From: Lytechinus pictus
Taxonomy: Eukaryota
DNA: 64,000 nucleotides
Assembly: GCF_037042905.1 (NCBI RefSeq)
Contig: NC_087246.1
Location: 21,390,001 to 21,454,000 of the forward strand
Direction of reading: 5' to 3'
Numbering within the stretch: the stretch's first letter is position 1; the number at the start of each line of letters is the position of its first letter. Shown in pieces: positions 1 through 64,000 of this stretch. The notes under the pieces were generated by a model, which saw only the letters and a list, made by a program, of their open reading frames with translations, had not been told where the DNA came from and did not search any database. A program made the translations under genes and the position numbers.

Positions 1-514
1 TCTATTACAGCTCCTCCTTGTAGTACACTAACTTTAACAAAACCTTGTTCTACCTTTCTCGTACTGACTTCACCGATACCTAGAGAAGGTAACATGTCGG
101 TTTGGGGGTCTCTCCATCGATACCATTTTGACGAGTATAGTCAATTACATTATGGGATTGTTGTTTGTAGGTGCAAGATAACGTTGGCTTGACACTCGAG
201 GTTCACCTGCGAATGTGCAGAAGTATCGTCAACCAAAAGTCACGCAGCAAAATAGCTCTTTTTCTCGAAGCACTTCTCTTGCCATTCTTCAAAACCTTGT
301 GGATATCCCCTCCAAAAATCGAATTCGACAATAATTAGGATAGTAAAAACATATAGGACCTATAGTCAATCATAACATTGCTCGGACTTGTTTGATGTAA
401 CTCTAAAGTGAAGAAATGAGTAAGTAGGCTCTTTTTTTTTGAACGAGTCCACTCATTGGTATTCATAATGCATATAGCATATATCATTATTCGTTTATTT
501 GATGTACGATAAAA

Positions 515-627
515 CAGCAATGTGGATAAAATGCCTTGCTCAAGGGCATAAGTGCCGTGTCGGGATTCGAACCCCCGATCATCGGGTCTTCAAACAATCG
601 CCTTATACCACTCGGCCACGGCACCTC
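515..627 (-). mobile_element. tRNA-derived SINE (head and start of body)
   Basis: Minus strand reads GTGGCCGAGTGG (A box) ... GGTTCGAATCCC (B box), then CCCTTGAGCAAGGCATT, a typical SINE body segment. No tRNA acceptor-stem end. Confidence 0.8.
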
Positions 628-2829
628 TAACTTTGTTATCCGATTGTCTGATCAAATTTGATTTGTATGAGGATTTCTGAGTACCGATAAAATACTCTTT
701 AGATCTAAATTTCATTACTACAAAAGTGTTGCATTTTTTGTATTTCACAATTGAAAACATGAAATCGCATGTATTCCTCTAAAACTTTACATAAGGAATA
801 TGACAGTACGAAACATGAAAGTTCGGGGGGTCCATTTAAAAATGATCGAAAATAAAATACAGGGTAAAAGCAGGAGATTGAAGCGTCCGAGCTTACAAAA
901 ATATCTTATTTTCATTTGAAAATTGATAAAGGATCATGGATTTTAAGAAAATTTGCACTGAACAGTATTTGTTGAAAATATTCCTGCTGCCAATGCTTAC
1001 TGTCAGGAACCGTCATCTGAAAGTTCATTCTCTTGGTACAATTTCATGTAAATCACTCGTCAATCGATTCCGTCAATATAACTCTCTAATAATAAAAATA
1101 TTCATAAAGATATTTCGACCCATATAATCTTTAAGATGGCTGTATATTCTCATATTGTTTTGTTATGCAAGTTGTCATGGAGATTGAGAGAAACCATCAA
1201 TACAGTGCTCCACTTTTTATTCACTATTTATTCATAACCACGATAATAACCGTTGATCGTGTGGATTTATCCTTCAAATATATATCATTTCATATTTTCC
1301 ATTCTCGCTCATTCGGCTGTCAGTGCTACCTCAAACTCCTATAATTACCATGATTAATACGATATTGAAAAAAAAAAGGTTCATTTGAAATTCGCAATGA
1401 GAGGAAAACCTGGCATCAAGAAAATCGATAACAAATATTGAAATGGAAACCCCGAACAGGCCACCATTTTTCTTTTTAGGAAAATTTTCACATCGTATTT
1501 TGGTATAATTGACATTTTTTTATAGAGAGGTGTTGATTTAATATGATGAGCATAGGAGGATACATCATTCCATATCTCATATCGTCATCTTGTAAAGATG
1601 ACGACTAATCTATTCATTGAAAGCCGTCGAAATCATAATTCCTCTTCTCGAAGGCGTACACAAAAAGAAAAATAATATCCTGAACAATGTGTGACCGTTT
1701 TGGTAACATGGAATACTTTGAGCGGACGTGCATAAAACATGCATTTCAAAATGATAAAAAAACTGGATAGACATCAATTACAGAAATATTAATCCAGGCA
1801 GATGAGGCTGTCTCCGGCTTTCCATATGGGTAAATTATAATTACACTTCCCAGACCTCAATTTTTGAATGTATATTTCTTTCTCGTTTCCTTTTTTTTGC
1901 ATCCTTCTTTTTTTTTAATCAGGGGGTGATCACCCCTCCCCCCTGATGGCAACGACGCTCCTGCTTGTATACTATTTCAAAAAACTAAACATACGAATAA
2001 TTCACTATGTCTGCTATAAGCAAAACGATTAACAACCAATTAACATGGATTCGTCCTGCAATTTACTTGATACGGTTTTGGGACATGGTGGAGGACTAGC
2101 TTGGTGTGGCTAAAGGAGGAAAATGTTTGCGATCATTTGTTAATCGCCAATTACCAATAAAATTCTCATTGTTGCTTGCGCATTTGGGTAGAAAATATGA
2201 CCAGGAACCAATCAAAATGATGATTTCATGTTTTCATTTTATCGCAAATTTTTGTTACGGGGGGTCAGGATTTCGTGTTTACTTAATAACTGAATGGCAG
2301 GATACGACAAACTTTTTCCCGAAACGTAGCATGAAAAATTTGAAGGGAACGACCTCATCGGAAAGATGTTTCCAGACAACGCTTGATTGGATTTAAGATT
2401 TCATTAAACTGAAGTTTAAGCTTTTTTTATAGACAAAGCGTCATAATTTCGCAAGTGGCTCTTTTAATTTTATGAACTTTGAATCGGTGGCGCCTTATTA
2501 ACTTCACAATTAATGTTTGCATTGCTATCTCGTAACTATCACGTTTGAGAAAGCGCGATTTCAATGTTATTGATAGTCGCGACAAACACTTCATATTTGT
2601 GTAGACATGGAAAAGGCCAATGGGTGTCCCGGTCTTAAAGTACTTTCTCAGAGATTTCTTATTATTTTAGAACGAATGTCGGTTGTGTCGGTAGGTAGCC
2701 GATTAGCATTTATTTAAAGGGGAACTGAATTCACAAAACAGTGAGTCTCGTACAGGCCTATACGCATTACTTATACCATTTCATTAACATCGTAATTGGA
2801 AATACATTGTAATTTTTTATATTATATTT

Positions 2830-2985
2830 ATCGTAGAATAGCCTTAAAAACGGGCATACTGGAGCTTTTCGATATGCACCCATTGGAGTAAAATTACATT
2901 ATTGACCAGTCATTCATGCGATTTTACTCCGATGAGTGCATGTCGAAAGCTTTAAATATGTAAGTTTTTAAGGCTATTTTACGAT
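2830..2985. repeat. Imperfect fold-back palindrome (MITE-like)
   Basis: ATCGTAGAATAGCCTTAAAAAC...GCACCCATTGGAGTAAAAT pairs with ATTTTACTCCGATGAGTGC...GTTTTTAAGGCTATTTTACGAT. Arms are about 70 bp. Confidence 0.75.
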
Positions 2986-4055
2986 TTGGGGTACCAAACA
3001 CTTATTTATATATTTATATGACTCATTTTATCTCCATTGATAAACAAGAATGTATGAAAGCATGCCAAAAAAATGAATGTTTGTTTTGGCAAATAAAGTC
3101 ATAGTACTGAAAAGATAAGGAAATTTAGGAAATAATTTGTAATGCAAAAGTTCTTATCAAAATGTTAAATCTTGGATATTATACAGGGTCTATGATTTTA
3201 ATGATGTGTAAGTCTTCAAATGGCAATGTTAAAAGTCGTTTTGACATAAAGGATCTTATATGTTTAAAATAAAAGTTCAGTATTGTGAAATTATTGGCAA
3301 ACGGCGCCTAATTTTGCGTCCTTCTTAAAAGATCCGAACTCTTCGACAAACGTCAGAAAATTGTTGTTCTTTTCACGCAAATGACATTAAAGTTGTATAA
3401 GCAAAATATAATTCTTTGCAATCATTACACCTTTATATTTAACTTTCCAATGAATCTCAATCTTTATCAATGTCCCTTCCGAAAAATACCAGTTTATTGA
3501 CCTTATAACTGAGAACTGCGAGCTCGTTGATGACAAAGCATTCTGAGATCACGATGGCACCAACAGACTTTGACAAACTATCCGCATAACTAGTTGGAGT
3601 GGTCTTTTTGCACTTGTTTTGAATATATTATGAATTTCATTGATTATGTATATAATATTAGAAACTTTTGTTTTAACATTTATTATTTTGATTCGCGCGT
3701 AGTAATATAGATCCACAATGTTCTGGCAGTCATTGACCTACCATTTCCTATAAATCTGCGATTGCTTATACTATTGCATACATATAGCTCCGGATAAAAG
3801 TCTGAAGATCTCATTGAATCCATATTATATCGATGTTGAAGCTACATAAATCCATTTTGCACCCAGCGTTGCCATTTGGGAATTTCCATGAAATTTTGTT
3901 AGGATTTTCAGAAGCCTTTAGGGATGGAAAAAATTATTTGGGGATATAAATAAATTTGGGGATTTTTTGCTTATTTTTGAAGGTTTTGGTGAAAGGCAGA
4001 AAATTTCGCTCTTTTTCTGTAACCTCTATGAATGCGATCTACTAAGATAGTTGCC

Positions 4056-5266
4056 ACCTTTCGCAATCCTCACGGACGCTAATATTAGGGTCCCCTAACA
4101 CAAAAGTTGACGCTTAATCAAACACTTGATTTTTAAGATTGATTTTACAATATAGTCATTAGAATTAAACGTAGAAAACTGCTCTACAATCAATGCTAAG
4201 ATTTGTATTACAGGGGGGTTACAGGCCTTACAGATCTGCTTTTCGTGTGCAAAATTCTTTCCCGCGACACCCGCACCATACATGCATGTACATTACGACT
4301 GGTGGCTAGAGATATTTCGAAATGCAGGACCTAAAATAGAATATGACATGGATAAGAAAGTGTTTTTTCAAACAAATCGAGTACATATTGAGTGAGGAAA
4401 ACCTTACTGAATTAAGGCTTAGATATAGATCATTACAGTCCATCGAATCGATATTGCATTTAATGTGGATTATTGGTGGATGACTGGCAATTGATTCCAT
4501 GGGTCAGATCACCTATCCAGCCGAAACCATTTCGCTGGCGTTGATATGTACACAGCGTGCGTATGCAATACGTTTGAACATGCGGGTTTCTTTTGTTTCT
4601 TTTTTTTACTCCTTCTACACAAACGATACGCCTCGAGCACACGATGTAATGGGCATTATGTTTTACTTTCCCCAGAAATGGGGGATTAGATTCAAATTCC
4701 GGGGGGACCACTTCCATTGATGAGTGGATACCAGGCACGACCATGGGGTTTCGAAAAGTACCCTAAACAGGGGAAGCAAGTCTTTTTCAGATTATGAAAA
4801 TGCATCTTTTAACAAGTATTTGGCTTGTGAAACCCTACAAGTATTGGAAATTTTTCCCTTTTTTCAGTATTTAAATCATCGTTTTTTACACCTTTATAAC
4901 GTTACATAGGCCTATACGAAACGTACTTAACCACTCTTTCCCTTTTTACGCGTGGTTGCGCCTGGAATCCACTCTTCAATGGAAGTGGGCCCCCCGGGCG
5001 GCCTCTCGAGCTCTGGGAGGAACCAAATGTGGATATGGAAAGTCGTCCTAAATCGGATATATCGCTGTTACCATAGTAGCAACCAGAATTTTGCACACGA
5101 AACGCAAATTGAATGTTTCCGTTCCAGATGCGAAACGAAAAAAAATCTCATGTCACACAATTTGCATTGCAGGACAGAGTTTTACGACCATGACGACGGG
5201 CCCAAAAGTCACTTCCAAAATCAACTAACGTCGTAAATAAGCGGTCGCGTTCTTCCAACGAAAGGT
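4056..5266 (+). mobile_element. ~1.2 kb composite non-autonomous TIR element, copy 1
   Basis: Ends ACCTTTCG / CGAAAGGT. Closely similar copies lie at 12032-13241 (+) and about 11878-13898 (-). Contains an inner MITE. Confidence 0.8.
4699..4998. mobile_element. Inner MITE with CCGGGGG(G/A)CCACTTCCATTGA termini
   Basis: Long TIRs: CCGGGGGGACCACTTCCATTGATGAGTGGATACCAGG versus CCTGGAATCCACTCTTCAATGGAAGTGGGCCCCCCGGG. Same terminal family as 31534-32097. Confidence 0.75.
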
Positions 5267-7373
5267 CGGGAGTATCAGCGCATGTCCTACGCAATCTCAA
5301 TGATGGCACACTGATCATGAACTTAGTACGATACAATGGCAGTGTTGCCAATCTAAAGTTTCCCAGCCGAATTGGGGTTACGTTGCGTCGTTACGTCATT
5401 GTTGAAAAAATGTGAACAGGCAAAGCATGCACAATCTCACTTTTGGGCAACAAAAATTATCCTTTTTCTGAAATTATTGTGTTTAGATCCAATTAGGGGA
5501 TTTTAAGGCATTTTTAAGGGATTTTTTTTCAGCTTGGACGTGGCAAAACTGTTCGTACCATCCATAGCGAGTGACTGAATAGCAGTCCCCTGATTATCAC
5601 CATCACTGATTACCAACACTTACATTCAAAGATTCATTCTCTTTTAAATGCTAATTGGATGATTAAGGTATGAAATAATCATCTAATCACATACGGAACA
5701 TAAGCCCATTCCCGTGATAACATGTTTGTAAGGATACTTTTACACCATTTACATGATTTAAGAGTGTTATAGACATCGTTGGTTATATCAAAATGCTATA
5801 TGTTTGTCTCGGTACAGGTCATGGATATTCATGAACGTATACCATTAGATAATTCGATAGCCCCCTTCTTCATCGTCTTACTATACTTCCTGTATATGTT
5901 CTTAGGTGTTGAATTTCGGGAATAATGTAGTTTAGATGTCTATTATGATTGTGACGATTGCTGATGGTCGGTTTCTGGAGTCGATTTCAGCAGAGTGATT
6001 GTGGCATCAGCTCTCTTCTATCTAGTATTATCATGCAAGGTGCATGCCAATGGGAGATCATTGTCTCTTTCGAGCTATCTCGATAGTTACCTGAGAATAT
6101 CAAACCACAGGTGTTTCCATTTGGTTCGAAATAAAATAATCTGTCTTCTTCTCAATCAAATAGTATCAGGTCATTTTCTTCAGTTCGCTTATGTGAATAA
6201 GACCCGTGAACACGGTGAATACAACGTGCGAGATTATTACATTCTTTAAAATCCTGCATTTCTTTCTTTGAAATAGGAAACGAAAATCTTGAGCATTATC
6301 ACGTGAAATGATGCGAGAATATATTAAGTTGAAGGAATATAAAACTCTGTACTTTTGTTCTGAGATTGCCAACGCGAATATGGTGAAAGATATGCATGAA
6401 TAGATGTTTTAAGACCGGCAAGTATAATTTTCTTTGCAATCATTATGTTCATGCATGGTTTTTCTTCAACGTGCTGGGAAAGGACTCATGAATAGGAATC
6501 GAATGAATATTTTATTGATCATGCTTTCCGCCATTTTGTACCGTTGTCATGCCTGCATGTATAACGTTTTCTTATTGCTAACTTTAAGAAGGGTGAAAAG
6601 AAGTTGAAAGAATTAATTAAATTATTTTTTCTATTAATTTTTCCTCAATCTCTTATTAATTACAAATTAACTGATTAACAATCTTATGCTGTCACGAGTG
6701 TGTTTATTTTGCTTTAATTTTTGCGGTTTGATGAAAATAAATAGCCACATCATTTCATGTTCTTTGATTAATACCAAGAGTCAAAGATTGCTGCTTTATG
6801 CCTGTTTTCATATAAAAAAAATGAACTAATTGCAAAACTTTATTTGAGGTTGAGGAATTATCAAATTATGTTAAAGTGAGATGGATAAACGCCCTACAGA
6901 ATGCACATACGATATTATTCATAGAAAATGTGCTTTTTTTTTCTTTCTCAGTGCATTTTTTTAATAATTTTTTTTGAACAACTTACTTAAACATGTAAGG
7001 ATATGAGACATTTTAATATAATTTTTTATTTCGTTAAGTTCCGCCCTTTTAATCTTCTGATATACCTACCCCGAAACAATATTGTCTTTGACCATGTTTC
7101 TCTCCGTATTGAATTCTCTCCGACGGTGTTTACTCCCCCTCGAGCATCAGGGACTAGACAAAGAATTAATGACGATTTGGTCGTTGACTCAGACGATGAT
7201 GACGGTGCCTGGAGGTGTTCACCGACTTTGAGTCCCTGAAGTTGATCTTCGATATTGCCATGAAGACATCACAATGAAAGGTCAACGACATTATGGAATT
7301 ATTTAGAATGAACGTATTGAATCTCTTCGAGAGGTTATTATGACATCATCAAGGCCATAATCATCTTAAACTT

Positions 7374-7605
7374 CATCATCATCATCATTAGCATCATTAT
7401 CGTCATCACCATTATCATCATCATCATCATCATCATCACCACCATTATCATCATCGTCATCAGCATCTAATAACATCAACATGATGATGGTGGTTCACAG
7501 TATAGGCGCACGCATAAATACATCATCGCAACTACCACCACCACCACCATTATCATCATCTTTATCATCGTCGTCGTCGTCGTCAAATTCATCAACATCA
7601 TCACT
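7374..7605. repeat. (CAT/CAC/CGT)n trinucleotide low-complexity tract
   Basis: Direct reading of catcatcat, accaccacc and tcgtcgtcg runs. Confidence 0.9.
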
Positions 7606-8084
7606 ATCAGATTCATATCCTCATCATATGTGGTTGTTCATTAATTCATTACCACTCGCATTTAACATTTATAGCTTGTACCAAGAGACGTAAGCTTCGC
7701 CTAAGTTCGGATTAGATCCTGCAATATATAGAGTTTTAATCCAACCTGATTTCGACAAATGCATGCAGCTAGTAAACAATCCATTTCACTCGAAATGCTG
7801 TGCATTGCTCTTTGCAAGTATTAGTTAGTACATAAAGACTTAGGTCTGAATTAGAATAAAACCTTTAAATCGGATTGATCAATATCTTACTTGATGTTTT
7901 ATTCATGTTCAGAGAGGGACAGCCAGAGAATGGGGTGTGTGTAAGTGAGACAGGGGAATTACATAGCGCAAGAAATAGTCTCTTATACTACAAACTAAAA
8001 TACACTGATAACTTCAAAATGTATATTGCACTCTCAATTAGATAGTGGTGATTTGTTTTGTACCTGATTGCTAAGAAAGCACGA

Positions 8085-8247
8085 ATGCTTAAAAGCAAGC
8101 AACCAGAGGACCGACGGCTTAAGGTCCTCTCCGAGGGACCTGGTAATGAGGATTAATGCCTTACCAAAGGGCACCGGCGCACCAAGTGGGAATGGAACCC
8201 GGGTCACCGGAATCCGAAACCCCCGCTATACCGAATGAGCTATCGCT
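8085..8247 (-). mobile_element. tRNA-derived SINE with V-domain-like core
   Basis: Minus strand has GATAGCTCATTCGG (A box), GGGTTCCATTCCC (B box), CCCTTTGGTAAGGCATT and TCGGAGAGGACCTTAAGCCGTCGGTCC. Confidence 0.7.
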
Positions 8248-8555
8248 CAAGCATTTTGCTTGAAAATGTATGCTATGCAAAGCTTCTTGTTTTCTTTCAA
8301 AGTCTGTCATACCAATATTGGCATTTTTTTAATAATAAGAGAGTGTGCTTCATTATAAAATATAATGTGAAAATGAGAGTTTGGGAGAAAGTATTCCTTT
8401 GAAATACCCAGACACGTCAGAGGAAGGCTCACCACATGTCATGTGAATGGCAGTTGCTCGCATGCAATTGTCCACAAAAATAAAAACTTAAGTTTTGTCA
8501 AACCTTCGTAAATATGTTTCTCTTAGGCCCATTTTATGCTTTTACTCAAACCAAT

Positions 8556-9737
8556 TGGTAACGGCCCGTTACCTAATCACATGGTAGAGTTTTATACAAC
8601 TAGAATGCTGTAAACCAATTCCTAAATCTTATGTCCCATGTTTAATGAGCATCATAAGAGGCTTTAACATTTAACCTTTACATGTTTTACATCTAACATA
8701 CCATCAGTGTCCGATCTAGATGTGTTAATCCCGATGCGTGTTTTGCCCTTTTAAATTTCATTCGGCAATTCTATTGCGCTGCATTCTTTTGAACCATCTT
8801 GACCGTAGATACGAACTTGTTCCCTTGCTAGTTTCAGCAGAAGGTAGCTTAATGACACTGGCGTACAGATGGGAGTGTTTGTGTGTGTGTGAGGGTGTGT
8901 GTGTGTGTGTGTGGGGGGGGTGATGACACTTTCCCCATTAATTGCACGATAGAGATAGAGGGGGGAAAGAAAGGGGAATGGGTAGAATATAAAATTATAA
9001 TATTCATTATAAAAAACAACAACAATATTCTTATTTTAAAAGATTATATATTTCGGAATCGCTCGCTCGTTTACTCATGACTATTCAATTCAAAATGCAA
9101 AATTTATATCGTATTTCATGTTCAGCCCCCTATAAAAGTATGGAGCCATTATGCCGATATTTGGTAACAGCCTGATACTGAATTACATGGTAGAGTTTTG
9201 TATAACTAAAATGCTGTAAACCAATTGCTACAACTTATGTCCCATGTTTAATGAGCATCATAAGTGGCTTTAAAATCTAACCTTTACGTGTTTTACATCT
9301 AACATACCATCAGTGTCCGATATGGATGTGTTAATCCCGATGCGTGTTTTGCCCTTTTAAATTTCATTCGGCAATTTCATTGCGCTGCATTCTTTTGAAC
9401 CATCTTGACCGTAGAGACAAACTTATTCCCTTGCTAGTTTCAGCACAAGGTAGCTTAATGACACTGGCGTACAGATGGGAGTGTGTGTGTGTGTGTGTGT
9501 GTGTGTGGGGGGGGGGTGATGACACCTTCCCCATTAATTCCACGATAGAGATAGAGAGGGGAAAGAAAGGGGAATGGATAGAATGTAGAATTATTATATT
9601 TATTATTTAAAAAAAAAATCTTATTTTAAAAGCTTATATATTTCGGGAAACGCTCGCTCGTTCACTCGCGACTATTCAAAATTTGTATCGGATGTCATGT
9701 TCAGCCCCCTCAAAAAGTATGGACCCACTATGCCGAT
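8556..9737 (+). repeat. Direct tandem duplication, 2 x ~0.6 kb
   Basis: 8556-9160 aligns to 9161-9737. Near-identical spurious ORFs at 8738 and 9344 give an offset of 606. Each copy has a CACTGGCGTAC terminus and a (GT)n tract. Confidence 0.9.
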
Positions 9738-10574
9738 GAATATTTATTTCGTCATTAATCAACATGAATATGATCTTGATAAATCTAAGTTAAAAATAAT
9801 AAACAGATTCTTCGCTCCTTGTAACAATTTTCAGTGAAGTTCCGCCCGTTTCGCTTTCACTTACATTAAAGGATTAAATCTATACTCATAAATCATGTAA
9901 ATTAAATATTGTTAGGCGAGCGGGTAATTTTTTAGCGATCTCTTAAAGCAGACTAATTATGCTATATTAATAAAATTGAGTCGTCTGGTGGCGCTTCTTT
10001 CCTGACCGTCTGTTCTCAACAGGTTGCTAAATATCTAGAATGTGACCTTTGAAGTTCCCGCCATAAAGTAATTGATCTGGAGTAGCCAGCCGACAAATAG
10101 GTATCTCATGGGCTCGTTGTTGTATGGCCCGTATTTTATCCTCCCTCTCCCCTGTATTGCTTGTTGAATAGAAAAATTCCTTGGGAAGAACGTCGTTATC
10201 GTAATATAATACAAATTTTAATAACAGAGGTTTTCATATAGCGCATATTACAGTGAAATTCAGCGCAATATATTTGACCCAGCTGCCTATTACTCATTTT
10301 TTTTAATAAGTGTATTTTTCAAAGTATTTTCAGAGTATTTTCAAATGAACTATTGTATCATTAAATTTCATTTTCTAACAGGGTGTATTTCTATTAATGG
10401 GAGATTGGGATATTAAGCCTATAGCACCTAGGATTATTTATTTTATCAATGGTTAGATCATTTGTTTTCATTATTAGGCATGTTGTATAATTGAATTAAC
10501 ATTTCAAATACTGAAATTGTTCGAATGACCGATAAATGAACTGATAAACTTTATACCAGGTTACAAGTATAAAT

Positions 10575-10720
10575 ATTCCGCTTTTTATATAGCTCTTATA
10601 TCACGTCGAAACGATATTATGGGCGCTTTATACAGATTATTACCCCTGTCAACGAATTCTGGCTTGCCCGCATATTACGCACAATTTCCAATACCTTGGG
10701 AGTGTTCCAACAACGAACAC
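10575..10720 (-). mobile_element. 3' tail fragment of the SINE family seen at 34.6 kb
   Basis: Reverse complement of ...GGGGTAATAATCTGTATAAAGCGCCC...GAGCTATATAAAAAGCGGA, matching the tail at 34860-34945. Confidence 0.55.
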
Positions 10721-11521
10721 TCAAGACTTTCTAACAGTACGTTACATGTTTTCATGGATATAATGTCCTACGTACGTAATTACGGTGTGGGAGTAATTAG
10801 TTTTTAGCTATTTATAATCATGGAGAAATAAAATATTTCCATTATGAAATAAGTGTGTTAAATATACCGCCCCCATTTGTACATATTGTATGATATACAT
10901 GATATAAGAGCTTCATTTGATATTCAAGACACATTGAGATCGAGTCTTGAACGCCATACCAAACACGGTAAAGCTCTGCAGTCATGCAGATCAAAACTAT
11001 CGTTGATTATGACAAGCCGATTAAACTAAAAGTAAAATGGGACATAATAGCTTAATAACAAAAAAATATAGGTCTAAATCACATAACATATAACTTTTTC
11101 CTCCAAAGATTGCAAAAGCCACTTTTTCTTTGGTTTAAATTTGACCTTTTTTCGATATCCCAAATTAGCGTAGATTCAATGTTGTTTTCTTTTAGATTCC
11201 ATATGTATTTTGAGAGTTGAGTTTCATTCCGGTATCTTTCATGCTTAAATGATTTAATGTGGTTTCTATATCTATCTTTTAATGTCCCCCCCCTGCAAGC
11301 CCAAAGTAGTTTTTCTCTTCATTGCCATGTCGGATCGTCAATAGTCAATAACGTCAGTCTGCCTGAAGATCGCCTCAAGTTCGGATGTGAAACCGCCGCG
11401 GCGAAAGTGCGCCAAAATTATAATTTGGCGCACTTTCAACTCATTCTGGCCCACGTTCAAAATTAAAGCATTAAGCACTTTGCACAATCATCGGCATCTA
11501 CACATCTAAGGATATTATATA

Positions 11522-11870
11522 CAGTGCGTCCCACAAAAAACGAAACCGAAATTAAGCGATGATTTATCATAACTTAATCATAAATACAATAGACAAATGA
11601 CCGATCAATGTAAAGCTTAGAATCTCCTCTTCAATCTGATATTACTTGGATTATTTTTTCATTCACGCATGAGTGAGCAAAAACAATTTGAAGAAAGGAT
11701 ACCAAAAACTCATTTGGCGGGGGGTTTCTGAATTTCAAAAAGAAATCACATGCCTAAAAAGTTCAATATCTGCTCTTTTATTTGATACCTTAATCACAAA
11801 AAAATGGTCAAGAAGTAAAAAAGTCATGTTCCCTCGAAACGATGCTTGTATTTCCATAATTTCATTAAAT
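11522..11870. mobile_element. Tc1/mariner-type MITE, one end only
   Basis: TA followed by CAGTGCGTCCCACAAAAAACGAAACC, a Tc1/mariner-style terminus. The other end is not found and the element abuts the next repeat. Confidence 0.5.
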
Positions 11871-11877
11871 ATACTGA

Positions 11878-13898
11878 AAATACTGAAAAGGAGGATATGT
11901 TTTCAATACTTGTAGGGTTTCACAAGCTAAATACTTGTTAAGATATGCATTTTAATAATCTGGAAGAGCCTTGCTTCCCTTGTTTAGGGTGCTTTTCGAA
12001 ACCGCATGGTCGTGCCTGGTATCCACTCATCTGGGACCTTTCGCAATCCTCACGGACGCTAATATTAGGGTCCCCTAACACAAAAGTTAACGCTTAATCA
12101 TACACTTGATTTTTAAGATTGAATGTGCATTATAGTCAATAGAATCAAACGTAGAAAACTGCTCTACAATCAATGCTAAACTTTGTGTTACAGGGGGGTT
12201 ACAGGCCCTACAGATCTGCTTTTCGTGTGCAAAATCCTTTTCTGCGACACTCGCACCATACATAGCATGTATATTACGACTGATGGTTTGAGATATTCGA
12301 AATGAAGACCTAAAATAGATTATGACATGGATAAGAAAGTGGTTTTTCAAACAAATCGAGTACATATTGAGTGAGGAAAAACTTACTGAATGAAGGCTTA
12401 GATATAGATCATTACAGTCCATCGAATCGATATTACATTTAATGTGGATTATTGGTGTATCACTGGCAATTGATTTCATGGGTCAGATCAACCTCTCCAG
12501 CCGAACATTTCGCGTGAGTTGATATGTGCACACCATTATGTAATACATTTGAACTCGTTTCTTTTTGTTTCTTTTGTTTCTTTTGTTTATTCCTTCTACA
12601 CAAACGATATGCCTCTCGCACACGATGTAATGGGCATTATGTTTTACTTCCCCCAGAAATGGGGATTAGATTCAAATTCCGGGGGGACCACTTCCATTAA
12701 TGAGTGGATACCAGGCACGACCATGGGGTTTCGAAAAATACCCTAAACAAGCTGGGAAGTAATTCTTTTCCAGATTATGAAAATGCATCTCTTAACAAGA
12801 ATTTGGCTTGTGAAACCCTACAAGTATTGGATATCCCTTTTTTGTCAGCATTTTAAACATCGTTTTGACACCCTTATAACGTTACATAGGCCTATACGTA
12901 ACGTACCTGCCCACTCTGTCCCCTTTTACGCGTGGTCGCTCCTGGGATCCACTAATCAATGGAAGTGGGCCCCCCGGGCGGCCTCTCGAGCTCTAGGAGG
13001 AGTCAAATGTGGCTTTGGAAAGTCGTCCTCAATGAGATATATCGCTGTTACCATAGTAGCAACCAAAATTTTGCACACGAAACGCATATTGAATGTTTCC
13101 GTCGCAGATGCGAAACGAAAAAAAAATCTCATGTCACACAATTTGCATTGCAGGACGACCATGATGACGGGCCCAAAAAGTCTCTTCCAAAATCAACTAA
13201 CGTCGTAAATAAGCGTGCGCGTCCTCAAACGAAAGGTCCGGACTCATCAATGGAAGTGGTCCCCCGGGAATTCGAATCTAATCCCCATTTCTGGGGAAAG
13301 TAAAACATAATGCCCATTACATTGTGTGCTAGAGGCATAACGTTTGTGTAGAAGTAAACAAAAGAAAAAATCCGTCTTCAGACGTATACATGCTGTGTAC
13401 ATAATCAACGCATGCGAAATGGTTTCGACTGGAGAGGTGATTTGACCCATGGAATCAATTGCCAGAGATCCACCAATAATCCACATTAAATGCAATGTCG
13501 ATTCGATGGACTGTAATGATCTATATCTAAGCCTTAATTCAGTAACTTTTTCCTCACTCAATATGTACTCGATTTGTTTGAAAAACCACTTTCTTATCCA
13601 TGTCATAATCTATTGTAGGTCCTGCATTTCGAATATCTCCAGCCATCAGTCGTAATGTAGGCCCTACATGCATGTATGGTGCGGGTGTCGCGGGAAAGAA
13701 TTTTGCACACGAAAAGCAGATCTGTAGGACCTGTAACCCCCCTGCAACACAAAGCTTAGCATTGATTGTAGAGCAGTTTTCTACGTTTGATTCTATTGAC
13801 TATAATGTACAATCAATCTTAAAAATCAAGTGTATGATTAAGCGTCAACTTTTGTGTTAGGGGACCCTAATATTAGAGTCCGTGATGATTGCGAAAGG
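11878..13898 (-). mobile_element. Inverted, truncated copy of the 1.2 kb element, interrupted by a second copy
   Basis: 13242-13898 and 11878-12031 are the reverse complement of about 4057-4870 and are contiguous once 12032-13241 and one ACTCATC are removed. Confidence 0.85.
12032..13241 (+). mobile_element. 1.2 kb composite element, copy 2
   Basis: Ends GGACCTTTCG / CGAAAGGTCC, flanked by the direct repeat ACTCATC (12025-12031 and 13242-13248). Confidence 0.85.
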
Positions 13899-14432
13899 GA
13901 TTGAATGACTTGAAACCCTGAGAATATGGTATGTCAAGCTCCATAATTATTGGGGCAATTGAGGTCCAACAGACCTGTACGTATGGTGCGGTGACCGCGA
14001 CTGGGGGCTATACCACAGCTCCCTTAGAACAATGTCAACTTCGTTACTAACCAGTTGTACAATCATGCAAGTCGACATTATCCTCAAACTAGATACACAA
14101 TGACTTAAAGTGATAAGAATTTTTACTTCAATGAAAGGCCAATTGATGAATGGATCGCTGAGGCCGAGTTCTCCTTGAGCATTTCACTTCCTCCGTCGGG
14201 ATAATTAATGCATGCGACCATCTCCATGATAACACCAATGTCCTTGTGTATGGAAAAAAAACAGCGACGCATGTATGAAGCATGAAAACGTTTCTGCACC
14301 TTATGGTTTGTGACTAGCGACGTCTGTCCCGACTCCTGACTATATTAAAACAGGCGAGATGGAGCTCCAAAGGGGTACGTAGCACTGGAGTAACACTGGG
14401 TGCCATGAGCCTAATTACATCAGGAGGGCTAA

Positions 14433-14725
14433 AGATATTCGTTCGACCCAACCCATTCGAATTTTTTCAATGAATAAGATTCGAAATCTAACACTGATTC
14501 TAGAAATGGTAACTACTGAACTTCCTTTGCCCAAATTGGGAAGATATATCAATGATTTGGAACTATTTTTTGACTGGCAGAAGAATTGGGGCTATTTTAC
14601 TGTTTCATTCGATGAATTTGATCCCATCATAGTTATCTTCATAAATGGCGATTTATTTTTAAATGAGCTGGCTACAATACCCTTCTCTGGTCAGATATGG
14701 AATGTCAGATATATATCCTATCCAA
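14433..14725 (+). repeat. Dispersed repeat with an inverted, diverged copy at about 58833-59147
   Basis: AGATATTCGTTCGACCCAACCCA...TCTGGTCAGATATGGAATGTCAGA matches the reverse complement of TCTGACATTCCATATCTGACCAGA...TTGGGTTGGCTCGAATGAATATCT. Confidence 0.75.
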
Positions 14726-14904
14726 AGGTAGTAAACATTTGACCCTCTAGTTTCACATTTATGAATTTTTCTGAAGTGCCATTTTAACACACAAGTCTAT
14801 GGGGAATGTTTTACGCGCGTGACACCACTGTCATCGCGTTGTCAAAACCCTCCTCCACCACAGCTAAGAAATGAAAACTCGTCCAAGTCAAATACAGCCC
14901 ACAT

Positions 14905-16101
14905 CAGTGGCGTAACTACGGGGGGGGGGGCATGGGGGGGCACGTGCCCCCCCCCCCCCAATCGGCTGGCAAAAAAAAAAAAAAAAAAACGGGGAAAAGG
15001 AGAAAGAGAGGGAAAAAGGACGAGAAACGTAGTGGGGAAAGAAGAAATTATTGAAAGAAATAATGTTATATTGTATTATGTTATATTACATAAGAAGCAT
15101 TTTTTTTATAACTTATGAAACATTATTTGCTGCATTGTCTCTTCATTGTTCATGGTGCTCGCATAGACTGTTTAACGAGATATATAATCATGTTGTACTA
15201 AAACCTCCCGTTTTCAAATCAATATACAACAAATATATTTCCTCGCAATTCGAGTTATTATTGTTTTATGTAGTGACATAATCTTCTTTTTCATGACTAC
15301 TTAAAGTGATTGCCCTATTTTAAGGTCTTAATAGAAAGCATTTCCTGTCCGTGCTTAAGTTCGCATTAGTGGATTGGTGGGATTTCTGCTCTTCATGAAC
15401 TCCTAAAATCGGTCCCTAGAATGTCAATTTTTCTGATCTGAATATACAAAATTTTCAGCTCGCGCTTCGTGCTCGCATCATTTGGTTAGTGAAATACGTA
15501 GGGTCTTAGCGAATTCCTACTAACAAGCCTTAGAATGCCCCTCTTCAGGTCTGAATTTCCTAAATTTTCAGCTCGCGCTTCGCGCTTGCAGCATTTGATT
15601 AGTGAGCCGCGTATGATAATCATGATTACAATGACTTCAAAAATTGCTTCATGTGTTTAGATGTAATTCTAACAAAATCAGCAAGCGCTTGGCACTAGCA
15701 TTAGATGACTATGGTGAGATATTTATACTCTTAATGGATTCTAAAATATAGTCCTTAAAATTTCCCTGTTTAGGGTCAATATATACAAAAATTTTTGCTC
15801 GCGCTTCGCGCTCGCATTGTTTGTTTAGCGAGACAGTTACGTATCATGATTACAAAAAATTGGCTTATAATGTCCCTTTTTAGCTCTGAATATCAAAAAT
15901 TTTCAGCTCGCGCTTCGCGCTCGCATTATTAATCAGTGAGATACATATCCGTTTAATGGCACTGCATGTCCTTAAAATATCTCTATTAGGTCAGTATACC
16001 TGACAACTGAGCGCGCTCCCTAAGTGTAAACTACCTAAGTGACTCGAAATTTTTGCTGGTGCCCCCCCCCCCCCAATGCCGTGACCCACGGTACGCCACT
16101 G
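14905..16101. mobile_element. hAT-type non-autonomous DNA transposon
   Basis: Perfect TIR CAGTGGCGTA / TACGCCACTG, perfect 8-bp TSD GCCCACAT (14897-14904 and 16102-16109), and internal GCTCGCGCTTCGCGCTCGC repeats. Confidence 0.92.
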
Positions 16102-16506
16102 GCCCACATGGATGGTCAGCATGACACAAGAAGATATACTTTAGCAGCTCAGCTCGTCTCACAAATCCGTCTCCCCACATCTAATTCCAGAAAGCTTGAC
16201 TTGGGCACCTATTTAGGGTACCGAGTATCGCGTCCTTTAAGGTTTTCTAGAAAGACACGTCACCCGAGGAGTCGTACCCATTACTCGGGCATGATACGAT
16301 CCTGGTATAGCCATATTACACCGCAGGAGATACATCTGTGTTACTATAATATCTTCTGCCAGGCAGAATGATCTCCCTGCATGCCAGTTGTGATAGCCTT
16401 TTCAAAGTGAGCTCGCACAGAATAAAATAAAAGACCTCCAAATGTCCTGTATCTTTATTTCAATGGGGGGAAGCTAGGGTAAACTAGGGTAATTTGAAAA
16501 CGAGGA

Positions 16507-16925
16507 CATGGACCCCATATTTTTAATATTTTAACGTCTTCAGAATATATTACTCTATAAATATAAGAGAGTATGATGAAAATGACATGGATTTTGAATG
16601 TTTGGGAGCAGTACTAAGGAACCATTCGTATTTTAGACATTTAGACGGTATTAGACTTTTGCTCGTTTTAGGCGCATTTTAGACTGTTTCAAGCCAACTC
16701 GCAACACTTTGGACACTGATAGTTTAAAAATGAGCCCATGGACCCCATATTTTCAACATTTTAACGTCCTCAGAATATATTCGTCTCCTGGATTCTTCTG
16801 CAAATCTGGAGAGTATGAGGAAAATATTAAACATGAATTTGAATGTTTGGGAGCAGAACTACGGAACCATTCGTATGTTAGACATTTTGGACGGTAACTT
16901 AAGACTTTTGCACGTTTTCGGTGCG
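16507..16925 (+). repeat. Two diverged ~230 bp direct repeats
   Basis: CATGGACCCCATATTTT...GAACCATTCGTAT..TAGACATTT recurs at 16507 and 16737. Confidence 0.8.
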
Positions 16926-17125
16926 TTAGCATACGATGAAACCATAGAAATCACAAAGATATGGTCTAAATCTGTAGGTTTTCGTCCTAATTTCAATCGC
17001 CAAGTATTTCTAATCAATTTTTATTTCCAGTGAGTGCAAATCACTAAAACATATCTGGAAAACAAGAAAAAAAAAATCGAACTTTTCTATAATGCAAACG
17101 CATTTAATCACAAATCATTGCACAT

Positions 17126-17157
17126 AAAATGGCGTCATAGAATCCTATCCGGTGAGT
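17126..17157 (+). promoter_or_regulatory. Putative non-coding first exon end of TRIM A (YY1-like motif plus splice donor)
   Basis: AAAATGGCGTCA followed by G|GTGAGT at 17152. A paralogous motif and donor lie upstream of B1 (28367-28401). Confidence 0.45.
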
Positions 17158-18099
17158 AGCCCAGATGAAGTCAATTTTCAATGTCCTCAATTTAGCTGTT
17201 CTAACGCATATTCTCAGCTAGTAAAGCTATTCAAATGGTGGCAAAGTTGCATTTGTTTCCATCGGCATTATTATGATTTATTAGTTTATTATTTCGATTA
17301 TAATTCATTAAACAGTTCAAAGTCACACTTTTATTTAATGTAAATAGTGAGTGATTACCTTGTGAGGTAACATGTAACCGGTACGAATTCAGGGATTTTG
17401 GTGTCGAGTACCGTCAACGGATTTCGGAACACTGGGGCAATAAATTCATCATACGATCGCTCATGTTTTTCTTTTTAAGTGGTAAAACATTACAAGCTGA
17501 CTGAGGTTAATCGATAGGGAACTGATTGTTGGGGGTGAAGCACCGATTGTCATCCTTTTCCTGGATGCGTGCAAAATCGTCTAAAATATTTCCTACGTTA
17601 TTCTGTGTCATTGTGTGTGTAAGTTATTTATTTGCTTCATATTAAACGATTTTCCATATTTTCTAAGATATCCAAATTCACGGATGTATCTCATTTCTTC
17701 TGTGCACAACTAGATTACACCTGCTAGATCATGATGCCTTTTATACAGGCGAATAATAGCCACGCAAACATGTAACTACACTGGGCTCTGTTATGTAATT
17801 TATGAAAGTCATGCCAACCTTTTAATCGGGAAAGGGGGTGTCACTTCTCTACGTACTACGCCACTGTTCATCACATGGCGTCGGTGATGTCTTTTGGAAA
17901 GTAAGATTTTTTTTCAGCGCCGTTGATTGGCAAACGCACTTAGAGCAGGCCTTCAGAAGTGCAAATTTGTTATGAATGTCTTCTTTGGGTAGTTGATTGA
18001 AAATTATGATATATGAAGTTTTTTGCATCATCTTCCACAGGTTGCGTATTATTCTAGGTTCGATGAAAAAGAGAGGGATATTGGATGTCAAAGAGTACC

Positions 18100-18190
18100 T
18101 TAGTTGGTAGAGTAGTGGTCTCGCAATCCGGGTTTAAAACCCAGTCGGTGTGCCGGATGTTCTTTGGTAAGGCATTTATCCGTATTACTA
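18100..18190 (+). mobile_element. Decayed tRNA-SINE upstream of the TRIM CDS, shared with B1 (~29475-29570) and B2 (~47530-47625)
   Basis: AGTTGGTAGAG (A box), GGGTTTAAAACCC (B-box remnant) and CTTTGGTAAGGCATTTATCC. Confidence 0.6.
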
Positions 18191-18404
18191 GCAGCATGCA
18201 CAATGGAAATGATATTGCCAAAGTTCTCACATGTATTCCATATTGATCCTTTAAGGTTACGATGTTTACGAAAGTAGCTCAATACACAAAACACGATATG
18301 GGATCATAATCATCTTATCATCATGATTTTCTAGAAGTAGCCCATTTTGGGGGAATTTGATGACCAGACGCCGATTTTCCCTTTTGTTTGTTATCTAGAT
18401 TCTG

Positions 18405-19916
18405 ATGCAAAAGATGGCTTCATCGAAACAACTATCAGATAGTCTAGAATGTCCCATTTGTCATGATCTACTCTGCAATCCTAAACTTCTGCCATGTTCA
18501 CATTCTTTTTGCGAAAGATGTTTGACCGAACTTCACTCTTTTCAGCAAGCTGATTCCGGGTTAACTTGTCAAGTGTGTCGCCAAATTGCAAATGTTCCGG
18601 GAAATGATGTGTGTAACTTTCCGACAAACCTAATAGTCAAGTCCCTCGTCGAAGATTTCAAAAGAAGATCAGATGCTAAGGTTGAACGTATCAAAGGGAG
18701 TGGAGCAACCGCCATTCAAGCTTGCACGGTTTGTGATAGTGAGGATCAAGATATTGCAACCTACTACTGCCAGAACTGTACGGAGTTCCTTTGCGAAGAC
18801 TGCTTGCAACACCACAATAGATACAAGCGGAATGCATGCCATGAGACTGTGAAAGCAAATGACATCGAGATGGGAGTTGTCAAAATGAAATTCACATGCC
18901 CTACACATCCACAGGAACTGCAGCAGTTTGTGTGTACCACATGTCTGGTTCGAATCTGCTGCAGATGCCGGGAGGTCGAACACAAAGAAGATAGACATGA
19001 AGTCATCGCGATTGCCATGTACGAAGAGAATCAACATGAGAAAATGGCAATTATGTTGGCGAAAATTGATGAAAGAGGTGTTGATATCAATAATTACTTG
19101 TCTGAATTGCAGGAGACGGGTCAAAATGTAAAAAGTATCATTTCTCAACGACGGCAAGAAGTTAAAATTGCTTACGACACTGCAGAAGAACAATTGCGAG
19201 GGAGAAGAGATGAATTGCTCATTGAATGCAGTAATGATGGTAACAAATTCTATCAGGAATTGCAAGAAAAAGAAGAATGCATTAATACATTTCTAGGAGC
19301 TGTATCTAATCGGGCCTCTCTTGTGAACGATGGCCTGGGAAAACTTTATCAACCAGATCTGTCACTCGCTGATCATGCAGCACGATGGGGTGATCTTGAA
19401 AGTTTTCTCATGAATGAAGACATCTCCTCACTTCTCGCTCAGTTATTAAACATACGACAGCGTGCAGAATCTTTGACCTCCCGTATGGCTGCTTCTACCA
19501 TTGATCTTAGCATTGGAACTGTTCTCGTCAAGGACCATCGTCTGGATGGAGAACCAAAGAGTAGTGATGGTATAGCGATAGCTCCGAGGAAAGGGGATAC
19601 TATTTTCAAGAAGGAACCCTCCGATGACCTTGTTTCACATCCCGCTACGTCGACAAACGTAACCTCCCAAGCAAAGCCCACTTCCGACAGTCAAGCTCCT
19701 TATGAAAGTCCCTATGATCGTCTTGATCTTGGAACTCTAGAAAGGAAAATAGATGATTTACAGGCCAGCATGGCTACCAGTACGACTCCGAAAAACGAAA
19801 GCCATTCTTTAAATGGAGAACTCAGACGGACCTCCGAGTGTCCGGATATTAACAGGGCTAGTGTTCGTTCTCGATTTTTAAATCTTAGATTTAGACTTAA
19901 AAACGGAACATTCTAG
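18405..19916 (+). CDS. TRIM/RBCC E3 ubiquitin ligase-like protein, type A (TRIM56/TRIM45-like N-terminus), single coding exon
   Basis: C3HC4 RING (CPIC...CSHSFCERC...CQVC), B-box1 (CTVC...CQNC..FLC..C..HH), B-box2 (CPTH...CTTC..IC..C...H), coiled coil and S/T/P-rich tail. Splice acceptor TTATCTAG ends at 18398. Confidence 0.93.
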   Translation: MQKMASSKQLSDSLECPICHDLLCNPKLLPCSHSFCERCLTELHSFQQADSGLTCQVCRQIANVPGNDVCNFPTNLIVKSLVEDFKRRSDAKVERIKGSGATAIQACTVCDSEDQDIATYYCQNCTEFLCEDCLQHHNRYKRNACHETVKANDIEMGVVKMKFTCPTHPQELQQFVCTTCLVRICCRCREVEHKEDRHEVIAIAMYEENQHEKMAIMLAKIDERGVDINNYLSELQETGQNVKSIISQRRQEVKIAYDTAEEQLRGRRDELLIECSNDGNKFYQELQEKEECINTFLGAVSNRASLVNDGLGKLYQPDLSLADHAARWGDLESFLMNEDISSLLAQLLNIRQRAESLTSRMAASTIDLSIGTVLVKDHRLDGEPKSSDGIAIAPRKGDTIFKKEPSDDLVSHPATSTNVTSQAKPTSDSQAPYESPYDRLDLGTLERKIDDLQASMATSTTPKNESHSLNGELRRTSECPDINRASVRSRFLNLRFRLKNGTF

Positions 19917-21396
19917 CATTTTTTGTTTTTATCTTGATCAGGATATAATCAAATAAATTTATTGGTGAGAGCACGAAGCGCGATCTGAAAATGTTTGATA
20001 TTCCAACCTGAAAAACTCGACAGTTTAAGCACTCATTTAGATCAAGACATGTATTTCAATAAAACGAGCATGAATACTGGGATGATTTTTTTAATAGATT
20101 TATTCCGAAACTGGGCATTCTTTTCACTTTTCGTAATCATGAAAAGAACGGGTGTCTCCTAAATAAATGATGCGAATTTAAATTTTGGGGATTTAGACCC
20201 AAAACGGGAAATTCTAATCAAACTTTGTTAATATTAGACATGATGTGTATTTAACTTAACAATTATTGTGAATGCAAAGCGATAAGAAATATTTAATATA
20301 GGCCTTCTGACCTGGAAAGGTGACGTTTCATGAACTGTTTTGGGGAATCCATGAAGAGGATACGCATCTCGCTAATCAAATAATGCTCGCGCGTAGCGCG
20401 AGCTGAAAATTGTTTATATTTAGCACTGTTTTAAATAACATAAACAAAAAGAAAAAGAAATGGACAAATCGAATCGCGAACATATTGAAATATTTGTATT
20501 TATTTACTTGAAAACAAGATAATTTAAGTGACTCAATTGTTTGAATATCCTCTTGAGCAGATAATTATCTCACTCAAGGCAATGAGAGCGCGAAACGTAA
20601 GCGAAATTTTTATTATAATGACCAGATTTTTATATTTTCCAATTATTCCCCTCACCTTGTTTCTTCCTCGTTTTATCTTTTTAATCTTTTTTACCCTCCC
20701 CATCCATCCTAGATCCGCCTCTGACCACAATTTATTGCATATAATGAAATATATATTGTATTTTTGTGTACTCTTTTCGATTTTAAAGCTGGGCAATTCC
20801 ATAAAACGATAAACCTTTTTGTACGTCCGACCCCCATTTTTCTCAAGTCTTACTTCCCTTCATAAACTGACCAAGTCATGGTCAATTAGAGAACAGTACA
20901 GACTGTCAAAAGAACAAACAATCAGAGACAAAATGAAACATACAGTAAGCCTTGCAATTAATTGTAAATTTTCAACAGACCGCTTGCCTGCTTCTTGTTT
21001 CAACATCTATAAATTAATCTACCAGAGTAAAGTTGCAACTGAAATTTTAATTTATTTATTGCAAATGTTTTTTGCAATCAATTGCAAACTGACATAATTA
21101 CGATGAATAATAGATACAGAAGAAAAGGGAAATGTCAGCAGTATAAGTCGTAGTAACTGTCGCAGTAGTTACTACTTAGTTATGTAATTGGAAATATTGT
21201 TGTAATCTTATAACGGTGTGTGTGTGCAGGTATTTATCCTAGAACACGAGTGGTATCCCAATTTTATTGAATATAGCATAGAAAGGATGACAATCTATAT
21301 AGCATATTTAAGACAAACATTTCATGGGTAAAAGGTGAAATTTTAAGATAAGTAATATAAATAGATAAATGTTCTGTGACTTCAAGTCACAGAACC

Positions 21397-21489
21397 TTTG
21401 TGGCGTTACCTGCATCAAATGGCAAAACTGTCAAGAAACTTGTTAGATCACTAGAGGAAGCGAAGAAACTCTCATCATCTACTAGATAA
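21397..21489 (+). pseudogene. Probable C-terminal remnant of LINE ORF1
   Basis: Open frame from the 5' junction, FVALPASNGKTVKKLVRSLEEAKKLSSSTR*, followed by an AT-rich spacer before ORF2. Assigned by position. Confidence 0.5.
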
Positions 21490-21651
21490 AAATAGAGATT
21501 TGATATGACAGATGAAATGCAATTAACTCTGGAAGTTGTTGACTTGAACAGAAAATTCCATAGACTTTGATATTTGTATTTGTTATATATATATATATTT
21601 TGTTATATATATATATTTTTTGTTTTGTATATTTTTCCTCAGAAATGCCAA

Positions 21652-24600
21652 ATGTCTTCTAACTGTAACTGTGTATTATGTAGCAGGCAATGTAACTTAA
21701 CTTGTAACGATTGTTTCTTATGTAGGCCTTTAAGAAATGAACAGGAATCTGAAACTAGTTTTGATGAAAATGATGGGTACTTTGAAAATTTGATAAATAA
21801 TAAATATTATACCCCTACGGAATTCGGAAATGTCTTGAAATTACATGGTGAAAAAAATCTGATTTTGGCAAATTTCAATTGCCGTAGTTTAAAGTGTAAT
21901 TTTGAGACATTCACTAATTGTCTTGATGAAATTGGTCAGAAATTGTCATTTATTGGTACTTGTGAAACATGGCTCAATAATGAGGAAGAACATGAATGTA
22001 TGATTCCAGGTTATACATTTGTAGGCAAACACAGAAATAATAAAAGAGGAGGAGGCGTAGGTATGTATATAAATGATAACATGAAATATATTAAACGCCC
22101 AGACTTGGTCACATTTACTGAAAATATAGAAAGCCTGTTCATTGAAATTCCAAATAAGATTAAGAATTATATTGTAGCTGTGATGTATCGTCCGCCAAAT
22201 CGAAAAATTGTAGATGCTTTAAACGATATTAGTGGAAGTATGAGTAAGATTGCAGGAGAAAATAAAGAATGCATAATAATGGGAGACTTTAATGTCGATT
22301 TTCTCAAAAGAAATGAAAACATTGACACAGCAGATTTTTTCAATAGCTTCGTTACTTTCTCATACTTACCTTTTATTCATAACCCAACAAGAATTACCAA
22401 CACTAGTGCGACGACTGTCGATAATATATTGTATAACTTTCCTGAAAAAGTTATTCAAAGTGGTATTGTAATTACGGACGTTAGTGATCATTTGACACCA
22501 TTTATTGTACTGGAAAATAATAACTTAAATAAGGAAAAAGATATTGAAATTGAAAAAATAGATTACAGTGATGAAAATATAAACCTATTTTGTAGTGAAC
22601 TAAGCAAAGTAAATTGGGATGTTTTGAACGCAATTGACAATGTAAACATAAGGTATGATTGTTTTCTGAAACTGTATAGAGATGTTTATAATAGATATTT
22701 TAGTGCAAAGATAAAGAAAAAGAAAGTAAACACAAAAAGAAAACCATGGATAACGAAAGATATCATAAACCTAAGTAAACGAAAACATGCTCTATACAAA
22801 AAATACCTGAAGGGTAAATCTGATACATGTGAAAACGCCTATAAAAGGTGCCGTAATGATCTCGGTAACTTGATAAGAGAAAAGAAACGCGAGTATTTTC
22901 ACACGAAATTTGCGAAACTACAAGGTAATATGAAAGGGACATGGAATGTTATAAACCAGACTTTAAATAGAAATATATCGAAAACAATTGTAAGAGGGTT
23001 AGAAATAAATGGTAGTACAATAACTGATCAACAGGAAATAGTCAATGAGTTCAATGACCATTTCACTTCAGTAGGTGTGAAGCTAAGAGAAAACATCAAC
23101 AGTAATAGCACAGAAAATTCATTTAGAGAGTGTATGACTGGTCATTTTGAAAAGTCGTTGTTTTTACATCCTGCTACGGAGAGGGATATTTTAAACGTTG
23201 TCCTGAAACTTGATGTAAGTAAAGGTCCAGGGTATGATTACATTCACCCCAAAGTCTTGAAGAAATCTATTCATATAGTCTTGACTTCTCTTTGTAATAT
23301 AATTAATTTGGCCATAGAACGTGGTATATTTCCTGATGCACTCAAAATCGCCCGAGTAACTCCGGTTTTTAAAAGTGGTAATACCTCTTCACTAAATAAT
23401 TATAGACCTATATCAGTATTATCAATTTTCAGTAAGATCTTTGAAAAAATTATATATAATAAGTTGATTGTTTTTATTGAAAATAATAACATTTTATTCG
23501 AAAAGCAATTTGGTTTTAGAAAAAACCATACTACTTGCCATGCACTTTTAAAATTTGTCGATAGCATATCTCAGGCTTTTGAGTGCAATGAATTTTTAAT
23601 CAGTATATTTTTAGATCTATCAAAAGCTTTTGATTGTATTGATTTTAATATTTTATTCCATAAATTGTATTTTTATGGAATTAGAGGGACTCCATTGTTA
23701 TTATTGAAAAGTTATTTATTAAATCGTAAGCAATATGTGAGCATTGGCAATAATACATCAGCATATAGCAATATACAAATGGGTGTACCTCAGGGATCTA
23801 ATCTTGGCCCATTATTATTTTTATTGTATATAAATGACTTGCCAAGTGTTAGCAGTATTTTATCATTTATTCTCTTTGCTGACGACACAACAATATTTTT
23901 ATCTGGTAATGATCCTTTTAATATGAATTTTATATTAAATACTGAAATAGCCAAAATTCAACGATGGTTTCTTGCCAATAAACTTTTTATTAATTTCGAA
24001 AAAACAAATTATGTTATTTTTAAAACACATAATAAACATATTGATAACAGTGCAATACGAATAACAATTGCCAATAAAGCAATAAAGCAGGTTAATCAAG
24101 TAAAATTCTTAGGAGTAATTCTTGATGAAAATATGACATGGAAATATCATATAGATTACATTTGTAAAAAGATTTCTAGAGTAATTGGAGTATTGAACAG
24201 AGTCAAAAAAGTTTTACCATTACGCATCCTTGTAAATATATATAATACCTTGATCTTGCCACATTTGAACTATTGTCTAATTATCTGGGGTGGCTGTGCA
24301 TCATATTTATTCCAAAGGATATATGTGATTCAAAAACGTGCAATAAGGGTAATAACAAATTCCTTTTTTAGAGCTCATACACAGATTTTATTTTTTAAGC
24401 TAAAACTTTTAAAGCTAAATGAACTTTATGAATCGCAAATTATTTTATTTATGTACAAATATTTCAATTTAAATTCTATTTTTCCATCTTGTTTTGATAC
24501 TTATTTTATATTTAATAGCAGTATAAATAATTATGTAACGAGAAATTCAAACAAATTATATATACCGTTCTTTCGTTATACGCTTTCTAAATCTACAATT

Positions 24601-24714
24601 CGTTATAAAGGACCAAACTTGTGGAATAATTTACCCGATACTTTAAAATTATCTGTTACATTCTCATCATTGAAACGTAGATTGAAACAAAACCAACTGT
24701 CTACTTATAGTTAA
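21652..24714 (+). CDS. LINE ORF2: APE endonuclease plus reverse transcriptase (1020 aa from first ATG)
   Basis: EN motifs NCRSL, ETWL, GGGV, YRPP, GDFN, SDH. RT motifs QFGFR, FLDLSKAFD, GVPQGS.LGPLLF, FADDT. No stops or frameshifts. The track start at 21574 is a TTG in a TA-rich spacer. Confidence 0.95.
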   Translation: MSSNCNCVLCSRQCNLTCNDCFLCRPLRNEQESETSFDENDGYFENLINNKYYTPTEFGNVLKLHGEKNLILANFNCRSLKCNFETFTNCLDEIGQKLSFIGTCETWLNNEEEHECMIPGYTFVGKHRNNKRGGGVGMYINDNMKYIKRPDLVTFTENIESLFIEIPNKIKNYIVAVMYRPPNRKIVDALNDISGSMSKIAGENKECIIMGDFNVDFLKRNENIDTADFFNSFVTFSYLPFIHNPTRITNTSATTVDNILYNFPEKVIQSGIVITDVSDHLTPFIVLENNNLNKEKDIEIEKIDYSDENINLFCSELSKVNWDVLNAIDNVNIRYDCFLKLYRDVYNRYFSAKIKKKKVNTKRKPWITKDIINLSKRKHALYKKYLKGKSDTCENAYKRCRNDLGNLIREKKREYFHTKFAKLQGNMKGTWNVINQTLNRNISKTIVRGLEINGSTITDQQEIVNEFNDHFTSVGVKLRENINSNSTENSFRECMTGHFEKSLFLHPATERDILNVVLKLDVSKGPGYDYIHPKVLKKSIHIVLTSLCNIINLAIERGIFPDALKIARVTPVFKSGNTSSLNNYRPISVLSIFSKIFEKIIYNKLIVFIENNNILFEKQFGFRKNHTTCHALLKFVDSISQAFECNEFLISIFLDLSKAFDCIDFNILFHKLYFYGIRGTPLLLLKSYLLNRKQYVSIGNNTSAYSNIQMGVPQGSNLGPLLFLLYINDLPSVSSILSFILFADDTTIFLSGNDPFNMNFILNTEIAKIQRWFLANKLFINFEKTNYVIFKTHNKHIDNSAIRITIANKAIKQVNQVKFLGVILDENMTWKYHIDYICKKISRVIGVLNRVKKVLPLRILVNIYNTLILPHLNYCLIIWGGCASYLFQRIYVIQKRAIRVITNSFFRAHTQILFFKLKLLKLNELYESQIILFMYKYFNLNSIFPSCFDTYFIFNSSINNYVTRNSNKLYIPFFRYTLSKSTIRYKGPNLWNNLPDTLKLSVTFSSLKRRLKQNQLSTYS

Positions 24715-25121
24715 TAATTCCAACTGCCTATCTGAGGGGGGGGGGGTTGATTTCGATGTGTTCGTGTCTGTTTTGTTTGTTTGTTTTTTGGCCACTATTC
24801 TATTTGTGTTTTTAATCGTACCATAATGTAGTAATCAAGGGAGTCGGCTTTGACAGGTCAATGGCCTTTCTGACTTCCTACATCCGCTACATTTTATTTT
24901 CATTTCTTTTATATTTTGACAATTTTTTATCGCTTATACTGTGATTTAAATTATTGTACTCCTTTGTTGTTGTATACTTGTACATATGTTTTTAAAGGAT
25001 GTCAAATAAATGAATTGAATTGAATTGAATTATGAGGTAAAATTTAGAGGAAAATTACAAATTATCATTCAATGACATGCAGTTTCTGATGGAATATTTA
25101 CACAGGTGAAATCGACTACTG

Positions 25122-25571
25122 GGCCCCGTCTTACAAATAGTTACGATTAATCCAATCAACCATAACTATGGATAGCCAGCAACGTCAACATCTGAAATAC
25201 ATGTTTGTTCAAAATATTTTCTAGATATGATGTATATTCATACATTCACTGTTTTCTTGACAATATCCAGTATGCTTCTCTTTTGCTTTCAAAGGACATT
25301 GAGCAAATTTCCTTAAAGAAATTATGACATTGATGGATTTCCATGTACCATGGAAATACATTAGTGTCATAATTTTTTATACAGGAAATTTGCCAAATGT
25401 CCTTCGTAAACGAAGGAGAACACACCAAATTGTCAAGAAATCAATGAATATATGGATATACATTCATATCTAGAAATTTTTTTAACAAACATGCATTTTA
25501 TATGTTGACTTTGCTGGTTTTCCATTGTCGCGATAGATTGGATCAATCTAAACTCTTTGTAAGACGGGGTC
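25122..25571. mobile_element. Harbinger-type MITE with long TIRs (paralog at 43377-43819)
   Basis: GGCCCCGTCTTACAAA...GCCAGCAACGTCAACAT versus ATGTTGACTTTGCTGG...TTTGTAAGACGGGGTC, with CTG on both sides. Confidence 0.7.
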
Positions 25572-27273
25572 CTGATCAATCGTAACTCCTTGTATAAGAC
25601 AGATTCCAGGTTCATCAAAGCTAATACGTTATTTCAATTACGTCATCGGTCGATTTATGGTCGGTATCGTTAGTGTGACTGTGTCATACGTGTATAGAAC
25701 TGGTAGGCCCTTAACTATTATAGGTATAATAATATGCATGGTGTTGCAGTATGAGGAGGAATAGAGACAACAACAGCAACAACGAATTAATAAAGGAAAC
25801 ACCTGTAGTTAGAAGTGGTAGTTATTGCTGTTGCGGTTACTGATAAGTTGTGTAATTCAATAGTTTTTAAACCTTACTCCGTATATGGTCATTAGCGACC
25901 ATGCAATCACCATTCCAGTAATCATGATTATACAATGGAGAACGATCTAGCATATTAATATTAATTCATGATAAAAACGTTACATATCAAGTCAGTAATT
26001 TTTAGGTGTATTTGAGAGGAAATATGCCAAAGTTTTAATTGACACATTGATGATATAATTCATGAAATCTTTTAAGTTACGAGACATGAAAAGCTTCATT
26101 TCCACTTTCAATAATTGCATTTAGATACTACGAATAAATAAAATTAATTAAAAAAAAATGCTATATGATTGTACTTCTAGAGTTGCACTGTATGAATTGG
26201 CGCATACACATGGGTATCGTAAGTATATGATAACAAAATTTATTGCCTTTCAATTGACATATATAGTTGATATAATCTTATGCAAATACGATGATACGAC
26301 TTTTTGTGATCAGTAAACATACAATTAAAGGTGTCTTGCAATGACCTAATACCGTCTTCGTCATATCGCAGTTTTGATTTCTTTTGCAGTCTTGTATATG
26401 AAACGTAAATAAACTTCCCTAAATGAAACCCCCCCCAAAAAAACACTCGTGCCAAGCTCATACCAACATCATGAATAAGATAAAAGATACAGCATTCGAA
26501 AATATACAGCCTTCACAGGAGTATTGAAGAAAAAAAACTTACGGGAAAATAAATAAGAAATGAAGAGAGGGGGGATAACGGCCTGGAATCATTTGCGGGA
26601 AGCCTCGTCAATTTCAAGGTTGGCTTATTTTATATCATCGCCTTATGATGGACGAAAACCATGACATTCCTAAGACATGTCGTCTTCAATCGTATATAAT
26701 CATATGATTTCAAACACGTTCTGATCAGTCTTAATTTGAATCTTTGATATTCTTAACCATGTTCTTTTCTCCATGCTAATCATTTCGTAAATAATGTTAT
26801 CTACCAACTGCACAACATGTCTACCATTGTCATGTTTCAGGCTCTACGTTATTTTAGTTGCTAATAATGATAATCGTTGATATTGATGACGACTTTAATC
26901 AAACGGTCCTTGGTCTTGTCTGAATGATTTTCTAAAATGATTATGTATGGCAGAGGTACCACACACAGTGAACGAAAAATTGGGCAACTTTATCAGATTA
27001 TCATGATTTTGTAATTTCAAACAATACTATTTTGTAAGATTCTAACACGAATTTTATCACATGCATTTGAATATCGGCGCTTACCAATGGTAAGAAAATC
27101 ACGAAATTCTGTTATTTTCTTTGTAATTATGATTGTTTGTCATACGATACTTTTTAGTTATGTTTTATTCAACTTTTTTTATAATTCACCGTATTCCAAA
27201 ATTAAATTTTTATATGACATAATAATTCATTCTCACTTACATGTGAATTGAGAAGAAAAATAAATCATGTATC

Positions 27274-27508
27274 CAGTGGCGTACCTAGGATTTTTCACAG
27301 GGGGGGGGGCAAATTTGTCCGCCAAAGAAATTGACAAGCAAAAAAAAAAAAAGGTCTTCAACCAAAAATAAGGGATTTCGTACCAGAAAAAAAAATTGAC
27401 AAGCAAAAAAAAAAAGAAAAAAAAAAAGGTCTTCAAGACTCGTCAGGGGGGGGGGACAGGGATATGTCCCTTGCATGGGTTGTGACTCGTCAGGGGGGTA
27501 CGCTAGTG
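27274..27508. mobile_element. hAT-type MITE, present in only one duplicate
   Basis: TIR CAGTGGCGTA / TACGCTAGTG, 8-bp TSD CATGTATC, and an empty site with a single CATGTATC at 45658-45665. Confidence 0.93.
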
Positions 27509-28059
27509 CATGTATCGCCCAAACATGATTATTGCATTCTAAAACTGCTTACATATAAGCTACTGATTCCACATTAGAAAGGAAAACGTTAGTGCACAAA
27601 ATAATGCTGTGTAACGGTCAAAAACATCATTCACTCATATAGTCACCTAAAATAGACAGACCGTTTTCATTGTCATCACTGATAGATAGTAACTGCGTCT
27701 TCGAAGTAACAACAAAATTTGAAATATAAGATATGAGTAACATGCAACGAAGTGACAACAACGCAAGTTTACATGCATTTTCACTGGTTATCAGTAAACT
27801 ACATGTATTTTGATGAATAAACACTCATTTCGTGAGCATCGCAAATGGGTTTTGCATTGCGCTTCTCAACAGCCCCAATTCTATGACGTCATCGTATGTC
27901 AAAGGAGTTTACGGGCATTTTGTAAGCATTTTTTTTTTCTTGATTTCGATATTTGGTATCGATTTTTCCCTTTTATAAACGAATGCACACCTAGTTACCA
28001 AGAGAGCATGAGGCATTTCCATTTATTTGCATGTAGGATAAAAGAGCTCTGTCGACTAG

Positions 28060-28155
28060 ACACCTTGCTCACGGACATAGGTGACGTGGGGATCGAACCC
28101 CAGCCTTTCAAACGTGTATTCATGCGCCTTAGACCGCTCGGCCACGGTGCCACTT
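28060..28155 (-). mobile_element. tRNA-derived SINE head (paralog at about 46135-46235)
   Basis: Minus strand GTGGCCGAGCGG ... GGTTCGATCCCC ... CCGTGAGCAAGG. Confidence 0.75.
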
Positions 28156-29781
28156 CCACTATAAAGCAGACATGGCCGTGAATGATTCCAGCAAAGATAT
28201 TACTAAATATGGTCCAAATATATAGGTTTTTCTTCATCTAACTACTATGCTTTTTCTAATGACATTTTCTGCGCAAATCATTTAAAAATATCTGGAATCT
28301 CCCCCCCCCCCCCGATAATCAAACTTTTCTACGTGCAAAGGTATGTAATCACCAAGCCGTCTACAAGAAAATGGCGTCATGCAGAAACCTTTAAGGTGAG
28401 CAGTCCGATAAAGCACATTTTCAATGTTCTCAATTTAGTTGTTCTAACTAAAATATACAGCTAGTAAGCTGTTACAATGAATGAAACTGGTATAGTTGTA
28501 TTTTGCACATGACTGATTTTTTTAATCGTACACTTACAATAAGATATTAGAGGGTTCAAAGTCACATATTGATGTAAATAGTGAGTGATTGCCATGTGAG
28601 GTAATATGTAACCAGTAGAAAATCGGGGATTTCGGTGTCGAGTACCGTCAGTATAGATTAAGGAACACTGGAGCAATAAATTCATCATATTACTGCTCGT
28701 GTTCTTTCAAATGGTTAAATGTTACTGAGTGTTCGGGTGGTATCGTCGTCCTTTCCGGGATGCCTACAAAATCGTCTTCAATAGTTATTACAATATTTTC
28801 TAACACTGTGTGAGTAAATTTAATATTGATTTGATTTATGTAGTCTAATTTTCTATTCTAAGATATTAAAATTCATGGATGTATGTAATTTCTTTCAGTG
28901 AACGACTAGATCAAATCAAATCAAATCAAATCAGACTAGATAGGCGTACATCAGTCTGGTCATGATGCATATACAGGTTCATAATAATTATACAGGCATA
29001 TAACCGCAAGTCTCGAGACGTTTGGGCCCTGATGTTCATAAAACTTCTACCAATAATGTAATCGGGGAAGGGGAAGGGTCGCTCTCTTTTCTATCGACGT
29101 ATCCGCAACCGCGTTCAGAAAAGGCGATGAGAATTGTCATTTTCCAGCACATGGCGTCATCGTTGTCTTTTTGGACAACGAGATTTATTCTTTTTCAACG
29201 CCGTTGATCGGCAAACATCCCTTAATATGGTAGGGTAGGCCTTCTATACTACTTCATTAACAAAAACAAATTTGTTATATATCGGTCTTGGTTATTGGGA
29301 AAATAATTCATGATGAAACGTTATACTTCATTTTCTCGAGGTTGTGTATTTCTCAAGTTTCAATGAAAAAGATGCCAAGGAATATTGTGTATCAAGAGTA
29401 AATATTATTTTATTATAAAAAAAATATGTATCAAATGATTAGAATGGCTAGTTGATTGTTTTGCTTAAGAGTTCAATGGTTTAGTTAGTAGAGTGGTGGT
29501 CTCGCAATCCGGGTTCAAAAACCAGTCCGTGCGCTGAGGCCCTTTGGTAAGTCATTTATCCACATTACTAGCAGCATGCACAGAGAAATGACACTGCCAA
29601 AGTTCTCACATCTATCCCATATTTATTTTAATTTCATGATGTTAGCTACATGCAAAGCCTACACAAACATGAGGTATAGATGCGATCATAATTGTATTAA
29701 CAATTTTCTGAAAGTAGCACACTTTTAGTTTTTTTAATTAACAATGAGACGTCGATTATCTCTTTTGTTATCTAGAATCGG

Positions 29782-31293
29782 ATGCAAAAGATGGCATCAT
29801 CGAAACAACTATCAGATAGTCTAGAATGTCCCATCTGTCATGATCTACTCTGCAATCCTAAACTTCTGCCATGTTCACATTCTTTTTGCACAAGTTGTTT
29901 GACCGAACTTCACTCTTTTCAGCAAGCTGATTCCGGGTTAACTTGTCCAGTGTGTCGCCAAAATGCAAATGTTCCTGGAAATGATGTGAGTAACTTTCCA
30001 ACAAATCTTATTGTCAAGTCCCTCGTCGAAGATTTAAAGAGAAGGTCTGATGCTAAGGCCGAGCGTATAAAAGGGGATGGAGCAACCGCCATTCAAACTT
30101 GTACGGTTTGTGATGGTGATGAACAAGACATTGCAACCTACTACTGCCAGAACTGTTCAGAGTTCCTTTGTGAAGATTGCTTGCAACACCACAATAGATA
30201 CAAGCGGAATGCATGCCATGAGACTGCGAAAGTAATAGATATTGTGGCGGGAGTTGTCAAAAAGAAATTCACATGCCCTGAACATCCACAGGAACTGCAG
30301 CAGTTCGTGTGTACTACATGTCTCGTTCGGATCTGCTGCAGATGTCGGGAGGTCGAACACAAGGAAGGTGGACATGAAGTCATCGAGATAACTGGGTATG
30401 AAAAAAGTCAGCAAGAAAAAATAGAACGTCTTTTACTGAAAATAGAGCAAACATTTGTTGACATTCCAAATGACTTATCTTCTGTTAATGAGAAGCTTCG
30501 AACAGTGAAAAATGTTATGTCCCAACGACGACAAGAAATCATAAATGCTTACGACAACGCAGAAGAAATATTGCAAAGAAAGAGAAATGAATTATTCGAA
30601 GAATGTAGTACGCATGAAAAAACATTCTGTCAGAAGTTGGAAAATATCATTGGGTGCTATTATGACTTCATAGAGACCTTTTCTGAAAATGTCACGCTTG
30701 TAAACGAGGGGGCAAGAAGTCTACACCTACCAGACCAATCACTGGCTGAGCATACAACACGAGTCAATGAGCTTGAGAGAAGTCTCAAAGCTGAAGCCCT
30801 CTCACCACTTCTTGCTCAGGCATCAAACGTAGTACTCCGAGCAGAATCGATTGTTTTTCGTCCGGCTGATCATACCATTGATCTTGGTACAGTTCATCAT
30901 CAACTTGAAGTGGAATTGGAAGATTCTATTTGTGAAGTAATCTGCATGGCTTCAACGGTAGAGGATACTCCCGAAAAGAAAGACGTGGAAGATCTTCATT
31001 CAACCCATTCTTCTGTATTTAAATTCATGGAGCCCGAATCAAAATCCCTTCCAGACAGTGATGATGACATTCTTGACTTTGATTTTTATCTTCGTGATCT
31101 TCATGATCTAACCCGCATAACTGAACAGTTGGAACGAAACAAATTGTCCGTTGACACGTCTGATCTTTCTGATACCAGTATATCTGACACATCAGACGTG
31201 TCCGCGCGTCCGGAAAGTAACAGAAGTTCAAGGCGTTCTTTTTTTGCAAATCTGAAGGCTCGATTACGATCCGGGACTGGAGACCAATCTTGA
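29782..31293 (+). CDS. TRIM/RBCC protein, type B copy 1
   Basis: RING, two B-boxes, coiled coil and acidic D/S-rich tail. Acceptor TTATCTAG ends at 29775, 6 nt before the ATG. Confidence 0.93.
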   Translation: MQKMASSKQLSDSLECPICHDLLCNPKLLPCSHSFCTSCLTELHSFQQADSGLTCPVCRQNANVPGNDVSNFPTNLIVKSLVEDLKRRSDAKAERIKGDGATAIQTCTVCDGDEQDIATYYCQNCSEFLCEDCLQHHNRYKRNACHETAKVIDIVAGVVKKKFTCPEHPQELQQFVCTTCLVRICCRCREVEHKEGGHEVIEITGYEKSQQEKIERLLLKIEQTFVDIPNDLSSVNEKLRTVKNVMSQRRQEIINAYDNAEEILQRKRNELFEECSTHEKTFCQKLENIIGCYYDFIETFSENVTLVNEGARSLHLPDQSLAEHTTRVNELERSLKAEALSPLLAQASNVVLRAESIVFRPADHTIDLGTVHHQLEVELEDSICEVICMASTVEDTPEKKDVEDLHSTHSSVFKFMEPESKSLPDSDDDILDFDFYLRDLHDLTRITEQLERNKLSVDTSDLSDTSISDTSDVSARPESNRSSRRSFFANLKARLRSGTGDQS

Positions 31294-31533
31294 GTCCCTA
31301 ATTCTCAATAATTAATAAGTTTCAGTATTATATGTGTTGGTGTTAACGAGATATCATGTAGACTACTGCCACTGGACATGTGGCGAGATCAAGATGGACT
31401 AATGTCACGAATGAGGATAATCTATTATTTGCATCTGACCACGGAATTAGAGTGCTTACGTTGTTATTGCATATGTGTTGCAAATTGGAGCATATCTGCA
31501 GTTGGAAAACGAGACATGGCTATGACACCTGGT

Positions 31534-32097
31534 CCGGGGGGCCACTTCCATTGACAAGTGGATAACATGCGCGACCAAAAAACACGTAAAAATGATGTCT
31601 TTTTCAAGATAGGGCACGTTACGTAAGTAACGTAATAAGGGTGTCAAAAACAATAAAATAATGAAAAAAGGGTATCTATTTTCGCTAGGAAAGTTACGTG
31701 TTTAGGGTCAAATTTGCGAGGGTGTAAAAAATTAAGACTAAAATGTTTTATAAAGGATGTACTTTTTGCCCTAAGAGTCAACACTACGTGTTTAGAGTAC
31801 GATTATCGCGCGAGACGTGGGAGATGGGGCTGTACTAAACCCAATCAGGTAAAGGTAAACCGACGACCGACGACAGTGACATAACAATAAAAATATCGTT
31901 GTACTTGTTTAGGGGTTCAATTCAGGGAATACTTGCCAAGAGAATTGTTTTGTTTCCAATACTTGTTAAGGGTAGGGTTTCACACACCAATACTAAGGGT
32001 GCATTTTCAGAATATGGAAAATACGTGTTTAGGGTGATTTTTGAGACCCCATGGTCGCGCATGGTATCCACTCGTCAATGGAAGTGGCCCCCACGGG
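31534..32097. mobile_element. MITE with CCGGGGG termini (paralog at about 49596-50156)
   Basis: TIR CCGGGGGGCCACTTCCATTGACAAGTGGATA / TATCCACTCGTCAATGGAAGTGGCCCCCACGGG, with flanking direct repeat CACCTGGT. Confidence 0.85.
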
Positions 32098-34152
32098 CAC
32101 CTGGTTCTAACTATCGAACTAGTTTACCTCGGATATCTATTGACGTTATCACTTGAGACATTGTTTTCGCAAACTTGGTAAATAAAATAAAATATGTTTC
32201 ATGGATAATCTTGGGGAAAATAATGCAACACGTACCCGTCGATAATTAATTTTCAATCCTACTTCTTTCATATATGGATACTATTCAGAAAACAGACATT
32301 GGAATACTTGTAACCATGTAAATTCTTAACATTAAAAAAAGTGGTAGGACACTCGAAAGTGGATTAATTGACAACCTTTCGGAAAGTTGAATAAGGGACA
32401 AGGCCTTTTCGAGTAAGAAAAAGCGTGAAATTTTTTGAAATTCAGTAAATCGATACGTGTATATAAATGTGAATATATGTCGATCTCTCATTATTTTTGG
32501 GGAAACCATATATATTAACAAAAACATTTATTGCTTCGGAATAAAATGTACATTTCCCCCAAATTCATAAAGATTAATTGAATGAAAGGTGAGAGGAGTC
32601 GATAGCATTAGTGATCGCATTTGAATGTACCACCACGGTTATAAACATTACAGATAAATGCATAAAATCAAAGAATTTTCTTACAAATATCTGTTTTTTT
32701 TTGTAAATTAACAATTTGTTCTCCATTTATCTGTATAAATTCTTGATATCAGTAGGTATTTTATTTTCCGAGACGTCATCATGGTTACTGCTGCTGTTTC
32801 ATGACGGGATTTTTTTTAATCATCATGTATACTGTATAAGTAATTATAATTTGTATGAGGTCCACACGTTGGCCTAACAATCAGGCACAGATCCAGCGGA
32901 GGGTGGTACAAGATACAAGTATTTTATATTTTCTCAAAATTGTGAATTTCTTTTCAAATCTAAACATCACTCATTTTAAAGAAATGTTATTCACTTGTCA
33001 AATTTTGAGCGAGAACAATTCGTGGTAATAGGTAGTTTTCGCGCATTTAAAACTCTTTACAACGCATCGATTCCTTTGAAAATGAAATTAAAATCAAAAT
33101 GAGGCTTTTGTCGAAAGTTAATTAAATTATAGAAGTTTTGATAAATTTTTAAATTACAATTTTTTCAAATATTGATTACAAAAATGATACTATATTCATT
33201 ATTTATGCTATTACGAAGTAGGAATTATCGACTTTTACAGCCATTAATGAAAGAAAATGTATGATTACAACGTTAGACTGAAAGGTTGCCTAATAAACGA
33301 GGGTATCACACGTATATCATAAGAATTATAGTGAATTTAACTAATAGCAAATTTTATTGCCTTTTATTTTAAAGTATGTATGTATAAAACTTTTATGATC
33401 AGTAAACATACATTAAGGGTGGCTTGGATTGACCTTATAGCGTCTCCGTCCTATTGTAGTTTTCCATCCTTTTGCAGTCTTGTACGTGAAATGAAAATGA
33501 ACTTTACTTCACATACCCCATCTGGAAATTAGACCAAGCAGTTTTAGACCAAGTGTGCATAGACCACTCATGTCAAAGTCATATAACATCGTGAATATGG
33601 TAAAAGGACAAAATTCGAACTGCAAAAAATAAAATTAAAGGGAAAAAAGAGATAACGGCCTGGAATTATTTGCGTGAAGTCTCTTCAATTTCAAGGTTGA
33701 TTTGTTTTATATCATTGCCTTATTATGCTTGACGGAAACCACGACATTCCCAAAGACCTTTTTCGTCTATGTTCGGAAATGATCTTCGGATTCATAACAG
33801 TCATGTTCTGATTAGTTTGGATCTTTCATATTACAAACCATGTTCTTCCTTCGATGCTATAGATACACGATATTCATATTACTTAATCAAATGTGATATT
33901 GACATTGTATTGATGCAAACTCGCTTCAATAAAAGGCTATTGTAGACAGTATTGTGACAATCACATTCGTCTTTCTATTGAGGGTGTATTTATATTATCA
34001 ACGCTCGTTGATGTTTAGAATCAAGTTGCAAAGTAAACAACCCCTAATATTGTGCTGAAATGATGAGTATTTACAAATATAATTTCGCAATATAATCTGA
34101 GTTTATTTTCATCATGATTAAGATGATGATGATAATTCATATCATTATCATT

Positions 34153-34153
34153 T

Positions 34154-34198
<45 letters not shown>
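34153..34198. repeat. (TAG)n microsatellite (longer version at about 52203-52283)
   Basis: Direct reading. Confidence 0.95.
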
Positions 34199-34599
34199 GG
34201 CTATTCCATAAATTATTCATCCTTTTTGTACATCTGACCTCCATTTTTCTCATCTCTTCCTTCACTTCATAAACTGACCAAGTCGTGGCCATTTGACAGC
34301 ATTGCAGGCTGTCATAAGAACCAGAAATCAGAGACAGAAAATGTCACGAAGGGCTCACATACATGAAAATACACTTTTGTAAAATTGGAAAGATAGCTCA
34401 AGAACAATTCACAATTAAGTTTGATACTACGGTGTCTTTGCAAGAAAGCATCGCAGACTACATACAATCGAATGTTAACAAAATAGTGAAATAGTTCAAG
34501 TAAAATCGACTTGTCCGACGCTTCATCGAGCGAAGCCTTCTTCATGAACATGATGAAGTCAAGATCTCATACATGTCTTAAAGATTACGATCATCATTA

Positions 34600-35025
34600 G
34601 ACATAAGACATAAGACTCTCGCCTTGTAAGCAGAGGGTCATGTGTTCGAATCCCACCGCGGTCTGGCGTCCTTTGGCAAGGCGTTAATCCACACTTTGCA
34701 CTCTCGACCAAGGTGCGAAATGGGTACCCGGTAGGATGTGAAAGTCATTGTAGCTTGACCAGTACTGTGTGCGCCTTACCGGCGACTGACTGGAATATTC
34801 CCCAGGGAGTGGAGGATGTGCTAACATTGTGTGCGGGAATGACTGATTGAATCCGATGACCGGGGTAGTAATAATATCTGTAAAGCGCTTAGACACGTCG
34901 CGACGCGTCGTTCCGATGTATTAATCGCTATATAAAAGTGGATTATTATGATTAATATTATCATTATCATTATTATTATTATCATTATTATTATTATTAT
35001 TATTACCATTATTATTACTATTATA
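34600..35025 (+). mobile_element. tRNA-derived SINE with L2-like 3' end and (ATT)n tail (paralog at about 52645-53065)
   Basis: B box GTTCGAATCCC, CCTTTGGCAAGGCGTT, AAATGGGTACCCGG core, TGTAAAGCGCTT...CGCTATATAA and (ATT)n. Empty site at about 63060. Confidence 0.85.
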
Positions 35026-35532
35026 TGCTTCGCCTTGTTAAGATTTCGTCTTTTTATAATTTTCTGGCAGGTCTTGTTTGCTTCCTATGGTTTTTACTTG
35101 CTATCTTTTGCAACACGTTATGCTTTCTGAAAGTCCTCATTCCTGCATGCCCCAAACCGAATAACACAGTTGAAAAGGAAAAACAAAACGTTCCCCACAA
35201 TAGATTTATATTTTAAAAAGACGCAGGAAGAAAAAAACAGGAAAACAGGGCAATTCATTGTTCAAAAATAAGAATCTGAAAGAGAAGTACTCAGAAAATT
35301 CGTTTTGCCCAATTGATCGTGGGCCCGGCAGCCACTGCGGATGGGTTTATCTTTAACATGTAAGTTTCCTCATGTAAATATATTTGCATGGGCTGTCGCC
35401 ACTACGGACCGACATTCCATCACGCCGGGTGAATTTATTATCTATTGAACCAAAATATTTGAATTTTGAAAAAAATATCAATGCTTTGTTGCTTGATCAT
35501 CCCTGGATGATAGTTTGGGAGAACGGCTTTAA

Positions 35533-36122
35533 AGGACAAGTCCACCCCAGAAACTTGTTGATTCGAATAAATGGAGAAAAATCCAACAAGCATAACACTG
35601 AAAATTTCGTCAAAATCGGATGAAAATAAGAAAGTTATGACATTTTAAAGTTTCGCTTATTTTCACAAAACATTTATATGCACAACTCAGTGATATGCAA
35701 ATGAGAGAGTCAATGTTGTCACTCACTCACTATATCTTTTGTTCTTTATTGTCTGAATTATACAATATTTCATTTTTTGCAGATTTGACAATAAGGACCA
35801 ACTTGACTTAACCATAAACTGTTAAAATAATGGTAATTCCATATGTTCAGGGAAGAATAGAATATTGTTTCAAATGACAATGAGGAGCTAGAAAATTAGA
35901 ATTGTTCATATCTCATATAATAAAATACAAAAGAAATAGTGAGTGGGTGACGGCATCAGTCTGCTCATTTGCATACCGACCAGGATGTGTATTTAACTCT
36001 TTTGTGAAATTAAGTGAAACTTTCTTATTGTACATCCGATTTTGATGAAATTTCAGGTGCTATGCTTGTTTGACTTTTCTCCTTTTATTCCAATCAACTT
36101 TTTGTTGGGGTAGACTTGTCCT
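35533..36122. mobile_element. Kolobok-like MITE
   Basis: TTAA on both sides and TIR AGGACAAGTCCACCCCA / TGGGGTAGACTTGTCCT. Related copies at 53587-54062, 60281-60746 and 63588-end. Confidence 0.85.
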
Positions 36123-36188
36123 TTAAAGTCAACAATGATTTCTTTTGTGTCGTGCTAGACGGATTTCAAGCCCGCCCAGTAATTCATT

Positions 36189-36221
<33 letters not shown>

Positions 36222-36574
36222 ACCCAAATCAATCTCCCGAGAACCTGGATAAGTTCAAAGTTCAAAGTTAAATACAATTTAACAATTAATGGGTATGTGC
36301 CTTAATAAGGTAAGATTATAACCGATGTGAATTTCTGCGTGAAGTATTGACAACAGATTGAGGAACTCGGGGTTAATGAATCGTTCAAGCTGTGCCAAGT
36401 ATTAAAACACAACAGACTAGTGTCATAGGGTATAGGGAACTGCTTTGAGGGTACTGAATTTCCCGTTGTCCACCAAGGATACCTAAAGAAGAACGGCATT
36501 GATATCTCCAAAGTCTTTGCTAAAATCGAGTGACATAGCGTAAGTAGAATCTCTACATTTATTTCATTCAAATA

Positions 36575-38330
36575 TACCCCCATCTCACTAGATGGCGATT
36601 CCACTGCGATCGTCAAAAATCGACAAAGCGTGGTATAACGTAGCTTGATCGTGCCTTGATCTTTTCAATCTTCTCCGTCGTACCTTGATCTTTTCTGAAG
36701 CGGCAAGGATCGCCACCATCTTCCTGGTCGCCACAAAATTTTGAACATGTTCAAAACTTACGTAGCGAGATCGCGGAGGTGCTAAAGCGCATCACAATCG
36801 AGTCATGAGCGTATTACAAACGACATATTCGTAGCTGTAACGGAGCCCCAACGCATAAAGCGTAGTATAAGCGCATTAAAAGCGGCACCGATCGCCCGTG
36901 GTTTTCAGCCCGTTCCCAAGACAATTCTGCTACGCTGCTTCCGTTTACAAGGCGACTGCCTTGCGCTCGACACGCTTCACACAGCTTCCACCACGACGCT
37001 TCCTTCTTTGGGTGGCATGTGGCACACGTTCTCAGCCCGCTACAGGCGTTCGCGTTGCGCTTTTGCTGCGCCGCTGATGACTGGGCAGCGATTGCACAAC
37101 AACCGTCCGCGCTGCTATAAAACGCCGTGCCGATGGTGGCGGATTATCATATTTGCAACAGATTACGAGGCGATACCACGGCGTTTTCAAACATACCTCC
37201 TAGAAAAAGGACCAGAAAAGGGAAAGCTGCCCAAGCTATATACCCCTCTTAGGCCGGCGGTCGAAGAGGAAGATCAAGGGGTTATGGTGGTGGTAGAGGA
37301 GGAGGAGGTAGAGGAGGAAGAGGAGGGGGTACAGGAGGAGGATGAAAATCTTACTGCTGAGCCAGCTGGAAAGAGAAAAAAAGACACTCACATGTCTTGA
37401 TGACGAAATGGGTTACCTCTGCAGAAATAAATAAATTGATTATGTTTTGAAAATAAATTGAATTCTAACCACAGTGACAGTAGACAACATCAAATTTTGT
37501 TAATGATTCGATCACGAATGTATTGATTGGGAAATGCAATCTTTAGGGAGATTCTGGCATTGTGCCCCCCTCCCCCTCCCTTTTTATGAGTGCTCTCACA
37601 TCAGTAGACTACTTCTTGTCAGCAAATTTGAAAGGAATTTACCAAATATTTTTGAGTGACAAACTTTTGTGGAAAAAAATAAACAGAATATCAAAGATTT
37701 GTATGCTCTTTTATGAAATTCTGGATGCATCCCTCATATTAACTATTAGGCTCATCGACATCTTTTGAATGAAATTTTAAAAATATTGTATATTATGACT
37801 TAGGTGACAGCCAGGATCGGACCCTGTATCTTTTTGGCCTCCTCCTTGTCCTGTCCTCGCATTCAACTTTTAACTGATGTTCTTTTAGAATGCCAAGATG
37901 TATAAGTCCAACCAAATTCTGGACATCCATGTTGGTCGGAGGTTGGCAATCGACTGAAAAATGTGTCATGTGCCGCGATTAGTATGCCGATTGCTTGAAA
38001 TCGTTTCAAGAGCCCATCATGAACGTAACATAATCGCTTCATTCGTAGCACCACCGTACCGAGGTCCTAATTAGCGTATGAGCCTCGTTGTATGATCGCT
38101 TTGATCGCAGAAGCAGCGCATCACATCTGCCTCGAATCGTCGCAAGAAAGTGGCATCGTCGTACTTTCAGCGTATTACCATCGCCTTCAGCGCAGGTCGG
38201 TCGCATAGAAGTTGCAGTGCAATCGTCTCGCAGGCTAAAAATAGAATTCGAGGAAGATTCTGCTACGATTTGCGGGATTTACACAGATCGCCATGGTCGC
38301 CACGATCGCCTTCCTAGTGAGATGGGGGTA
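36575..38330 (-). mobile_element. Internally deleted PIF/Harbinger-like transposon
   Basis: 17-bp TIR TACCCCCATCTCACTAG / CTAGTGAGATGGGGGTA. Absent at the paralogous site near 54510. Carries a transposase N-terminal remnant. Confidence 0.8.
37700..37930 (-). pseudogene. Decayed Harbinger-type transposase N-terminus
   Basis: 37930-37793 reads MDVQNLVGLIHLGILKEHQLKVECEDRTRRRPKRYRVRSWLSPKS*, then broken DEPNS..NMR/MHPEF. This resembles the RRRxxWVRxWL...DPxxFxNYLRM pattern of Harbinger transposases. Confidence 0.5.
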
Positions 38331-38867
38331 TTATAAGGTAGGCCTACTGTAATTCATGGATGAATCGCATTTCTTTAATGTATGAATATAATAGGCTTAC
38401 TAGCATCACAATGCGATTCACAGGTACATATTGACCGCCACAAAATTTTCAGTCATTTTGATCCTTGATTATGAAATGTATCATGAAACTCATGCCAATA
38501 TTCAATCCGTGGGTGGGGCCGAGCAGATGGGATGTAGATGACCATGCAAAAAACAATCCACAAATATATAGCAAGATGTTGATTTTTACGTTTTGTAAAC
38601 GTTTATTGGAAAAAGTGCCCCTTCCCGATTTCGCCGACTCTGTTCAGAAAACAAGCAAATGGATCATTTCATCTTTCACCTCGTGAAGTACTTTGTCCAT
38701 TGCACTCATGAACATAATTTGTATACTATTTAATGATGATGTCATTGTAATGAACATTATATCTGGACAGGTTGGATTCAAATCTAACGAATTATAGATT
38801 TTGAAATAACACTCATCTAAAATTAGCAATGGAAATATTGTCTCTTTAATTTGTTGTCTAGAATCGG

Positions 38868-40376
38868 ATGGCTTCAGCAAGGCAACTCTCAGACCATCTA
38901 AAATGTCCAATCTGCCATGACCTACTCTGCAATCCTAAACTTCTGCCATGTTCACATTCTTTTTGCACAAATTGTTTGACCGAACTTTACTCAACTCAGC
39001 AAGCTGATTACGGGTTAACTTGTTCAGTGTGTCGCCAAGATGCAAATGTTCCTGAAAATGATGTGTGTAACTTTCCGACAAATCGAGTAGTCAAGTCCCT
39101 CGTCGAAGATTTCAAAAGAAGATCAGATGCTAAGGCCGAGCGTATAAAAGGGGATGGAGGAACCACCATTCAAACTTGTACGGTTTGTGATGGTGATGAT
39201 CAAGACATTGCAACCTACTACTGCCAGAACTGTTCAGAGTTCCTTTGCGAAGACTGCTTGCAACACCACAATAGATACAAGCGGAATGCATGCCATGAGA
39301 CTGTGAAAGTAATAGATATTGAGGTGGGAGTTGTCAAAAAGAAATTCCCGTGTCCTACACATCCACAGGAACTGCAGCAGTTCGTGTGTACCACATGTCT
39401 GGTTCGAATCTGCTGCAGATGCCGGGAGGTCGAACACAAAGAAGATAGACATGAAGTCATCGCGATTGCCATGTACGAAGAGAATCAACATGAGAAAACG
39501 GCAATTATGTTGGCGAAAATTGATGAAAGAGGTGTTGATATCAATAATTACTTGTCTGTATTGCAGGAGACGGGTCAAAATGTAAAAAGTATCATTTCTC
39601 AACGACAGCAAGAAATAAAAATTGCTTACGACACAGCAGAAGAACAATTGCGAGGGAGAAGAGATGAATTGCTCAATGAATGCAGTAATGATGGTAACAA
39701 ATTCTATCAGGAATTGCAAGAAAAAGAAGAATGCATTAATACATTTCTAGGAGCTGTATCTAATCGGGCCTCGCTTGTGAACGATGGCCTGGGAAAACTT
39801 TATCAACCAGATCTGTCACTCGCTGATCATGCAGCACGATGGGGTGATCTTGAAAGTTTTCTCATGAATGAAGACATCTCCTCACTTCTCGCTCAGTTAT
39901 TAAACATACGACAGCGTGCAGAATCTTTGACCTCCCGTATGGCTGCTTCTACCATTGATCTTAGCATTGGTACTGTTCTCGTCAAGGACCATCGGCTGGA
40001 TGGAGAACCAAAGAGTAGTGATGCGATAGCGATAGCTCCGAGGAAAGGGGATACTATTTTCAAGAAGGAAGCCTCCGATGACCTTGTTTCACATCCTTCT
40101 ACGTCGACAAACGTAACCTCCCAAGCAAAGCCCACTTCCGACAGTCAAGCTCCTTATGAAAGTCCCTATGATCGTCTTGATCTTGGAACTCTAGAAAGGA
40201 AAATAGATGATTTACAGGCCAGCATGGCTACCAGTACGACTCCGACAAACGAAAGCCATTCTTTAAATGAAGAACTCAGACGGACCTCCGAGTGTCCGGA
40301 TATTAACAGGGCTAGTGTTCGTTCTCGCTTTTTAAATCTCGTCGGACAAGGTAAGCGGAAGGCTCGTATCCACTAG
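38868..40376 (+). CDS. TRIM/RBCC protein, mosaic (C-type upstream region and start, B2-like linker, A-type body)
   Basis: Start MASARQLSDHLKC resembles 55583, KGDGGTTIQTCTVCDGDDQ is identical to B2, and from CPTHPQEL onward it is almost identical to A. Acceptor ends at 38861. Confidence 0.93.
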   Translation: MASARQLSDHLKCPICHDLLCNPKLLPCSHSFCTNCLTELYSTQQADYGLTCSVCRQDANVPENDVCNFPTNRVVKSLVEDFKRRSDAKAERIKGDGGTTIQTCTVCDGDDQDIATYYCQNCSEFLCEDCLQHHNRYKRNACHETVKVIDIEVGVVKKKFPCPTHPQELQQFVCTTCLVRICCRCREVEHKEDRHEVIAIAMYEENQHEKTAIMLAKIDERGVDINNYLSVLQETGQNVKSIISQRQQEIKIAYDTAEEQLRGRRDELLNECSNDGNKFYQELQEKEECINTFLGAVSNRASLVNDGLGKLYQPDLSLADHAARWGDLESFLMNEDISSLLAQLLNIRQRAESLTSRMAASTIDLSIGTVLVKDHRLDGEPKSSDAIAIAPRKGDTIFKKEASDDLVSHPSTSTNVTSQAKPTSDSQAPYESPYDRLDLGTLERKIDDLQASMATSTTPTNESHSLNEELRRTSECPDINRASVRSRFLNLVGQGKRKARIH

Positions 40377-40655
40377 CGTATATATATACCTAAGGGGGGG
40401 GGGCAGGGGGGGCAGACTGCCCCCCTGACGAGTTACAACTCATGCAGGGCACGTATCCCTGCCCCCCTGACGAGTCACAACTGATACAGGGGACGTGCCC
40501 CCCGCCTTTTGAGAAACCAAATTACTAATTTGTAATGTAAATTTGAACCTGAAGACCTTTTTTTTATTTTTATTTTTTACTTGTTTAATTTTTCCGCGGA
40601 CGAAATATCCTCCAAATAAATTCCCCCCTTCTGGAAAATCCTGGGTACGCCAGTG
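40371..40655. mobile_element. hAT-type MITE inserted in the last codons of the third TRIM gene
   Basis: TIR CACTAGCGTA / TACGCCAGTG and 8-bp TSD CTCGTATC (40363-40370 and 40656-40663). Confidence 0.92.
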
Positions 40656-40963
40656 CTCGTATCCCTACTTTTAAGTTCTGACTTGAACTCGACCATTGAG
40701 TAGATTCCCAGTTTCGAACTTGACAATGGTTCTACCGATTTGTCAAATCGATCAGGCATCATCAAGCCACTATTGGACTTGATTGGTCTATAGTTCGGAA
40801 AAGTATGATCAATACACCTTGATCGGGTCGATCAACAATTAGCAGGCTCAGGCCTCATATTCGACTATTTTAGGACAGCATAGTTACCACTGCCGAAATG
40901 ATTACTCAATCAAGCCCATTCACCATTTTCCGTTCGATCGGTTGTCATCGGAAGTTGGACCTG

Positions 40964-41140
40964 GGGGCCGTTTCATAAAGCTGTTCGTAAGTTAAGAGTG
41001 ACTTCAAGGACGACTGGTGATCATTTCTTGTGGTAAGTGATATTTACCATTTGGTGGGTATTTAGCGCGTAAGAAAGGTTCACCAGTCGTTCTTAAAGTC
41101 GCTCCTAACTTTAATACGAACAGCTTTATGAAACACCCCC
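40964..41140. mobile_element. Harbinger-type hairpin MITE
   Basis: GGGGCCGTTTCATAAAGCTGTTCGTA... / ...TACGAACAGCTTTATGAAACACCCCC, with CTG duplicated in a CCTGG context. Confidence 0.8.
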
Positions 41141-41293
41141 CTGGTCGGTAACCAACATCGGGCCAATCTTCCTTTGCTGCTTGGACATCACTCTGTTTTC
41201 TTACACTAATATATTGAACATATCATAAATATTTAAATAGGAAAGGGCAGTGTAAACGCTGAAGACAGGATTAACCAGCAAGGGGGAGGGGAC

Positions 41294-42612
41294 CAATGGC
41301 GGATCCAGCTTTTGTCAGTAGGGCGGAAAAGGGATTTTTCGCCCACATTTTCCTGATGGCCACTTAAAGCTATTCTTTGTCGTTTTCCTTTTAGGGGGTA
41401 TTCATAGCTAAAGACTCAAAGTTTATTCTTACGAAGGTAAGGTATCTCAAAAAGCTTATAAATGATGCGAGCGCGAAGCTCAAACCAAGCTCATTTTTTG
41501 TTATGTATTCAAACCTTTAAACTTAACATTCTAAGCAATTTATCAAATAATGATCAAGATGCGTATCTAATTTAACGAACAATGCGAGGTCGAAGCGGTA
41601 TCTTAAATTTTCGATAAATTGACCTGAAAAGGAACCTGTATGGGAGTGTTTGCAGTTGCTCATGAAGAGGATTCATATCTCACGTGTCGAGTAATGGAAG
41701 CGGGAAGCGCGAGCTGAAAATGTTTGATATAAAAAAAAAACTGGACAGTTTACAGCACTGATTCTTTTTTTTTTAGATTTAGACCTAAAAACGGAACATT
41801 CTAAGCATTTTTGTTTTTATCTTGATCAGGATATAATCAAATAAATTTATTGGTGAGAGCACGAAGCGCGATCTGATAATGTTTGATATTCCAACCTGAA
41901 AAACTCGACAGTTTAAGCACTCATTTAGATCAAGACGTGTATTTCAATAAAACGAGCATGAATACTGGGATGATTTTTTTTAATAGATTTATTCCGAAAC
42001 TGGGCATTCTTTTCACTTTTCGTAATCATGAAAAGAACGGGTGTCTCCTAAATAAATGATGCGAGTTTAAATTTTGGGGATTTAGACCCAAAACGGGAAA
42101 TTCTAATCAAACTTTGTTAATATTAGACATGATGTGTATTTAACTTAACAATTATTGTGAATGCAAAGCGATAATAAATATTTAATATGGGCCTTCTGAC
42201 CTAGAAAGGTGACGTTTCATGAACTGTTTTGGGGAATCCATGAAGAGGATACGCATCTCGCTAATCAATTAATGCTAGCGCGTAGCGCGAGCTGAAAATT
42301 GTTTATATTTAGCACTTTTTTAAATGACATAAACAAAAAGAAAAAGAAATGGACAAATCGAATTGCGAACATATTGAAATATTTGTACTTATTTACTTGA
42401 AAACAAGATAATTTAAGTGACTTAATTGTTTGAATATCCTCTTGAGCAGATAATTATCTCACTCAAGGCAATGAGAGAGCGAAACGTAAGCGAAATTTTT
42501 ATTATAATGACCAGATTTTTATATTTTCCAATTATTTCCCTCACCTTGTTTCTTCCTCGTTTTATCTTTTTAATCTTTTTTACCCTCCATATCCATCCTA
42601 GATCCGCCTCTG
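41294..42612. mobile_element. Old hAT-like element (only its right part survives in the first copy, at 19886-20723)
   Basis: Termini CAATGGCGGATCC / AGATCCGCCTCTG and internal GCGAGCGCGAAGC-type repeats. No clear TSD. Confidence 0.65.
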
Positions 42613-43857
42613 ACCACAATTTATTGCATATAATGAAAAATATATTGTATTTTTGTGTACTCTTTTAGATTTTAAAGCTGGGCAATTCCATAAAATGATA
42701 AACCTTTTTGTACGTCCGACCCCCATTTTTCTCAAGTCTTACTTCCCTTCATAAACTGACCAAGTCATGGTCAATTAGAGAACAGTACAGACTGTCAAAA
42801 GAACAAAAAATCAGAGACAAAATGAAACATACAGTAAGCCTTGCAATTAATAAATTAATACATTTTCAACAGACCGCTGGCCTGCTTCTTGTTTCAACAT
42901 CTATAAATTAATCTACTAGAGTAAAGTTGCAACTGAAATTTTTAATTGATTGCAAATGTTTTTTGCAATCAATTGCAAACTGACATAATTACGATGAATA
43001 ATAGATACAAAAGAAAAGGGAAATGTCAGCAGTATAAGTCGTAGTAACTGTCGCAGTAGTTACTACTTAGTTATGTAATTGGATATATTTTTGTAATCTT
43101 ATAACGGTGTGTGTGTGCAGGTATTTATCCTAAAACACGAGTGGTATCCCAATTTTATTGAATATAGCATAGAAAGGATGACAATGTATATAGCATATTT
43201 AAGACAAACATTTCATGGGTAAAAGGTGAAATTTTAAGATTAGTAATATAAATAGATAAATGTTCTGTGACTTCAAGTCAATAATTCTGAGGTAAAATTT
43301 AGAGGAAAATGACAAATTATCATTCAATGACATGCAGTTTCTGATGGAATATTTACACAGGTGAAATCGACTCCTGGGCCCCGTCTTACGAATAGTTACG
43401 ATTAATCCAATCAACCACAACTATGGATAGCCAGCAACGTCAACATCTGAAATACATGTTTGTTCAAAATATTTTGTAGATATGATGTATATTCATACAT
43501 TCACTGTTTTCTTGACAATATCCAGTATGCTTCTATTTTGTTTTCAAAGGACATTGAGCAAATTTCCTTAAAGAAATTATGACATTGATGGATTTCCATG
43601 TACCATGGAAATACATTAGTGTCATAATTTTTTATACAGAAAATTAGCCAAATGTAAACGAAGGAGAACACACCAAATTGTCAAGAAATCAATGAATATA
43701 TGGATATACATTCATATCTAGAAAATTTTTAAACAAACATGCATTTTATATGTTGACTTTGCTGGTTTTCCATTGTCGCGATAGATTGGAACAATCTAAA
43801 CTCTTTGTAAGACGGGGTCCTGAACAATCGTAACTCCTTGTATAAGACAGATTCCAG

Positions 43858-44015
43858 GGGAGTGTTTCATCAACATTTTCATCCGACAAGTTGTCAGATC
43901 TGACATCTTTCTCTGATGTTGATTGGCTGAGAGGTACTGTTTACTATGGTAACTGTCGGATAAAATGGGACTTGTCGGATAAAACGTCCGACAAGTCCTT
44001 TCATGAAACGCCCCC
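43858..44015. mobile_element. Harbinger-type MITE, present in only one duplicate
   Basis: TIR GGGAGTGTTTCAT / ATGAAACGCCCCC, CAG duplicated, and an empty site ATTCCAGGTTC at about 25603-25613. Confidence 0.88.
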
Positions 44016-47000
44016 CAGGTTCATCAAAGCTAATACGTTATTTTCAATTACGTCATCGGTCGATTTATAGTCGGTATCGTTAGTGTGACTGTGCCATACG
44101 TGTATAGAACTGGTAGGCCCTGAACTATTATAGATATAATTATATGCATGGTGTTACAGTATGATGAGGAATAGAGACAACAACAGCAACAACAAATTCA
44201 CAAAGGAAACACCTGCAGTTAAAAGTGGTAGTTATTGCTGTTGCGGTTACTGATTAGTTGTGTAATTCGATAGTTTTTAAACCTTAATCCGTATGGTCAT
44301 TAGCGACCATGCAATGACCATGCCAGTAATCATGATTATACAATGGGGAACGATTTAGCATATTAATGCGATATGAATTCATGATAAAAACGTTACATAT
44401 AAAGTCAGTAATTTTTAGGTGTATTTGAGAGGAAATATGCCAAAGTTATAATTGACACATTGATGATATAATTCATGAAATCTTTAAAGTTACGAGACAT
44501 GAAAAGCTTCCTTTCCACTTTCAATAATTGCATTTAGATACTACGAATAAATAAAATTAATAAAAAAAAATTATGTTATATGATTGTACTTCTAGAGTTG
44601 CACTGTATGAATTGGCGCATACACATGGGTATCGTAAGTATATGATAACACAATTTATTGCCTTTCAATTGACATAGTGAAATACAATTTTATGCAAATA
44701 CGATGATACGACTTTTTGTGATCAGTAAACATACAATTAAAGGTGTCTTGCAATTTACTAATACCGTCTTCGTCATATCGCAGTTTTGATTTCTTTTGCA
44801 GTCTTGTATATGAAACGTAAATAAACTTCCCTAAATGAAACCAAAAAAAAACCACTCATGCCAAGCTCATACCAACATGAATAAGATTTAAAAAATACAA
44901 CATTCGAAAATATACAGCCTTCACAGGAGTATTGAAGAAAAAAAACTTACGGGAAAATAAATAAGAAATGAAGAGAGAGGGGATAACGGCCTTGAATCAT
45001 TTGCGGGAAGCCTCTTTAATTTCAAGGTTGGCTTATTTTATATCATCGCCTTATGATTGACGAAAACCATGACATTCCTAAGACTAGTCTTCTTCAATCG
45101 TATGTAATCATTTCATTTCAAACACGTCCTGATCAGTCTTAATTTTTTAACCATGTTCTTTTCTCCATGCTAATCATTTCGTAAATTATGTTATCTACCA
45201 ACTGCACAACATGTCTACCATTGTCATGTTTCAGGCTCTACGTTATTTTAGTTGCTAATAATGATAATCGTTGATATTGATGATGACTTTAATCAAACGG
45301 TCCTTGGTCTTGTCTGAATGATTTTCTAAAATGATTATGTATGGCAGAGGTACCACACACAGTCAACGAAAAATTTGGCAACTTTATCAGATTATCATGA
45401 TTTTGTAATTTCAAACAATACTATTTTGTAAGATTCTAACACGAATTTTATCACATGCATTTCAATAACGGCGCTTACCAATGGTAAGAAAATCACGAAA
45501 TTGTGTTATTTTCTTTGTAATTATGATTGTTTGTCATACGATGCTTTTTAGTTATGTTTTATTCAACTTGTTTTATAATTCGCCGTATTCCAAAATTCAA
45601 TTTTTATGACATAATTATTCATTCTCACTTACGTGTGAATTGTGAAGAAAAATAAATCATGTATCGCCCAAACATGATTATTGCATTCTAAAACTGCTTA
45701 CATAAGCTCCTGATTCCACATTAGAAAGGAAAACGTTAGTGCACAAAATAATGCTGTGTAACGGTCAAAAACATCATTCACTCATGTAGTCACCTAAAAT
45801 AGACAGACTTTTCATTGTCATCACTGATAGATAGTAACTGCGTCTTCGAAGTATTTTATTTTCACTGGTTATCAGTAAACTATTTTGCTGAATAAACACT
45901 CATTTCGTGAGCATCGCAAATGGGTTTTGCATTGCGCTTCTCAACAGCTCCAATTCTATGACGTCATCGTATGTCAAAAGAGTTTACGTGCATTTTGTAT
46001 GCATTTTTTTTCTTCTTGATTTCGATATTTATTTTCGATTTTCCCTTTTATAAACGAATGCACACCTAGTTACTAAGAGAGCATACCGCATTTCCATTTA
46101 TTTGCATGTAGGATAAAAGAGCACTGTCGATTAAACGCCTTGCTCACGTCACGGGCATAGCTGACATGGGGATCGAACCCCAGCCTTTCAAACGTGTATT
46201 CATGCGCCTTAGACCGCTCGGCCACGGTGCCACCTCCACAATAAAGCAGACATGGCCGTGAATGATGCAAGCAAAGATATTACTAAATATGGTCTAAATA
46301 TACAGGTTTCTCTTCATCTAATTACTAAGCTTTTTTAAATGACATTTTCTGCGCAAATCATTAAATAATATCTGGAATCCCCCCCCCCCCCGATAATCAA
46401 AATTTTCTACGTGCAAAGGTATGTAATCACCAATGCAGAAACCTTTAAGGTGAGCAGTCCGATAAAGCAAATTTTCAATGTTCTCAATTTAGTTGTTCTA
46501 ACGGAAATACACAGCTAAGTAAGCTGTTACAATGAATGAAACTGGTATAGTTGTATTTTGCACATGACATATTTTTTTAATCGTACACTTACAATAAGAT
46601 ATTAGAGGGTTCAAAGTCACGGATTAATGTAAATAGTGAGTGATTGCCATGTGAGGTAATATGTAACCAGTAGAAAATCGGGGATTTCGGTGTCGAGTAC
46701 CGTCAGTATAGATTAAGGAACACTGGAGCAATAAATTCATCATATTACTGCTCGTGTTCTTTCAAATGGTTAAATGTTACTGAGTGTTCGGGTGGTATCG
46801 TCGTCTTTTCCGGGATGCCTACAATATCGTCTTCAATAATTATTACAATATTCTCTAATACTGTGTGAGTAAATTTAATATTGATTTGATTTATGTAGTC
46901 TGATTTTCTATTCTAAGATATTGAAATTCATGGATGTATGTAATTTCTTTCAGTGAACGACTAGATCAAATCAAATCAAATCAAATCAAATCAGACTAGA

Positions 47001-47835
47001 TAGGCGTACATCAGTCTGGTCATGATGCATATACAGGTTCATAATAATTATACAGGCATATAACCGCAAGTCTCGAGACATTTGGGCCCTGATGTTCATA
47101 AAACTTCTACCAATAATGTAATCGGGGAAGGGGAAGGGTCGCTCTCTTTTCTATCGACGTATCCGCAACCGCGTTCAGAAAAGGCAATGAGAATTGTCAT
47201 TTCCAGCACATGGCGTCATCGTTGTCTTTTTGGACAACGAGATTTATTCTTTTTCAACGCCGTTGATCGGCAAACATCCCTTAATATGGTAGGGTAGGCC
47301 TTCTATACTACTTCATTAAAAAAATTTGTTATATATCGGTCTTGGTTATTGGGAAAATAATTCATGATGAAACGTTATACTTCATTTTCTCGAGGTTGTG
47401 TATTTCTCAAGTTTCAATGAAAAAGATGCCAAGGAATATTGTGTATCAAGAGTAAATTGTATTTTATTATAAAAAAAATATGTATCAAATGATTAGAATG
47501 GCTAGTTGATTGTTTTGCTTAAGAGTTTAATGGTTTAGTTAGTAGAGTGGTGGTCTCGCAATCCGGGTTCAAAAACCAGTCCGTGCGCTGAGGCCCTTTG
47601 GTAAGTCATTTATCCACATTACTAGCAGCATGCACAGAGAAATGACACTGCCAAAGTTCTCACATCTATCCCATATTTATTTTAATTTCATGATGTTAGC
47701 TACATGCAAAGCCTACACAAACATGAGGTATAGTTGCGATCATAATTGTATTAACAATTTTCTGAAAGTAGCACACTTTTAGTTTTTTTAATTAACAATG
47801 AGACGTCGATTATCTCTTTTGTTATCTAGAATCGG

Positions 47836-49356
47836 ATGCAAAAGATGGCATCATCGAAACAACTATCAGATAGTCTAGAATGTCCCATCTGTCATGATCT
47901 ACTCTGCAATCCTAAACTTCTTCCATGTTCACATTCTTTTTGCACAAGTTGTTTGACCGAACTTCACTCTTTTCAGCAAGCTGATTCCGAGTTAACTTGT
48001 CCAGTGTGTCGCCAAGATGCAAATGTTCCTGGAAATGATGTGAGTAACTTTCCAACAAATCTTATTGTCAAGTCCCTCGTCGAAGATTTCAAAAGAAGGT
48101 CTGATGCTAAGGCCGAGCGTATAAAAGGGGATGGAGGAACCACCATTCAAACTTGTACGGTTTGTGATGGTGATGATCAAGACATTGCAACCTACTACTG
48201 CCAGAACTGTTCAGAGTTCCTTTGCGAAGATTGCTTGCAACACCACAATAGATACAAGCGGAATGCATGCCATGAGACTGCGAAAGTAATAGATATTGTG
48301 GCGGGAGTTGTCAAAAAGAAATTCACATGCCCTGAACATCCACATGAACTGCAGCAGTTCGTGTGTAGCACATGTCTGGTTCGGATCTGCTGCAGATGTC
48401 GGGAGGTCGAACACAAGGAAGGTGGACATGAAGTCATCGAGATAACTGGGTATGAAAAAAGTCAGCAAGAAAAAATAGAACGTCTTTTACTGAAAATAGA
48501 GCAAACATTTGTTGACATTCCAAATGACTTATCTTCTGTTAATGAGAAGCTTCGAACAGTGAAAAATGTTATGTCCCAACGACGACAAGAAATCAAAAAT
48601 GCTTACGACAAAGCAGAAGAAATATTGCAAAGAAAGAGAAATGAATTATTCGAAGAATGTAGTACGCATGAAAAAACATTCTGTCAGAAGTTGGAAGATA
48701 TCATTGGGTGCTATTATGACTTCATTGAGACCTTTTCTGAAAATGTCACGCTTGTAAACGAGGGGGCAAGAAGTCTACACCTACCAGACCAATCACTGGC
48801 TGAGCATACAACACGAGTCAATGAGCTTGAGAGAAGTATCAAAGCTGAAGCCCTCTCACCACTTATTGCTCATGCATCAAACGTAGTACTCCGAGCAGAA
48901 TCGATTGTTTTTCGTCCGGCTGATCGTACCATTGATCTTGGTACTGTTCAGGTCATGGATCATCAACTTGAAGAGGAATTGGAAGATTCTATTTGTGTAG
49001 CAACCTGCATGGCTTCAACGGTAGAGGATACTCCCGAAAAGAAAGACGTGGAAGATCTTCATTCAACCCATTCTTCTGTATCTAAATTCATGGAGCCCGA
49101 ATCAAAGTCCCTTCCAGACAGTGATGATGACATTCTTGACTTTGATTTTTATCTTCGTGATCTTCATGATCTAACCCGCATAACTGAACAGTTGGAACGA
49201 AACAAATTGTCCGTTGACACGTCTGATCTTTCTGATACCAGTATATCTGACACATCAGACGTGTCCGCGCGTCCGGAAAGTAACAGAAGTTCAAGGCGTT
49301 CTTTTTTTGCAAATCTGAAGGCTCGATTACGATCCGGGACTGGAGACCAATTTTGA
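47836..49356 (+). CDS. TRIM/RBCC protein, type B copy 2
   Basis: Near-identical to 29782-31293 but 3 aa longer (TVQVMDHQ versus TVHHQ). Acceptor ends at 47829. Confidence 0.93.
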   Translation: MQKMASSKQLSDSLECPICHDLLCNPKLLPCSHSFCTSCLTELHSFQQADSELTCPVCRQDANVPGNDVSNFPTNLIVKSLVEDFKRRSDAKAERIKGDGGTTIQTCTVCDGDDQDIATYYCQNCSEFLCEDCLQHHNRYKRNACHETAKVIDIVAGVVKKKFTCPEHPHELQQFVCSTCLVRICCRCREVEHKEGGHEVIEITGYEKSQQEKIERLLLKIEQTFVDIPNDLSSVNEKLRTVKNVMSQRRQEIKNAYDKAEEILQRKRNELFEECSTHEKTFCQKLEDIIGCYYDFIETFSENVTLVNEGARSLHLPDQSLAEHTTRVNELERSIKAEALSPLIAHASNVVLRAESIVFRPADRTIDLGTVQVMDHQLEEELEDSICVATCMASTVEDTPEKKDVEDLHSTHSSVSKFMEPESKSLPDSDDDILDFDFYLRDLHDLTRITEQLERNKLSVDTSDLSDTSISDTSDVSARPESNRSSRRSFFANLKARLRSGTGDQF

Positions 49357-52219
49357 GTCCCTAGTTCTCAATAATTAATAAGTTTCAGTATTATATGTGT
49401 TGGTGTTAACGAGATATCATGTAGACTGCTGCCACTGGACATGTGGCGAGACCAAGATAGACTAATGTCACGAATGAGGATAATCTATTATTTGCATCTG
49501 ACCACGGAATGAGAGTGCTTACGTTGTTATTGCATATGTGTTGCAAATTGGAGCATATCTGCAGTTGGAAAACTAGACATGGCTATGACACCTGTCCCGG
49601 GGGCCACTTCCATTGACAAGTGGATAACATTCGCAACCAAAAAACACGTAAAAAGGATGTCTTTTTCAAGATAGGGCACGTTACGTAAGTAACGTAATAA
49701 GGGTGTCAAAAACAATAAAATAATGAAAAAAGGGTATCTATTTTCGCTAGGAAAGTTACGTGTTTAGGGTCAAATTTGCGAGGGTGTAAAAAATTAAGAC
49801 TAAAATGTTTTATAAAGGATGTACTTTTTGCCCTAAGAGTCAACACTACGTGTTTAGAGTACGATTATCGCGCGAGACGTGGGAGATGGGGCTGTACTAA
49901 ACCCAATCAGGTGGTAAACCGACGACCGACGACAGTGACATAACAATAAAAATATCGTTGTACTTGTTTAGCGGTTCAATTCAGGGAATACTTGCCAAGA
50001 GAATTGTTTTGTTTCCAATACTTGGTAAGGGTAGGGTTTCACACACCAATACTAAGGGTGCATTTTCAGAATATGGAAAATACGTGTTTAGTGTGCTTTT
50101 TGAGACCCCATGGTCGCGCATGGTATCCACTCGTCAATGGAAGTGGCCCCCACGGGCACCTGGTTTTAACTGTCGAACTAGTTTACCTCGGATATCTATT
50201 GACGTTATCACTTGAGACATTGTTTTCGCAAACTTGGTAAATAAAATAAAATATGTTTCATGGATAATATTGGGGAAAATAATGCAACACTTACCCGTCG
50301 ATAATTAATTTTCAATCCTACTTCTTTCATATATGGATACTATTCAGAAAACAGACATTGGAATACTTGTAACCATGTAAATTCTTAACATTAAAAAAAG
50401 TGGTAGGACACTCGAAAGTGGATTAATTGACAACCTTTCGGAAAGTTGAATAAGGGACAAGGCCTTTCCGAATAAGAAAAAGCGTGAATTTTTTTGAAAT
50501 TCAGTAAATCGATACGTGTATATAAATGTGAATATATGTCGATCTCTCATTATTTTTTGGGGAAACCATATATATTAACAAAAACATTTATTGCTTCGGA
50601 ATAAAATGTACATTTCCCCCAAATTCATAAAGATTAATTGAATGAAAGGTGAGAGGAGTCGATAGCATTAGTCATCGCATTTGAATGTACCACCACGGTT
50701 ATAAACATTACATAAAATCAAAGAATTTTCTTATAAACATCTGTTTTTTGGTAAATTAACAATTTGTTCTCCATTTATCTGTATAAATTCATATCATCTT
50801 GATATCAGTAGGTATTTTATTTTCCGAGACGTCATCATGGTTACTGCTGCTGTTTCATGACGGGATTTTTTAAAATCATCATGTATACTGTATAAGTAAT
50901 TATAATGTGTATGAGGTCCACGCGTTGGCCTAACAATCGGGCACAGATCCAGCGGAGGGTGGTACAAGATACAAGTATTTTATATTTTCTCAAAATTGTG
51001 AATTTCTTTTCAAATCTAAACATCACTCATTTTAAAGAAATGTTATTCACTTGTCAAATTTTGAGCGAGAACAATTCGTGGTAATAGGTAGTTTTCGCGC
51101 ATTTAAAACTCTTTACAACGCATCGATTCCTTTGAAAATGAAATTAAAATCAAAATGAGGCTTTTGTCGAAAGTTAATTAATTTTAGAAGTTTTGATAAA
51201 TTTTTAAATTACAAAAAAGCTTTTTTTCTAATATTTATTACAAAAATGATACTATCATTATTTATGCTATTACGAAGTAGGAATTATCGACTTTTACAGC
51301 CATTGATGAAAAAAATGTATGATTACAACGTTAGACTGAAAGGTTGCCTAATAAACGAGGGTATCACACGTATATCATTAGAATTATAGTGAATTTAACT
51401 AATAGCAAATTTTATTGCCTTTTATTTTAAAGTATGTATGTATAAAACTTTTATGATCAGTAAACATACATTAAGGGTGGCTTGGATTGACCTTATAGCG
51501 TCTCCGTCTAATTGCAGTTTTCCATCCTTTTGCAGTCTTGTACGTGAAATGAAAATGAACTTTACTTCACATACCCCATCTGGAAATTAGACCAAGCAGT
51601 TTTAGGCCAAGTGTGCATAGGCCACTCATGTCAAAGTCATATAACATCGTGAATATGGTAAAAGGACAAAATTCGAACTTCAAAAAATAAAATTAAAGAG
51701 AAAAAAGAGATAACGGCCTGGAATCATTTGCGTGAAGTCTCTTCAATTTCAAGGTTGAGTTGTTGTATATCATTGCCTTATTATACTTGACGGAAACCAC
51801 GGCATTCCCAAAGACCTTTTTCGTCTATGTTCGGAAATGATCTTCGGATTCATAACAGTCATATTCTGATTAGTTTCGATCTTTCATATTCCAAACCACG
51901 ATATTCATATTACTTTATCAAATGTGATATTGACATTGTATTGATGCAAACATGCTTCAATAAAAGGCTATTGTAGACAGTATAGTGACAATCACATTCG
52001 TCATTCTATTGAGGGTGCATTTGTATTATCAACGCTCGTTGATGTTTAGGATCGAGTTGCAAAGAGGACAGCCCCTAATATTGTGCTGAAATGATGAGTA
52101 ATTACAAATATAATTTCGCAGTATAATCTGAGTTCATTATCATCATGATTAAGATGATAATGATGATGTTGATGATGATAATTCATATCATTATCATTGT
52201 GAGTAGTAGTGGTAGTAGC

Positions 52220-52284
<65 letters not shown>

Positions 52285-53586
52285 GGCTATTCCATAAATT
52301 ATTCATCATTTTTGTACATCTGACGACTGACATCCATTCTCATTTCTTCCATCACTTCATCAACTGACCATTGCAGACTGTCATAAGAACCAAAAAAATC
52401 AGAGACAGAAAATGTCATGAAGGTCTCACATACATGAAAATACACTTTTGTAAAATTGGAAAGACAGCTCAAGAATAATTCACAATTAAGTTTGATGCTA
52501 AGGTGTCTTTGCAAGAAAGCATCGCAGACTACATCCGAATGTTAACAAAATGGTGAAATAGTTCACGTAAAATCGACTTGTCCGACGCTTCATCGAGCGA
52601 AGCCTTCTTCATAAACATGATGAAGTCAAGATCTCAAACATAGAATTAAGACATAAGACTCTCGCTTTGTAAACAGAGGGTCGTGTGTTCGAATCCCACC
52701 ACGGTCTGGCGTCCTTTGGCAAGGCGTTAATCCACACTTTGCACTCTCGACCAAGGTGCGAAATGGGTACCCGGTAGGATGTGAAATCCATTGTAGCTTG
52801 TCCAGTACTGTGTGTGCCTTATACCGGCGACTGACTGGAATATTCCCCAGGCAGTGGAGGATGTGCACACATTGTGTGCGGGAGTGACTGATTGAATTTG
52901 ATGACCGGGGTAGTATCTGTAAAGCGCTTAGACACGTCGTTCGATGTATTAATCGCTATATTAAGCGGATTATTATTATTATTATTATTATTATAATCAT
53001 TATTATTATTATTATAATTATTATTATTATTATTATTATTATTATCATTATTATTACTATTATATGCTTTGCCTTGTTAAGAATTCGTCTTTTTATATTT
53101 TTCTGGCAGGTCTTTTTTTTTGCTTCCTATGATTTTTTACTTGCTATCTTTTACAACACGTTATACATTATGAAATTCCTCCTTCCTGCATGCCCCAAAA
53201 CCGAATAACACAGTTAAAAAGGAAAAAAAAAGTTCCCCACAATAGATTTATATTTTAAAAAGACGCAGGAAGGGGGGGGGGACACAGGAAAACAGGAAAA
53301 TCAATGTTCATTGTTCAAAAATAGGAATCTGAAAGAGAAGTACTCAGAAAATTCGTTTTGCCCAATTGATCGTGGGCCCGGCAGCCATTGCGGATGGGTT
53401 TATATTCAACATGTAAGTTTCCTCATGTAAAATATTTTTGCATGGGCTGTCGCCACTATGGACCGACATTCCATCACGCCGGGTGAATTTATTATCTATT
53501 GAACCTACATATTTTAATTTTGAAAAAAAATATCAATGCTTTGTTATTGATCATCCCTGGATGATAGTTTGGGAGAGCGGCTTTAA

Positions 53587-54062
53587 AGGACAAGTCCACC
53601 CCAGAAAATTGTTGATTTGAATAAAAGGAGAAAAATCCAACAAGCATAACACTGAAAATTTCATTAAAATAGGATGTAAAATAAGAAAGTTATGACATTT
53701 TTACGTTTCGCTTATTTTCACAAAACAGTTATATGCACAACTCGGTGATATGCAAATGAGAGAGTCAGTGATGTCACTCACTCACTCACTATTTCTTTTG
53801 TTTTTTATTGTCTGAATTATACAATATTTCATTTTTTGCAGATTTGACAATAGGGACCAACTTGACTTGGGTGACGACATCAGTCTTCTCATTTGCATAC
53901 CGACCAGGATGTGCATTTAACTGTTTTGTGAAAATAAGTGAAACTTTAAAATGTCATGACTTTCTTATTGTACATCCGATTTTGATGACATTTCCAGTGC
54001 TATGCTTGTTTGACTTTTCTCCTTTTATTCCAATCAACTTTTTGTTGGGGTGGACTTGTCCT
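53587..54062. mobile_element. Kolobok-like MITE with internal deletion
   Basis: TTAA TSD and the same TIRs as 35533-36122. Lacks about 130 bp after GGACCAACTTGACTT. Confidence 0.85.
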
Positions 54063-55582
54063 TTAAAGTCAACAATGACTTCTTTCGTGTCGTGCTAGAC
54101 GGATTTCAAGCCCGCCCAGTCCCCCTTTCTCTGCCTTTATTCATTTCTCTCTCTTTCTACCCAAATCCATCTCCCGAGAACCTGGATAAGTTCAGAGTTC
54201 AAAGTTAAATATATTTTTACAATTAATGGGTATGTGCCTTATAAGGTAGGATTATAACCGATGTGAATTTGTGCGTGAAGTACTGACAACAGATTGAGGA
54301 ACTCAGGGGTAATGAATCGTTCAAGCTGTGTCAAGTATTAAAATACAACAGACTATAGTGTCATAGGGTGTAGGGAACTGCTTTCAGGGTACTGAATTTC
54401 CCGTTGTCCACCAAGGATACCTAAAGAAGAACGGAATCTCCAAAGTCTTTGCAAAAATCAAGTGGCATAGCGCGTAAGTAAAATCTCTACATATATTTCA
54501 TTCAAATAGACTGATTTCTAGGGTAGGCCTTCTGTAATTAATGGACGAATAGCATTTATTTAATGTATGAATATAATATGCTTACTGGCTTAACAGTGCG
54601 ATTCACAGGTACATATTGACCTCCACAACATTTTCAGTCATTTGACCTTTGATTATGAAATGTATCGTGAGACTCATGCCAATATTCAATCCGTGGGTGG
54701 AGCCGAGCAGATGGGAGTGATGGTGTGGCTGACCATGCAAAAAAAAACACCCCACAAATATATAGTCAGATGTTGATTTTTACGTTTTGTAAATGTCTAT
54801 TGGAAAAAGTGCCCCTATCCGATTTCGCCGACTCTGTTCAGAAAACAAGCATCAAGAATACGCTATTTCCACCTCATGGGGTTATACCTAGATGGCAAAC
54901 ACCACTTGTATCTATATGAAGTGAATGAAAAAAAAAAATAATAGCAATAATTAATTGTGTTTGAAGCGTTTTATTTCAGGATGTCCTTTGCTCGGTAAAA
55001 CAAAATTTAGCAAATTAGTGGTAATGGAAATGGTTGTATTCACAATCAATCATGAAAATCAATAGTACCGTGTAGGTTTCACGGTACACCATGTATCTTT
55101 CTTGGGCAATTGTTGGTCCTGAAAAGGAACACCCAAACTCGACTTTTAGAAAAGAGTGTTCTTGTCGTCCTCAGGTGAAAATCAATCGACGATCAATCGA
55201 CAAATGCTTTTGTGTTACACGACCCAGATTGTTCTTTGTGCCCTGAATACACTTTAGCATCCAAATTTATAAATTTCAAATGACAAGGATCTAATTTTAG
55301 GTGTCATATGAAACAAATAACGAATGTTCTTTTCATTCGTGCAATGCACAGAGTACTCGGTGAAAGATAACTGGATCATTTAATATTTCACCTTATGAAT
55401 CATTTTGTCCATTGCTGCACACATGAACATAATTTGTATACTATTTCATGATGATCGCATTGTGATGAACATTATGTCTGGACAGGTAGGATTCAAATTT
55501 TATGAATTAAAGAGTTTGAAATTACACTCTTCTGAAATTAGCAATAGAAATATTGTCTCTTTAATTTGTTGTCTAGAATCGG

Positions 55583-56939
55583 ATGGCTACAGCAAGGCAA
55601 TTCTCAGACCATCTAAAATGCCCAATCTGCCGTGATCTACTTTGCAATCCTAAACTTCTGCGATGTTCACATTCTTTTTGCTTAAGTTGTTTGACCAAAT
55701 ATCACTCTTCTCAGCAAGCTGTTTCCAGATTAACTTGTCCAGTGTGTCGCCAAGTTGCAACGGTTCCGCGAAATGATGTGCGTAACTTTCAAACAAATTA
55801 TATTATCAAGTCCCTTGTCGAAGATTACAAAGGGAGATCAGATGCTAAAGGCCGAACGTATCAAAGGGAGTGGAGGAACCACCATTCAAACTTGCACGGT
55901 TTGTGATGGTGATGATGAAGACATTGCAACCTATTACTGCCAGAACTGTTCGGAGTACCTTTGCGAAGACTGTCTCCAACACCACAATAGATACAAGCGG
56001 AATGCATACCATGAGACTGTGAAAGTAATAGATCTTGAGATGGGAATTGTCAAAAAGAAATTCAAATGCCCTAAACATCACGAGGAGCTGCAGCAGTATG
56101 TGTGTACTACATGTCTGGTTCGGATCTGTGGCAGATGTCAAGAGGTCAAACACAAGGAAGATGGACATGAAGTCATCCTTATGACAAAGTATGAAGAAAG
56201 ACAACAAAATACAATAGAATGCCTTTTAATGAAAACAGACCAAACCTCCGCGGATATTGAAAATCGTTTATCTTCTGTGAATGAGAAGCTTGGAACCGTT
56301 GAAAATATTGTGGCTCAACTACGACAAGAAATTGGAAACGCTTACGACATTGCAGACAAAAATTTGCAAAGGAAGAGAAATGTTTTATTAGAAGAATGCG
56401 ATAGGCATTACGACACATTCCGTTTGCAGTTTGAAGATATAAGTAAGTGCTATCGTAACTTCCTACAAACTTTACCTGCTCTGAAGGCCACGCTCGAAAA
56501 CGACATGAAAGATGGGGTAAGGAATATACACAACCCAGACTATTTACTCAAAGAGCATACAGCACGAGTCAATGAGCTTGAAAGAAGTCTCAAAGCTGAA
56601 GCCATCTCCCCGCTTCTTGCTCAGACATCAAACGTAGTACTCCGAGCAGAATCGATTGTTTTTCGTCCGGCTGATCGTACCATTGATCTTGGTACTGTTC
56701 TGTCTGTTCAGGCCATGGATCATCAGCTTAATACGGAATTGGAGGATTCTATTTCTGGAGCGACCTGCATGGCTTCAGCAATTGAGGATGATCCCGAAAA
56801 GAAAGACGTGGAAGATCTTCATTCAACCCGTTCAGGACGGTCTGTGCGATCTTTCTTTACAAATCTGAGGCGTCAGGCTCGAATACGGATCAGTACTCGA
56901 GATCGACCTCGACTCCCGAATTCTCAGTTTTATTTGTAG
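55583..56939 (+). pseudogene. TRIM/RBCC type C, split by a +1 frameshift (pseudogene, split gene or sequence error)
   Basis: GATGCTAAAGGCC (55841-55853) versus GATGCTAAGGCC in paralogs. The RING is in ORF 55583-55906, and the B-boxes and coiled coil are in ORF 55755-56939. Confidence 0.85.
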
Positions 56940-58440
56940 GCGGATCTAAGGAGGGGGGGGGGGGAGCTGCGGTCCCCTTATTTGCGGTGCAAGGGGGGAT
57001 AAACCTAAAAATAAAAACAGAAGGGAAAGAAGAAGAAAACAGGAGGAAGACAAATTAATAAAATTAGATGAGGGGAAGATTTGGAAAATTAAAACGAGAA
57101 TCTTTCATGTAACTATGTAAAATTTCCGCTCGCGCTTCGCTCTCGCATCGCCTGTTCGATTATTCGATTCGATTATTAAATAGTGCGCTGTAGGTGTCTC
57201 GTTTTATGGTCTTAATATCTACATTTTTCATTATTTGATTTGTGAAGTATCTATTATCTTTGTGTATTCCATTAAATTCTCATAATATCCCTTGTTAGGT
57301 CCGATTGTCAAAACATATCTGCTAGCGCTGCGTGCTCGCATTTTGATTAGTGAAATATGTCTTCTATATGAATTCTGACAAACTATTTAAAATCCCCTGT
57401 TCATAATGGTTTATAAAAAAAAAATTAGCTCACGCCTTGCGCTCGCATGAATGTTTAAATGTATTAACCCATGCATAGGCAGCAGAAGCGGGGCGGGGGG
57501 GGGGGGTGGTGGGCGGATGGGGGACATGTCCCCCTTCTAAATTTCAGGTGGGGGGAGACTCCTTCTCCTAAAGAGAAAGAGGGAAGGAAAAAAAACAATG
57601 AAGAAAGAGAGGAAGTAAGGAAGAAAGAAAGAAGAAACAAAAGAAAAAAGAAAGGAAAAGAAAAATGTATCAATTATACTGAGCAGCTGAAACTAGAAAT
57701 GTTGAAACCTACAGTACATCAATTAGAATAGCAAAAATGACAGTTTTTACTATGGAAAACACACATTTTGAACTCGCTCCCAATCGATTTCGTTCAAAAA
57801 ATTAAAAGCAAAAACTAATAATTAGAACCCAATTTCAATAAACATCTTGGCGTTGACTCTACATCCATGCTGTCCAGGGTCATGTTCATTTCGGGAATTT
57901 GTTTAGTACCTTTTAAAAAGAAATATAACGAGTAGTAGTAAAAAGACTGGAAACACAATAACTATGAAATTAATTAAAAGTGTGATTAAATTTTGCACTT
58001 CATGTTTATATATATAGTCAGTAATCAATAGGCTTTCCAACATTTTTTTTTATAGCTAATAAAAAAACTCAACTATTATCGGTTGTTGCCTGCTCTTATA
58101 CCTTCAAATAATAAATATTCTGAGATTAACTTGACAAATTTAGGATGTTGATTTCATATAAACAAGTTTCTTTCTTTCTTTTTTACAAAATGCTCTCTGG
58201 AAATTTCAGAATTCTGAAGCTGCCAGGGGTTTCGCTCCCTGGACCCCACCCGATGCAGGCTTCCGCTACGCGACGAAATTAAAAAAAAATAAAGAAAAAT
58301 AGGAAGGAGATGGGAGAAGTTTTATCAAGATAAGTAGATAAACAAATTTTAGTAGAAAAAAGGGAGGGGATGATTGGAAAATCGGGTCATTACATAAAAA
58401 TAAAAATTTCGCTCGCGCTTCGCGCTCGCACTCCATGATC
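56936..58440. mobile_element. Cluster of decayed hAT-like MITE fragments
   Basis: TAGGCGGATCT plus a G-run at 56937, CATAGGCAGCAGAAGCGGGG at 57474, and repeated GCTCGCGCTTCGCGCTCGC motifs as in 14905-16101. Boundaries are uncertain. Confidence 0.5.
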
Positions 58441-59809
58441 AGCATGTTCAGAGAGATAATCTGCTAGCATGGAACTTTGAATATCCCATTTCCAAGTCAA
58501 TATCCACAGATTCTATTACATACATTCGTACAAGCCTTCAGAGGGCTAGCATATTTCCAGGTGCTAGGCAGTGAGACCATACAAAAGAAATTCAAAGCAA
58601 TTTTTAAATTCAAATGAGGCACATCAGTAAAAGCATGGATGTAGAAGTCTTCTCTTCCTTAGTGTTTCACGGCAGTGCATTCCATCAGTACAGTGTCAAC
58701 GTAGCAGAGCATAGTGTTTTGATCTTCAGGTATCACAGTCCTAATTCAATCCCCATAGACTCGTGTGTTAAAGTGGCACCGAATTCATTAAACATAAGGA
58801 GGAAATTCGAGGGTTGAATGTTTACTACCAGTGGATAGGATAAATGTCTGACATTCCATATCTGACCAGAAAGAGGTACCTCGACCGGCTCATTTTAAAA
58901 ATAAATCAGCATTTATGAAGACTACACCTGACGGGATCAAAATCATCACTTGAGAGAGTAAAATGACCCTAATTCTTCCGCCAGTAAAAATTTAGTTCCA
59001 TAGTGGTGATATATCTTTCCAATTTGGAAAACAAAAGTTCAGTAGGTACCCTCCCTAGAATCAGTGTTAGATTGTCAATCATATTCATTAATTTTTGTCA
59101 TTCAGCAAGATCAAATTAAAAAATTGGGTTGGCTCGAATGAATATCTATGGCCTGCCACTTGTGATTAGGCCCGTGCAACCTTCAGTTACTGCAACCATT
59201 TGTAATAGGTCCATGCTGCAACCACTACCAACCCGGGAAGCAGGGGTGCCAGTCCCATATATCAGCCCAGCTGAATCAACGCACGTCCTTGCTGAATTGA
59301 AATTTACTAGCAGCAATTAGCCGTGTCAGCACAGGGGTAGGAGTCATTCTTCTTTATCAAGATGTGTGTGTGTGTGTGTGTGGGGGGGGGGGTGACATTC
59401 CTGTATTTACAGCTAGACTGCCTATTGACACGGAAAGCCAAGCAGTTTATTGATGAAAAAGTATATTAAACAACTGATTCATAGCGGACTTCTCTTTCAG
59501 TATAGATATGATGTTCAATTAACTTAAGCATCTAAGGTTGAACTGTAGGAAGAACTTCAATAATCATTACGGAGTGAAATCCAAATCTAACTATAAAATA
59601 GAAAATGTATTAGAACACGGTGTATTAAGTAAGCAGTCAAGAGGCAAATATATTTATACAGTTATGTTATCATTACATGTATTGGGTCAGAAATAAATAT
59701 GTAAGTAAATTGCACATGTACCTTACAATATACATTAGACTGCGATTGTTTGTACTTTTTAAATTAAAGGTTGCTCAATCATATAGTACAGCGGGATGTC
59801 GAAAAGAAA

Positions 59810-59964
59810 CGAGTGAGAGAAAGGGGGGGGGTGATAATGAGGGAGACAGAAACAGTGGTGGGAAAAATGAGTCAGACAGACAGTGAGGAAAATGAAAGAC
59901 AGGCAATGGGGAAAATGAGAGAGAGAGGGAAAAATGAAAGAGACCCACACGGGGAAAATGAATA

Positions 59965-59996
<32 letters not shown>

Positions 59997-60112
59997 TGGG
60001 ATAATGAATGAAAGAGAGAGAGAGAGTGGGGAAAATGAGAGAGACAGTGGGTAAAATGGATGTGAGAGACAGTAGGAAAATCAGAGAGAGATGAACTTGA
60101 GAGAGATAGAGA
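59810..60112. repeat. Degenerate purine-rich minisatellite (GAGAGACAGTGGGGAAAATGA-like units)
   Basis: About ten imperfect units visible. Confidence 0.75.
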
Positions 60113-60280
60113 AATTATAAAGAATACAAAAGACCGAGGGGGGGGGGGAGAGAGGGGGGGGGGGGTTAGATGTTAATTGTAATAAAAAAAAAAACGATTT
60201 ACATGGCTTCCATGTGCTTTTTTTTAAAGTATCCTAGGCCTAGGGCTGGGCTATAGATTTCTAGATCTAGAGTCTTTTAA

Positions 60281-60746
60281 AGGTCAAGTCCACCCCGGGA
60301 AAATACTGACTTGAATAAATAGAGAAAAATCAAACTAGCATAAGGTTGAAAATTTCATTAATATCGGATGTGAAATAAGAAAGTTATGACATTTTAAAGT
60401 TTCGCTTATTTTTCACAAAACAGTGATATGCACAACTCAGTGACATGCAAATGAGACAGTCGATGATGTCCCTCACTCACTATTTCTTTTGTTTTTGTAT
60501 TGTTTAAAACATATAATGTTTCATTTTTTATAGATATGACAATAAGGACCAACTTGACTGAACCATATAGTATTAAATAATGCTAATTCCACATATTTGG
60601 GGAGGAATTAATCGTTGTATCACTTGACTATGAGGAGAAAATTAGAATATTTCACATTTCATATAATAAAATACAAAAAAGAAATAGTGAGCGGATGACG
60701 TCATAATCTCCTCTTTTTCAACGTTCTGTTGGGGTGGACTTGTCCT
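60281..60746. mobile_element. Kolobok-like MITE, independent insertion
   Basis: TTAA|AGGTCAAGTCCACCCC ... GGGGTGGACTTGTCCT|TTAA, with flanks unrelated to the other copies. Confidence 0.85.
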
Positions 60747-60984
60747 TTAAGTAACGTTAAGTTCTCTCGGCCTAACGTTAGAGGCTAGATCTATACTGTT
60801 CTAACTATTTTGAATTTGAACCCCTCTCCCATACAAAATTGAAAAAAAGTTTTGTACGGTACTCTGTACTACATCAGCCACACAAATTTATCATACGTTA
60901 GAATTTCAGAATGGAGCTTCACTGCAGAATCATTCACAATAAAATAAATAAATAGGTTTGTCAGAAAGTCGTACTCATGCTCAC

Positions 60985-61254
60985 CAGAAGCGGATCTAGA
61001 GGGGGGGTTGGGGGGGTTGCAACCCCCCCAAAAAAAAAATCCGGGGACCATTTTTTAAAATCTTATCTTTTTTAGATGCAAGAAAACGCCATTTTCACAC
61101 ACAGATTTTCAAAAATTTTCCCTACTGTGGGAGGGGGGACACCCCCCTCCCACACCCTCCCCCCTCGCTCGCTCCGCTCGCTTGGACTCGGTCGCTACGC
61201 TCCCTCGCATACCATCCCAACCCCCCCCTTTATAAAAAGCTGGATCCGCCCCTG
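60985..61254. mobile_element. GC-rich MITE
   Basis: Termini CAGAAGCGGATC / GATCCGCCCCTG, with CTCAC on both sides. Confidence 0.7.
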
Positions 61255-61780
61255 CTCACTGGTAACCACTGAGGACATCGGCCGATTACAATGTTGTCAT
61301 TTGTTTCAGCAGCACATGCATACGCATGCAGCCATGAGTACGTATACCGTACCCTTAATAGCCTCTTGTCGATGCCCTGGCGGCTGCTTCCTGAGCGAAT
61401 TAGATATCCCTCGCTTCGCTCGGGAAGCAGCCGCCTGGGCCTAGACAAGAGGCTATATACCCATACCGACCCTTACCATACCCGGTCGACGGTCGGCATG
61501 ATGGCATATGCATGCTTTGTATTTCGCTGACCCGAAAGAGGGAAAAGGGACTGAGAACTTCGAAGCTATACTTAGGGCCGCGAAAAGGAATGCAAAAAAG
61601 TTACTTATAAATACACTTTAAATAATGCGACCAAGATACCACAAACAACACCCCTCATGACAATCTGCGAACAATTTAACCATGTTATGAAAAAAAATCC
61701 AGCTCGACTAAGTGGAAAACCACGGAGAAAAGCGCCGTCAAACAAACGGAAGGACACACCAAATTATAGTAAGGATACCT

Positions 61781-62323
61781 CCCGGGGGGGGGGGGGGCAC
61801 TCAGTATATAATGCATAGTGGGTATGTGCCGCGGAGGGGACCCCCATTTTTACACTCAAATTTCCGTTCCAAGGCATAGCATTTTTGTCTTATTGAGAAA
61901 AAGAACAAAGAAAGCCGCTCCAAGGCATAGCATTTCCTTCTTATCGAGAAAAAAAGAAGGAAGAAATCAGCTCCAAAGCTTCGCATATTTTTCGTTACGC
62001 CTTTCCGGTCGCGTTGATTTGCTACAATTTTGGTGAAAAGCGGCCGTAGAGCGCTTTTCGACCATCGCCTAAGCGCGAGCGCACCCGGCGGAGGCCGCGC
62101 TATAGCTGCGTCATGCACGATTGCCCGTTCCATAGGGATGCATACGCACTCACAGAGATACGGAGATCCGTTCCGAGGACCCCCGTTTCACAAACATTTG
62201 TAGTTCCGAAGCCCGTTCCGAGGACCCTCCTTTTTACAATAAGCCCGCTCCAAGGCCCCCGTTTTTTGCCTCGCCCGCGGCACACCCCTACCACTTTTTT
62301 GGTCGAGTGCCCCCCCCCCCGGG
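61781..62323. mobile_element. MITE with CCCGGG-poly(G) termini
   Basis: CCCGGGGG..GCACTC / GAGTGCCCCC..CGGG, with ATACCT duplicated on both sides (up to GGATACCTCC depending on where the ends are placed). Confidence 0.8.
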
Positions 62324-62959
62324 ATACCTCCATGCTCCATGTGTTTTTTTTTTTTTTCATAGCAAAAATGCCTTAAAGCCTGACATGCGTAGCATATGCG
62401 GTACTTGTTTTTTCCTCGAGTTGTAAACCAGCTATAGGTCCATGGTAAACTACAGCCTGATGCGTTTGAGATGATGCAGCACCATGAAGATCTTCACAGC
62501 CAACGTGACATGGCATTGTGTAGCATGCAGGCCTGTACCCCTTTACTAGGCCGTAAATGATATGGGCTTGATGTGTCATTGTTCTGGCACTTAATGATAA
62601 TGCAAGCGCGAAGCGGGAGCTGAAACTTTATGATATTTCATCCAGAAACTGGACTTAATAAGCATATTTTTTAGACAAGGAGAAGAATGAGTACCTTACT
62701 AAAATTATTAATGCGAGCCACAATGTGATTTTCTAAATTAAAATGTTTTACTTTAAAAATGTTATTTCATAATGAAAAAGGGCATATTTCACTTTGAAAA
62801 CAGGGCACTTTTGTCCTACCTAGATTTTTTTTTTTTTTTTTTGGGGGGGCGATTGCCCCCCCCCTGCCCCGCGGTTTCGCCGCCCCTGCGTTTTCGCGAG
62901 AAAGCATCGCAAACTTCAACCGAATCTGAGCAAAATGGTAAAATAATCTATGCAAGTAA

Positions 62960-64000
62960 TACCGACTTGTCCGACGCTTCATCGAGCGAAGCCGTCTTCA
63001 TGAACATACTGAAGTCAGGATTTTATACAGGTCTTAAAGATTATGATCATCACTAGACATAATATGCTTTGCTTTGTAATAAATTCGTCTTTTATATAAA
63101 TTCTTCTGGCAGGTCTTGTTTGCTTCCTATGATTTTTACTGGCTGTCTTTCACAACACGTTACACTTTCTGAATGTCCTCCTTCTTGCATGCCCCAAACC
63201 GAATAACACAGTTAAAGAGGAAAAAAAAACATGTTCTCCACAATAGATTTTTATTTTTTTTAAAGACGCAGGATGAAAAAAAAAACATGAAAAAAAAGAA
63301 AATCCTATGTTCATTGTTCATAATAGGAGTCAGAAAAATAAATATTCTACAAATTCGTTTTGCCCAATTGATCGTGGGCCCGGCAGCCACTGCGAATGGG
63401 TTTATCATCAACATGTAAGTTTCCTCATGTAAAATATTTTTGCATGGGCTGTCGCCACTATGGACCGACATTCCATCACGCCGGTTGAATTTATTATCTA
63501 TTGTACCTAAGTATTTCAATCTTGGAAAAATATAAATGCTTTGTTGCTTGATCATCCCTGGATGATAGTTTGAGAGAGCGGCTTTAAAGGACAAGTCTAC
63601 CCCAGAAAATTGTTAATTTGAATAAAAGGAGAAAAATCCAACAAGCATAACACTGCAAATTTCATCAAAATCGGATGAAAATAAGAAAGTTATGACATTT
63701 TTACGTTTCGCTTATATTCACAAAACAGTTATATGCACAACTCAGTGATATGCAAATGAGAGAGTCAATGATGTCACTCACTCACTCACTATTTCTTTTG
63801 TTTTTTTAATGTCTGAATTATACAATATTTCATTTTTCGCAGATTTGACAATAAGGACCAACTTGGGTGACGACATCAGTCTTCTCATTTGCTTACCGAC
63901 CAGGATGTGCATTTAACTGTTTTGTGAAAATAAGTGAAACTTTAAAATGTCATAACTTTCTTATTGTACATCCGATTTTGGTGAAATTTCCAGTGCTATG
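62960..64000 (+). repeat. Third copy of the intergenic block that precedes C-type TRIM starts
   Basis: Aligns to 34508-36065 and 52575-54004, and includes a Kolobok-like MITE from 63588 at the same insertion site. Confidence 0.9.

Follow-up and report, generated by a model that had tools for sequence, protein, structure and literature searches.

The tandem genes described here belong to a TRIM subfamily, most probably of E3 ubiquitin ligases, whose ancestor was a TRIM-NHL gene and in which the NHL propeller is gone; we give this reading as a whole a probability of roughly 0.7. The subfamily was found in echinoids only in the databases searched, in agreement with an earlier interpretation made without database searches (the sequence-only reading), which had proposed a lineage-specific family. 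Literature searches returned no description of a propeller-less subfamily of this kind. The cluster provides a clean, datable case of a TRIM-NHL gene that persists as a constrained, transcribed subfamily after loss of the recognition domain, and its mosaic genes join a uniform catalytic module to type-specific coiled coils via unequal crossing-over and gene conversion.

All coordinates are positions on the plus strand of the window, the 64,000-nt stretch of Lytechinus pictus DNA that was analyzed (NC_087246.1). In total, the window holds four intact genes of 502-506 aa (g1 to g4), each encoding a RING, B-box1, B-box2, and coiled coil (RBCC), and a fifth, broken copy, g5 (Table 1). The family extends beyond the window to nine genes in ∼105 kb; the four further members include one pseudogene (g6, with one stop and two Cys ligands lost) and one NHL-bearing gene (g9). 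The sequence-only reading had reported five tandem same-strand genes with intact zinc ligands. All five open reading frames are real, the fifth spanning 55755-56939, and the ligands are present throughout, but g5 is frameshifted rather than intact: one extra base at 55850, between RING and B-box1, places the RING ligands, which follow an ATG at 55583, in a separate frame from the 55755 ORF. The genome's own annotation accordingly lists a RING-less product of 388 aa (P0010) for g5, which has a short tail (79 aa) that retains the C-terminal motif described below. Two of the six plus-strand copies are broken. Other ORFs in the window, of 110-144 aa, matched no Pfam family, and no Rfam matches were found in the window.

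Table 1. Features of the TRIM cluster in the L. pictus window.
Feature	Coordinates	Strand	Description	Basis
g1A	18405..19916	+	Intact RBCC-only TRIM, type A, 503 aa	ORF, Pfam
LINE insertion	21390..25027	+	∼3.64 kb; intact 1046-aa ORF (21574-24714) with endonuclease and reverse transcriptase; (TGAAT)n 3′ tail	
g2B probable 5′UTR exon	28505..28809	+		Donor set from the homologous g4B exon (97%), which ends at 46864
g2B	29782..31293	+	Intact RBCC-only TRIM, type B, 503 aa	ORF, Pfam
g3A	38868..40376	+	Intact mosaic gene, 502 aa	ORF, Pfam
1,435-bp segment	40339..41773	+	Present in g3, absent from g1	
B-type 5′UTR intron	46865..47829	+	GT..AG, 965 nt	Joint 46864 to 47830, seen in X1 and X6 contigs
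g4B	47836..49356	+	Intact RBCC-only TRIM, type B, 506 aa	ORF, Pfam, alignment, AF2
High-copy repeat	49600..50200		Has inverted arms; located in the 3′ region of the B gene	Depth table; opposite-strand joints 49639/50111
g5	55583..56939	+	Broken copy: RING piece 55583-55849, remainder 55851-56939 in another frame	

The encoded proteins carry the structural elements of the TRIM/RBCC superfamily in the usual order, namely a RING, a B-box1 and B-box2, and a coiled coil predicted to be antiparallel. In g4B, the RING occupies residues 16-58, B-box1 107-146, B-box2 165-198, and the coiled coil 203-313, followed by L2 helices (319-357), a disordered tail (359-506), and the C-terminal motif (487-499). 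The Pfam profiles zf-RING_UBOX and zf-C3HC4 both matched above cut-off in g1-g4, and the C3HC4 ligands (C16, C19, C31, H33, C36, C39, C55, and C58) are invariant; across the family alignment of 19 sequences, all 24 zinc-ligand columns are invariant, including those of the two zf-B_box stretches. An ANCHR-like B-box match at 107-148 fell below the 27-bit cut-off (20.3-20.6 bits in g1-g4, 26.8 in g5) and is supportive only. An Ile that contacts the E2 and an Arg that follows the last Cys pair are important in RING E3s, and both (Ile18 and Arg59) are conserved in the family alignment. The proteins would act as dimeric RING ligases.

Dimerization is suggested by structure prediction. The coiled-coil helix is modeled confidently by AF2 (pLDDT ∼80), and the homodimer scored 0.64, against 0.01 for the best control, with run agreement on at least 81% of contacts and a partner pLDDT of at least 73; among proteins of solved structure, this mark was attained by 21 of 30 that are pairs of one chain and by none of 23 that are single chains. 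The residue numbers in contact add up to ∼523, as in an antiparallel arrangement. The long coiled coil is thus predicted to form the antiparallel homodimer typical of TRIMs, although the model may simply be reproducing TRIM coiled coils already solved.

The family arose by loss of an NHL propeller that the neighboring gene, g9, still carries, an origin overlooked in the sequence-only reading. The g9 C-terminal domain is too divergent for recognition by Pfam; it is modeled by AF2 with a pLDDT of 91.4, and its top Foldseek matches are the NHL domains of TRIM2, TRIM3, TRIM71, Thin, and Mei-P26 (TMq 0.72-0.79). Because this domain folds as a TRIM2/3/71-type NHL propeller, the RBCC-only genes are the propeller-less descendants of a TRIM-NHL gene. 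In the tree, a clade of g9, Lv629, and Sp P0014 is sister to the RBCC-only clade, and the best solved sequence relatives of the RING/B-box half are TRIM3 and TRIM2, with the TRIM56 RING among the better matches. Additionally, an intact Strongylocentrotus purpuratus copy can be aligned, in frame, to residues 360-434 of g9 (E 5e-14), reaching ∼50 residues past the position in g9 at which the shared NHL-type C-terminal domain starts; in a three-frame comparison, this in-frame relic of blade 1 occurred only in the S. purpuratus copy. The same comparison was empty for the Lytechinus tails, and their derivation from NHL coding sequence read in another frame was rejected.

As the sequence-only reading had described, an IDL(SI)GTV linker is present beyond the coiled coil, followed by tails of ∼80-135 aa in which Pfam found no domain. 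Conventional C-terminal domains hidden in downstream exons were also considered and rejected. Three NHL-type C-terminal domains, from g9 and from propellers of the large TRIM arrays in this genome, were compared by tblastn with 154 kb (the 134-kb cluster and 20 kb upstream); only g9 was matched, with nothing in or downstream of g1-g8. Furthermore, an RNA-derived contig crosses the stop codon unspliced, joints from the coding sequence to downstream sequence are absent from the RNA contigs, and RefSeq models in two species stop at the same codon.

The B-type copies are transcribed and spliced. The RNA nature of the positive runs is judged from the spliced joint of the single 5′UTR intron and from the intron itself, inside which depth was zero in X1. 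Exon 2 begins 6 nt upstream of the ATG, and its acceptor (tctag/aatcgg, the slash marking the exon start) is conserved in g1-g6 and g8. By homology, the corresponding g2B intron probably spans 28810-29775. The RNA-derived contigs are dominated by g2B, whose letters are matched by the X1 contigs at all 23 listed variant sites. In two raw RNA-seq runs, X10 and X11, no reads fell on the gene at ∼6% sampling, which is not evidence of silence and points to low or restricted expression; the high-copy repeat 3′ of the B gene was the only part of the examined stretch with reads in these runs.

Remodeling of the locus, another claim of the sequence-only reading, was borne out by species-specific duplications, chimeras, two pseudogenes, a LINE inserted after duplication, and gene conversion at the 5′ ends. 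The relative age of the LINE follows from an empty site at 43280-43283 in the duplicated unit. The mosaic structure is clearest in g3A, where g6 is matched at 96-98% identity by the 5′ flank and the initial ∼90 nt; between ∼90 and 490, the gene is clearly g4B-like (94-99%) at nt 288-487 only, nt 92-287 being about equidistant from g1 and g4, and from ∼490 onward its identity to g1A is 95-100%, for the most part 99-100%. Its C-terminal end, VGQGKRKARIH, is common to L. variegatus A genes; the last 11 codons are provided by the 1,435-bp segment, directly after which lies a relic of the g1-type end. This 1.4-kb difference between g1 and g3 was rejected as an intron, since no GT..AG boundary pair yields the g1 sequence; it is an indel, the g3 state also being present in L. 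variegatus. In turn, g1A is B-like over its first ∼190 nt and at its C-terminal end (RFRLKNGTF). Chimeras occur in both Lytechinus species and pseudogenes, two of them, in L. pictus, while S. purpuratus has one copy with in-frame stops and one intact copy. Every gene type has an L. variegatus ortholog, with copy number and order differing; this speaks in part against the sequence-only reading, which had named conserved one-to-one orthologs as a counterargument, although Strongylocentrotus has no one-to-one orthologs.

The locus evolves by birth and death: genes are duplicated and fused by unequal crossing-over, frameshifts and stop mutations eliminate copies, and transposons are gained. The RING/B-box half is homogenized by gene conversion across paralogs; frequent conversion keeps this 5′ module near-uniform, while the coiled-coil and tail cores stay type-specific.

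Between L. pictus and L. variegatus, selection ranges from purifying to near-neutral, and no diversifying signal was seen. Regional dN/dS ranged from 0.25 to 0.77; pooled over three independent ortholog pairs, the RING/B-box gave 0.25 and the coiled coil 0.39, all bootstrap replicates falling below 1, and the tail gave 0.60 (CI 0.34-1.13). These values do not support the idea that specificity diversifies in the coiled coil and tail. Because the tail estimate does not lie clearly under 1, constraint may be absent from most of the tail.

The tails are acidic, rich in Ser/Thr, and predicted to be disordered (AF2 pLDDT <50), and they are saturated between gene types. An exhaustive phmmer search of 1.84 billion representatives with the B tail returned the family's own representative only, the A tail had homologs among Lytechinus A genes only, and an ESM Atlas search gave no usable match. 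The tails end in a basic stretch of ∼25 residues in which the core [VLR]RS[FR]F.(N/S)L precedes a K/R-rich part. This motif is kept in all L. pictus RBCC-only copies, in the S. purpuratus copies, and in four of six L. variegatus copies, the other two lacking it. The helical hydrophobic moments are inconsistent (0.17-0.63) and do not support an amphipathic helix. Targeting or partner docking may proceed through the type-specific coiled coil and the conserved motif rather than a folded recognition domain; if the motif is a targeting signal, TRIM ligases would have an alternative route to their partners. A bolder proposal, which we consider quite improbable, is that the RSFF.NL and K/R-run motif, tethered by an acidic, phosphorylatable tail, replaced the propeller as a targeting device; the genes would then represent either a novel, motif-guided class of TRIM ligase or regulators dedicated to the genome's TRIM-NHL arrays, and would form part of an echinoid intracellular defense network.

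Tandem birth and death and species-specific copy number recall diversifying innate-immune or antiviral effectors such as TRIM5/22 and the fish finTRIMs, with specificity in the divergent coiled coil and tail. Such a role would sit well with the large TRIM-NHL arrays in the same genome and with the induction, in UVB-stressed coelomocytes of S. purpuratus, of many TRIM-annotated genes that include TRIM56-like, TRIM2-like, and Midline-1-like names (PMC13043383); however, the induced genes are given by LOC number and name only and are unmapped to relatives of the cluster. It also sits poorly with dN/dS values that exceed 1 in no region between the Lytechinus orthologs, with the conservation of gene types across both species, and with the lack of a folded recognition surface, the usual target of diversifying selection. 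An effector family of this type is rather unlikely, and an immune role for the cluster is a conjecture.

The products might instead have no substrates of their own and regulate NHL-bearing TRIMs, either g9 or those of the large arrays, by assembling with them via B-boxes or coiled coils. Short SPRY-less TRIM5 isoforms regulate in this way, the genes adjoin and descend from an NHL-bearing gene, and their RING/B-box module is uniform among paralogs, but that module is only ∼44% identical to g9, and the coiled coils have diverged strongly from g9 (dN 0.5-0.65) and from one another, which argues against heterodimers; we consider such modulators unlikely. Still less probable is that the copies are decaying by-products, truncated TRIM-NHL genes drifting toward pseudogenes whose ORFs are open only through youth and gene conversion. 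The lesions in g5 and g6, the S. purpuratus copy with in-frame stops, the near-neutral tail, low expression, and truncated NHL-less ORFs in the large arrays would all fit, yet dN/dS over the RBCC is clearly below 1 in the three ortholog pairs, intact ORFs of each type persist in two species together with the intact S. purpuratus copy, the C-terminal motif has been kept even though divergence is saturated, and the mRNA is spliced. A constrained, propeller-less subfamily of TRIM ligases thus remains the preferred reading; at present, the locus represents an ordinary lineage-specific TRIM subfamily with a putative function.

RefSeq names the cluster genes TRIM56-like, TRIM45-like, TRIM33-like, TRIM3-like, or TRIM23-like from best matches confined to the RBCC region, where identity to vertebrate TRIMs is 23-31%; in trees, they group with echinoid paralogs. 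Orthology to TRIM45, TRIM56, TRIM33, or TRIM23 was rejected, since the respective C-terminal domains (filamin, NHL-like region, PHD-bromodomain, and ARF) are absent by Pfam. Vertebrate RBCC-only TRIMs likewise end in a non-globular C-terminus after the RBCC, but they are not orthologous, and the echinoid genes lost their C-terminal domain independently, inside echinoids. Tandem lineage-specific duplication and loss, a feature of antiviral birth-and-death TRIMs, are present at the locus, and the vertebrate TRIM5/6/22/34 and fish finTRIM clusters are also same-strand tandem arrays with recombination among paralogs (PMC2657112); those proteins, however, have a B30.2/SPRY domain whose loops are under positive selection, whereas the L. 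pictus cluster has no SPRY by Pfam and no dN/dS >1.

The nearest relatives in design are the TRIM-NHL ligases (TRIM2, TRIM3, TRIM32, TRIM71/LIN-41, and Drosophila Thin and Mei-P26), which share the order of RING, B-box1, B-box2, and coiled coil. Unlike these, the five window genes have neither NHL nor filamin and carry a disordered tail in place of the propeller; lacking the six-bladed C-terminal NHL β-propeller that marks class VII, they are descendants rather than members of the TRIM-NHL class. For expanded families of innate-immune genes, sea urchins serve as a reference case, yet the sea-urchin complement of TRIM genes, ∼140 of which are annotated in S. purpuratus (PMC13043383), is barely characterized. 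Within L. pictus itself, the large TRIM arrays share with the present cluster the RBCC scaffold (30-35% identity), a single coding exon, and a tandem arrangement, but they retain the NHL-like propeller that this cluster has lost.

This TRIM gene cluster is real: it is transcribed, undergoes recombination, and represents an echinoid-specific subfamily that lost an ancestral NHL propeller. Five tandem genes with intact zinc ligands had been described from sequence alone; an ORF scan recovered all five ORFs where they had been placed on the + strand, but only four genes are intact, as g5 is frameshifted: its RING retains its ligands, yet is out of frame with the 55755 ORF, with one extra base between them at 55850, and the genome annotation of g5 (P0010) is a 388-aa product without a RING. 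Along the window genes, Pfam identified a RING followed by B-box1 and then B-box2, with no family past the coiled coil. Across a 19-sequence family alignment, the zinc ligands are invariant (RING 8/8, B-boxes 16/16), as is Ile18, the position of the hydrophobic E2 contact of the RING; Arg59, which follows the last Cys pair, is close to invariant. The best named protein matches were at 98-100% in L. pictus, 89% in L. variegatus, and about 48-63% in S. purpuratus; RefSeq already lists the genes under TRIM names that are borrowed. At 47836-49356, four nr proteins from another L. pictus record (P0001, P0009, P0005, and P0008) differ by ~2% from the window copies, a hint that the cluster varies within the species, whether between alleles or in copy number; P0009 itself is a mosaic of A type whose N-terminus resembles neither g1A nor g3A.

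Cluster genes and associated features; positions are those of the window unless a sequence name is given
Feature	Position	Strand	Description
g1A ORF	18405-19916	+	ORF scan
LINE	21390-25027 (3.64 kb), between g1 and g2		intact 1046-aa endonuclease + RT ORF, (TGAAT)n 3' tail
g2B ORF	29782-31293	+	ORF scan
g3A ORF	38868-40376	+	ORF scan
g4B ORF	47836-49356	+	ORF scan
g5 ORF	55755-56939	+	ORF scan; separate RING start at ATG 55583
g6	65596-67071 (window coordinates continued)	+	pseudogene
g7		-	459 aa, RBCC-only
g8		-	461 aa, RBCC-only
g9	L009:766-2652 (-) = C2:21510971-21512860	-	629 aa, ~245 extra C-terminal residues
L. variegatus cluster	CM031016.1 46.15-46.24 Mb		gene order unlike L. pictus

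The claim that no C-terminal domain follows the coiled coil was borne out by four lines of evidence. When three NHL-type domains were run by tblastn against the cluster (134 kb) plus 20 kb upstream, g9 alone matched, the RefSeq models of L. pictus and L. variegatus stop at the same stop codons, and AlphaFold returned a confident coiled coil (203-313) and linker (L2) helices (319-357), with pLDDT <50 over 359-506 and just two short predicted tail helices (436-458 and 487-499). The B tail found one match among 1.84 billion representative proteins, namely the family's own representative, and matches to the A tail were confined to Lytechinus A genes. Acidic and Ser/Thr-rich, the tails have a body net charge of -2 to -21 (covering only the last ~60 residues in g1A and g3A, where a later motif was matched as the linker) and close with a basic stretch of 25 residues (net +4 to +7) whose conserved core, [VLR]RS[FR]F.(N/S)L, is followed by K/R-rich residues. 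This core is kept in every L. pictus RBCC-only copy and 4/6 L. variegatus copies, takes the form IFADFFRRPKRRGT or LFKRLKRLGT in S. purpuratus, and persists in spite of saturation between tail types (dS >1, dN about 0.9).

A six-frame search of the whole 812-Mb genome placed all relatives with >44% identity at C2:21.408-21.513 Mb, with four further members, g6 to g9, beyond the window. In g6, the first B-box2 Cys has become a TGA stop, and one RING Cys and one B-box2 Cys are also gone. The extra C-terminal domain of g9 had no Pfam match; its AlphaFold model is an all-beta propeller (mean pLDDT 91.4), and the PDB structures that Foldseek matched best to it are NHL domains, those of TRIM2, TRIM3, TRIM71, Thin, and Mei-P26 (TMq 0.72-0.79). 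Large arrays on C9, C14, C8, and C2:31.6 Mb hold over 85 further single-exon TRIM-like ORFs with an RBCC (600-690 aa; 343 first-look candidates), which end in a domain of the g9 type; judging from the g9 domain as the only one modelled, this is probably an NHL propeller fold though Pfam is blind to it. In the coiled-coil/linker tree, the RBCC-only clade has as its sister the NHL-bearing clade (g9, the L. variegatus 629-aa gene, and S. purpuratus P0014), and an intact 450-aa RBCC-only copy from S. purpuratus (L044:18069-19418) aligns in frame to g9 residues 360-434 (E 5e-14), extending ~50 residues past the start of the shared NHL-type domain in g9. The predicted fold of g9, the sister clades, and this in-frame relic together argue that the window genes descend from a TRIM-NHL gene and have lost its propeller, in line with TRIM3 and TRIM2 being their closest solved sequence relatives.

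Transcription was assessed from contigs of two public runs (X1 and X6), with reads placed on window positions 46000-51999. Contigs cover 47830 onwards, and a GT..AG joint (46864 to 47830) defines a 965-nt 5'UTR intron, with exon 2 beginning 6 nt before the ATG; depth within the intron is zero in X1, and the contigs are therefore spliced RNA. One contig (48930-49668) spans the stop codon, and no contig over 46000-51999 joins the coding exon to a downstream exon. The X1 variants match g2B letters at 23/23 listed sites, plus a 9-nt gap, which shows that transcripts in that sample come mainly from g2B, alongside a minor form resembling g4B. The acceptor tctag|aatcgg is kept upstream of g1-g6 and g8. 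Two raw rRNA-depleted runs (X10 and X11), sampled at about 6%, gave no reads on the gene, and thus expression is low or restricted. Separately, window positions 49600-50200, like the homologous stretch downstream of g2B, are a high-copy repeat with inverted arms, with a contig word depth in the thousands and RNA read depth of 30-80 on both strands in runs with zero TRIM gene reads; many of these reads join opposite strands at 49639/50111.

In L. variegatus the order is a 385-aa copy, A1, A2, B, and a 487-aa intact g6-type gene, followed on the other strand by a 461-aa gene and the 629-aa NHL gene. A1 (L042:17211-18743 = CM031016.1 46157156-46158688) is an A gene fused to the 3' end of a 385-type gene: A-type RBCC and tail run to YESPFDRLDLE, then into the coiled-coil end and linker of the neighboring 385-aa gene, ending in GSCL without the C-terminal motif. 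The coiled-coil tree resolved types A, B, g6, and g8, each containing both Lytechinus species, with within-species duplicates as sisters and S. purpuratus P0011 and P0012 outside every Lytechinus type; this topology indicates that the types predate the Lytechinus split, that copy number is not conserved, and that one-to-one orthology with Strongylocentrotus is lacking. The RING/B-box tree is star-like, and between-type synonymous divergence is 0.20-0.35 over codons 1-203 vs 0.52-0.93 in the coiled coil (bootstrap P 0.000-0.021), a lowering that gene conversion of the 5' module can produce but purifying selection cannot. At ~41.74 Mb of S. purpuratus AAGJ06000002.1, several truncated members of a g9-like family were also seen (L044:1563-3422 and 10001-11400); P0015 (422 aa) keeps, of the NHL domain, only residues matching g9 543-628, and the P0012 copy has in-frame stops, spliced around in the older model P0011.

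Self-comparison of the window revealed a tandem duplication (25028-35809 vs 43283-53868, plus g1 vs g3) at 89-97% identity. Synonymous divergence is 0.025 for g2B/g4B and 0.03 for the g1A/g3A coiled coil, below the 0.10-0.15 of L. pictus-L. variegatus orthologs, which places the latest duplication or homogenization after the species split. The g3 gene is a mosaic, matching g6 at 96-98% identity over the 5' flank and first ~90 nt; nt 92-287 are about equally near g1 and g4, nt 288-487 are 94-99% identical to g4B, and the remainder from ~490 is 95-100% (mostly 99-100%) identical to g1A. The first 190 nt of g1 share 94-98% identity with B genes. The last 11 codons of g3 are provided by a 1,435-bp segment (40339-41773), its junction common to L. 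variegatus A genes; g1, without it, runs into a B-like end. The LINE is young and was inserted after the duplication, because the other unit retains an empty site at 43280-43283; its 5' junction (21371-21395) carries an extra CACAGAA, the reverse complement of upstream TTCTGTG, in a fold-back-like arrangement. Upstream of the cluster, a ~1.2-kb repeat occurs in direct and inverted copies (4056-5277, 12036-13249, and 13242-13898; 89-90% identity), and its ORFs of 114-143 aa matched no Pfam family. The mosaics, post-split duplications, and restriction to echinoids in the databases searched uphold the proposed rapidly remodelling, lineage-specific family, but the types themselves are common to both Lytechinus species.

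Pooled over three independent L. pictus-L. variegatus ortholog pairs, dN/dS was 0.25 in RING/B-box (95% CI 0.18-0.35), 0.39 in the coiled coil (0.25-0.64), 0.60 in the tail (0.34-1.13), and 0.77 in linker plus tail (0.49-1.30); NHL-bearing g9 gave 0.32 overall. Constraint acts on the RBCC part, most of the tail is near neutrality, and amino-acid change is not in excess in any region of these pairs, which leaves the idea of specificity diversifying in the coiled coil and tail unsupported.

With the ligands of RING and B-boxes intact and the E2-contact positions conserved, the window proteins are most likely dimeric RING E3 ligases. A g4B B-box2/coiled-coil/L2 fragment was predicted as a homodimer (score 0.64 vs 0.01 for the best control; contact agreement between runs at least 81%, partner pLDDT at least 73) by a mark that 21/30 proteins solved as pairs of one chain and 0/23 solved as single chains reach. 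Paired contact positions add up to about 523, which corresponds to the antiparallel arrangement seen in solved TRIM coiled coils, and the pass may reflect the model's memory of these. With the propeller gone, two candidate specificity elements would be left, the type-specific coiled coil and the basic-hydrophobic C-terminal motif; the latter, the single conserved tail element, could be a localization or docking signal, and its K/R runs (e.g., KRKARIR) we take to resemble a monopartite NLS.

S. purpuratus has about 140 TRIM-annotated genes, many of them induced in UVB-stressed coelomocytes, under names including TRIM56-like, TRIM2-like, and Midline-1-like (PMC13043383). By this indirect analogy, an immune role of the cluster would be conjectural. 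A literature search found no paper describing the RBCC-only subfamily. There is precedent for TRIMs that are RBCC-only, for tandem TRIM clusters under birth and death, and for gene conversion between paralogs, and the modest interest of this cluster lies in its conserved C-terminal motif together with a clear evolutionary history.

Follow-up and report, generated by a model that had tools for sequence, protein, structure and literature searches.

A mosaic TRIM-type gene at the junction of a tandem duplication in the sea urchin Lytechinus pictus

The 64,000-nucleotide stretch of Lytechinus pictus chromosomal DNA analyzed here, covering positions 21390001-21454000 and called the window below, carries a tandem array of TRIM-type genes. 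One of them, gene X, was confirmed as a mosaic of a C/D-type 5' end, a B2-type patch and an A-type body. The reading that we favor, with a probability of roughly 0.7, is that X is a real hybrid gene produced by homologous recombination, through a doubling of an A-B segment together with at least one further exchange.

The genes of the array are of the RING/B-box/coiled-coil type and intronless. Five RING and B-box genes lie in the window, all on one strand and each in a single ORF (with a broken frame in C), in the order A-B1-X-B2-C, and a sixth gene, D, lies just past the window end. The sequence-only reading had proposed an array A-B-(C/A)-B-C with C as its last gene; the order of these five genes stood, but C is not terminal, since D follows it.

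Gene A: 18405-19916, + strand; donor type of the X body, with a 1434-bp deletion at 19885, on a faster-evolving branch.
Gene B1: 29782-31293, + strand; delimited by its ORF and the self-comparison.
Gene X: 38868-40376, + strand; intact 502-aa RING/B-box1/B-box2/coiled-coil ORF, mosaic.
Gene B2: 47836-49356, + strand; identical to X across 39126-39253.
Gene C: 55583-56939, + strand; C/D-type start; an additional A at 55847-55849 disrupts its reading frame.
Gene D: L003:1596-3071, starting ≈1.6 kb beyond the window end; C/D-type start.

Both genes that share the promoter type of X are broken in this assembly, C by its frameshift and D by an in-frame TGA that replaces the first Cys of B-box2 (L003:2064-2066), and X is the only intact ORF behind C/D-type upstream DNA.

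In protein searches, the nearest relatives of the array proteins were TRIM-like proteins of L. pictus and L. variegatus. The A, X, B1 and B2 proteins are all recorded in NCBI for one 70.58-Mb L. pictus chromosome, and an exact look-up of the 502-aa X product matched the chromosome of this assembly only. The X RING, at residues 13-55, matched PF13445 (31.9 bits, cut-off 25.2) and PF00097 (27.8 bits, cut-off 21), and its Cys/His ligand pattern (C3HC4) is intact in the translation. The B-boxes matched PF00643 in two stretches (30.4 bits, cut-off 24.1), and residues 104-145 gave a match to PF22586 below its cut-off. X thus has the TRIM/RBCC arrangement of an N-terminal RING followed by B-box zinc fingers; the coiled coil is so labeled by its position and by the names of homologues, and the Pfam search of X returned no recognized C-terminal domain, such as B30.2/SPRY. 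By family membership, X is presumably a putative E3 ubiquitin ligase.

Self-comparison of the window revealed a direct repeat, 18413-36574 against 38867-54508 (A..B1 against X..B2), which bears out the tandem duplication proposed earlier. The duplication is direct, with a hybrid at its junction that has the 5' part of the distal gene and the 3' part of the proximal one. The repeat is interrupted by four features, one of which is a stretch of ≈510 bp found before C and D and missing before X. The other three are:

21390-25027, in the first copy only: LINE (non-LTR retrotransposon) with an intact ORF of 1046 aa at 21574-24714.
36575-38331, + strand: young TIR DNA transposon of 1757 bp in the spacer of the first copy, 537 bp before the X ATG, absent from the C and D copies.
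40339-41773, + strand: X-only segment of 1434 bp, comprising the last 12 X codons (the ancestral tail) and 3' flank, deleted from A.

The LINE ORF encodes an endonuclease and a reverse transcriptase, and its empty site in the second copy is at 43280-43283.

The two arms of the repeat have diverged to two different levels. From the A body to ≈34000 they differ by ≈2.5% (identity ≈97.5%), and through the spacer and the C-type upstream DNA by ≈7% (identity ≈93%), with a sharp step in identity at ≈34000/52240; counting substitutions, the spacer copies s1 and s2 are ≈93% identical, against ≈97.5% over the rest of the duplicated unit. The dS values were 0.044 for the A and X bodies (omega 0.31) and 0.025 for B1 and B2 (omega 0.76), which differ by 25 aa; between L. 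pictus and L. variegatus dS was 0.10-0.15. At the orthologous place, L. variegatus has the order P5-A'-A-B-D, in which no additional C/D-type gene separates B from D. This single A-B-D core places the doubling in the L. pictus lineage.

From its promoter to the end of its A-type body, X could be divided as follows:

38658-38954, + strand: D-like proximal promoter and first 29 codons; 9/297 differences to D against 31/297 to C.
38955-39125, + strand: RING core, in which D-, B- and A-type sites are finely intermixed; ≈8 substitutions occur in X only.
39126-39253, + strand: linker/B-box1 patch, a 128-nt run identical to B2, with B-type sites continuing to ≈39340.
39357-40338, + strand: A-type B-box2 and coiled-coil body, 96-100% identical to A and in an (A, X) clade.

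These divisions rest on sliding identity, informative sites and trees. By sliding identity, 38331-38926 was 84-94% identical to C and had no homology to the upstream DNA of A or B, 39127-39275 was 99-100% identical to B2, and 39376-40339 was 96-100% identical to A; in 38955-39350, identity to A, C and D was 81-93%, and only B2 was close. At informative sites, X agreed with D over A by 30:1 in 38803-38926, with B2 over A by 18:4 in 39131-39345, and with A over B2 by 46:1 in 39346-39560; Fisher tests of the two switches between these intervals gave p = 7e-12 and 8e-19. The tree of B-box2 and coiled coil supported the (A, X) clade (95/94), and in the RING tree X grouped weakly with C and D. Altogether, at least three parental switches occur along X: C/D-type sequence gives way to mixed sequence, this to B2-type and B2-type to A-type. 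The ≈8 private RING substitutions come in addition, and a small A-type patch lies in the RING at 39066-89.

Most of the make-up of X read from the sequence alone held up in these comparisons. The motif by which the start of X had been linked to C was found exactly at 38851-38905 in X and at 55566-55620 in C, with 0 chance matches expected, and in D with 2 mismatches (L003:1579-1633). The upstream DNA and first ≈20 codons are thus of C/D type, as claimed, but D rather than C is closer in the proximal 297 bp. The match of the linker and B-box1 to B2 was upheld by both the identity values and the 128-nt run. The claim that everything from B-box2 onward, including all downstream DNA, matches A was correct for the body and failed for 40339-41773, which is absent from A. 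Every parental switch falls within the RING/B-box block, in agreement with the proposal that the RING acts as a recombination hub.

We considered whether the B2-like patch might be merely ancestral A sequence. This is partly true, as most of its states are common to L. variegatus A. At 39160 and 39165, X has the B2 state and differs from L. variegatus A. The linker of P0001, a second L. pictus protein of the A locus taken from an older annotation, is A-type; conversion from a B gene is therefore the better reading.

X is not the only mosaic in the array. Gene A has D-type and C-type patches in B-box1, and C has a B-box1 of A/B-type. The body of C is an old paralogue, sister to the pair formed by D of L. 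pictus and D of L. variegatus, although its upstream DNA is young. In P0001, a patch of the RING at residues ≈44-56, SDLEIRCPVCRQ, recurs in a more distant array member (P0008/P0128), which suggests that it may have come by conversion from genes 40-60 kb away.

The difference between A and X at their 3' ends could be polarized. The tail of X is common to L. variegatus A and to P0001, which shows that A carries a deletion and rules out an insertion of the 1434-bp segment in X. L. variegatus DNA also aligns into the X-only segment, which is single in the genome, embedded MITE-like repeats aside. The deletion in A, at 19885, replaced its last residues. At most body sites that differ between A and X, X has the ancestral state shared by L. 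variegatus A and P0001, and A is derived; in the tree, the terminal branch of A (0.017) is about five-fold longer than that of X (0.0036).

The DNA before X belongs to a spacer/promoter module present in three copies, before X, C and D. Two parts of the X copy flank the TIR transposon:

34154-36574, + strand: spacer s1; its paralogues lie ahead of C at 52240-54508 and ahead of D from 62892 past the window end.
38332-38657, + strand: C/D-type distal promoter segment, 88% identical to C (54516-54851) and 87% to D.

K2P distances among the three copies were 0.06-0.12 (X-C, 0.062-0.089), compared with 0.17-0.20 to L. variegatus; judged by these distances, all three copies are younger than the split between L. 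pictus and L. variegatus. The closest pair shifts along the module, from X-C in the distal part to C-D in the middle and X-D over the final 210 bp together with the first codons. After 38657 (-210), X is without ≈510-557 bp that are found in C, in D and in L. variegatus D. The transposon has terminal inverted repeats and TA flanks, and the corresponding sites in C and D are empty. At least 40 genomic copies were found at 95-100% identity, the best of them, on another chromosome, at an identity rounded to 100%, and the family looks recently active; a 130-aa acidic ORF inside the element (37008-37400) had no Pfam match. Short MITE-like repeats, some in inverted pairs and with very many genomic copies, occur at 38658-38730, 40387-40657, 40950-41150 and 42622-42818; contig depths over them were in the thousands in all four of the public runs described below.

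It had been suggested that X is an A-type protein placed under C-type regulation. That the C/D-type upstream DNA might drive X is something we can only infer, because the upstream DNA of X has lost the ≈510-557 bp and gained the 1757-bp transposon.

We propose the following history, in which both the recombination mechanism and the order of events are inferred. The starting array would have had the order A-B-D that L. variegatus shows. The A-B segment would then have been doubled by homologous recombination within the conserved RING/B-box block, so that the gene formed at the junction combined an A-type body with a promoter and first codons of C/D type. The B-box1 patch identical to B2 and the D-like proximal promoter of X would stem from one or more extra exchanges, which would also account for a spacer and promoter of greater age than the remainder of the repeat. 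Two routes could have led there: another unequal crossover, between copies of the spacer, with loss of a gene and the step at ≈34000/52240 as its outcome, or gene-conversion tracts, some long and some short. If a single C x A crossover were the whole history, the arms would be of equal age and there would be one breakpoint; the arms have two ages and X has several switches, so at least one more exchange is needed, which makes at least two homologous exchanges (crossover and gene conversion) in all.

A wider and rather unlikely interpretation is that the spacer, C/D-type promoter and first codons form a cassette that recurrent exchange in the RING/B-box block has put before different TRIM bodies. 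The bodies observed behind it are A-type in X, old and divergent in C, and D-type in D. If this were true, the cluster would be permanently equipped to recombine regulation, RING and tail, and X, as the only intact product in the haplotype, would represent a promoter rescued onto a working body.

For X-type sequence in other data, we compared the window with public Logan contigs of four runs; the contig depths given here cannot be converted to copy number. Run X1 had exact contigs for the X upstream DNA (38368-38654) and for the X body (39384-39970 and 40026-40327), the latter across 13 sites diagnostic between A and X. Its contigs at ≥95% likeness also covered the private RING of X, with no listed differences there, and the X-only 3' segment. 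Depths were similar throughout: 31.9 for the RING bin, 33.3 and 35 for the body, and 28.2 for the 3' segment. X-type contigs were present in run X2, from another study, as well, including a 129-nt RING contig with 3 differences. Run X1 also holds the A-type deletion joint, in which 40338 is joined to 41773, and a third haplotype in the 3' region, showing that it is not merely the assembly re-read. Over 38879-42708, X1 contigs span the gene and its 3' flank, and X14 and X15, sister samples of the same study, have none. With two sister samples uncovered over X, the data behave like RNA, and the contrast points to stage-, tissue- or condition-specific expression. X-type sequence is thus probably transcribed. 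Among the listed contigs, none bridges 38926-39357, from the C/D-type 5' end to the A-type body, because the B2-identical patch breaks short-read graphs. When the N-terminal 215 aa of X were compared with partial proteins of other assemblies, only S. purpuratus paralogues and one unrelated contig were found.

The first alternative to a real hybrid is an assembly artefact, in which two haplotypes of one A-B-(C)-D locus were joined within the RING/B-box block and X does not exist. The arms do diverge like alleles, with dS values (0.025-0.044) that the range of allelic divergence in sea urchins covers. Allelic differences between the old and new assemblies in neighboring genes were 11-12 aa per 460; P0003 lies 10 aa away from B2 and 22 aa away from B1, and the 25 aa between B1 and B2 are about twice the old-versus-new figure (10-12 aa), of the same order. 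P0001, with its A-type N-terminus and X-type body, has the appearance expected if a lone A locus had a second haplotype. For these clusters the older L. pictus annotation supplies a single A-like protein and a single B-like one, and run X1 holds both X-type and A-type (deletion) forms. However, there is no N anywhere in the window, and hence no gap at the junction, and the sequence shared across the putative join amounts to a few hundred bases at ≈85-100% identity. An overlap of a few hundred bases is too short for long-read assemblers. Furthermore, the spacer and promoter before X differ from the C and D copies by 6-9%, not ≈2.5%, and, wherever the join is placed, 38955-39350 is allele-like to none of A, C and D, so that a real conversion is needed whatever the assembly history. 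The private RING of X also occurs in the RNA-like contigs at about the depth of the X body, and no alternative copies are present on other contigs of the assembly. We consider a misjoin unlikely on these grounds. Literature searches found no description of this L. pictus assembly; the newer assembly may come from an inbred animal, which plays no part in the argument. The X locus is a caution for annotation, as the call rests on one putative junction in a very heterozygous species.

Alternatively, with no crossover forming a junction at X, the gene could be an old C/D-type paralogue whose body and downstream DNA, to ≈52240, were overwritten by a long conversion tract from A..B1. Such a tract would fit the sharp identity step at ≈34000/52240, the roughly equal distance of the X upstream DNA from C and D, and the private RING changes, which suggest an older 5' end. 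It would, however, have to extend over 13-15 kb, with B2 already present after X, and L. variegatus lacks the additional C/D-type gene between B and D that this scenario starts from. We regard it as quite doubtful.

Finally, the single unequal crossover of the sequence-only reading, between C as the last gene and A as the first and followed by point mutation only, is very improbable: it accounts for the order A-B1-X-B2-C and for the C-type motif at the start of X, but not for the unequal divergence of the two sides of the junction, the closeness of the proximal 297 bp to D (9 differences against 31 to C), the several switches that include the B2-identical patch, the small A-type patch and the private RING changes, the non-terminal position of C, the mosaic nature of A and C themselves, or a C body that is an old paralogue behind young upstream DNA.

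Taking X as a real hybrid, with an A-B doubling and at least one further exchange behind it, the locus shows how tandem TRIM genes diversify: the bodies keep their orthology, and promoters, RINGs and B-boxes are swapped among neighbors. It also shows that a hybrid can stay the sole intact gene behind a promoter type, here with C frameshifted and D carrying a stop codon. L. pictus is genetically tractable and has laboratory lines, which makes the copy number, expression and function of X and A directly testable. The locus lends itself to teaching and can serve as a genetic model, and holds no surprise.

The orthologous cluster of L. variegatus contains a hybrid of its own. A' is a 510-aa hybrid at a 7.6-kb tandem duplication (CM031016.1, 46150905-46166055) with 98.5% identity, and is composed of an A-type 5' part and a P5-type 3' tail. 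Like X, it is a hybrid TRIM gene at a tandem-duplication junction; unlike in X, its breakpoint lies in the 3' part and not in the RING/B-box block, at non-equivalent codons (≈aa 443 in A, ≈aa 320 in P5), which indicates that the duplication arose by a different mechanism, probably a non-homologous one. An independent hybrid in the sister species indicates that hybrids recur in this TRIM cluster.

Teleost finTRIM/btr and primate TRIM5/TRIM22 clusters are lineage-specific TRIM expansions with gene conversion. The sea urchin array resembles them in its tandem, fast-evolving RING/B-box/coiled-coil genes, with dN/dS between recent array copies of up to 0.76, and in having a conserved N-terminal module and divergent C-terminal parts. 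It differs in that the urchin genes are single-ORF, have no recognized B30.2/SPRY domain, and are known here from their sequence, not as immune genes.

Unequal crossing-over in tandem gene arrays is well known from anti-Lepore-type hybrids and from CYP11B1/CYP11B2 chimeras. As in those cases, X is a hybrid lying where the two units of a direct tandem duplication meet, its exchange falls inside a conserved block, and it combines the promoter and 5' end of the downstream gene with the body of the upstream gene. In contrast to anti-Lepore, X has at least three parental switches, arms of two ages and mosaic neighbors. X has the architecture of an anti-Lepore-type hybrid that gene conversion has further modified, within a fast-evolving TRIM cluster. 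It is a plain instance of genes being shuffled through recombination between repeats, unexceptional and of a kind already known.
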